A DNA stretch of 41,252 nt from Nanobdellota archaeon (GCA_038046345.1 JBBSWJ010000020.1:14425-55676), one strand, 5' to 3'. Counted from the stretch's first letter, positions 1 through 41,252 are shown. A program made the numbers and translations. The notes: generated from the sequence alone by a model not told the origin.

Positions 1-55
1 TGAGTGAGAAGTGAGTGAGAAGTGAGTGAGAAGTGAGTGAGAAGTGAGTGAGAAG
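1..55. repeat. Tandem repeat, 5 exact copies of TGAGTGAGAAG (11 bp), cut off by the window edge
   Basis: Directly readable: (TGAGTGAGAAG)x5, then GGTAA. Confidence 0.97.
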
Positions 56-102
56 GGTAAAATTGATGGCAGCAAACTGCAACTCACACAAAAGCTCAAA
101 AA

Positions 103-525
103 TTACCCAATATATTCACTTACCTTATGATTTGCGCCAATTGTTGGCATGCCTATATGGGGTGGCAGATTCAGATCCTGGGATAACATTAAGATTTTAA
201 TATTCGCTCGAATTAAGATTATGTTTAAGATATTAACTCCCCATTTTGCAGGTAATTTTTTATTCTTGTCGAATGATGCTTTGATAGTTTTTGTATCTTC
301 AGGTGACTCTACAAATGTAGCTGCACCCTCAATAGAGATCCTAGCTATGTCAGGAGAATAATCAACACGTGCTCCAAAATCAATTTCTATCACTTCACCA
401 GTTTTTCCAACTTTCTTTACTTTAACTCCTTTTATGATTATGTCTTGTTTTAACTGCATACCTTTTTGTAATTCTTTTTTCTTTTCTGCATCAAATTTTG
501 TAAATACAAAGCTTACAAGACCCAT
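103..525 (-). CDS. Conserved archaeal hypothetical protein (SecB-like fold suggested)
   Basis: 140-aa ORF starting MGLVSFVFTKFDAEKK with late NLPPHIGMPTI, a pattern I recall from a conserved archaeal family; TATA-like TATATAAA about 25 bp upstream. Confidence 0.7.
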   Translation of the reverse strand: MGLVSFVFTKFDAEKKKELQKGMQLKQDIIIKGVKVKKVGKTGEVIEIDFGARVDYSPDIARISIEGAATFVESPEDTKTIKASFDKNKKLPAKWGVNILNIILIRANIKILMLSQDLNLPPHIGMPTIGANHKVSEYIG

Positions 526-563
526 ACCATTTTTATTAAATAACCATATATAAACCTATGCCA

Positions 564-2225
564 TTACATTCTTTTTGGAGCATCCACCCCCATAAGATGT
601 AATGCATTTTTTAAAACCTGTTGAGTAGCCACAACCATGGTTAGCCTTACCTTTGTTAGCCCATCGTTGGTTGAAATAACTTTACATTCTTGATAAAACT
701 CATTAAACAAATGAGCTAGTTGATATGCATAAATAGCAATCAAGTTAGGCTTAAGTTCTTCTGATGCTTTTTTTACAACGATAGGGAATTGGTATAACTT
801 ATTAATAAGCATAATTTCTTGGGGAAGCCTTGCAAGCCCATATTCAGAGTAATCAATTTGGTTTTTTACTTTTTTTAATATGCTACACGCCCTTGCATAT
901 GCATATTGAATATACGGCGCTGCTTCGCCTTCAAATGAAAGCGCTGACTCCCAGTTAAACGATATATTTTTTTCTGGAGAAACTTTAAGTATGGCATATT
1001 TCACTGCACCATATGCAATTATCTTAGCCAAACTCTCGTTAGGCTTTTGCTTTCTAAGTTTAAGCTCTTTTTTTGCTTTTGTTAGAGCCTCGTGCATAAA
1101 CTCCTCTAACAAGACTACATCTCCCTCACGGGTGGACATTTTACCAATATTGGGAAGAGTAATATAGGCATAATGAACTACCTCCGGTGCTCTAACCCTT
1201 AGTAATGATAATGTCGCATTGATTTGAAGAGCATACAATTTTTGATCTTCACCAAGGACCACTATGTTTCTATCTTTACCAAGCTTAGCTTTCTCAAGGT
1301 TATAGGCTATATCTCTAAGCCCGTAGAGTGATGTTCCATCCTTTCTTGTTAATACAAACACCTGCTCCCTCATCGGTAATCCAAACCCCTTTAGGTCAAG
1401 TACTTTCCTCCCATGCTCATCCGTGAATATTCTCCTTGTTTTTTCTAATTTCTTTAATACTTCTTTGGTAGCATTATTCCATAAATACTCAGATTCATAA
1501 TCATATTTGTTAAACTTTATGCCTAGTTCTGAAAGTATCTTTTTTTGTCCTTTAACACATATACTAACTATCTTCTTAAATTTATTTTTTGTTTTATAAT
1601 CCCCCTGCTCAAGATTATATAATAATTTGAATACCTCTTCTTCTATTTTTTTAGATGTTTTAAGTTTTTTACTTGTGTTGATATAAATATTTAAAAGAGA
1701 GTTAAAAGTAGGTGTTTTATTTCCAGTACCATAGACTAATATTGATACCTGCTTTCCAATATCATTAACAAAGAAATGGGACTCTACAGTATAACCTTGA
1801 AATCTTAATAATCGCGTTAATGCATCCCCAATTATAGCATTTCTAGCCCGCCCTACATGTGGTGAAGAGTTTGGATTAATGGAAGTATGCTCAATTATAA
1901 CTGAATGTTCTTTTCCTATTAATGAGGAACCATAATAATCTTTCATCCTAATAACTGCACGAAGAACTATCTCATTTAATCTGGCCCTATTCACAAAAAA
2001 ATTAACATATGGCCCTTTAGGAACAATTGTTTCTATAAACTCATTAACCTTAAGTTTTTGAGATAATTCTAAAGCAACCTCTAAAGGATTACGTTTCTGT
2101 TGCCTCGATAATTGAAAACAAGGAAATGCATAATCACCAAATTCTATGTTGGTAGGTATTTCTAAAACTATCTCTTTAAGTTTAGTCTCCTTCTTTAATA
2201 TCCTAATTATTTCTTTTTCAAACAT
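564..2225 (-). CDS. argS: Arginine--tRNA ligase
   Basis: 553 aa; EHTSINPNSSPHVGRARN (HIGH-type), KMSTR, FEGEAAPYIQYAYARACSIL, C-terminal ..KRM. Confidence 0.98.
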   Translation of the reverse strand: MFEKEIIRILKKETKLKEIVLEIPTNIEFGDYAFPCFQLSRQQKRNPLEVALELSQKLKVNEFIETIVPKGPYVNFFVNRARLNEIVLRAVIRMKDYYGSSLIGKEHSVIIEHTSINPNSSPHVGRARNAIIGDALTRLLRFQGYTVESHFFVNDIGKQVSILVYGTGNKTPTFNSLLNIYINTSKKLKTSKKIEEEVFKLLYNLEQGDYKTKNKFKKIVSICVKGQKKILSELGIKFNKYDYESEYLWNNATKEVLKKLEKTRRIFTDEHGRKVLDLKGFGLPMREQVFVLTRKDGTSLYGLRDIAYNLEKAKLGKDRNIVVLGEDQKLYALQINATLSLLRVRAPEVVHYAYITLPNIGKMSTREGDVVLLEEFMHEALTKAKKELKLRKQKPNESLAKIIAYGAVKYAILKVSPEKNISFNWESALSFEGEAAPYIQYAYARACSILKKVKNQIDYSEYGLARLPQEIMLINKLYQFPIVVKKASEELKPNLIAIYAYQLAHLFNEFYQECKVISTNDGLTKVRLTMVVATQQVLKNALHLMGVDAPKRM

Positions 2226-2290
2226 AATAATGAAAAAATAGGATAATATATAAATACTTGGTTATCCTCCTGTATACCGGAGAATTGATA

Positions 2291-2548
2291 ATGTCAAGAA
2301 TATCCTCAAAAAATCGAGAAAAGATAAAACAAGAAATACTAAGATTACTATTTGAAGCTAACCTTCTCTTAATGAGCACCAAGTCTATCGCAGATGAACT
2401 AATAAGAAATGATGAGATGATATTAGTCCTTTTGACAGACCTACAAAAATTAAGGCTAATAGAAAGAGTTGGAGCATATAAAAAAAGGAGATATTGGAGA
2501 CTTACTGCACAAGCCTATCAAGAATACAAAAAATTAGCCCATTTGTAG
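2291..2548 (+). CDS. Small winged-helix DNA-binding protein
   Basis: 85 aa from ATG 2291 (the track's 2258 start is probably too early); STKSIADELIRNDEMILVLLTDLQKLRLIERV is an HTH-plus-wing pattern. Confidence 0.7.
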   Translation: MSRISSKNREKIKQEILRLLFEANLLLMSTKSIADELIRNDEMILVLLTDLQKLRLIERVGAYKKRRYWRLTAQAYQEYKKLAHL

Positions 2549-2552
2549 ATTA

Positions 2553-4415
2553 TTATAACTTATTATCAAGCTGTTTCCATACCTTCTCATAACCACTCCA
2601 ATCCATGGCATGATAAAACACTTCTTTGATGGATGTAACTGGAATAATCTTAATTTTTTTTAGCCTACTCTCCTTGATCACTATATCTTTTTCATTGGAT
2701 TTTGGTATAATCACTGATTTTAATTCTGCATCAATCGCTGCTTCAATTTTAGAAGAAACACCACCAATAGCCATAACCTCCCCCCTAACAGATAATGATC
2801 CAGTCATAGCAATCTCTTGTTTGATTGGTACTCCTTTTAAGGCAGACATAATTGCAGTAGCAACAGCAATGCTAGCAGAATCACCCTCAACACCCTCATA
2901 AGTTTGAAGAAATTGAATATAAATATCATACTTCTCTTTAATATCTTCGCCAAATGATTTGATAATAATAGCTGAAACATTTTTAATTGCTTCTTTTGCA
3001 ATCTGGCCTAACTTACCTGTAGCAATAAATTCAGCTTTTTTACCTCCTTTAACAACTTCAGATTCGATGGGTAATATAATTCCTGAAAGAGCTGAACCAG
3101 CACCAATAACAGCTAAACCATTAACTCTTCCCACTCTTTTACCGGATGTTACAATTACCTCATATTTTTTCTTATTTTCTATATACTTATCAGCAATTTG
3201 TTTCTCAAGCGGACGCGCAAGCCTTTTGGCTAGTTCTACTTCTTTTGCTGTTACTAATGGGGTATTATTCTCAACAGCTAAATCTCCTGCAGCACGTACT
3301 AATCCTCCTAGCTCACGCAAACGTAAAGTAAGCTTACTCCCCTTACCAGCCATACGTAGTGCTTCTTCAATAACTTCATTAATTGCTTCCTTAGAAAAAT
3401 GAGGTATTTTTCCATCCTTTTTTATTTCCTGAGCAATAAACTGAGCAATTTTATCACGATTTTTCAAATTATCATCCATATCAATATTCATGTAAACCTC
3501 ATAACCATAACCACGAATCCTAGATCTTAACGCTGGATGCATATGCTCGACAGTCTCAAGATTTCCAGCAGCAACCAAAATAAAATCACATGGAACTGGC
3601 TCAGAACGAGTTTGAGCACCTGAGGAACGTTCTGATTGTCCTGTTATAGGGTATTTTTTTTCTTGAATTGCAGTTAGAATCTCCTGCTGTGATCTTGGTG
3701 AAAGTGTAGCTATTTCATCTAAAAATAAAACTCCTCCATTAGCACGGTGAATCATTCCAGCAATTAAACGTTCGTATGCTGGTGTGCCTAACCCACCACT
3801 TTGAAGAGGATCATGAAGTACATCACCAAGTAAAGCACCTGATTGTGCACCCGTACCATCAATAAATGGAGAACCCTTTAGGGATGAATTATCTACTAAT
3901 AATTTAGGAATATTATGTACTTCGTTTAATTTCATACGCTTACCAAGATTGAGGAATAATAAAAATCCAACAATAAATACCATGCTTGAAAGCATAGAAG
4001 CAGAATAAACAACATCTGAAATTGATCCTTTTTTCCAAAAGAAATAAGGAATTAAACTAATTATTATTATTATACCAAATAATATTAAGTTTTGAGTTTT
4101 AAATGATGATGCAGCGGCCAATCTTTGTTTATTTATTAATGCTTTTCCTTCCCCTTTGGGTAATGTTCTAATCAAAGGAACATTTTCATCTGTTGGATTA
4201 GGAAATGAAAGAATATCAACTAAGCTTTCTGTTTTGGATAACTCAGCTATTGCCTGTCCTATCATACTTTTACCAACACCAGGATCACCAATAAGCAAAA
4301 CATTTCTTCTTTGTTTTGCAGCTTTTTTGATAAGGTTTATTGCTTCTTCTTGACCTACAACTTGCTCATTTATTTTGGATGGTATTTTAATATCTTTAGT
4401 TGAATTAAATTTCAT
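2553..4415 (-). CDS. lonB: Archaeal membrane-bound Lon protease (LonB)
   Basis: Walker A GDPGVGKS, two TM helices inside the AAA domain, Walker B LFLDEI, catalytic GDSAS and [10 protein letters not shown]. Confidence 0.97.
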
Positions 4416-4451
4416 TTAGTAGTTTTATTAGAAAGGTATAAAAATGTTTCT

Positions 4452-4733
4452 TTAAATTATATCTTCTTCAGCGACTACAATAAAATCACCTACAGCTATA
4501 ACAGAAGAGAATGGTATAATCAAATGGTTTTGATCATTTTTCTCGAGTTCTATAGAATCGGCATAACTAGTTGGCGCTCTTAAAACAATATGTAATAATT
4601 CTCCTGTCTTTGTTTCAAAACTTATATTTCCTACTTCACCGAATCTTTTTCCAGATTTAGTAACAACTGTTTTCCCTACAAGCTGTCTTGCATATCTTTT
4701 TTCTTTATCTTCTTCGCTCATTTTATAGGTCAT
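4452..4733 (-). CDS. PRC-barrel protein (COG1873/CdpB-like)
   Basis: GKTVVTKSGKRFGEVGNISFETKTGEL...IPFSSVIAVGDFIVV; SD AGGAG directly before ATG 4733 (track start 4790 is likely too early). Confidence 0.85.
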   Translation of the reverse strand: MTYKMSEEDKEKRYARQLVGKTVVTKSGKRFGEVGNISFETKTGELLHIVLRAPTSYADSIELEKNDQNHLIIPFSSVIAVGDFIVVAEEDII

Positions 4734-4823
4734 ATCTCCTTGAAATATATAAGTCTTTCTAAAATGGGATAATAATATTAATATATTCATTTAGAATCAA
4801 AATACTTGGAAACTATATTATAA

Positions 4824-5232
4824 CCCCTGTTTTTCATATGGAAATAAAAAAAATAAGATTTTATCCACCCCTCACACCATCATTTCCTGTGGAATAAAAT
4901 AATGAAAGATTTTCGGTAATTATGAATATTTTCTATTTTTGTTGAATTTTTTAATTAGTTATATAAAATCTTTTTAATAAGTATGATAATAACCTAAATT
5001 TAAAATGTAGTTATAGCCTGTAAGAACAGTTTATTTGATAGTTTAGGATAAATTTTTATTAATTTTATTTTATAAGCTTTTCTATGTTATTGTATAATAA
5101 TCTATCTTAATTTTTTAGTAATTAATTATTGTTATTTCTTCAAATGAAATGATGGTGTTAATAATCATAAAATATGAAAATCTTTCAATTTTTTTGAATA
5201 TTTTTCGGTTCCACAGGAAGTGTAGGTGGGGG
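4824..5232. other. Replication origin (oriC) with inverted ORB elements flanking an AT-rich unwinding region
   Basis: Minus-strand ORB-like TTCCATATGAAAAACAGGGG (4824-4843) and TTCCACAGGAAATGATGGTGTGAGGGG (4868-4894); plus-strand TTCAAATGAAATGATGGTGT (5139-5158) and GTTCCACAGGAAGTGTAGGTGGGGG (5208-5232); very AT-rich between; directly upstream of cdc6. Confidence 0.9.
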
Positions 5233-5274
5233 ATCATAGTAATCCTTAAATAAATCATAAAAGAAATTACTCAT

Positions 5275-6483
5275 ATGTTAAAAAAGGGGTTAAAAACATT
5301 CTTTGAGGATTATTTAGAAAAAGAGCCATTATTCATTAACAAAAAAGCATTACAAATGAGTTATACCCCTAAATATATTCCACATAGAGAAGAACAAATA
5401 GAAGCTGTTGCAAGTATACTAGCACCAAGCTTAAGAGGAGAAAGGCCAAGTAATATTTTTATTTATGGTAAGACAGGAACTGGAAAGAGTCTTACTATAA
5501 CTTATGTAACTCAAAATATTAAAGAAATAGCTCAAAAAAATAAAACACCCCTAAGGATAATCTATCTAAATTGTAAATTAAAAAGAGTGGCTGACACTGA
5601 GTATAGAATAATAGCTCAATTAACAAGAGAGTTTGGAGAACAAGTACCAGCAACAGGATTACCAACAGATGAAATATATAAATTATTTATTCAGGCATTA
5701 CAAAGAGAAAATAAGAATGTTATAATAATCTTAGATGAAATAGACCAATTAGTAAAAAAAACAGGCGATGAAATATTATATAATCTTACAAGATTAAATG
5801 GTGAATTAGAAAATACCCAAATAAGCATTATAGGCATAAGCAATGACCTATTATTTACAGATAATATTGATCCAAGAATAAAATCAAGTCTTAGCGAAGA
5901 AGAATTAGTGTTTCCACCATATAATGCATTACAATTACAAAGTATATTAAAACAAAGATCAAAATTAGCATTTAAAGAATCAATAGTAAAAGAGGGAGTT
6001 ATAGAAAAATGTTCTGCATATGCTGCAAGAGAACATGGAGATGCAAGAAGAGCTCTTGATTTATTGAGAGTAGCAGGAGAAATAGCAGAAAGAAAGGGAG
6101 CAGTAGAAATAACAACAAAACATATAGACGATGCAGAAGAAAAAATAGAAAGAGATAGAGTTGTAGACATAATTAATACTCAACCAAAACAAGTAAAGTT
6201 GACATTGTATAGCATATTTACAGTTAGCATTGAAAATAAGGGACCAATATTCACAGGAGATATATATGAACTTTACAAAGAAGCGTGTTATAAAACAGGA
6301 GTTAAACCATTAACACAGAGAAGAGTATCAGATATTATAGCCGAGTTAGATATGCTTGGAATAATTAATGCTAAAGTGATTAGCAAGGGAAGATATGGCA
6401 GAACAAGAGAAATAGGTCTTGCTATACCGCAAACAAGTATACCCAATATCAATAATTCATTAAAAGAAAGTCTTGCTTTATAG
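5275..6483 (+). CDS. cdc6: Orc1/Cdc6 replication initiator
   Basis: Walker A GKTGTGKS, Walker B LDEID, GDARRALDLLR, C-terminal wH with GRYGRT. Confidence 0.98.
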   Translation: MLKKGLKTFFEDYLEKEPLFINKKALQMSYTPKYIPHREEQIEAVASILAPSLRGERPSNIFIYGKTGTGKSLTITYVTQNIKEIAQKNKTPLRIIYLNCKLKRVADTEYRIIAQLTREFGEQVPATGLPTDEIYKLFIQALQRENKNVIIILDEIDQLVKKTGDEILYNLTRLNGELENTQISIIGISNDLLFTDNIDPRIKSSLSEEELVFPPYNALQLQSILKQRSKLAFKESIVKEGVIEKCSAYAAREHGDARRALDLLRVAGEIAERKGAVEITTKHIDDAEEKIERDRVVDIINTQPKQVKLTLYSIFTVSIENKGPIFTGDIYELYKEACYKTGVKPLTQRRVSDIIAELDMLGIINAKVISKGRYGRTREIGLAIPQTSIPNINNSLKESLAL

Positions 6484-6492
6484 GGGTAAAAA

Positions 6493-8136
6493 ATGACAAA
6501 TGAACTAGTTCAATACTTTGTAGAGAATGATTTTTTATTAAGCCCTGAAATCATTGATTTAATTAAAGATAAAAAAGAGTTTGTGGATTTAGTTAAGAAA
6601 TTTATAAAAAACAATGAAAAACTATTAGTATTAAATGATGATATTTATAATAATCTAACTCAGATGCATCAATTAATCGACTTTAATTGGAGTGAGTTTG
6701 AAAAAAGCAGATCTTATTTTGAAAAAAATAGCGATGAAAAAATTTATAGTACCTTTGTTGATATCTTATCATACAATATTGAGAAGAAAAAAACAAAACA
6801 AATTGATAAAATATTAGAAGAAATAAAACATGAACCAACAGAAGAATTTCTTTTAAAAGAAGATAATTTAAGATCAAATGTTATGATACTTAATTCATGG
6901 GACTTAGACGTAGGAAAGAGGACAGTGCAAGATTTTGTTAAACATTTTAGAGCAAGATACAATCAATTAAAAAAAATACTTGAATGCAGACCAGAATTAC
7001 AAAACTGCATAAGTATTAATAGATTGTATAATAAAAAAGATAAAGAACAAGTTGCAGTAATAGCAATGGTTGCAGATAAGTCTATAACTAAAAATGGAAA
7101 TATTTTAATTACTCTAGAAGACCTAACAGGAAAAACAAAATTACTTATTAGCAAAAATAACCCTATATTTAGTATAGGGAAAGATATTACTGAAGATGAG
7201 GTAATAGGGGTTATAGGCATAACAGGGGATAATATTATCTTTGCCAATACAATATTTCAACCTGATATACCCACAACAAAAGAATTGAAAAAATGCCCAG
7301 AGGAAGTATATGCAGGATTTATTAGTGATATCCACTTTGGAAGCAAAAAATTCCTGAAAGAAGATTTTTTAAGAATGGTAGAATGGATTAATGGAAACAC
7401 AGGCAATAACCAACAAAAAAGCATTTCAAAAAGATTAAAATATATCTTTATAATTGGTGATGTAGTAGACGGTGTTGGGATATATCCTGACCAAGATAAA
7501 GAATTAGAGATTAAGGATATAACACAGCAATATTCACTTGCAGCTGAATATCTGGATAAAATAAGAAAGGATATAAATATAATTTTATGTCCAGGACAAC
7601 ATGACGCTGTTAGGATATCAGAACCACAACCCAGCTTAAATAATGAGTACACCAAAAGTCTAAATAAAATTTCTAATCTTAAATTAGTAAGCAACCCAGC
7701 ATTAATAAACATTCATGCAAGTGAAGATTTTCCTGGTTTTGATGTGCTAATTTATCATGGAGCAAGCTACCATTATTATAATAATAATATTGATAGCTTA
7801 AGGCAATCAGGAGCTCAAAATAATCCAACTTTAGTCATAAAATACTTACTAAAAAGAAGGCATTTAGCACCAACACACGGATCATCATTGTATAGCCCTC
7901 AAACTGAAAAGGATGCAATGGTAATAGAGAAAATACCCGATATATTTGCCAGTGGTGATTCACATAGATGTGAAACAGCAATGTATAATAATATCAGCAT
8001 AATAGGGTCTAGCTGTTTTCAAGCAAAGACAGCATTTCAGGAGAAAGTAGGAAATAATCCCAACCCCTCAAGATTACCAATAATAAATCTCAAGACACGA
8101 GAGATAAAAATACTAAACTTCAGTGAGGAACAATGA
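6493..8136 (+). CDS. polB: DNA polymerase D small (exonuclease) subunit DP1
   Basis: OB fold plus phosphoesterase motifs SDIHFGS, GDVVDG, PGQHDA, YHG, RRHLAPTHG. Confidence 0.96.
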   Translation: MTNELVQYFVENDFLLSPEIIDLIKDKKEFVDLVKKFIKNNEKLLVLNDDIYNNLTQMHQLIDFNWSEFEKSRSYFEKNSDEKIYSTFVDILSYNIEKKKTKQIDKILEEIKHEPTEEFLLKEDNLRSNVMILNSWDLDVGKRTVQDFVKHFRARYNQLKKILECRPELQNCISINRLYNKKDKEQVAVIAMVADKSITKNGNILITLEDLTGKTKLLISKNNPIFSIGKDITEDEVIGVIGITGDNIIFANTIFQPDIPTTKELKKCPEEVYAGFISDIHFGSKKFLKEDFLRMVEWINGNTGNNQQKSISKRLKYIFIIGDVVDGVGIYPDQDKELEIKDITQQYSLAAEYLDKIRKDINIILCPGQHDAVRISEPQPSLNNEYTKSLNKISNLKLVSNPALINIHASEDFPGFDVLIYHGASYHYYNNNIDSLRQSGAQNNPTLVIKYLLKRRHLAPTHGSSLYSPQTEKDAMVIEKIPDIFASGDSHRCETAMYNNISIIGSSCFQAKTAFQEKVGNNPNPSRLPIINLKTREIKILNFSEEQ

Positions 8137-11100
8137 AGAATAATCAAACCATGGAAAAATATTTTGATTTAATTAATAATGAAACGTTAAAATGCTATGA
8201 ACTTGCACAAAGAGCGAGAGCTAAGGGGCATGACCCAACCAAAAGTGTAGAAGTACCACTAGCAAAGAATATGGCAGAAAGAGTAGTGGGAATAATAAGT
8301 AATGTAGCACCGCAAATAAAAGATAGTGGAGTTGTTGCAAGAATTATCGAGTTAGAACAATTATATGGCGTACAAGATTGGAGAGTAGCACTTATCTTAG
8401 CTGAAGAAGTTGCTGCTGAAAAGTTTTGTAAGTTTGAAAATAAAAACCAAGCAATGGAAGTTGGAATAAGGATAGGGTTAGCCTACTTAACTGTAGGGGT
8501 TGTTGCAAGTCCGCTCGAAGGATTTGTAAAAATGGAAATAAAAAAACGAAATGATGGTAAGGACTATATGGCTATATACTATTCTGGACCAATACGTAGT
8601 GCAGGTGGTACAGCGAGTTCTGCGTCTGTTATAATAGCTGATTATATACGCAAAAAAGCAGGTCTAGATGTTTTTGACCCAACTGAGCTAGAAATCAAGA
8701 GGATGGTAACTGAAATACATGATTATCATGATAAAGTCACGAATCTACAATATCATCCTACTGATGAAGAACTTGAGTTTTTAATTAAGAGAATTCCAGT
8801 ACAGATTACAGGAGATCCAAGTGAAAAATTTGAAGTTAGTAACTACAAAGATCTTGAACGAATGGGAACAAATAAATTACGAAATGGGGTTGCACTTGTA
8901 ATTGCGGAATGTATAAGCCTGAAAGCACCAAAAGTATGGAAGCAACTGTCTAAATGGGGTAGTGGGTTTGGACTGGAACACTGGAAATTTATTAAAGACT
9001 TTGTAGAATTACAACAAAAACTAAAAGCAAAATCCAAAGAAAAAGAAGCTAGCGATGAATTGTTAGCTCCTGACTTTTCTTATATCAAAGATATAGTAGC
9101 AGGAAGACCAGTATTAACTCATCCATTAAGAGTTGGTGGATTTAGATTACGGTATGGTAGATGCAGAAATTCAGGATTTTCAACTGATGCTATTAATCCT
9201 GCAACAATGGTCATATTAAAAAAGTATATTGCAGTTGGTACTCAACTGAAAACAGAGAGACCTGGCAAATCAACAGTTATAGCTGTTTGTGATAGGCTGG
9301 AAGGACCAATAGTTAGATTAGCAAGTGGAGATGTATTATTATTAAATACTGAAGAAGAAGCAAAGAAACATGTTTCTAAAATTGAAGAAGTAATTTTTCT
9401 TGGAGATTTATTAATAAGTTATGGAGACTTTTTGAATAGAGCACATAAATTAGTTCCATGCGGGTATAATGAAGAATGGCATAGAGAAGAATTAAGAAAA
9501 ACAGGTGATAGCGGGGTTAGTAAATTTTTAGAAAATCCTTACCAATTTGTAAGCGCAAAAGAATCAATAGAACTAAGCAAAAGATTATCAGTGCCACTCC
9601 ATCCAAGATATACATATCATTGGAAAGATATAACCATTACTCAATTAAAAACATTAATAGAATGGTACACCAAAAAAGTGGCAAGCGAGGATAGTGTAAT
9701 ATTACCCTTTAGTTATAGTTTAGTAAATGATGTTGAGGATAAGGATCCGAAAAGAGTTCTAGAACTGTTGGGTGTACCACATCAAGTGGTTTCTAAGGAG
9801 CATGTAATCATAAGCGGGGATGACGGAGCTGCATTTTCTTACTGTATGGATCGGCTTTTGGATATTGAGGTTCAGCCTAATTTAAATGTTTTAGAAATAT
9901 TAAACAAAGCAGTAGACATAATAGTCAAGGATAAGTCTGGAACGTTCATCGGTGCTAGAATGGGGCGGCCAGAAAAAGCTAAGATGAGAAAGTTGACTGG
10001 CAGTCCGCACATGCTATTTCCTGTGGGTAGTGAGGGAGGCAAAATGAGGGATTTTCAAGCAGCATTAGTAAAGGGCAGAGTAAGTGCAGACTTTCCATTA
10101 AGATATTGTATAAAGTGTGATAAAAAATGTGTGTATGATTTATGTATTGATTGCGGTGGAATATCACAACAACAATATTACTGCAGGCAATGTGATGAAA
10201 CTTCACCTAAAAAATGTGAGCTACATGGCGATGGAGTAAATTATAAATTTCAACAAATTGATATAAATAAAATATTTTTGGATGCAATTAAGAAGATTGG
10301 GTTTGATAAGTATCCTAAGATGATTAAAGGAGTTAGAGGAATGAGTAATACCAATAAAGAGTTTGAGCATTTTGTAAAGGGGGTTATAAGAAGTAAATAT
10401 AACCTTTTTGTGAATAAAGACGGAACAATAAGGTATGATATGACCGAGATGCCGCTTACACATTTTAAACCATGTGAAATAAGAACGTCAGTTGAAAAAT
10501 TAAAAGAATTAGGTTACGATAAAGATATTTATGGAAAAGATGTTGTAGATGATGATCAAATAATTGAGTTAAGATGCCAGGATGTGATTCTCCCAGCATG
10601 TCACAATTCACTTGAAGAGCCTAGTGATGATGTGCTGCTGAGAATAACCAAATTTATTGATGAACTTTTAGTTGGGTTGTATGGATTAGAAGGTTATTAC
10701 AATCTTAAAAGTAAGGACGAGCTCATAGGGCATTTGATTGTTGCGATGAGCCCTCATACAAGTGCAGGGATAGTTGGAAGAGTGATTGGATTCTCAAATA
10801 CACAGGGGTTTCTTGCGCATCCATTATTTCATAGTATCATGAGGAGGGATTGTGATGGTGATGAAGCATGTGTCATATTGCTATTAGATGTCTTACTAAA
10901 TTTCTCTCGTAAGTTTTTGCCAAATCATAGAGGGGTGACACAGGACGCACCATTAGTGTTAACGTCTTGCTTAATCCCAAAAGAGGTGGATGATATGGTC
11001 TTTGATATGGACATAGTAAGCAGTTATCCACTTGAATTGTATTATCTTGCTCAAGATTATAAACTTCCTGTTGAAATAAAAATAAAAAGATTGGGAGACA

Positions 11101-11597
11101 CCCTTAATACACCCGAGCAATATGAAGGATTAATGTTTACACATGATACAACTCGTATTGATCAAGGAGTCACATGCAGCGCGTACAAAAGCATACCCAG
11201 CATGATGGAGAAGGTCCGAGGACAGATGGAAATAGCAGAACAGTTACGCGCAGTTGATGAAGCTGATGTAGCAAGGTTAGTAATTGAAAGACATTTTATG
11301 AGGGATATTAAAGGTAATTTAAGAAAATTTGGAATGCAAGAATTTAGATGCGTAGAATGCAATGCAAAATTTAGAAGACCACCTCTTATAGGAAGCTGCA
11401 CAGTATGCCATGGAAAGTTGTTGTTTACCATAGCAGAGGGCAGTATTGTGAAGTATTTAGCACCTAGCTTAGAGCTAGTAGAGAGATATGACTTACCTGT
11501 TTATTTAAAACAAGTTTTAGAATTAACCAAAATGAGAATAGAAAGCATATTTGGAAAAGACGATGAGAAACAAGAGGCACTAGCAAAATGGTTTTAA
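8133..11597 (+). CDS. polC: DNA polymerase D large subunit DP2 (no intein)
   Basis: YSGPIRSAGGT, GFRLRYGRCR, GARMGRPEKA, catalytic RRDCDGDE, Zn fingers, C-terminal PIP-like QEALAKWF. Confidence 0.98.
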   Translation: MKNNQTMEKYFDLINNETLKCYELAQRARAKGHDPTKSVEVPLAKNMAERVVGIISNVAPQIKDSGVVARIIELEQLYGVQDWRVALILAEEVAAEKFCKFENKNQAMEVGIRIGLAYLTVGVVASPLEGFVKMEIKKRNDGKDYMAIYYSGPIRSAGGTASSASVIIADYIRKKAGLDVFDPTELEIKRMVTEIHDYHDKVTNLQYHPTDEELEFLIKRIPVQITGDPSEKFEVSNYKDLERMGTNKLRNGVALVIAECISLKAPKVWKQLSKWGSGFGLEHWKFIKDFVELQQKLKAKSKEKEASDELLAPDFSYIKDIVAGRPVLTHPLRVGGFRLRYGRCRNSGFSTDAINPATMVILKKYIAVGTQLKTERPGKSTVIAVCDRLEGPIVRLASGDVLLLNTEEEAKKHVSKIEEVIFLGDLLISYGDFLNRAHKLVPCGYNEEWHREELRKTGDSGVSKFLENPYQFVSAKESIELSKRLSVPLHPRYTYHWKDITITQLKTLIEWYTKKVASEDSVILPFSYSLVNDVEDKDPKRVLELLGVPHQVVSKEHVIISGDDGAAFSYCMDRLLDIEVQPNLNVLEILNKAVDIIVKDKSGTFIGARMGRPEKAKMRKLTGSPHMLFPVGSEGGKMRDFQAALVKGRVSADFPLRYCIKCDKKCVYDLCIDCGGISQQQYYCRQCDETSPKKCELHGDGVNYKFQQIDINKIFLDAIKKIGFDKYPKMIKGVRGMSNTNKEFEHFVKGVIRSKYNLFVNKDGTIRYDMTEMPLTHFKPCEIRTSVEKLKELGYDKDIYGKDVVDDDQIIELRCQDVILPACHNSLEEPSDDVLLRITKFIDELLVGLYGLEGYYNLKSKDELIGHLIVAMSPHTSAGIVGRVIGFSNTQGFLAHPLFHSIMRRDCDGDEACVILLLDVLLNFSRKFLPNHRGVTQDAPLVLTSCLIPKEVDDMVFDMDIVSSYPLELYYLAQDYKLPVEIKIKRLGDTLNTPEQYEGLMFTHDTTRIDQGVTCSAYKSIPSMMEKVRGQMEIAEQLRAVDEADVARLVIERHFMRDIKGNLRKFGMQEFRCVECNAKFRRPPLIGSCTVCHGKLLFTIAEGSIVKYLAPSLELVERYDLPVYLKQVLELTKMRIESIFGKDDEKQEALAKWF

Positions 11598-11598
11598 T

Positions 11599-12780
11599 CT
11601 ATATAAAAAATGAAAGAACAGGCAGTAGTAAGCATCCCATTAAATGAGATTTCTTAATTTTTGCATACGAACAAAGTACACCTATAGCAGAAGCTACAAT
11701 AACAATTAAAATTCCTAAATAACCAGAAATCCATAACACCAAAATTAGCAATAGGGATATGATAATCTTACTTAACTTGTTATAATCAACTCGGTGGACG
11801 ATACGTATAAAGAGTTTAGTAATAAATGGAGTTAAAAGAACATTTATTCCACCAGCAATTAAAGCCGCAGAAAAAAATAAAAGCACTGTGGATGTAGGCA
11901 TGGTATGAATAAGACGGGTTATAGCAATGATACTGCCATTGCGGGCTTTTTCAATGGTTACCCACGCAATAATTGCAATAACCATAATCATTGTGTTGAT
12001 CATACCAACCATCAGGATGTATTCTTCTTTTTTGTTGTTTTTTCCTAAAGTGGATAGTGTTGCTGCTTGAGCAGGACCAAGGCCAGGCATTAATCCAGTA
12101 AATATTGATGCAAAAGTTGCTTTGATTATAGCAGAGTATGGTCTTTGAATCTTAGGGAAGGATATCTTTTGCTTTGGAATTAATGTTTTTTGGTTAATGC
12201 TGGTGTATAACACACTAATGCCGAATAGTCCAGAAAATAATGGGAATAATCCTTCTCTGACTGGGAGCTTAAAAACAATAAATCCTAAAGTACCAGATAA
12301 TAAAATTATAACTACTGCCCATAAACGGTTTCGTTCTAAGTAAACTAATGCCCCTAATGCGAATAGGATGATAAAGACAATATTTTTTTGGATTATTGGA
12401 TAAAATAGCGGGATTGTTAGATACAAGAGGGGGGATAGTAGTGTTATGATTATTAATCCTGTGAGGCTTCCAATAATAGACAGGATTACTGCTTCATATC
12501 CCAAACCTTTAGCAAGGAGTTGATGCGCTGGAAATACTACCAACGCCGTGTCATCAGTTGCTGCACCTAAAAAAACTGATGGGATGAAATCAATAAAGGT
12601 GTGGGTAATTGACATTGAGATTATAAATATGCTTATTGATAGAGGAGTTACTTGTTTGAATAAGCTTAGATGTGATAATATAAGAACAGCAACTAAATTG
12701 ATATGTATCCCTGGGGTTATACCCGTAAATATCCCTGCAATAATTCCAATTATGATTGCTATCATTAATTCAAATAACAT
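11599..12780 (-). CDS. TctA-like tripartite tricarboxylate transporter permease (DUF112)
   Basis: Polytopic; GIFTGITPGIHINL, THTFIDFIPSVFLGA, GLMPGLGPAQA, KARNG motifs. Confidence 0.88.
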   Translation of the reverse strand: MLFELMIAIIIGIIAGIFTGITPGIHINLVAVLILSHLSLFKQVTPLSISIFIISMSITHTFIDFIPSVFLGAATDDTALVVFPAHQLLAKGLGYEAVILSIIGSLTGLIIITLLSPLLYLTIPLFYPIIQKNIVFIILFALGALVYLERNRLWAVVIILLSGTLGFIVFKLPVREGLFPLFSGLFGISVLYTSINQKTLIPKQKISFPKIQRPYSAIIKATFASIFTGLMPGLGPAQAATLSTLGKNNKKEEYILMVGMINTMIMVIAIIAWVTIEKARNGSIIAITRLIHTMPTSTVLLFFSAALIAGGINVLLTPFITKLFIRIVHRVDYNKLSKIIISLLLILVLWISGYLGILIVIVASAIGVLCSYAKIKKSHLMGCLLLPVLSFFI

Positions 12781-12863
12781 GGGCTATCTGAAATTATTGT
12801 CTTTATATTGTTTAATGATGGAATATTGAAAATATTACAACTTAAGCCAATGTTTCTGATACA

Positions 12864-13154
12864 TTAGTCACATCTTTGTAACGTGATCTCGATTGTTGAT
12901 ACTCTTACTGATTTTCCTTCTTTATTTTTAAATTCTTCACTATTAACATTAATGTTTTTTATCTCTATAGAATTTTCAAGAAATCTTTTAGTAGCTACTT
13001 CTGCTACGTCTACACATCGTGAGATAAATTTACCCCTCCCTTTTATAATTACTTCACCAGCGTTTTGCGTTGTAAATTGCATTACAACTCCAGTTACGTA
13101 ATTCATGAATGGTTTTGGTCCAATAAATATTGTATGATCATTCTCTTCAGCCAT
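12864..13154 (-). CDS. albA: Chromatin protein Alba
   Basis: IFIGPKPFMNYV, IKGRGKFISRCVDVAE, VSTIEI; SD AGGAG. Confidence 0.95.
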   Translation of the reverse strand: MAEENDHTIFIGPKPFMNYVTGVVMQFTTQNAGEVIIKGRGKFISRCVDVAEVATKRFLENSIEIKNINVNSEEFKNKEGKSVRVSTIEITLQRCD

Positions 13155-13167
13155 ATAATCTCCTTAA

Positions 13168-13365
13168 TTATTTTTTAAGTTTTAATAATTTTATATGATG
13201 AGTGATAGATCCTGCTATTACATTCCTTATTTTTTTACTACCTATCTTAGATCTTGATATAACCTTTTGTTTATTTTTTTCAAAATCTGACGTAAATTCA
13301 TCTGGATAAGTTGTAAGAAATTGTTTTACTGCCCGCTTTATTTGTTGAGACTTGACTGTTCCCAT
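13168..13365 (-). CDS. rps17e: 30S ribosomal protein S17e
   Basis: MGTVKSQQIKR...FTSDFEKNK...SKKIRNVIAGSITH. Confidence 0.93.
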   Translation of the reverse strand: MGTVKSQQIKRAVKQFLTTYPDEFTSDFEKNKQKVISRSKIGSKKIRNVIAGSITHHIKLLKLKK

Positions 13366-13482
13366 TTTTAGTTCATTTTTTAGATGTTTGGGTTATTTTT
13401 AAGTCTTCCGCCTTTGCAGCACTCTGCGGTGGTTAAATTATAGAAATATTCTTAAAGACTGATTTAAGATTAGATAAGTATT

Positions 13483-13556
13483 GCCTCTGTGGCTCAACCT
13501 GGTAGAGCGACTGTTTTGTAAACAGTAGGTTGGGGGTTCAAATCCCTCCAGAGGCT
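13483..13556 (+). tRNA. tRNA-Thr(TGT)
   Basis: Acceptor GCCTCTG/CAGAGGC, anticodon stem ACTGT/ACAGT with loop TTTGTAA, T-loop GTTCAAATC; no intron; CCA not encoded. Confidence 0.96.
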
Positions 13557-13663
13557 TACTAACTCTTTTTGTAAGCCCTTTAGATTTTGGCCTAAATTTC
13601 TAGAATTGAGAAATTATTAAGCGTTAACAAAAGGTATATAAGAGATAAGATACCACAAAATTA

Positions 13664-14779
13664 GTGCAAACTACCACTTCAAGAGGGTATCATGGGCGCA
13701 GAAAAAGATTTAATGAATTCTTTAAGAAAAATAAGGGTTTTTTAGGAGCTTTAGTTATTGTGGGGTTATCTGCTCCATTGACTAAGATAAAATCAGAGAT
13801 AAATCCCTTATACCAAACTGATCGAATTGCAATAGGCTTAGCTAAGAAGACCATATCCTTCTATGGTTATAAAGCAGCGCAATTAAGGGAGTTACCACTA
13901 CTTGGAAAAAATGCGCTTATGGAAAGATTAAATGCTGGGACAAACCATTGTTTAACCATCTCTGAGCTTGAAGAGATTGTAAGAGCTGATGAGCTTACAA
14001 GGTTTGGAAAGCAAGATTTCAATAATCCTCAGAGGTATACAGAAGCTTACTTTCGTGGGTTTCTTAGAACTGAAACACCGCAGGAAAGAGAAGCATGTGG
14101 CGGGCAACCAGCACCTAGAAATGAACGATCAAAAAGACTGGTTGTGGTTAGTGTAGAAACATCAAATGGTAAACTTGCAGAAAAGTTGCGGGTGGCAGTG
14201 GATGATCCAAAACAGCTTGTTAAAATTATTAAAGAAAATGAAAAATTGTTTAAGCTTATTACCAGAAAAAGAAATGGAGAATATTATGCTGTTCTTGCAA
14301 AGCTTAGCGGGGCTATTGAAGGAGTGTCTCCCGAAGAATATGCTCAACTAGTTGTTTCAGAATATGTTGGAGGTACACATGAAATATATGGCTCAATAGA
14401 TTTTAGTATTTTAACTACAAAAGATTTGTTTAAATTTTATAGAGAGCATGTTATGCCATTTTTTACTTTTGGGGAAATAGTGCAAGGGCATACCCATCAA
14501 GATGGTACTTCACCATCTAGTACTGACATAGAAAACAGTCGACGTGAGGGGCAAATGGTTTTAGCTTATGATACAAATGCAAATGTTACTAGTTGGAATG
14601 CTTTTGGGGTTGTTCATGGTGATGTTGTTCTTTTTTTAGAAAATCAAAGATATCTACATAATAATCTTCCTGGAGATTTCAAGGATGGGTTATTACCGGA
14701 GAGAAATCATGGGGTGGTAATTAAAGGGAGAAATGGACTGAACAATGGGGAGCCATATACTGTAGTGAGAGATGATTAG
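13664..14779 (+). CDS. Hypothetical protein with N-terminal hydrophobic segment and C-terminal JAB/MPN-like motif
   Basis: 371 aa; GTG 24 nt after TATATA; FLGALVIVGLSAPL; E(IYG)...HTHQDGTSPSSTD. Confidence 0.6.
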   Translation: MQTTTSRGYHGRRKRFNEFFKKNKGFLGALVIVGLSAPLTKIKSEINPLYQTDRIAIGLAKKTISFYGYKAAQLRELPLLGKNALMERLNAGTNHCLTISELEEIVRADELTRFGKQDFNNPQRYTEAYFRGFLRTETPQEREACGGQPAPRNERSKRLVVVSVETSNGKLAEKLRVAVDDPKQLVKIIKENEKLFKLITRKRNGEYYAVLAKLSGAIEGVSPEEYAQLVVSEYVGGTHEIYGSIDFSILTTKDLFKFYREHVMPFFTFGEIVQGHTHQDGTSPSSTDIENSRREGQMVLAYDTNANVTSWNAFGVVHGDVVLFLENQRYLHNNLPGDFKDGLLPERNHGVVIKGRNGLNNGEPYTVVRDD

Positions 14780-14855
14780 AAGTAGCTGTAAGTAAAATTT
14801 TAAGTAAGGTTTAGAAAACATAAATTTATTTAATATGATCTTAAATTAGGCGAAT

Positions 14856-15116
14856 ATGGAAGAGCTGAATTTAATTGAGCTATGCAAGATAATTGACGAA
14901 AGTGATAAATCCGAAGAAGAAAAGAATGTTGATAAAAAAATAATAAACAACTGGGATGAGATTAAGAGTATGAATGGGGATTTTAAAAATATTAAAGAAA
15001 AAATAAAAAATAAGCTTAATATAACGATATCTTTTATTGCGTTTACATATAAAGATGCAACACCTACAAAGTATATCCAAGCCAAGTATTACTTGAAAAG
15101 AAATATATGGAAATGA
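14856..15116 (+). CDS. Hypothetical protein
   Basis: 86-aa Lys/Glu-rich ORF; no recognised motif. Confidence 0.4.
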   Translation: MEELNLIELCKIIDESDKSEEEKNVDKKIINNWDEIKSMNGDFKNIKEKIKNKLNITISFIAFTYKDATPTKYIQAKYYLKRNIWK

Positions 15117-15173
15117 TTATTGTTTATACACAGTTAAGAAAAGGTATTTAAGCAAGGGTTTATGTTTTGTCAT

Positions 15174-15488
15174 ATGATAAACATTACGGATAGTGCTAAG
15201 GAAAAAATTGAGGATATGCTAAACAAAAAAGGAAAGGTAGGGTTAAGAGTGGGTGTAGTTGGTGGTGGATGTTCTGGGCTTCAATATCGAATGGGGGCTG
15301 AAGATGAACTGCAGGAGGGGGATGTTGAGTTGGTGGAGAATGGAGTGAGATTGTTTGTTGATAAAAGGAGTTTAACCTATTTAGCTGGTGCAACAATTGA
15401 GTACACTGATGGGTGGTACGGGTCTGGGATTAATATAATCAATCCTAATGCTTCTAGTACTTGTGGATGTGGCAAGTCATTTAGTTAG
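15174..15488 (+). CDS. iscA: A-type Fe-S cluster carrier (HesB/IscA/SufA/ErpA family)
   Basis: GGGCSG and TCGCGKSF with all three Cys; ATG 15174 fits the TATA (TATTTAAG) spacing better than 15162. Confidence 0.93.
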   Translation: MINITDSAKEKIEDMLNKKGKVGLRVGVVGGGCSGLQYRMGAEDELQEGDVELVENGVRLFVDKRSLTYLAGATIEYTDGWYGSGINIINPNASSTCGCGKSFS

Positions 15489-16216
15489 TATTCATCAATC
15501 TTTGTCTGAGTTTTTTTAATATGTTCCTTAAATTTTGGAGGTTCAATAAGAATAAAGTTAAATCCCCAATCTTTTAACATTGCCATAGCATTACTTGTGA
15601 TAGCTGGTGCAACAAGTATCCCTCTTACTGAGGTAATCCCCTTTGATGTTTTAATCTTTTCTACATACCTCCGTAGTTGAGAGACTGCAGCAAGATCTGC
15701 TTTGAATCTTTTGCATTCAATAACAACCAAATAATTATTTTTGTCAGTGCATAACACATCAATAAAACCATATTTAGTTTGCTCTTCTCTATTAACCGGA
15801 ATTAATCCGTGCTCAACAATTGAAGGATTTGCATAAATCATATTAGACATATCTTTTTCATTGCCACTTAATTTAATCTTTTCTGCATCAGTAAGATTTG
15901 AGCTGTTCAAAAAATAAATCTGATCCATGATTATATTAAGTTTTTCAGAATTTTTTATATGAACTGCGTTTAGCACAACATTTGGCGGTTCCCATTTTAT
16001 GGTGTACTCAGTTCCTGATTTCATGTAATTAATTGGGTTGTTTCCTTCAGGTTGGTGTATAAGAATTGTTCCGTCTGGTTTTATAATAATCAAACGATCA
16101 CCTTTAGCTAAACTTGTTTCTGCTTTACCTTGGTAGGTTACCTCGCAGCTTACAGCGCATACCACCAGTTTTTTGCTAGTTATACCAGATTGCAATTGGA
16201 ATATTTTTGATTGCAT
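15485..16216 (-). CDS. nucS: Mismatch endonuclease NucS/EndoMS
   Basis: YQGKAETSLAKGDRLIIIKPDGTILIH, PINY, GFIDVL...VIECK, QLRRY; PIP-like C-terminus QTKIDEY. Confidence 0.95.
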   Translation of the reverse strand: MQSKIFQLQSGITSKKLVVCAVSCEVTYQGKAETSLAKGDRLIIIKPDGTILIHQPEGNNPINYMKSGTEYTIKWEPPNVVLNAVHIKNSEKLNIIMDQIYFLNSSNLTDAEKIKLSGNEKDMSNMIYANPSIVEHGLIPVNREEQTKYGFIDVLCTDKNNYLVVIECKRFKADLAAVSQLRRYVEKIKTSKGITSVRGILVAPAITSNAMAMLKDWGFNFILIEPPKFKEHIKKTQTKIDEY

Positions 16217-16294
16217 AGCTTAAATGATTATAGCAGGCAAATAAAGATTGTTGCATTATTTTTAGGATATTATGATATAATAATTATGCCTTTT

Positions 16295-16686
16295 TTATCT
16301 GGTTTTATTTTTCAGAATCTCTTTTAATTTAATAATTATTGACTTAAATCGCCTTTCGTTTCTTTTAAGGTATGACCCTTCTATCTGGTATCCTTCGTAG
16401 GTTATCCTGTTCCTCAAAATTCTTAGATCCTCTAAAATAGATATTTCATTCCATGAAAATTCTTTATACTCTTTTTTTAAATATTCAATTAATTCTTTAT
16501 GGCTAAGAGTCTTATAACCCCAGCTGAAAGGAGTGCTGTTATTAATTCTTTTATAATTTCATAATAATCCGAAATAATCAGTGCTGCCATTTTTTTAGGG
16601 TCTTGTAGTTTTATTCTTTCTTCAATTAATGAGATCATGTTTAGTATACTTTTTGCTCTTTCTTTATCTGGTTTTATTCTTATCAT
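16295..16686 (-). pseudogene. HEPN-domain toxin gene interrupted by a frameshift
   Basis: The track ORF stops at 16489, but another frame continues GYKTLSHKELIEYL...LRILRNRITYEGY...KTR* to 16295; total 392 nt; break at or near CCCC 16518-16521. Confidence 0.8.
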
Positions 16687-16689
16687 ATC

Positions 16690-17214
16690 CTAAAACACCT
16701 TTAAATATCCCTTTAAGATCATTCCGTTAATTATGTTATTTTTTAGTTCTGAGCTAAGCCGTGAAAAATTTTTTTCAAAGAATAAGCTTATTTTTCTGTT
16801 GAGTTTTTTTTCATAAGATGATAGATTAAACTTTTTTTCTGGGGATTGTATAAACAAATCAATATCACTTTCTTCTATGTCGTCTCCATTTGAGCTGGAA
16901 CCAAATAATACTATTGTATCTGGTTGGCAAGAATCGTTGAGAAAGTCTAGTAAACCGGACTGTTTGAGTCTAAGCATTATGTTAGTTTTTTTATATAATC
17001 TAAAAAGTTCATTATCTCTGTTTGATCTATAAGTAGGATAGATATCTTTTTTCTCTTTTATTATTAACCCTTCTTTGATGAGAGCATTTAAATGATTTAT
17101 TACAGAGGGCTGAGTTATTTTTGTTCTTCTTGATATCTCCCTCATATGAAAATCTTTGGTGGGATAGTCAAAAAATTCTAGCAGTATTTTGTAACGGGTA
17201 TATTTTTGTATCAT
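16690..17214 (-). CDS. wHTH plus minimal nucleotidyltransferase (MNT) antitoxin
   Basis: FHMREISRRTKITQPSV HTH; LFGSSSNGDDIEESDIDL; immediately upstream of the HEPN gene. Confidence 0.9.
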   Translation of the reverse strand: MIQKYTRYKILLEFFDYPTKDFHMREISRRTKITQPSVINHLNALIKEGLIIKEKKDIYPTYRSNRDNELFRLYKKTNIMLRLKQSGLLDFLNDSCQPDTIVLFGSSSNGDDIEESDIDLFIQSPEKKFNLSSYEKKLNRKISLFFEKNFSRLSSELKNNIINGMILKGYLKVF

Positions 17215-17373
17215 CTGCTATAATAATGTAGCTTGTGGTATATAAATATTGCGGTTTCTTGAGTTGTAAAGCAAACGTCACCTGCGGCATCGCGATTAAG
17301 AGAAGTTCGCAAAGCGGGGTTGAGCTAATGTTTCATAAACTTTAAATAACCCGGCGGGTAAGGATGTTTCTAT

Positions 17374-17446
17374 GGGCTTGTAGTCTAGCGGTTATGACAT
17401 TTCCTTGACGTGGAAAAGGCCCCCAGTTCGAATCTGGGCAGGCCCA
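17374..17446 (+). tRNA. tRNA-Val(GAC)
   Basis: Acceptor GGGCTTG/CAGGCCC, anticodon stem TTTCC/GGAAA with loop TTGACGT, GTTCGAATC; TATA TTTAAATA at 17341-17348. Confidence 0.96.
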
Positions 17447-17511
17447 TTAATTTCAAACAAGTTATGTTGTTTAGGTAATTTTATATACTTTTAAAGTGAT
17501 ACCTAGTAAGT

Positions 17512-17682
17512 ATGAGGATTAATCTTAATAAATTTCAAATTGAGTGCAAACGCTGTGAACATCGTTGGATACCTAGAAAAGTTGAAGTGAGAATATGCCC
17601 AAAATGCAAGTCACCATACTGGGATAAAAAGCTGAAAGATTATAAAAAGAGGGAAAATGAAGGGGCGAAGAATAAGAAGTAA
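17512..17682 (+). CDS. Small Zn-ribbon protein (56 aa; not in the ORF track)
   Basis: My translation: MRINLNKFQIECKRCEHRWIPRKVEVRICPKCKSPYWDKKLKDYKKRENEGAKNKK*; two CxxC pairs. Confidence 0.85.
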   Translation: MRINLNKFQIECKRCEHRWIPRKVEVRICPKCKSPYWDKKLKDYKKRENEGAKNKK

Positions 17683-19645
17683 TCCAAGAAGCGGACAAGT
17701 TACATTATTTGTTATTATTGGGATTATATTAGTGTTACTTTTAGGTTTAGTTTGGTATTATCAGAGCGGGATAATACAAGCTCTTAAGGGGGAGATAACA
17801 CAAGAAGAATTGTTCCGGCAAAATGTTGATACACTAAATGGATACGTAAAGACATGCTTATCTTATTCCAGCACTGAAGGAATAAACCTAATAGGATTAC
17901 AAGGTGGATACATAAGCTTGCTTAATGATCCAATCGGGGTAAGTGAAAGTAATGTACTATCTAATTCTCTAACAGTTGTACCTGGTTTAGATGTAGCTTA
18001 CTGGTATTATGAAACTGCAAATGGCATTCAAAAAACGCAACTGCCATCAAAAGAGTTCATGGAAGAAGAACTTGCAAATTATATTGAAGAAGATATTGAT
18101 GGATGCTTAGGGGGGTTTGTTGGGTTTGAGATTTTAGAGATAGAAGACCGAGAAAAAGAAGTTACTGTTAGGATAAACGATGAAACTGTAGACATTAAAA
18201 TGTATTATCCGCTCAAGATAGAACAAGAAGAGGCTATTGGCAGACTCAAAGAGTTTGAGATAGTTGTTCCAATACCGTTAGGGAAACTATATGGAACTGC
18301 TGTATCATTATTTGAAAAAGAAAACACCGAAACATTCTTAGAAGATATCACCCTGGACCAATTTATCGTTTATGAAGAATTGCCATATTCTGGAATAGAT
18401 CTTGAGTGCAGCCCTAAAGTATGGTTGCAAGAAAAAGTTTTCGGTGATCTAAAAAAAATACTTAGCACAAATATAGCACATTTGGTGGTTAAAGGAAGTA
18501 ATTACAAGAGTTCGAGAGATAAAAAATACTTTGAAGTAGACGATATAAAAGTAAGCAGTGATTCAACCGTACAATTTTTGTTTAGTGAGGGGTGGCCGCT
18601 GCTTATAGATGTGAATCCAGATGAACAAGTACTAAAGGGAGAAAGTTATAATGATAATCTTCTTGGAAGGTTTATCACTCAATTCTTCTGCTTAAATTAT
18701 TATAATTTTGTTTATGATTTAAAGTACCCTATATTAATTAGCATAACTGATGAAAAAACAGAGTATTTATTTCAATATGCGACACAAGTGATCATTCAAA
18801 AAAATCAACCAAGGGAAAGCAAGATAACAATAAATTACTTAGATGGAAAAGTAAGCCCTGTGTGCGATCATTATGTTACCCCATTAACAATAAATGTACA
18901 AGGATACTCTACTGAAGGTAGTTTAGTCTCATTAGATAATGCAGAGATAAGCTTGCAATGTGTTGGCACTAGCTGTGAGCTAGGAAGCACTACATTAGGT
19001 AAATTTAATGGGAACGCTCCGCAATGTGTAAATGCAAATGTAGTTGTAACACATGAAAACTATCAGCAAGAAAACATAATCCTAACAACAGTAGAAGAAC
19101 AAACACTAACGGTGCTACTGGAACCAAAAAAAGAGTTAATGCTTGATTTAAGGTTAATAAGGGCGGAAGAGGGGGGAACAAGAGGATTGTTAAAAGACGA
19201 GTTTGCATTAGTACAGTTTATTCATGAAAACAACGAGTACGCAACAAGTGTGATATATCCTGAACAAAGGTCTGTAACATTAATACCTGGAAGGTATGAG
19301 GTTAGAACAGTAATAATGATGAGTGGAAGACCAATAACATTGCAAGGTGATACAATAAAAGAATGCATTGATGTGCCAGAAACAGGCGTATTAGGATTCT
19401 TTGGGCTAACCAAGAAAAAATGCACAGAAATAAATTTAGATGGAGCAACTTTTGATGCTATAACAGCTGGCGGCGCAAACTTTGGATTTGAGTTAAGCAG
19501 GGATCAGCTTATTAACAATGAACAAATAACCTTATTTTCAGTGAGAAATACAGAACCAAGGAGTATACTTGAGTTACAAGAAATGTACAAAACAATACAA
19601 GAAAATTCCCAGCTTGAAGAGTTTAGGGGGCCAATATTAAAATGA
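17657..19645 (+). CDS. Large surface protein with class III (prepilin-like) signal peptide
   Basis: RSG/QVTLFVIIGIILVLLLGLVW; Cys pairs; C-terminal beta-sandwich-like region; SD GAGGGA. Confidence 0.8.
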   Translation: MKGRRIRSNPRSGQVTLFVIIGIILVLLLGLVWYYQSGIIQALKGEITQEELFRQNVDTLNGYVKTCLSYSSTEGINLIGLQGGYISLLNDPIGVSESNVLSNSLTVVPGLDVAYWYYETANGIQKTQLPSKEFMEEELANYIEEDIDGCLGGFVGFEILEIEDREKEVTVRINDETVDIKMYYPLKIEQEEAIGRLKEFEIVVPIPLGKLYGTAVSLFEKENTETFLEDITLDQFIVYEELPYSGIDLECSPKVWLQEKVFGDLKKILSTNIAHLVVKGSNYKSSRDKKYFEVDDIKVSSDSTVQFLFSEGWPLLIDVNPDEQVLKGESYNDNLLGRFITQFFCLNYYNFVYDLKYPILISITDEKTEYLFQYATQVIIQKNQPRESKITINYLDGKVSPVCDHYVTPLTINVQGYSTEGSLVSLDNAEISLQCVGTSCELGSTTLGKFNGNAPQCVNANVVVTHENYQQENIILTTVEEQTLTVLLEPKKELMLDLRLIRAEEGGTRGLLKDEFALVQFIHENNEYATSVIYPEQRSVTLIPGRYEVRTVIMMSGRPITLQGDTIKECIDVPETGVLGFFGLTKKKCTEINLDGATFDAITAGGANFGFELSRDQLINNEQITLFSVRNTEPRSILELQEMYKTIQENSQLEEFRGPILK

Positions 19646-22600
19646 GACAAAAAATAATGGCATTATTTGTAATAATACTCTTTGTAGCTAGTACTCCTGC
19701 ATATGCGCTTGATATAATAAATCAACAAGATCTTTTTAGCGAAGAAGAGCTTGGTGAAGATATTATTATTAATGTTGATGACTATCAGCCAAAAATAATA
19801 AGAAGCAGCTTACTAGAAGAAAAAGATGTAAATGTTTATGCAACACTTAAAGGGATACCTTCAAATCCAACAATATCAATTTCAAAGATTGATGACATTG
19901 ACCTTAAAGCAACAAAGATAAGCACACCTGATGGAAAAGAAGTAAAACTAGGAAACATAAGATATGTAAAGCCTGGAAGAGCAAACTTTGGGTTAAAAGA
20001 TGCTGCTTATGAATTATTTAATGGACGATATACCGGAGAGGGCATTGGAGGTTTAGAATATGCTCAGCAACTAAATTATGATAATCTTGGTTATGTTGTT
20101 GTACCAATTAAAAGAATACCAAAAGAAGCTGATGTGCCTTCTCAGATAGATATCACAATGGAGGGAAGAATAAGATTTGATGTTAGCTCGGATCTTGGAG
20201 CAGGACCAACAACTGATGTTCTACGCCCAATGACTAATTCAGAATGGAATAAAGTAAGAGAATCACATAAATTTTATGGCGGATACTTGCAAGTTACCAG
20301 TATTGAGCCAAGCACTATCTCAAGACTATTTAATGGAGCTCCAATCGCTCAATCTCAGCAGGTTCTAGAAAAAGATGCGTTAATACCCCTAGAAAACTAT
20401 AAAGCTAAAATTGTTTTATACAATAATCAGTTAAACCCAATAATTCCAGGGATAGGATTTGAAGATGATAATACAGGCACTGGAAATTCAGATTTACAAA
20501 TTACAGCCGGGACTTTAGTTTTAAAACCAGGAGAAACATCAAGAAGAACATTTAGAACAGATTCAGCAATAGAAAGCGCACAATTAGGTTCTCCAAAAAC
20601 ATTGTTTAATAGATTTAGAGTAAGACTTGAAGAGATAAGATCTCAAAGACCAAGCATAAGAGCATTTGTACAAAGCAGTGATCAGCTACTTCCAGTTTTA
20701 GTTACTATAAGCGAAGGAGATAGAGTGCATAGTAATAGTGATTGGGTATTTGATGGAGTAGAGCATGGTGTGGGTAATAATGTTGGTTCTTATAAGGTGG
20801 TATTTAAGAAGTTTAGAATTGGAGATAACATTGAAACAAAAATTGTTGAATTGGATGATCAAGTTGTTGGAAACGAATTAAAATTAAGTTTAGGCTTAGA
20901 TATATCCTTAACAAGAGGGACTGAGCAACATACAGGTTTGTTGAGAAGAGCGATAGAAGAATATGAAACATTTTTAGTTGGACTAGAAAGTGTTAACATG
21001 GACTCGCTTGACCCAAATGATAAAGAAACACTTGAATCTGAGCAAGAAGAAGCAATGTATCAGCTTGGTAGCTTATCTATTTTATTGGGGGAAACTGATA
21101 AAGGATTGAATGAACTTAAAGATTATTTAAAGATGTTTCCAGCTGGTACGCATGTTAGTCAGATTGATAGGTTTATTTCTGGATATGAAAATGTTAACAC
21201 TCAAAATGCAGCAAGAACAATCTCTTTTGATGAAGGGAGTAATGAAATGTCTACAACTATAACTGTTTTGAGTGATCCTATTGAGTTTGAAGGCGGACGG
21301 AGATCAATCGCGAAAATCAGGGTGGGCGATAATATCGGGGTGTATAATCAAGGGGATACATTATGTGTTGATAAGGAGTGTACTAACCAAGAATGGAAAG
21401 TAAGTGAGATCGGACAGAATCAAGTAGTATTAAAGAAGGGTGATACGCGATCACTCTTACTTACAGGAAGCTCCACAGAGTTAGGCGAGAGTATTACTGC
21501 TGAACTTGTAAGCGCAAATCCAGAGTTAGAAGCAGTAATAACTATCCTTCCAGTACCAGAAAGAGCATATAGCAGCATAAATTTTGATATGCATATACCA
21601 ATAGAATCAAGAGCGCTGGAATTACCCCTTTTTACAGGATCACTTGATAAAGAAATAAACAAAACGCAGGAATTAATAAAAAAACTTGATGGCGTTATAA
21701 AAAACGTAGAAAAAGTACATAATGTCTGGAGCAAATTATGTTTAACAACATTTTTAGTGCTTTGGTCTAAAAATCTATTTAGTCTAGATAAAGGCGCCGC
21801 TAGAAAAAGAATAAATCCAATATGGAAAGAAAGATGGAGCAAGGATGAATCAGCACAAAATAGTGGCGTAACATTTGATAACTATTTATTACAAGATGAG
21901 AATAAAGAAGCATACGAAAACGATTTAACCAATGCGGAAAGAATCATTGGAGAAATTGATAATAAAAAGTATCTAGAAAGTAGTTTGAGTTTAACAGATG
22001 CAGAAAAGAAAAAATATGATTCACTGTTGCAAGAAAGATATTTTGCATTAGAACTTAGTAAGACTACACCAGAGTACGTAGCCAAGTTCATAGAAAAAGA
22101 GCTTGAAGTACAAAACATAAAAGTTTTATCAAAAATAAAAAACCTTGAAACACAGCCATACTCAGAAATTGCAAATGATATAGAAAGGATATGGTGGAAA
22201 ATGGATCCTGTGGAGTGGGCAAGAAATAAAGAAGGATTCATAAGAACTTATTATTTAACAGAAACAGCAAAAACCATGAAAACTTTTTTGAATGAAGGAG
22301 AAAATAAAATTTTAGGTTATTATCCTTCAGATAATGAGGGGATTAAAGATGAAGTAACAAACGCCTTGGGAGGATTATTAACAGCAAGTCCTACAGAACA
22401 AGTTAGCCAGGACACAATCCCAATTACATCAATAATAAAGAAAGATGCTCTTTTTTACTTTAGTGCTAACAACGGGGAGATGTACCCCTTGGTAGATTCT
22501 AATGCTGCGGATGACCCCATACGCTCTACACTATCACAAGATCAATTGGATGGAAATATGGATGTGTACTATGTGATCGGTCAAGAGCGGAAAACAGCAA

Positions 22601-25056
22601 GAATCAGTAATGACATAAAAGAAGAAACACATTTGCCAAAAGTTACAACATATCCTAAAGGCCATAGACAAGCAGGACACATAAAACAAGTAAGTGTTGA
22701 TGCATACCACTATATTGAATTTGAATATTCATCAAGCGGAAAAATAAACAAGAAAACAGTGTATCGGAGAGGCATACCTAATGAAGATTTAGGCGGTGGC
22801 ACGCTTGTAGGAGAACTGGATAATTCATTGTTGTTCTCATTCAGACAAAGTAAAGACGGGAAACTTGAAAAATTAGCAAACGATTTAAGCAAAGCAGAGA
22901 GTTGTTTAAACAAGCTAAATAGAAAATTAGAATCAAGCTTTATCCCTGCAAGTATATTCTCAAGTCCATTCGTAGGAAACAGTGTAAGCTGCAGTGGCTT
23001 AGGAGAGTACACAGTAACAAAAGAAAAAGTGATAAAATCTGAAGCGGAATGCAGTGATTTTATGGATCCACAAGAATGCAGAATACTCTTTAATGCATGT
23101 GATCCAGTAATATGCCCTTCAAGCAGATGTAATCTAGGTGGGAAATGGCAAGTAGAAAGAGTAACAGAAACAGGACTAGTGGGATCGATAGCATTATGCG
23201 CACCAAACTTTCCAGAAGTGGTAGTACCAGTATGCATAACTGGAATAAATGCAGGATTACAAAACATAAAATCAATACTTGAAGGTTATAATCAATGTTT
23301 AGTTGCACATAAAAATGAAGGAACATCAGTAGGAATTTGTGATAGCATAAGAAATGTGTACATATGTGAGATATTATGGAAAGAAGGATTAGCAATATTT
23401 AATGTAAAAGGAGGATTCTTAGGATTAATATCAGAAAAATTATTTAAGATAGCTGGCGGGGGAGAGTATTCCAGTTTTGAAGATCACTTTGATCAAAGTG
23501 TAGCAGGATTACAATATTTCACACAAGACTATGCAAAAAATGTATTTGCAAGTTATGATGGAGGAAGCCTTGACGAGATAGGAACACAAATATGCAAATC
23601 AGCAATATACGGAAAAGCACCAGGCGTAGGAAACTTCTTTAATGAAATACAAAAACCTGAAAGCCCACCACAATTCTTTGCTTTCTTTGATGAAGTACCA
23701 TACACAGACTTGTTGAATGTGCCTCAAAGCCAGTATGAAGTATTTTACCACATATATGCAGGCCAAAATGAAGATGTAAGGTATAGCGTCTATTTACAAG
23801 AAATTGACGGGGCTGGACGTTTAATTGGCAATTATAAATTTTTAAAAAATAACCAGCCATTAACACTTGGACAGAGCGTTGACGAAAATGAGGACTTTGT
23901 AGCAAGAGCAGGATATAATCAATTGTGTGTAAGCATACTAACAAGAAGATATGGCAGAATAGTAGAATGCGGATTTGGAGAAGTGAGCACTAACTTTGCA
24001 ATAGATTACTTAACCGAACAATATGCTTTAAGCGAAATCAATAAAAAAGTAGACACAGAAGAAGAATGCGTAACAGACAGAACAAGAATAACATCACTAA
24101 GTGCGCCCTCAACAATTTCTGATGTTAATCTATTACAAGCAGGAGTTGGAAGTTTTTCAACAGGACTAACCCAAACAGGAATAGTGAGAAAATGTGCAGG
24201 AGTAGATCCAAATATTGGGTTTAAAGATGGGATACAGAGATGGGTAGGAGTTGGAACTTGTGGTAATGATAAACAAGGAAGAGATCTAGGAATATGCTGG
24301 TTGTATAAACCTGCTGCAGAAAGAGCATTAGAGCAAGAATATAGCAAACAATTAGTTGATGAAGGTTTAGAAAAAGTTACTGAAGAATTAAAAGAAGAAG
24401 GATTAGGAGTAAGTGGATTAAGCAGGGATGAGGTTGATGAGATTAAGAGAGGATTTAGAAATATTGTTAGATTACCTGGTGGTAGTAGCTGTGATAATGC
24501 ATATCCAATTGCAATAGGTTATTATGAAGAAATAAGAGCCAATGCGATACTGGAATGGCAGAGAGTAGAAGCAAATTATCTAATAGCTGAGGCATTAGTC
24601 AAAGAGTATAAATGTTTGAGTAAACAAAAGATTGATGCAGCTACTGCTCCCCCGGGCAATGCGGGGCCATCACCGGCACCGACTGATGCAATTGAGCGTA
24701 GTAATGTTAAAGCTGATAAATGTATAAATCTCAGTTTGGCACCTTCATCTACTGAAAGCACTGTTGAACTTAAGGTTAAGGAAAATGATAAGATCATATT
24801 TACAAGTCAAAGTAGAGGCTACATTTATGTTGTAAAGGGGATTGATGCAAGAATAATAGAATTAGACTCAAAGGAGAGGGGTGCTTTTGATGTTATCATA
24901 CCTAAAGATAATACAGCAAGGATTGAGTTGAGTGATGATGCTGTTGATGATATATTATTAAGATATGAATCAGACGGAAAGATTTTTTTAGTCCTAGGTG
25001 ATAGCGGTCCATTTGCTGAGGGGTTTAAGATTGATGTGAAGCTCTGTCCTAACTAG
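19642..25056 (+). CDS. Giant exported Cys-rich protein (1804 aa as read; about 1951 aa if the 3' frameshift is repaired)
   Basis: Sec-type leader ending PAYA; TPR-like AMYQLG...YLKMFPAG; Cys cluster CSDFMDPQEC...CDPVICPSSRC; ATGA overlap with the upstream gene. Confidence 0.85.
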   Translation: MRQKIMALFVIILFVASTPAYALDIINQQDLFSEEELGEDIIINVDDYQPKIIRSSLLEEKDVNVYATLKGIPSNPTISISKIDDIDLKATKISTPDGKEVKLGNIRYVKPGRANFGLKDAAYELFNGRYTGEGIGGLEYAQQLNYDNLGYVVVPIKRIPKEADVPSQIDITMEGRIRFDVSSDLGAGPTTDVLRPMTNSEWNKVRESHKFYGGYLQVTSIEPSTISRLFNGAPIAQSQQVLEKDALIPLENYKAKIVLYNNQLNPIIPGIGFEDDNTGTGNSDLQITAGTLVLKPGETSRRTFRTDSAIESAQLGSPKTLFNRFRVRLEEIRSQRPSIRAFVQSSDQLLPVLVTISEGDRVHSNSDWVFDGVEHGVGNNVGSYKVVFKKFRIGDNIETKIVELDDQVVGNELKLSLGLDISLTRGTEQHTGLLRRAIEEYETFLVGLESVNMDSLDPNDKETLESEQEEAMYQLGSLSILLGETDKGLNELKDYLKMFPAGTHVSQIDRFISGYENVNTQNAARTISFDEGSNEMSTTITVLSDPIEFEGGRRSIAKIRVGDNIGVYNQGDTLCVDKECTNQEWKVSEIGQNQVVLKKGDTRSLLLTGSSTELGESITAELVSANPELEAVITILPVPERAYSSINFDMHIPIESRALELPLFTGSLDKEINKTQELIKKLDGVIKNVEKVHNVWSKLCLTTFLVLWSKNLFSLDKGAARKRINPIWKERWSKDESAQNSGVTFDNYLLQDENKEAYENDLTNAERIIGEIDNKKYLESSLSLTDAEKKKYDSLLQERYFALELSKTTPEYVAKFIEKELEVQNIKVLSKIKNLETQPYSEIANDIERIWWKMDPVEWARNKEGFIRTYYLTETAKTMKTFLNEGENKILGYYPSDNEGIKDEVTNALGGLLTASPTEQVSQDTIPITSIIKKDALFYFSANNGEMYPLVDSNAADDPIRSTLSQDQLDGNMDVYYVIGQERKTARISNDIKEETHLPKVTTYPKGHRQAGHIKQVSVDAYHYIEFEYSSSGKINKKTVYRRGIPNEDLGGGTLVGELDNSLLFSFRQSKDGKLEKLANDLSKAESCLNKLNRKLESSFIPASIFSSPFVGNSVSCSGLGEYTVTKEKVIKSEAECSDFMDPQECRILFNACDPVICPSSRCNLGGKWQVERVTETGLVGSIALCAPNFPEVVVPVCITGINAGLQNIKSILEGYNQCLVAHKNEGTSVGICDSIRNVYICEILWKEGLAIFNVKGGFLGLISEKLFKIAGGGEYSSFEDHFDQSVAGLQYFTQDYAKNVFASYDGGSLDEIGTQICKSAIYGKAPGVGNFFNEIQKPESPPQFFAFFDEVPYTDLLNVPQSQYEVFYHIYAGQNEDVRYSVYLQEIDGAGRLIGNYKFLKNNQPLTLGQSVDENEDFVARAGYNQLCVSILTRRYGRIVECGFGEVSTNFAIDYLTEQYALSEINKKVDTEEECVTDRTRITSLSAPSTISDVNLLQAGVGSFSTGLTQTGIVRKCAGVDPNIGFKDGIQRWVGVGTCGNDKQGRDLGICWLYKPAAERALEQEYSKQLVDEGLEKVTEELKEEGLGVSGLSRDEVDEIKRGFRNIVRLPGGSSCDNAYPIAIGYYEEIRANAILEWQRVEANYLIAEALVKEYKCLSKQKIDAATAPPGNAGPSPAPTDAIERSNVKADKCINLSLAPSSTESTVELKVKENDKIIFTSQSRGYIYVVKGIDARIIELDSKERGAFDVIIPKDNTARIELSDDAVDDILLRYESDGKIFLVLGDSGPFAEGFKIDVKLCPN

Positions 25057-25498
25057 CACCAGTACAGCAAGCTTATCTGAACAGAGCGCAGACCAAAATA
25101 ATAATAATCTTAGAGATGTAGAAGCTGATAGTTGTGTTCCTATTTTGGAACAACGCGATGAAGATGTTATTAAGGTAGATTTTAATAATTTGCCTGAATG
25201 TTTTAAAGTAACTGTAAATAACAATGAGATTGATCTGAATGTTCTAGGGATAACCGCAGAACGAGCTCGATTTGCAGTTACAAATGTAGGGAGCAGTCCT
25301 AGAATGGTAGCTGATGTTAGATTTGGGGATAATGCTAAAATGGCTGATTTAGAGGGCAATGGAGAGTATGATATTTTAATAAGCTATTATCAAGATGAGA
25401 AGCAGGAGTATGAACTTAATTTTAGTAAAATAAAGCCAAATCCGAGTTGGTCAGAACGATTTTCGGAGTGGATACTTGATGTTTTTTCTCCGCATTAA
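25040..25498 (+). pseudogene. Probable frameshifted 3' end of the giant gene (second copy of its C-terminal domain)
   Basis: Frame open from 25040 with no ATG or SD at its start; Ser/Thr linker then a domain resembling the giant protein's last domain (ADKC/ADSC, VKGIDA/VLGITA, DILLRY/DILISY). Confidence 0.7.
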
Positions 25499-25602
25499 GA
25501 ATGATCTAACATAAACAAGAAGCGGATAATTCATGGGGTTAGTGTTAAAACCAAGTAAGTATTTGGCAAAAACTAATAAACATCTAAAATATAAATTAAA
25601 TT

Positions 25603-26025
25603 ATGAAAAAAAGAGGACAGACAGAAATCTACTCTGTAGTCATAATGCTAATAATTGCTTTTATGTTTGCCGGAGTAATATGGTCATTTGTGCAAGCAAA
25701 TCCGAATAGAAGCGTACTTGAAAAAAAATTCTTGTCAAGAGACATAGCACTCGCATATGACGCAATGTTGTTGACGGATAACCCCGTAACACTTAGATAC
25801 CCAATAATAAAAAAATATGAGATTAAACTTGATAAAAAAGATGGATTAACAAAAATAAAGATAAAAGACCTGCAAGAGATGTTTGCTAATGAGTACGGAA
25901 TAATAACCACTAAAGATACAGAAGTCCAAACAACATCATTAGGAGAAGAACACGGCGCAGAACTAATAGAACTCGAAGTGGACAAAACAGGATTAAAGAT
26001 GATGGAAGCAATGAAAGATGAGTAA
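25603..26025 (+). CDS. Pilin-like protein, class III signal
   Basis: MKKRG/QTEIYSVVIMLIIAFMFAGVIW; 140 aa. Confidence 0.75.
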   Translation: MKKRGQTEIYSVVIMLIIAFMFAGVIWSFVQANPNRSVLEKKFLSRDIALAYDAMLLTDNPVTLRYPIIKKYEIKLDKKDGLTKIKIKDLQEMFANEYGIITTKDTEVQTTSLGEEHGAELIELEVDKTGLKMMEAMKDE

Positions 26026-26482
26026 AGATTTAGGTGAACAACTACCTTACTGGGTGGTAAGAATAGCGGTATCAATCCTTGTGTTAGGATTACTTATTTT
26101 CTATTTAGGGTTACACATCACAAGAGATGTTGATGTAAGGCAGGTAGAGAGTGAATTACTAATGAACAGAGTGTTTTATTCATCAAAATGTTTTGCAGCA
26201 GAGGATGTAAGAACGTATCCAGGTGAGGTAGATGTAAATAAAATGACTTCTGAACAGTTAAACAAATGTTTAGATGGTCCGGTATATATTAAAGCAAAAC
26301 TAATAGGGCATGATATCGCTGTTTTTAATGATGAAGAGATGTATGAACAACTAAAAGGGTTTTGTAAGTTTAAAAAATACAACTGCCAAGAAAAATTAGT
26401 GCCAGTAAGGGTGAGAAATGGGGTATTAGAAGAGGATGTATTACTATTACACCTAATATTAGAGGATCAAAGTGATAAATAA
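26018..26482 (+). CDS. Pilin-like protein with N-terminal membrane helix
   Basis: MSKDLG/EQLPYWVVRIAVSILVLGLLIFYLG; Cys pairs; overlaps both neighbours. Confidence 0.7.
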   Translation: MSKDLGEQLPYWVVRIAVSILVLGLLIFYLGLHITRDVDVRQVESELLMNRVFYSSKCFAAEDVRTYPGEVDVNKMTSEQLNKCLDGPVYIKAKLIGHDIAVFNDEEMYEQLKGFCKFKKYNCQEKLVPVRVRNGVLEEDVLLLHLILEDQSDK

Positions 26483-26978
26483 AAGAGGAGAGTTTGGGTT
26501 AGTATCAATCGCAGTGTTGATTGCATTGGTTATATTAATACTATTTTTTTTAACTATAGGCGCACCTAATCCATTGCAGATAGAAAAAGAAACCATAAAA
26601 TCAATTTATGATACAGATGTAAATATAATCGGACTTAATTATGTTAGGCATGATATAGACAATATAATTGCATATTCTTTATCTCCTTCAGAAGAAAAAC
26701 TTGAAGAATTAAAAAATACAGCTCAAACTTTTTTTTCACAATTTAGCAATACTGGATGGAGTATTGTATTCTTAGAAAATAAAAAAAGAATTGGCGCTAT
26801 TGAGTATACTCCTATATTTGAGCGAGGCGGGGTAGGATTAATACAGGGGGATGGAACAAGTTGTGTAAATATACCTTTGCCTGATGGAAGCGAGATAGCT
26901 TTATGGATCGGGATATTAAATGTAGGAGCATCACAAGAAATGCAACAAGAATATTACAGAGAGGTTGCAGAATGTTAA
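26472..26978 (+). CDS. Pilin-like protein, class III signal
   Basis: GTG start; INKRG/EFGLVSIAVLIALVILILFFL. Confidence 0.72.
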   Translation: MINKRGEFGLVSIAVLIALVILILFFLTIGAPNPLQIEKETIKSIYDTDVNIIGLNYVRHDIDNIIAYSLSPSEEKLEELKNTAQTFFSQFSNTGWSIVFLENKKRIGAIEYTPIFERGGVGLIQGDGTSCVNIPLPDGSEIALWIGILNVGASQEMQQEYYREVAEC

Positions 26979-27763
26979 ACAAGAGAGGAATGGTAGAAAT
27001 ATTCTTACCAGTATTATGGCTGATAACTTTATTATCCTTCACATATATCTTTGTAACCTTTAGTAATTATGAATCAGTAACCCCTCAATTTCTAGGAGAC
27101 GTTCAAAAAGAAATACTTAACGGGATCGGAGATACAGAAAAAGATTATTTTTATAATGAACAGCTAGTAAGACAAGCAGCAGTTGAAACATTTTATGAAC
27201 TAGGAAATAATGCTGGCTTTGGTACAGAATGCAAAAGAAAAGAGCATCGTTATTATAGTAAAGATTGCAAACCTGAGAACGTAGAAGAAGCATTCTTGTT
27301 ATTGCTTAAACCGCAGTTAGCTAAGAAGGGAATTAAAGTTCAAGATTATGAAATCAAATTAGAGAAAGATAATGGATATAGATTGATTTTATTAACTGAC
27401 AAAACCAAAAAAGTTTTTTTTAAAAGTGAGAAACAAAAAAATCGAAACGCTTTCTTGGATGATTTAAGAGGCATGGAAGAAAAAGTAATACGAGAGGGTC
27501 CTGCAGCAGGATTCATTACATATGAGCTGGATATTAGCGTGCCATTAGAAGAGAACTTTAAAGATTATGAAGAAGTGTATAACAATGTTCAATGCATGGT
27601 AAGTAAAAATTGTTTTGATGAAAGATTTAAGTGGAGTATTGGAGAAAAAGATTCTTCAGGATTTAGGTTTATAACTGTTGAAACACAACTAAAAGATCCA
27701 TGGAGGGAAAGGGAGCCTGTGACAATAAAGTTTTATGTTGATCCAAAATTGGCAGGGCAATAA
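26972..27763 (+). CDS. Pilin-like protein, class III signal
   Basis: Best start ATG 26972: MLNKRG/MVEIFLPVLWLITLLSF (track start 26903 lies deep in the upstream gene). Confidence 0.72.
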   Translation: MLNKRGMVEIFLPVLWLITLLSFTYIFVTFSNYESVTPQFLGDVQKEILNGIGDTEKDYFYNEQLVRQAAVETFYELGNNAGFGTECKRKEHRYYSKDCKPENVEEAFLLLLKPQLAKKGIKVQDYEIKLEKDNGYRLILLTDKTKKVFFKSEKQKNRNAFLDDLRGMEEKVIREGPAAGFITYELDISVPLEENFKDYEEVYNNVQCMVSKNCFDERFKWSIGEKDSSGFRFITVETQLKDPWREREPVTIKFYVDPKLAGQ

Positions 27764-27795
27764 TTAAAAAGGAAAGTAAACTCTAAGTTAGAAGC

Positions 27796-29166
27796 ATGGT
27801 AAAAAAGAGGATTGGAAAAAAAGGGGAGAAGAAGATAGCTAATGGGGTTAAAGAGGTTAATTGGAATACTGTTCAAAAAAAAGGTGACGAGCCAACTGTG
27901 CAAGTCCCAACAATTAAACAGAAAATTGAAATAAAGCTTGGTAAAGAGAAGTCAAGCATTGGAAAATGGGTTATATTTTTAGCGTTAGTAACTATTCTTG
28001 TAGCATTTTTTGCGTTTACAACTCCAGGGCAAGCATTCTGGGATATCATTACTGTACAAGGGCAGGATGTGATATCTGGAGCTAAACAAATCTTGCAGGA
28101 GTTTAAAAAGTTGTTTGATCCAATAAGTTTAAGACAGGAGTTTAGAAACCCAGATGCAAAAGTTATAGATCCAACAAAAAGTGCGGGGATATTTATAAAA
28201 GAATTTTACACCAAAAAAACAGACTACTATACGGGAGAAGATGTAATCTTAATTGGAAGAATAGAACTGAAAAATATAAAAGAAGAAATAAACTTACAAA
28301 TAAGCTGCGAAATGGATCATCCATTAAATAATCCGCAACAAGCGTTGTCAACAACCAGTTTGGTAGAGGATGGGGGTAAAAAAAGGTTAGTCGCTCCGAT
28401 AGTTCTACCACCAATAAAAGGAAGTTTAAGGATTCCAACTCTTGGTGATGATGAGTATAACGAACTTGTAAATTTAGTGGTATCTACAAAAGAGGGAGCG
28501 TCTTCTTTTCAGGTCTTCTGTAAGATTCCAAGTAACTCACTAAGCATGTTACCTCTAGATGAGCCAGATGATTATGTGACAACCAAAGCAAAACTAAAAG
28601 TAAGCTTTGATGCAACAACACGCAGCGTTATTAAAGTGTTTAGCAGGGAAGAACCATTAACTAGCGATGAGTATGATCTATTTATTGAAAATAGAATTAG
28701 AGAAGGAATTAATGTTAAAAAAGAGTTTCAACGAATTGGATCTGAGTCTTTTGGTGGCCCATTAGTTGCTGAAATAATAATTGAATCACCTCAACCTTTA
28801 ACTACTGAAAATGTGCCCCAGTTACCATCAAATATTCCAGTAGTGTTTAGATTAGTAGACAAAGTTTACACGGATAATGGGCATTTGGTGAGGCTGGATG
28901 ATGTAGATGTTGAAAGATTGCCAAGCAGATTTAGGGTTGATCCCAAATTTTGTGAGCTGAATGATGATGAGCTACTTAGAATAAATACTTGTTTAAGCAG
29001 TTTAAAATGTGAGGATGATGCTTCTTTATATTGTGAGTTTGAGTTTAATGAGTTTAATAATGAGTTAAGCGCAGAATTACTTTCAGCTAAGTTTGAATAT
29101 GTTTATTCCTCAGAAAAAGATGCGTTTGTTGCTTTGTTAAAAAGAGATATAGCTATTAAACCATAA
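27796..29166 (+). CDS. Single-pass membrane protein with large extracellular domain
   Basis: 456 aa; basic N-tail, TM WVIFLALVTILVAFFAF, beta-rich Cys-containing remainder. Confidence 0.75.
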   Translation: MVKKRIGKKGEKKIANGVKEVNWNTVQKKGDEPTVQVPTIKQKIEIKLGKEKSSIGKWVIFLALVTILVAFFAFTTPGQAFWDIITVQGQDVISGAKQILQEFKKLFDPISLRQEFRNPDAKVIDPTKSAGIFIKEFYTKKTDYYTGEDVILIGRIELKNIKEEINLQISCEMDHPLNNPQQALSTTSLVEDGGKKRLVAPIVLPPIKGSLRIPTLGDDEYNELVNLVVSTKEGASSFQVFCKIPSNSLSMLPLDEPDDYVTTKAKLKVSFDATTRSVIKVFSREEPLTSDEYDLFIENRIREGINVKKEFQRIGSESFGGPLVAEIIIESPQPLTTENVPQLPSNIPVVFRLVDKVYTDNGHLVRLDDVDVERLPSRFRVDPKFCELNDDELLRINTCLSSLKCEDDASLYCEFEFNEFNNELSAELLSAKFEYVYSSEKDAFVALLKRDIAIKP

Positions 29167-29235
29167 AATGGTTGCTATATTCTTAAAGAGGAATAGCATA
29201 GAAATGTATATAAAATAATTCTTGTTACTAACCTA

Positions 29236-30222
29236 ATGAAAAAAGTGGTTTTAATGGTTATTCTTATAATTTTATTTGTTTTGTTTACTGCACAGAAATG
29301 TGACATAACCAAATTACCATGGGGACAATCAACTCCGAATTCAGGATTACCAAATCCAACAGCAAGCCGTGGAATACAAATAGAACCATTTGGAAAAATA
29401 TTTGTGTTTAATGAGCTAAAAGAAGGTAGAAGATATAACTTTGGGGTTATATTAAGAAATTATGACAAGGAGGATATACAAGGAACAGTAACAATAACTG
29501 ATGAGCTATCTGCTAGTCAGGTTGGAGGAATAGACGATGAGTTATCAACTAGCTTTTATCTTGAAGGTTTAGGCGAACATTTTAGCGAGAATATAAAACT
29601 GGAAGATATAAATCAAGAAGAATATTTTGGCAATGAAAATGAATTTTATTACAGGCTAGGTGATGGTCTAGAGGGGGGGGTAACAGCTAATTTTTATGCA
29701 ACAGTGAAGTATAATCATGTTCTTAATGCATTCTCCCAAGTGTGTTTACCATTAAAAAGTATAAAGGAGAGTAGCTGTGCGCAAGTGCAGAGATTAGATT
29801 TTAAACCAATAATCAATACTAAAACAAGAGAGCAGTTGGATGTTGGAAATAGTTATAGGGCGCCAATAAGTGTCCAAAATGCAGTTTTAACGTTTACAGC
29901 CGTGCAGGGCGGGGCAGTAGAAGCGATATTATCATTAAAACTGGACAATGTAGGCGGCGGCAGTGCAGACATAACTCATTTTGCTGTAGATCTTGCAGGC
30001 AAAGAGATGAAGTGTAATCCAAGATTACCAAGCTTTACTGAAGAACAGACATATTTAAAAACAAAACTGATAGATGTAGAATGTGAGTGGGATGTTACGT
30101 CTCCGGAGGCTACCAGAGAAGGATTAACGTATGTTACTATTCCTTTCAGTCTCGAAGCAGGTTATGAGTATGAGCTAAGATCTAATGTTAGGTCTTTAAG
30201 GATAATGCCAGAGGAAGAATAA
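29236..30222 (+). CDS. Exported or membrane-anchored beta-rich protein
   Basis: 328 aa; MKKVVLMVILIILFVLFTAQKC leader (possible lipobox-like Cys); Ig-like alternating pattern. Confidence 0.75.
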   Translation: MKKVVLMVILIILFVLFTAQKCDITKLPWGQSTPNSGLPNPTASRGIQIEPFGKIFVFNELKEGRRYNFGVILRNYDKEDIQGTVTITDELSASQVGGIDDELSTSFYLEGLGEHFSENIKLEDINQEEYFGNENEFYYRLGDGLEGGVTANFYATVKYNHVLNAFSQVCLPLKSIKESSCAQVQRLDFKPIINTKTREQLDVGNSYRAPISVQNAVLTFTAVQGGAVEAILSLKLDNVGGGSADITHFAVDLAGKEMKCNPRLPSFTEEQTYLKTKLIDVECEWDVTSPEATREGLTYVTIPFSLEAGYEYELRSNVRSLRIMPEEE

Positions 30223-31199
30223 TGCAGCTGAACTATGAATCAATAATACAAAAAATAATTGAGATTACTGGGAAGAATAGAGCGGAAGTTGAGTCTAAGA
30301 TTCAACAAAAAACAAAAGAACTTTCTGAGCTAGTTAGCAGGGACGGAGCTGCACATATTGTGGCTAATGAGATGGGAGTGAAGTTATACGACCTTTTTTC
30401 AAAAACTAGCTATAAGGTTAAAGAATTAAAAGCTGGGCTGCAAAATGTTGAACTTGTGTCAAAAATTGTGGAGAAGTATGAAACCAGGACCTTTAAGAAA
30501 AATGAAAGAACAGGAAGGGTTGCATCAATGTTAGTTGGTGATGAAACAGGAATGGTAAGAGTAGTTATATGGGATGAAGTGCTTATCAATAAAAGTGATG
30601 AGATAAATGTGGGGGATATTATAAAATTACAAGGTGGATATGTTAAAGAAAATAATGGATTTAGAGAGGTACATGCAGGAAGTAAAAGTATTTTAGAAAT
30701 TAATCCTGTTAATGAGAGTGTAGGGGAAGTTACCGGTAAACATGAGAGGAGTGTAACCAGCAAGAGTTTAAATGCTCTTGAAGTAAATGATTTTGCTGAA
30801 GTAAGAGGGACTATTGTACAGTTGTTTGATCCTAAGTTTTATCCAGCATGCCCTGAATGCAATAAAAAAGTACAAGATGGTAAATGTGTGAGCCATGGGG
30901 TGGTAAAGTTTAACTTTGTGCCAATACTTAATTTTGTTTTAGACGACGGGAGTGATAACATCAGGGTTGTATGCTTTAGGGATGTTGTAGGAGAGGTTAT
31001 TGGCGTTGAGAAAGAAAAGGTGCAAGGTTTTATGGATAATCCTGCTTCATTTCAAGATTATAAGAATAAGATACTTGGCAGACAGTTTGTGCTAAATGGC
31101 AAGGTAACAAAAAACATGATGTTTGATAGGTTAGAATTTACAGCTAGTAAAGCCCAAGAATTAAATGTGCAAGAAGCTTTGCAGGATATTATTTCTTAG
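30222..31199 (+). CDS. rpa: Replication protein A (OB folds plus Zn finger)
   Basis: LVSRDGAAHIVANE, GRVASMLVGDETG..RVVIWD, CPECNKK..CVSHG, LDDGSDNIRVVCF. Confidence 0.92.
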   Translation: MQLNYESIIQKIIEITGKNRAEVESKIQQKTKELSELVSRDGAAHIVANEMGVKLYDLFSKTSYKVKELKAGLQNVELVSKIVEKYETRTFKKNERTGRVASMLVGDETGMVRVVIWDEVLINKSDEINVGDIIKLQGGYVKENNGFREVHAGSKSILEINPVNESVGEVTGKHERSVTSKSLNALEVNDFAEVRGTIVQLFDPKFYPACPECNKKVQDGKCVSHGVVKFNFVPILNFVLDDGSDNIRVVCFRDVVGEVIGVEKEKVQGFMDNPASFQDYKNKILGRQFVLNGKVTKNMMFDRLEFTASKAQELNVQEALQDIIS

Positions 31200-31592
31200 T
31201 TAGTAATTAATAATTTTTATCTCTGGGATGTTTTGAAAGTGTTTAACATTTTTTGTAATTATCTGGTTGACACCATTAGCTAAGAATATACCTGCAATTG
31301 TACAATCAAACTTGCCTATACTTTTTCCTTTTTTTGTAAGTGAAGTTGAGACCTGTGATGCTCTTTTACATGCTTCACAAGTAAGTTGGAAATTTAGGAA
31401 AGTATTAAAGAAGGTATCATAATAGTGTATTTCGTTTTCGAAGTTTTTATTTGAAAAGTCTATCCCAAACATTAATTCTAGATAACTAAGTTGAGTTACT
31501 GTAAGTGGCTCTTTTAGTCCCAATAACTTTTTTTTAATTGCTTCATTTCCTTTAAATATGTCAATAATTGCTGATGTATCTAAGCCTATCAT
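31200..31592 (-). CDS. vapC: PIN-domain VapC toxin
   Basis: LDTSAIID, SYLEL, DCTIAG, ITKNVKHF. Confidence 0.93.
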   Translation of the reverse strand: MIGLDTSAIIDIFKGNEAIKKKLLGLKEPLTVTQLSYLELMFGIDFSNKNFENEIHYYDTFFNTFLNFQLTCEACKRASQVSTSLTKKGKSIGKFDCTIAGIFLANGVNQIITKNVKHFQNIPEIKIINY

Positions 31593-31801
31593 GATAATTT
31601 CTCTTCAAAGGATTCTCTTAATCCTTTTATTGAATCTTCTTTACTGCCCCAATCAAGTTCTTTGAGTACCCCAAAGAACTGTAGTATACTTTGTTCCTGC
31701 TTCTTAAATTCTAAGATTGCTTCTGAAAAACTCTTGTCTCCTTTAATGGAATTGAGGAACTCATACGCTTCTCGTTTTATGGATATGTTTATGCTGGTCA
31801 T
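31589..31801 (-). CDS. vapB: VapB-type antitoxin (DUF217-like)
   Basis: TSINISIKREAYEFL..KGDKSFSEAI; ATGA overlap with vapC. Confidence 0.88.
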   Translation of the reverse strand: MTSINISIKREAYEFLNSIKGDKSFSEAILEFKKQEQSILQFFGVLKELDWGSKEDSIKGLRESFEEKLS

Positions 31802-31895
31802 TGGTACTCATAGTATGTACATATATATAAGCGTTTTTATTCTATAAGCTGGTTGATTAGCGTCATCTATTTTTATTAGATTTCGGCAATTATTA

Positions 31896-31908
31896 TGAAA
31901 ATATTTCA
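31896..31908. promoter_or_regulatory. Palindromic site TGAAA-ATA-TTTCA
   Basis: Exact palindrome; overlaps the stop codon of the 90-aa ORF. Function is inferred. Confidence 0.55.
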
Positions 31909-32178
31909 GCTTATAAGAGTTAATCTTACTAATTTACCCAAGCTGTTGTAAGTTGCCGTGTAACTACGTTTGACATAGTCTATTAAATCAGAATGATCAT
32001 CTGTGTAAGTAATAACTGGCTTTTTTAGATAAGTTATTCCCAAATATGCGCATAAATTATTCATGAATGAATGTCTTCGTCTGGTGACTTGAAAATCGTA
32101 GTCTAATGCTGATAGTAATCCTTCTTCGAGGTTTATTTTAGCTAGTTTGTTAAAGTGTTCTTTTGTGTTGACTTTCAT
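31906..32178 (-). CDS. Hypothetical protein
   Basis: 90-aa ORF with TATA-like TATATTAA about 25 bp upstream; no recognised motif. Confidence 0.5.
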   Translation of the reverse strand: MKVNTKEHFNKLAKINLEEGLLSALDYDFQVTRRRHSFMNNLCAYLGITYLKKPVITYTDDHSDLIDYVKRSYTATYNSLGKLVRLTLIS

Positions 32179-32225
32179 ACCTGTGTAAATATTATTATTC
32201 TTAATATACCTTATTTCTAAAACTA

Positions 32226-32259
32226 TGAAAATGTTTCAGGTTATATTGAAAAGATTTCA
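32226..32259. promoter_or_regulatory. Tandem palindromic sites TGAAA-ATG-TTTCA and TGAAA-AGA-TTTCA, 21 bp apart
   Basis: Two exact copies between divergent promoters, both followed by G like the 31896 copy. Function is inferred. Confidence 0.65.
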
Positions 32260-32335
32260 GTTTTTTTGAGTTATTATAAAAAATAATTATGAAACTTTAT
32301 GTAATGCTTATAAGTAATATTAGCGCATTAAACGT

Positions 32336-32803
32336 ATGATGTATCAAACTCACCGGTTGATTGGTGTTTTATTAGGGCTTGTTATTTATGTAAACTTTAA
32401 TTTAGATCATAAGATATTATTCTTTACTGCTATTTTGTTAGGTAGCATATTTGTTGACATCGACGAACCGAGGAGTTTTATAGGGAGAAAATTAAAACTA
32501 TTGTCCTGGCCGATCAAGTGGATGTTTGGGCACAGAGGAATATTTCATAGTATGTTTATGGCGTTATTGTTATCAGCTTTGATATACCATTTTTTGGAGG
32601 AATATTCTGGTATAGGTTTTTTTGTAGGTTATTTAGGGCATATCATAGCAGATGGTATAACCCTGAGCGGTGTTAAAATTTTTTATCCACTGAGTAAAGT
32701 AAGTTTAAAAGGGTTTATCAGAACTGGAGGGATGTTAGAAAAATTATTGTTTTTTGTATTATTAATTGTAACCATATGGACTGTTATAAAATTCGTGTTA
32801 TAA
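32336..32803 (+). CDS. YdjM/DUF457-family membrane metal-dependent hydrolase
   Basis: QTHRLIG, FVDIDEPRS, GHRGIFHS, GHIIADGIT, several TM helices. Confidence 0.9.
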   Translation: MMYQTHRLIGVLLGLVIYVNFNLDHKILFFTAILLGSIFVDIDEPRSFIGRKLKLLSWPIKWMFGHRGIFHSMFMALLLSALIYHFLEEYSGIGFFVGYLGHIIADGITLSGVKIFYPLSKVSLKGFIRTGGMLEKLLFFVLLIVTIWTVIKFVL

Positions 32804-32957
32804 GCGGTTATTGTGCGAGGTGTATTGTGATTTTGAATATATCCAAAAGCCCTTCAAAAATAGCCCCAAAACTTTTAAAAAGTATGTTTATACTTTGAGA
32901 TCATTATGCTGGTGAAACTAGCATCAAATACTGGATGTAATAATCCTAATTAAAACG

Positions 32958-33545
32958 ATGAAGGACTACACTCAATTTTCTTTTATTTTTATTGGTGATA
33001 CACATGGATTCTTAGATGATTTTAGTAAACAAAAAGAAATCATTAAAAAAACACAACCAGAAATAGTACTCTCAGAGCAATTACAGCATATTAACCTAGA
33101 AAGCCCAGAAGACTATGAGAAAATTCAACAAGAAAAAAAAATTTCCAACATGGTTGCTTACGAAGAAGTAGAAAAACTTATAGCCCTCTGCAAAGAACAG
33201 AGCATAAAACTCAAAGGATTTGATCTAGAAACCTTTGGGTTTGATAAAACCCTTCAAGAAGTAATCCAAGGAAAAAGACTACCAACGCATGAAGAAGAAC
33301 AAAAAATAGAAGAAATTGTTAAAAAAAGAACACAGCATCATCTCAAACTTCTCAAAGATAATGAAAACACTTCACAAAAACCAATAATTGTAATACTAGG
33401 AACATTCCACCTCATAGACGAGGGGGAAATAGTCAAAACTGTAAAAAACTCACTGCTCATACGGCCAACAGACAAAGAAGGAAAATTACTTTTAGAACCA
33501 CCAGAAACCATAGAAGGAATAACCTACACAGAAACAACTAGATAG
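32958..33545 (+). CDS. Hypothetical protein, possibly TraB/ChaN/Tiki-like alpha/beta fold
   Basis: FIFIGDTHG, EIVLSEQ, IIVILGTFHL; fold assignment is tentative. Confidence 0.55.
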   Translation: MKDYTQFSFIFIGDTHGFLDDFSKQKEIIKKTQPEIVLSEQLQHINLESPEDYEKIQQEKKISNMVAYEEVEKLIALCKEQSIKLKGFDLETFGFDKTLQEVIQGKRLPTHEEEQKIEEIVKKRTQHHLKLLKDNENTSQKPIIVILGTFHLIDEGEIVKTVKNSLLIRPTDKEGKLLLEPPETIEGITYTETTR

Positions 33546-33624
33546 AATGCTATATCTTCACGTCGTCATGTCAAATGAGAGTATCATTTATAAGTAATAT
33601 TCTCTTTAAAGTTGATTAACTCCT

Positions 33625-33735
33625 TGAAATAAAAACCGAAAGGAAGGGAGAATTAAGTATAAACAAACTGAAAGATATTCAAGAATTCTTCCTAAATATT
33701 ATTTAAGGAGATTATGAAATAAAAACCGAAAGGAA
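33625..33735 (+). repeat. Two exact 21-bp direct repeats TGAAATAAAAACCGAAAGGAA (33625-33645, 33715-33735)
   Basis: Directly readable; period 90 bp; each holds a CC-GAAA-GG mini-hairpin. Confidence 0.92.
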
Positions 33736-33743
33736 CAAAGGAG

Positions 33744-34019
33744 ATGAAAACTATGCAAGGACAAAAACCAATTAAAAAATTTAGATCAGGAAACTTTGAA
33801 TTAGCATTTTGGGAGAATGAAAAACCAGTGAATGATGTACTTGTTTCATTTAAAACAATGTCATTATCCAGAAGTTTTAAGAAAAAAGAAGAAGACATAT
33901 GGAGAAATGAACTGATACATCTAAGAAGATCAGACATACCCAAACTATTAGCTTTATTACAAAAAGGGTTGGAAGAAATGTATCTAAATGAACAAAATGA
34001 CCGCGAGGAGGAAGATTAA
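33744..34019 (+). CDS. PC4/Whirly-like putative ssDNA-binding protein
   Basis: KPIKKFRSGNFELAFWEN...SLSRSFK...LRRSDIPKLLALLQK with acidic tail; SD AAGGAG; family assignment from recalled pattern. Confidence 0.65.
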   Translation: MKTMQGQKPIKKFRSGNFELAFWENEKPVNDVLVSFKTMSLSRSFKKKEEDIWRNELIHLRRSDIPKLLALLQKGLEEMYLNEQNDREEED

Positions 34020-34020
34020 A

Positions 34021-36186
34021 ATGGCAGAAACAAATATACAAGATCTTCCAGGAGTAGGCGCAGCAACAGCTGAAAAGTTGGTAGAAGCTGGATATGATAA
34101 TTTAATGAGCATTGCTGTGGCAAGTCCAGGACAAATAACAGAAGCAAGCGGAGTAGGAGAAGCAGTAGCAAGAAAGATAATCAGAGCAGCAAGAGACAGA
34201 TTGGATATGGGCTTTGAATCAGGAGCAGACCTACTTAAGAAAAGGGCAGAAATAATAAAGATACGCACAGGGCATGCAGGGTTTGATACATTATTAGGCG
34301 GCGGGTTTGAAACAGGCAGCATCTCTGAGTGCTTCGGAGAATTTGGCTGTGTGTCACATGATACCATGCTCACCCTTGCAGATGGTTCTATGAAAACATT
34401 TTTAGAAATTGCAGATGGTAGACCTGCAGGTGAATACGCGGTTGAGATACCTATTACCACTTGGTTTAATAATTCCTTAAGCAAAACCATGACAAAAACC
34501 CTTTTTATCTATGACTGCCCAAAACTTGTTAATATCACCTTAGAAGATGGTAGAGCGCTTAAGGTCACACCAAATCATCCCTTGATGACACAGGATGGCT
34601 GGAAAAATGCTTCTAAGTTAACTAATGGTGAAAACCTTGTTGTAAGTTGGCATCAAGAATTTCCGAAAGACCTTGTAAGATTATCAACAAAGATAAATTT
34701 ACATAAGAAGGCACCAATAAGTAAGGTTAAGAAAGTAAACCTACCACCTCATCTTACAGAGTCTCTCGCAAGGATTATAGGATATCAACTTGGAGAGGGT
34801 TGGAAGGAAAAAATGAGTAAAACTGGAGGAATTACTAGAGTTTCTTTTGGGTCTTCAACTCAAGAACTTCTTGATTCATGGAGTGATGCTGTTCAAGAGG
34901 TATTTGGTATAAGCCCATCATTTAGGAAAAAAGAGAATAATACAACAACTCTCGCTATAGATTCTGTGATGGTTGGAGAATTCTTGAAACAGTTTGATGG
35001 TCTTTATAGGTTAGCTAAAAATAAGGAGGTTCCAGGTCAAATAATGAAATCTCCCAAAGGGGTTATCACAAGTTTTTTAGCTACGCTATATGACTCTGAG
35101 GGTTATTCAAAATTAGAGCATGGAAAAGGTAAGAAGACTGCGAAGTGGTTACTAAAGGATGGAACTGAAAAAAAAAGAGAATACCTTTTGGATAAAAAAG
35201 GTAAGTCTGTTGAGCTGAGAAGCTCAAGCTTAGCTCTCATTCAGCAGGTGCAACTCCTGCTTTCAAAGTTTAGGATAAAGACTAGTATAACCAAAGATTA
35301 CACTAATGGCTTTGTTTGTTATAAACTTCATATTTATAGACAGCTATACATACAGAGGTTCTATGACAACATTGGTATAAAGACTATAAGACTAAGGGGT
35401 AAGATAAGTGATATACTATCTCAGTATAAAAATGAAATAAAAACTTTAGATCTTAACGTTCTTAAGATAAGGTCTATAGAAGAGGTCAATAATGAACATG
35501 GAAAAGTATACGATATTGAAGTGCCTCAAACACATAGCTTTTTAGCAAACAATGTGGTATCGCATAATTCTAGTAAGAGCCAGATAGCACATGTGTTAGC
35601 AGTACAAGTACAAATCCCAAAAGACAAGGGCGGTCCTGAAGGTAAATGTATATTTATAGATGGAGAAAATACGTTTAGACCTGAAAGGATAATACAGCTT
35701 GCAGAAGGCGTTGGTATGAATCCAAATGAGGCGCTAGATGGAATACATGTAGCAAAAGCATTTAATTCAGACCATCAAATGTTATTAGCTGAAAAAGCAG
35801 AAGAATTATTAAAAAAAGACCCAACAATAAGATTGATTGTGGTAGATAGTTTGACAAGCCACTTTAGAGCAGACTTTATAGGAAGAGGACAGCTAGCAGA
35901 CAGGCAACAAAGATTGAATAAACATATGCATGTACTGATGAGAATGGCAAATCAATACAATGTTTGTGTTTATGTGACTAATCAGGTCATGGCAAAACCA
36001 GATATGTTCTTTGGGGATCCAACTGCTGCAATTGGAGGAAATATAGTTGCCCATAACTCTCAGGTAAGAATCTATTTAAGAAAAGGCAAAAAAGGATCAC
36101 GAGTTGCGAAACTAATTGACAGCCCGTATTTACCGGATGGCGAGACTGCGTTCATGGTAACAGATGGCGGATTAAAAGAAATTTAA
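34021..36186 (+). CDS. radA: Recombinase RadA precursor with intein (721 aa; 314 aa after splicing)
   Basis: HhH DLPGVGAATAEKL, GGGFETGSISECFGEFG/SSKSQ, FIDGENTFRPERI, VVDSLTSHFR, RGQLADRQQ, YLRKGK; SD GAGG before ATG 34021. Confidence 0.97.
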   Translation: MAETNIQDLPGVGAATAEKLVEAGYDNLMSIAVASPGQITEASGVGEAVARKIIRAARDRLDMGFESGADLLKKRAEIIKIRTGHAGFDTLLGGGFETGSISECFGEFGCVSHDTMLTLADGSMKTFLEIADGRPAGEYAVEIPITTWFNNSLSKTMTKTLFIYDCPKLVNITLEDGRALKVTPNHPLMTQDGWKNASKLTNGENLVVSWHQEFPKDLVRLSTKINLHKKAPISKVKKVNLPPHLTESLARIIGYQLGEGWKEKMSKTGGITRVSFGSSTQELLDSWSDAVQEVFGISPSFRKKENNTTTLAIDSVMVGEFLKQFDGLYRLAKNKEVPGQIMKSPKGVITSFLATLYDSEGYSKLEHGKGKKTAKWLLKDGTEKKREYLLDKKGKSVELRSSSLALIQQVQLLLSKFRIKTSITKDYTNGFVCYKLHIYRQLYIQRFYDNIGIKTIRLRGKISDILSQYKNEIKTLDLNVLKIRSIEEVNNEHGKVYDIEVPQTHSFLANNVVSHNSSKSQIAHVLAVQVQIPKDKGGPEGKCIFIDGENTFRPERIIQLAEGVGMNPNEALDGIHVAKAFNSDHQMLLAEKAEELLKKDPTIRLIVVDSLTSHFRADFIGRGQLADRQQRLNKHMHVLMRMANQYNVCVYVTNQVMAKPDMFFGDPTAAIGGNIVAHNSQVRIYLRKGKKGSRVAKLIDSPYLPDGETAFMVTDGGLKEI
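34348..35568 (+). mobile_element. Intein with LAGLIDADG homing endonuclease (407 aa)
   Basis: Starts CVSHDT; block B LKVTPNHPLM; LAGLIDADG-like IIGYQLGEGW and FLATLYDSEG; VYDIEVPQTHSF; ends SHN before Ser+1. Confidence 0.96.
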
Positions 36187-36821
36187 ATTTTTATTATTTT
36201 TTTTAATTCTTTAAAACTAGAAACATAATAATCAAAACCATCAGCTTTCTTAACTCCCGGGCGTAAAGACTGAATGGTAATTGCTCCAAGATCTTTGCCG
36301 GCCTTTAATTCAAAACCTTCCTCAGCACAGTCACCAATAACTGCTACTTCTTTAGGCTTTAAATTGTATTTTTTCATAAGCTGCTCAAAAATAAGTTTCT
36401 TACCTTTAGCATGGCCATAATCGTCAACTTCATCAACAATTATTTCATTAAAGTATTTAGAGATGTTTAAAACTTTAATTTTACTATGTTGATATTCATA
36501 AAAACCACGAGTTACTAGTATCTTAGTAAGTGGCAAGTCATTTAAAACAGCAACGTCATTAAAAGGTTTAATAGTTGGAGGGGCTACTAACTTTCTATAA
36601 GCTTTTCTTAAGTTACAAGCATAGGCCTCCGAAAAATTATATATTCTTGCAACTTTGTTAACACTGGTATCAAAAATAAGTTTTTTTACTTCTTCAACTG
36701 GTTTGTCTTTGAGATTCTCATGGGTTATTAAGATGGACACAATTGGGTTAAATATATCTATATCAATTGTATCAGTCTCAAAAATACAATCATCCAAATC
36801 AAAAAATATTGCTTTTATCAT
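36183..36821 (-). CDS. HAD-superfamily hydrolase
   Basis: Motif I FFDLDDCIF, motif II LVTRG, K...IGD; start 36821 because the longer track ORF runs through a tRNA. Confidence 0.9.
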   Translation of the reverse strand: MIKAIFFDLDDCIFETDTIDIDIFNPIVSILITHENLKDKPVEEVKKLIFDTSVNKVARIYNFSEAYACNLRKAYRKLVAPPTIKPFNDVAVLNDLPLTKILVTRGFYEYQHSKIKVLNISKYFNEIIVDEVDDYGHAKGKKLIFEQLMKKYNLKPKEVAVIGDCAEEGFELKAGKDLGAITIQSLRPGVKKADGFDYYVSSFKELKKIIKI

Positions 36822-36827
36822 TTTAAA

Positions 36828-36901
36828 TGAGCGAGCGAGGATTTGAACCCCGGCTATAGCCTCCGCAAGGCCATGTACTATCCAGACTATACTACTCGCC
36901 C
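36828..36901 (-). tRNA. tRNA-Arg(GCG)
   Basis: Acceptor GGGCGAG/CTCGCTC, anticodon stem TGGCC/GGCTA with loop TTGCGGA, GTTCAAATC. Confidence 0.95.
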
Positions 36902-36956
36902 AGCATTTAAAAATTAATTGGAAAACCTTTATAAATCCTATTAAGACAAAGTTGCT

Positions 36957-37127
36957 ATGGAAAAGGATCACTGCATATCTTGTAATATTGAACTAACAAA
37001 TTTAGCTGGAAGCACAAGATTCAAATGCCCAAACTGCGGTAAAAAAGAAATTATAAGATGCGTACACTGCAGGGAGATAGCAGCAAGATATAAATGTGAA
37101 GAATGTAATTTTGAAGGGCCAAATTGA
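36957..37127 (+). CDS. Small Zn-finger protein (DUF1610/HVO_2753-like; 56 aa, not in the ORF track)
   Basis: MEKDHCISC...FKCPNCG...IRCVHCR...YKCEECNFEGPN*; four CxxC-type pairs; usual position just upstream of EF-1beta. Confidence 0.92.
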   Translation: MEKDHCISCNIELTNLAGSTRFKCPNCGKKEIIRCVHCREIAARYKCEECNFEGPN

Positions 37128-37128
37128 A

Positions 37129-37404
37129 ATGGCAGATGTGATCGTTACATTAAGAGTAAGGCTTGAAAATCCAAAAATTAAACCAGAAATTATAACAAAA
37201 CTAGCCAAACAAGCGATTGAAAAATTAAACGGGAAGGTTCACGAGACTAAGACTGAACCATTGGCGTTTGGCATAAAACAATTAGTAATTATATTAACAA
37301 GAGATGAATCAATTGGATCAGCTGATGATATTGAAGAAATGGTAGGGGACATTGCCGGAGTGCAAAGCGCTGAAGTAATAGGTGTAACTAGAGCCCTTGG
37401 ATAG
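37129..37404 (+). CDS. ef1b: Translation elongation factor 1-beta
   Basis: MADVIVTLRV...EPLAFGIKQL...VQSAEV; start ATG 37129. Confidence 0.93.
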   Translation: MADVIVTLRVRLENPKIKPEIITKLAKQAIEKLNGKVHETKTEPLAFGIKQLVIILTRDESIGSADDIEEMVGDIAGVQSAEVIGVTRALG

Positions 37405-37609
37405 CATTATCATTTTTGATGTTTCTAAGCTTCTTTACTTTTTCTTTACCTTCAGTGGTTATTGCAAGCTCTTTGTAGAACCTATTAGCCATAATAATCT
37501 GTGAATCAATTAAAGGTTTAAGATGTTTAATCCAATCTTCTTGCGGGTGTGTTCTTACGTAATCTGCCCACCGCTTAATTTGATCAGCATGTGAATGGTC
37601 TCTCATCAT
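37388..37609 (-). CDS. Small conserved hypothetical protein
   Basis: 73 aa; HADQIKRWADYVRTHP...ANRFYKEL..TEGKEK, a pattern I recall from DPANN genomes beside nucleotidyltransferase genes. Confidence 0.65.
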   Translation of the reverse strand: MMRDHSHADQIKRWADYVRTHPQEDWIKHLKPLIDSQIIMANRFYKELAITTEGKEKVKKLRNIKNDNAIQGL

Positions 37610-37701
37610 CTAAGTTTCCTTATAAGGTTTTTAATTTTATTGATCTCTTTGTTATTAAGCGTTTCTCTGTAAACCCTCCTTAAATGAATTGCATCTTCAA
37701 T
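37606..37701 (-). pseudogene. Orphan 3' gene fragment IEDAIHLRRVYRETLNNKEINKIKNLIRKLR*
   Basis: Open frame with no start codon; its TGA overlaps the ATG of the 73-aa gene (ATGA); recalled similarity to the C-terminus of DPANN nucleotidyltransferase-like proteins. Confidence 0.5.
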
Positions 37702-38147
37702 TTCTCCCTTATCTTATTTACAATATTTTCAGGTAGATGTATGTTTTTACATTTGACAAAGAATGTAGGAGCTTCTGAAATGAGTTTTTGATAATCATTT
37801 GGAGCAATGTCTCTGTTAATATAATATTGACTATTGTTTCTTGCCTCAAAAGCAGTTTCAAACAATTTTAAATCTTCTTTAGGAATATATTCTTGTAAAA
37901 ATCTTTTGGCAAATTCTATAGTGCAAGAATGTATTTCACATTTTACACCAATTTGCATCATTAATGAGTAGATTGAAAAGTAAATTGCATAGTATGAGGC
38001 TGTTATTTTCCAATCTTTGCTTTTTGCTAATTTTGAAGTTTCAAGAGAATCTTCAGCTTTTTTAATATAGCCCTCTACTAAATTTTGATTTGGTTCTACT
38101 AACTCAATTCCGTTTTTCTTTTCTAAGCACCATTTTATTTTGTCCAC
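37680..38147 (-). CDS. HEPN-domain protein
   Basis: GTG start; YYAIY..IYSL, GVKCEIHSCT, ARNNSQYY (R-x4-Y variant). Confidence 0.9.
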   Translation of the reverse strand: MDKIKWCLEKKNGIELVEPNQNLVEGYIKKAEDSLETSKLAKSKDWKITASYYAIYFSIYSLMMQIGVKCEIHSCTIEFAKRFLQEYIPKEDLKLFETAFEARNNSQYYINRDIAPNDYQKLISEAPTFFVKCKNIHLPENIVNKIREKLKMQFI

Positions 38148-38447
38148 GTGATCACTTTATTTATGAATGGCTCAATTCCTGTTATTATGATATGATTCTC
38201 AATTACTTCTTTAATTAAAATGTCTTCTCTTAAGTTGTTTTCAAAAATATCTTGAGGATATTGTTTAATACTTACTTTCACACTTTTCTAAGCACCATTT
38301 TATTTTGTCCACGTGATCACTTTATTTATGAATGGCTCAATTCCTGTTATTATGATATGATTCTCAATTACTTCTTTAATTAAAATGTCTTCTCTTAAGT
38401 TGTTTTCAAAAATATCTTGAGGATATTGTTTAATACTTACTTTCACA
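38118..38447. repeat. Exact 165-bp tandem duplication (38118-38282 and 38283-38447)
   Basis: Compared base by base from CTTTTCTAAGCACC to CTTACTTTCACA; covers the MNT 3' end and HEPN 5' end. Confidence 0.96.
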
Positions 38448-38896
38448 CCATAGGTTTCTGAGATTTCTTTTATTTTTTTATTATTGCAAGCTCCTACAAC
38501 AAAAATGTCCAAATCAGAATATTTTTTTTCTAATCCTTTTGCATAACTGCCAAAAATAATACTTATTCCTTTAATGTGATTTTCAATTTTTTCTATTATG
38601 GTTTTAATAGTAAGATTCTTTTGGAAAAAATTGATTTTTTTGTAAGTTTCAGCCATAACAAAATATTCTCTTGTAGTTATATCTGGCTTTATTTGATAGG
38701 TCTTTATTTTGCCTCTTCGTGTTGATGTTAGAATGGCTCTTTTTTCTAAATCTTCAAGTGTAAGCAATGCTGTTCTTGTGCTTATCTTTAGCATTTTTTG
38801 TATTTCTCTGATGTAATAATTCTTATCATAGCCTTTGGTATAAAGACTAAGGATTTTGAAGTGGTTCTCTCCAAGTTTGTTTACTTTTTGAATCAT
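38300..38896 (-). CDS. wHTH plus MNT antitoxin
   Basis: YYIREIQKMLKISTRT HTH; IFGSYAKGLEKKYSDLDIFV; best start ATG 38896. Confidence 0.9.
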   Translation of the reverse strand: MIQKVNKLGENHFKILSLYTKGYDKNYYIREIQKMLKISTRTALLTLEDLEKRAILTSTRRGKIKTYQIKPDITTREYFVMAETYKKINFFQKNLTIKTIIEKIENHIKGISIIFGSYAKGLEKKYSDLDIFVVGACNNKKIKEISETYGVKVSIKQYPQDIFENNLREDILIKEVIENHIIITGIEPFINKVITWTK

Positions 38897-39001
38897 ATGA
38901 ATGATAAAGTAAACAATAGTATATAAAACTTTTGTTTTCAAAGCCTCAAAACATCCATTTAGCGAGTTGCTCAAATGTACAAATTCGCAAGACACAAGCC
39001 A

Positions 39002-39151
39002 TCAGCTCAAGAATAGGCAGATGCTTTCAGACTTTACTACAATTACATAAAACCCCATTCAACCTTTAATGGATTGATACCTTCTGAGGTGGCCGGAATA
39101 AGACTAAATTTGAAAAAAAAATTGTCTTGTCTTTTGTTAGTCTATCCATAA
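39002..39151 (+). pseudogene. Degraded DDE transposase C-terminal remnant (IS6-like)
   Basis: SAQE*ADAFRLYYNYIKPHSTFNGLIPSEVAGI resembles the YN-x2-RPH-x2-L-G-TP-E end of DDE transposases; has an in-frame stop. Confidence 0.65.
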
Positions 39152-39191
39152 AGTGGCTAATGAAAAACTGCTTATATGCTTTTTGAAGATG

Positions 39192-39899
39192 CTACGTATA
39201 TTTTTTGATAATCTTAAGGAAACTTTCGTTTAAACCATCTAACCGGAAAATTACAACTTCTTTTATGTTGTTATTTTTACAGAATTCTAGATCTTCTTGA
39301 AGGTTTTCTGGAGAGATTATAGGCTCATTGCCGAGAATACCAGTAGCAATACAGCCTAAACCGATGATTAGTCTGTCTTTGTCTAGATTTTTTATTTCTT
39401 TGTGCTTAACCTCTTTTAATGAAGAATGCAAACTTGAGTACATCATTTTTATAATCTTATTTTCATACCGTTGAAAATTCAATCCGAGAAATTTTAAAAA
39501 TTTATTACTGTAAAAATATTCAGAAGTATAAACCTTTTTTGAATAGTCCTTGAAAAATTTCTTGATTAAAGATTTGTTTCTAAAAAACTGTGGATTGAAT
39601 AAGAGTAATCGGTTCTTTGGAAACTCAGCATCCCACATAACTGAATTGAGCCTAGAGTATTCTTTTAACTGCTGCTTTAATACTTTAGTAGGTACAAATG
39701 GTGATAAGTAATAGCCATTTTTAATGTTTAATATCGGCCAGTAAACAAACTCAATGTTGTTTTGTGAAAATTGAATCTTCCATTTGTTAAACTCTTGATA
39801 GGATTTTGACGCTAAAAATAATTTAGACTGCCAGGATATGAATTTTAATTTAGATAAGGATTTGACACTTGGAAATTCCTCAAAAAAATAAATCTTCAT
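39192..39899 (-). CDS. Conserved hypothetical protein (possible TIM-barrel glycoside hydrolase-like)
   Basis: 235 aa; YWPIL..GYYLSPF, WDAEFP, GLGCIATGILGNEP, VVIFRLDG; ATGA-coupled to the GT2 gene. Confidence 0.6.
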   Translation of the reverse strand: MKIYFFEEFPSVKSLSKLKFISWQSKLFLASKSYQEFNKWKIQFSQNNIEFVYWPILNIKNGYYLSPFVPTKVLKQQLKEYSRLNSVMWDAEFPKNRLLLFNPQFFRNKSLIKKFFKDYSKKVYTSEYFYSNKFLKFLGLNFQRYENKIIKMMYSSLHSSLKEVKHKEIKNLDKDRLIIGLGCIATGILGNEPIISPENLQEDLEFCKNNNIKEVVIFRLDGLNESFLKIIKKYT

Positions 39900-40531
39900 C
39901 TGATAGCCTCATACTCCTTCTTAGACGGAAAGAAATATTCTTTAATCCAGAAAAGAACAGTGTTTGCATAACCTATTTTTTGATACCTTCTTGTGGAAGG
40001 ATGTACAGGTGAAGTAATTACATAAAATTTAGCATACTTATTTGCTTTTTTTAGAAATATCCCGTCTTCAAACTTAGATAAAGATTCATCAAAACCTCCT
40101 ACTTTATTAAAAATTTCTTTTGAACAAAATATCAAACCTGCAGATGATCTTGCGTACTGAGTTAAAAATTTTAAAAAAAAATAAATATTATCCTTTAGGT
40201 TTTTAGAGCACGGAGCAGCGCGCGCAGTACCATAACCCTTGCATTTACTGATGTGATTAAGAACATTTTTGCTTAATATCGTGTCTGCGTCTAGAAAAAC
40301 TAAGGTGTTATATTTGGATATACCCGCCCCTTTATTTCTAGCTTTTGATACTCCGCGTGTTTTTATGGAGATAGTTTTATCTGCAAATTTTTTAGCAATT
40401 TTTTCAGTATTATCCGTACAACCATTTGGCACAACAATCACTTCATGCGGCACAAGTTGAGAACGAACGCTAATGATTGTTTGTTCAAGGTATTTTTCTT
40501 CATTATATGCAGGAATGATAACTGAAATCAT
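39896..40531 (-). CDS. Family 2 glycosyltransferase
   Basis: ISVIIPAYNEEKYL, GVSKARNKG, FLDAD, GGFDE...ED. Confidence 0.95.
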   Translation of the reverse strand: MISVIIPAYNEEKYLEQTIISVRSQLVPHEVIVVPNGCTDNTEKIAKKFADKTISIKTRGVSKARNKGAGISKYNTLVFLDADTILSKNVLNHISKCKGYGTARAAPCSKNLKDNIYFFLKFLTQYARSSAGLIFCSKEIFNKVGGFDESLSKFEDGIFLKKANKYAKFYVITSPVHPSTRRYQKIGYANTVLFWIKEYFFPSKKEYEAIR

Positions 40532-40572
40532 AATAGCAACTTTTAAAAAGAAACTATATAAGGTTTACTGGT

Positions 40573-41184
40573 ATGGAGTTACAAGAAAAATTAATGGAGT
40601 TTCAGCAGTCAGTACAGGGGTTATCTCAGAAAGAACAACAAGAAAAATTACAAGAATTTTTAAAAACCTTAGACAAAGAAGAGATAGAACAACTACAACA
40701 AGGACAATGCGTCATCTGCGGAATAGCGCAAGGAGCAGTTCCAAGCAATGTAGTGTATGAAGATCTACAAGTAAAAGCCGTGTTAGATATTAATCCAGTG
40801 AGCAAAGGACATGCAATCTTATTTTCAAAGGAGCATGTAGGATTATTGGTTATGCTGCCTGATGAGTTAGTGGGTAAGCTGTTTATAGTAGCAAATAGTA
40901 TAGCAAAAGCACAATTTGAAAGTTTGAAAGCAGAAGGAACTAATATACTTGTTTCAAATGGAGCAGGAGCAGGGCAAACATTACCGCATGCAATAATTAA
41001 TATAATTCCAAGATACAAGGGCGATAAGATAAAATTTGAGCTACCCCCAAGTAAAGCAGACAGCGAAGAATTGAAAAATATTGCTGAAGAAATTAGAAGC
41101 AAGGTAGTTGTGGAAAAAGAAGAGGACGTTGTTGAAGAGAAAGAAATTGAGGAAGAAGAGTTTTATAGGGAGCATACCCCATAG
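40573..41184 (+). CDS. HIT-family protein with degenerate histidine triad
   Basis: CVICGIAQG...VYED...VLDINPVSKGHAILF...NGAGAGQTLPHAIINIIPRY. Confidence 0.88.
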   Translation: MELQEKLMEFQQSVQGLSQKEQQEKLQEFLKTLDKEEIEQLQQGQCVICGIAQGAVPSNVVYEDLQVKAVLDINPVSKGHAILFSKEHVGLLVMLPDELVGKLFIVANSIAKAQFESLKAEGTNILVSNGAGAGQTLPHAIINIIPRYKGDKIKFELPPSKADSEELKNIAEEIRSKVVVEKEEDVVEEKEIEEEEFYREHTP

Positions 41185-41214
41185 TTTTTTATATTATTTT
41201 AATTCTTTAGTATT

Positions 41215-41252
41215 ATGAAAAGAGGACAAGTAACAATATTTGTTGTAGTGGG
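41215..41252 (+). CDS. Partial CDS with class III signal (cut off by the window edge)
   Basis: MKRG/QVTIFVVV..., the same start type as the 17657 protein. Confidence 0.75.
   Translation, partial: MKRGQVTIFVVV

Follow-up and report, generated by a model that had tools for sequence, protein, structure and literature searches.

Palindromic sites just upstream of the BRE/TATA, sometimes in pairs, serve archaeal activators of the Lrp type, e.g., Ptr2 of Methanocaldococcus and LysM and BarR of the Sulfolobales. A further member of this family, the Lrp/AsnC (FFRP) regulator FL11 (PH1519) of Pyrococcus sp. OT3, was crystallised as a dimer on TGAAA[AAT/ATT]TTTCA (PDB 2e1c; PMC2715240). The consensus of its natural sites is TGAAA[WWW]TTTCA, and its optimum in SELEX is CCGAAA-WWW-TTTCGG (PMC2715240). 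In the published contact code, with half-site positions labelled a to e, T at a is set by T37 and P34, G at b by S36, and AA at d and e by L24 (PMC2715240). We took an A/T-rich central triplet as an additional criterion of an FL11-type operator, as all-G:C centres abolish binding. Other systems also invite comparison. In Sulfolobus, the small protein UBP (111 aa, saddle-shaped, with a beta-hairpin, binding as a monomer) recognises the 11-bp ucm element inside the DUE of oriC1 and hundreds of intergenic sites (PMC12141716), and the damage-response element of Orc1-2 is ANTTTC (PMC9738581). At Escherichia coli oriC, the DNA-bending global regulators IHF and Fis lie between the initiator boxes and the unwinding element (PMC12141716).

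We analysed a stretch of 41,252 nt, hereafter the window, from the 821-kb genome of a DPANN archaeon (G000). An initial annotation of this DNA had proposed that a 13-bp palindrome of the 5-N3-5 form, TGAAA-N3-TTTCA, is a new operator. The four exact copies that it reported (5175-5187, 31896-31908, 32226-32238 and 32247-32259) are all present and all intergenic, the second overlapping the stop codon of a 90-aa ORF; 0.29 copies would be expected in the window, and none of 100 shuffles reached four. Copies with one mismatch are indeed found at 4903, 12827 and 33669. Seven more of this kind, all inside genes, had not been listed; the count was 14 (7.0 expected). Two weaker copies, at 4923 and 5195, have three and two mismatches, respectively. 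Pairs were said to be 20-21 bp apart, and the spacings that we measured in the window are 20, 20 and 21 bp.

The claimed excess over chance holds for exact copies at the scale of the genome. Using a map of longest ORFs, rather than a trained gene finder, to separate intergenic from coding DNA, we found that six of the ten exact copies in G000 are intergenic, versus about 0.3 expected, where intergenic DNA makes up only 10% of the total. Among all 1024 palindromes of the 5-N3-5 form, this one ranks first in the intergenic DNA of G000, with five fully intergenic copies versus 0.31 expected (p = 2e-5, or about 0.02 when corrected for 1024 tests), and the density of exact copies in intergenic DNA is 12 times that in coding DNA. 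Of the six, three fall within 364 bp, two of them sharing a 22-nt repeat, so these copies are not independent events. TGAAA-N3-TTTCA is a genuine, non-random intergenic cis-element. One-mismatch copies are not enriched in G000. For copies with one to three mismatches the ratio of intergenic to coding density is only 1.2 to 1.3, and therefore mismatch copies are not callable as sites from sequence alone. The central triplets seen (ATC, ATA, ATG, AGA and GAT, with GAT/ATC commonest) are not strictly WWW; all of them contain two or more A/T, and an all-G:C centre does not occur. At the flanks, 13 of 30 half-sites have C at -1 or G at +1, where the background frequency is 0.155 (p = 2.6e-4), and C at -1 is also favoured by FL11.

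The initial annotation attributed the palindrome to an undescribed regulator. This idea is not supported: the 13-mer is the DNA of the FL11 co-crystal and the consensus of FL11's natural sites, and G000 encodes one such regulator. The single Lrp/AsnC gene of G000 is outside the window (C32:5170-5646), and its 158-aa product gives the one AsnC_trans_reg match of the genome, the regulator's single Pfam domain scores falling below the curated cut-off. The best PDB match of this ORF is FL11 (2cyy, 2e1c), with E = 2.5e-10 for the sequence alone and E = 1.3e-20 for a profile of 20 sequences. In an AlphaFold2 model (pLDDT 82.8), a beta-alpha-beta-beta-alpha-beta domain comes after an HTH, and the top Foldseek matches of the model are FL11 and other Lrp/AsnC proteins. 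FL11 is thus of the same fold and is the closest relative among solved structures, although identity is only about 26%.

FL11 residues L24, A34, E35, S36, T37 and H39 align with L21, P31, V32, S33, T34 and F36 of the G000 regulator. The equivalents of Leu24, Ser36 and Thr37 are therefore identical, whereas Glu35 is replaced by Val; the proline at the equivalent of FL11 position 34 is shared with Ss-LrpB. Position c is read by a residue that differs from that of FL11 (His39 to Phe), and this change corresponds to the variable base c of the site. The pattern L-P-[V/I/M]-S-T-[F/Y] is kept in 21 of 22 matches at E <= 4.6e-15, the remaining one having T-S for S-T. G000 shares with FL11 the 13-bp abcde-N3-e'd'c'b'a' palindrome with a TGAAA/CGAAA half-site, the phased groups of sites, and a candidate cognate protein with HTH plus RAM whose contact residues are compatible with the site. 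Unlike in the FL11 system, position c is free across the order, the host is a DPANN archaeon with a genome of about 0.8 Mb, and the regulator's promoter has no autoregulatory site: within 220 nt upstream, nothing better than three mismatches was found. Autoregulation is common in the Lrp/AsnC family, but it is not obligatory. Judged by this comparison, the palindrome is not a new SOS-like operator but a known site type of Lrp/AsnC regulators. We think it probable that it is the operator of the single FL11-like FFRP ('feast/famine') regulator of G000. Counting against this reading are the missing site at the regulator's promoter, the centres that are not strictly A/T, the clustering of three of the six intergenic copies, and the findings described below for G004, G006 and G021, for G008 and G009, and for the ftsY and tRNA-Asn sites.

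The copy at 12827..12839 (reverse complement TGTAATATTTTCA; one mismatch) belongs to the promoter of a TctA-family membrane transporter gene (11599..12780, minus strand), the conserved candidate target. The centre of this predicted operator precedes the start codon by 53 nt and the TATA box by 18 nt. We scored the form (T/C)G-any-AA-N3-TT-any-C(G/A) across genomes, and found a palindrome at the same position in 11-13 genomes besides G000; in 12 genomes that have the regulator, the 12827 site included, it is 17-18 nt upstream of the TctA TATA box. Of the genomes with the regulator, 12 have this palindrome and 4 do not; of those without the regulator, 2 have it and 12 do not (Fisher p = 0.0013, phylogenetically uncorrected). 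Among the 14 genomes that have it, 11 are the sole sampled representatives of their families. In G008 and G009 (73% and 93% complete), which have a TctA-type palindrome, no orthologue of the regulator was found. When 13 TctA sites are aligned, two of which are in upstream coding DNA, positions d and e and their mirror positions are invariant, b is G in 12 of 13, a is T or C, and c is free. The alignment is palindromic at a, b, d and e. The TctA sites of G004, G006 and G021 have other letters at a and c; these genomes have orthologues with the same contact residues, yet only 1 of their 21 exact TGAAA-N3-TTTCA copies is intergenic. Of the 240 genomes of the order, 118 have an orthologue of the regulator (63 of 132 genera).

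The unusual point is that such sites directly adjoin the initiator boxes of oriC in several related genomes. In the window, the orc1/cdc6 initiator gene (domains Cdc6_C, Cdc6_lid and AAA) is at 5275..6483 on the plus strand. The left ORB (4865..4894, minus strand) comprises a C-string at 4865-4878 and the dyad TTCCTGTGGAA at 4884-4894, with a second left ORB at 4824-4843, while the right ORB (5209..5232, plus strand) comprises the dyad TTCCACAGGAA at 5209-5219 and a G-string at 5220-5232; a partial ORB is at 5136-5158. The ORBs are as initially described, and the palindrome is distinct from them and present on both sides of the origin core. It lacks the dyad TTCCA-N-TGGAA that defines an ORB with or without the G-string, and the ORBs are separate, adjacent elements. 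Each side of the core has one pair that consists of a strong and a weak site. On the left, the operator-type site TGAAAGATTTTCG (4903..4915) fits YGAAA-N3-TTTCR and stands 8 nt away from the left ORB dyad, on its DUE side; the weak partner TGAATATTTTCTA (4923..4935), 20 bp from it, is not significant alone. On the right, the exact site TGAAAATCTTTCA (5175..5187), whose reverse complement equals the 4903 site at 12 of 13 positions, has the partner TGAATATTTTTCG (5195..5207), 1 nt from the right ORB dyad. The TTTCGG half of this partner is the FL11 SELEX half-site, and the partner belongs to one of only two intergenic paired sites in G000. The two sides form a 36-nt repeat unit (4897-4932 versus 5169-5204) with 72% identity.

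An ORB-adjacent palindrome, on the DUE side and 7-14 nt from the ORB, is found in nine genomes of six genera and five families (G000, G005, G030, G031, G096, G083, G071, G125 and G195), and all nine have the regulator. The position equivalent to 4903 is occupied in G005, G030, G031, G096, G083, G071 and G125, and the site of G195 is on the same side of the cdc6-proximal ORB as the 5195 partner. This arrangement resembles ucm and UBP in that a short origin element apart from the ORBs, with a candidate non-initiator binder, recurs at intergenic sites elsewhere. However, the G000 element is a 13-bp palindrome beside an ORB, and the candidate binder is an HTH/RAM protein of the Lrp type. The likeness to IHF and Fis is a functional analogy only, as these are bacterial and unrelated proteins.

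The remaining exact copies in the window lie within a strain-specific insertion between rpa and ydjM (31200..32335, minus strand; vapC, vapB and the orphan 90-aa ORF). The copy at 31896..31908 is about 100 nt upstream of vapB and within a 22-nt direct repeat shared with 32224-32245 (91% identity). The centre of the copy at 32226..32238 precedes the start of the 90-aa ORF by 54 nt and ydjM by 104 nt, and this copy is 17 nt from the TATA box of the ORF; 21 bp from it is the copy at 32247..32259, which is upstream of both the ORF (by 75 nt) and ydjM (by 83 nt). The gene for the ydjM-like membrane protein (32336..32803, plus strand) directly follows rpa in many relatives. For the 90-aa ORF, neither the 240 genomes of the order nor a set of 5.8 billion proteins yielded a homologue. 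The one-mismatch copy upstream of the radA operon, at 33669..33681, is not conserved in the closest relative, G005, and it overlaps a different conserved leader element, TTCAAGAATTCTT, flanked by two GAAAYAAAAACCGAAAGGA boxes; it is probably not an operator site, and the proposed link to radA fails in the relative. For the ftsY and tRNA-Asn sites of G000, we likewise found no conservation in G005.

In G005, 8 of 14 exact copies are intergenic, versus 2 for a reversed control pattern. The candidate targets there are a TctA transporter, an M1 peptidase, RuBisCO, BolA and LAGLIDADG genes; orthologues of the RuBisCO and M1 peptidase targets are absent from G000. Strong enrichment of the exact motif is seen only in G000 and G005, whereas the Lrp orthologue is far more widespread.

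It is important to weigh other explanations. The initial annotation held that Cdc6, a wHTH protein (gene 2258-2548) or the 90-aa ORF binds the motif, and that an SOS-like regulon joins initiation with radA, vapBC and ydjM. The window is indeed rich in replication and repair genes (cdc6, PolD, NucS, RPA and RadA), cdc6 and ydjM have copies nearby, as does radA if one mismatch is allowed, relatives show ydjM and rpa in co-linear order, and the ANTTTC hexamer of Orc1-2 (PMC9738581), which together with the LexA SOS box was the precedent invoked, is readable on one strand of some copies. However, that damage element is asymmetric, one-mismatch copies are unenriched, the radA copy has the problems described above, and neither enrichment at repair genes nor conservation there was found among the G000 and G005 targets; those of G005 are in transport and metabolism rather than repair, and the ydjM/vapBC cluster is a strain-specific insertion. 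The proposed binders fare no better: the 90-aa ORF is an orphan, yet the motif is enriched in a genome without it, the wHTH gene is unassociated with the TctA palindrome (9 of 14 genomes with it, 13 of 16 without), and Cdc6, found in 40 of 41 genomes searched, occurs with its paralogue in nearly all of them, motif or not. We regard this regulon as very improbable. The second Orc1/Cdc6 paralogue that exists in G000 (G000:C31:23652-24581), or the initiator, might alternatively read the palindrome as an auxiliary origin element, like mini-ORBs or Orc1-2 damage elements, the non-origin copies being secondary Orc1 sites. Orc1 proteins do bind outside origins too, and the sites are at a set short distance from ORBs in nine origins, but a 5-3-5 palindrome is unlike the ORB dyad or G-string, the same element occurs at a fixed 17-18 nt from the TATA boxes of unrelated promoters, and the element tracks the Lrp-type gene, while the two Orc1 paralogues are found almost everywhere. 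This explanation therefore seems improbable.

A different DNA-binding protein of the clade, e.g., a nucleoid-associated or UBP-like protein, could also read the motif, in which case the match to the FL11 site would be coincidental. The confinement of strong exact enrichment to G000 and G005 despite the widespread Lrp orthologue, the lack of a site at the regulator's own promoter, and the precedent of UBP as an unexpected small protein on an archaeal origin element (PMC12141716) speak for such a protein. Against it, where the site is invariant the corresponding contact residues of the Lrp orthologue are conserved, and where the site varies they are changed; moreover, the element and the Lrp gene co-occur; we consider it unlikely. 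Finally, there might be no regulatory function, only a palindrome that arose by chance and was multiplied by local duplication, or the ends (recombination sites) of small mobile cassettes. Three of the six intergenic copies do flank one orphan gene in an insertion, two of them sharing the 22-nt direct repeat, and G005 copies precede two LAGLIDADG genes and small ORFs, with one right after a tRNA gene. Yet the palindrome ranks top genome-wide, the flanks of the G005 copies differ, so that these are not copies of one repeat, the position is conserved at the TctA promoter in several families and at oriC in five, and the distance to TATA boxes is fixed. Lack of function is accordingly hard to believe.

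If the Lrp/AsnC regulator is the binder, as we infer, a dimer would read each 13-bp site with one helix-turn-helix per half-site (T/C, G, any, A, A), and a higher oligomer would bind cooperatively where two sites are two helical turns apart. In ordinary promoters, the site is 15-19 nt upstream of TATA (12827 for TctA, 32226 for the orphan ORF, and sites at several G005 promoters). Both this position and the paired sites are like those of the activators Ptr2, LysM and BarR. Because the position is like that of archaeal Lrp upstream activating sites, the regulator probably tunes recruitment of the basal transcription machinery via a small-molecule, probably amino-acid, ligand.

Candidate operators are 1-14 nt from ORBs, on the side of the AT-rich unwinding element, in nine genomes of five families. 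A protein bound there would occupy the stretch from the ORB to the unwinding element over which the helicase has to act, and, so placed, it could gate or assist initiation, or regulate cdc6, by nutrient state. Our literature searches surfaced no case in which a protein of the Lrp family acts at the origin of an archaeon. We therefore put forward, tentatively and with considerable doubt, that in a clade of DPANN archaea the sole Lrp-type regulator may have been recruited to the chromosomal origin. There, as an oligomer that senses nutrients and bends DNA, it would directly gate the melting of the origin or the Orc1-dependent loading of the helicase. If true, this would be a metabolite-to-initiation switch in an archaeon.

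There are four exact copies of TGAAANNNTTTCA in the window, compared with a mean of 0.29 in shuffled sequences, and none of 100 shuffles contained four copies. The initial annotation placed these copies correctly (5175-5187, 31896-31908, 32226-32238 and 32247-32259). There are 14 copies with one mismatch, where 7.0 are expected; the three listed in that annotation (4903-4915, 12827-12839 and 33669-33681) are present, and seven others, which lie inside genes, were missing from its list. The window comes from contig C20 of a genome of 821 kb (35 contigs, 34% G+C). Genome-wide there are ten exact copies, of which six are intergenic according to a crude map that takes the longest ORFs as genes and covers 90% of the genome. 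To guard against the choice of a motif after the fact, we compared it with every other 5-N3-5 palindrome (1024 in all) across 81.6 kb of intergenic DNA. The motif ranked first, with five fully intergenic copies versus 0.31 expected (p = 2e-5, or about 0.02 after correction), while the second-ranked palindrome had p = 4e-3. Exact copies are 12 times as dense in intergenic as in coding DNA, whereas the corresponding ratio for copies with one, two or three mismatches is just 1.2-1.3. Because of this difference, we regard the exact copies as a real signal. The motif is a genuine cis-element; for its degenerate copies, sequence alone is not enough for acceptance. The intergenic DNA of the genome also contains seven copies of YGAAA-N3-TTTCR (about 0.65 expected) and 18 of YGNAA-N3-TTNCR (6.6 +/- 2.4 expected). 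In weighing these numbers, it is important to consider that the six exact intergenic copies include a cluster of three that is partly duplicated. A literature search for the literal 13-mer, with W codes for its centre, returned nothing.

An Lrp/AsnC protein of Pyrococcus, FL11, was crystallised as a dimer on TGAAA[AAT/ATT]TTTCA, which is the consensus of its tight natural sites (PMC2715240). The SELEX optimum of FL11 is CCGAAA-WWW-TTTCGG, and binding to the TGAAA duplex amounts to 45% of this optimum (PMC2715240). In our genome, AsnC_trans_reg has only one match, a 158-aa ORF outside the window (contig C32, 5170-5646). Among all PDB sequences, the best match of this ORF is FL11 (E = 2.5e-10), and a profile of 20 orthologues matches FL11 at E = 1.3e-20. 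An AlphaFold2 model (pLDDT 82.8) has three helices followed by a beta-alpha-beta-beta-alpha-beta domain, and the structures that Foldseek ranks highest for it are those of FL11, among them its DNA complex 2e1c, and of other Lrp/AsnC proteins.

We compared the residues that contact DNA, designating the half-site positions a to e. In FL11, Thr37 and residue 34 contact the T at a, Ser36 contacts the G at b, His39 or Arg39 contacts c, and Leu24 contacts both d and e (PMC2715240). The aligned residues in the 158-aa ORF are Leu, Pro, Val, Ser, Thr and Phe, and the Pro at position 34 is shared with Ss-LrpB. The pattern L-P-[V/I/M]-S-T-[F/Y] is kept in 21 of 22 matches at E <= 4.6e-15, even at 34% identity; in the remaining match, T-S replaces S-T. 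From these contact residues we therefore predicted a half-site of T or C, G, an unspecified base, A and A, which is also what an independent comparative alignment of sites in TctA promoters shows. It is probable that the motif is the operator of an FL11-like Lrp regulator; both site and protein fall within the Lrp/AsnC family, where FL11 is the closest to them. In three relatives with identical contact residues, the exact TGAAA form is not enriched in intergenic DNA. No site was found in the regulator's own promoter, and autoregulation is unsupported.

The closest relative, G005 (Cdc6 81% and regulator 65% identical), has 14 exact copies, versus two for a reversed control pattern. Eight of the 14 are intergenic: beside the left ORB (the Orc1/Cdc6 box) of the origin, in the divergent promoter of TctA and an M1 peptidase, and 5' of RuBisCO, BolA, two LAGLIDADG genes and small unknown ORFs (two copies). 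Most of these intergenic sites have a TATA box 15-19 nt downstream. The LAGLIDADG genes (L125 and L126) are free-standing, each with an exact operator-type site upstream, one of which is located 11 nt past the 3' end of a tRNA gene. Conservation in G005 was also looked for at the sites upstream of ftsY and near top6A/tRNA-Asn in our genome, and none was found.

In the window, where Pfam identifies TctA (11599-12780, minus strand) as well as an Alba gene, the 12827 copy occupies the equivalent position in the TctA promoter, being centred at -53 with a TATA box 18 nt downstream. We compared 31 TctA loci. Twelve genomes with the regulator, and two where no regulator was found, carry a palindrome at -50 to -54 with a TATA box 17-18 nt away. 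The palindrome is absent from 16 genomes (four with the regulator and 12 without), and in these TctA is mostly fused into the upstream operon. The co-occurrence of palindrome and regulator gives a Fisher p of 0.0013, a value that is uncorrected for shared ancestry. Across the order, TctA keeps its synteny with cdc6 and polD, and is either fused to the upstream operon or has its own palindrome-bearing promoter. Among 13 aligned TctA sites, two of which are within upstream coding DNA, there is no variation at d and e, T or C occupies a, c is unconstrained, and all but one site have G at b. C at -1 or G at +1 was seen in 13 of 30 half-sites, an enrichment over the background of 0.155 that agrees with the SELEX optimum. 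Archaeal Lrp activators use upstream activating sites near the promoter, and the promoter-proximal placement of the motif resembles such sites.

The initial annotation proposed that the motif defines an SOS-like regulon, and suggested Cdc6, a wHTH gene or a 90-aa ORF as the source of its binder. No repair-gene regulon emerged from our analysis, and the copy upstream of radA (33669) is not conserved in G005. A known family, Lrp/AsnC, replaces this speculative model, for which we found no support. With regard to the suggested binders, the 90-aa ORF is absent from genomes in which the motif is enriched, the wHTH gene (2258-2548, 96 aa) is widespread with no association between its presence and the motif, and both Orc1 paralogues occur in nearly all of the 41 genomes searched. 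The wHTH gene, which has only a weak match to HTH_27, is conserved in 29 of 41 relatives; it keeps its synteny with the origin, and its distance from cdc6 is usually a few kb. The second Orc1/Cdc6 paralogue (G000:C31:23652-24581, in our genome) is about 34% identical to the initiator and occurs in most relatives; an exact motif copy in coding DNA (C31:21602) is 2 kb away from it.

Three exact copies lie between RPA and ydjM. Neither Pfam nor PHROG has a family for the 90-aa ORF, which in a set of 5.8 billion proteins matches only itself. In 201 sampled genomes of the order, its own copy is accompanied by six weak partial matches (E 8e-5 to 9e-3). Its Atlas model has a pLDDT of 0.46 and no usable structural match. 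Five readable contigs carry the ORF, and their identity to the window (99.9-100%) makes them uninformative. In many relatives, the start of ydjM coincides with the end of the RPA gene or is a few bases from it, in an operon-like arrangement. For this reason, we interpret 31200-32335, which runs from vapC to the orphan ORF, as a lineage-specific insertion. Pfam identifies NucS and RPA (30222-31199), and places vapC and vapB at 31200-31801 on the minus strand, and ydjM at 32336-32803. Two of the three motif copies here share a 22-nt direct repeat (31894-31915 and 32224-32245, 20 of 22 nucleotides identical) that flanks the 90-aa ORF and runs past the 13-mer in both directions, and this repeat could be the footprint of an insertion or duplication. 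The motif was found upstream of none of the ydjM orthologues in 24 relatives. The linkage of rpa and ydjM may hint at a DNA-related role for YdjM.

The leader of the operon containing a 91-aa ORF and radA (33620-33745; loci L169-L173) retains different features in G005, namely a duplicated GAAAYAAAAACCGAAAGGA box and a TTCAAGAATTCTT element. The two GAAAYAAAAACCGAAAGGA boxes are about 90 nt apart and are conserved in five genomes from three families, while the TTCAAGAATTCTT palindrome between them is common to our genome and G005. Two possibilities for this boxed region are a structured leader and a different operator. The radA gene itself (33988-36186, Pfam) contains an intein that bears a LAGLIDADG domain. 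Elsewhere in the window are a wHTH-nucleotidyltransferase fusion (16690-17214) and a HEPN/nucleotidyltransferase pair (37680-38995), which look like toxin-antitoxin modules, and a 1804-aa ORF (19642-25056).

At the replication origin, inverted ORBs flank an AT-rich core, and the motif copies sit between the ORBs and this core. Pfam identifies cdc6 at 5275-6483, followed by the genes for the PolD subunits; left of the origin it finds a PRC-barrel gene. On the left side, the ORB dyad (4884-4894), which has a C-string, is followed after 8 nt by the 4903 copy and then by the weak 4923 copy; a second ORB is at 4824-4843. On the right side, where there is a partial ORB at 5136-5158, the 5175 copy precedes the 5195 copy, which is 1 nt from the ORB dyad (5209-5219), itself accompanied by a G-string.

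Within 700 nt upstream of cdc6 at 30 loci, the motif with at most one mismatch was found only in our genome (G000) and G005. With positions a and c relaxed, a palindrome is also found just inside the left ORB in G030 and G031, two other genomes of the order. We searched 240 genomes of the order for an ORB dyad followed after 4-16 nt by the palindrome, which gave 43 matches versus 19 for a reversed control. We considered an origin to be true if it has cdc6 next to it, a C-string before the dyad and the palindrome on the side where the unwinding element lies. At least nine of the 43 matches are at true origins (G000, G005, G030, G031, G096, G083, G071, G125 and G195), a count that covers 30 matches with loci (7 origins), the known origins of G030 and G031:C19, and G195, with ten of the 43 outside it. 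These nine origins represent six genera and five families, and it should be kept in mind that relatives are non-independent samples. The regulator is present in all nine of the genomes, compared with a prevalence of 118 of 240 genomes and 63 of 132 genera. Arithmetic from the intergenic frequency of the relaxed palindrome gives about 0.5 to 1.4 chance juxtapositions in approximately 480 left ORBs. The association of ORB and palindrome is recurrent, yet it occurs in a minority of regulator-bearing genomes.

The nearest functional precedent for the origin copies is the ucm element of Sulfolobus origins, which is bound by UBP, although both the protein and the element differ from those described here; the authors of that work liken UBP to IHF and Fis at E. 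coli oriC (PMC12141716). In our literature searches, we came across no Lrp-family protein reported at an origin of replication in archaea, and no Lrp regulon described for DPANN archaea.

To our knowledge, gene regulation in DPANN archaea is almost unstudied. Our results provide a putative regulator-operator pair for a whole order, in which a single small protein is paired with a defined 13-bp site, with the TctA promoter as a conserved target. The recurrent placement of the site at oriC outweighs the other results in importance. If it is functional, a site between the ORB and the unwinding element would add, after ucm/UBP, a further non-initiator protein built into an archaeal origin, and would tie nutrient sensing to replication initiation in host-dependent archaea.
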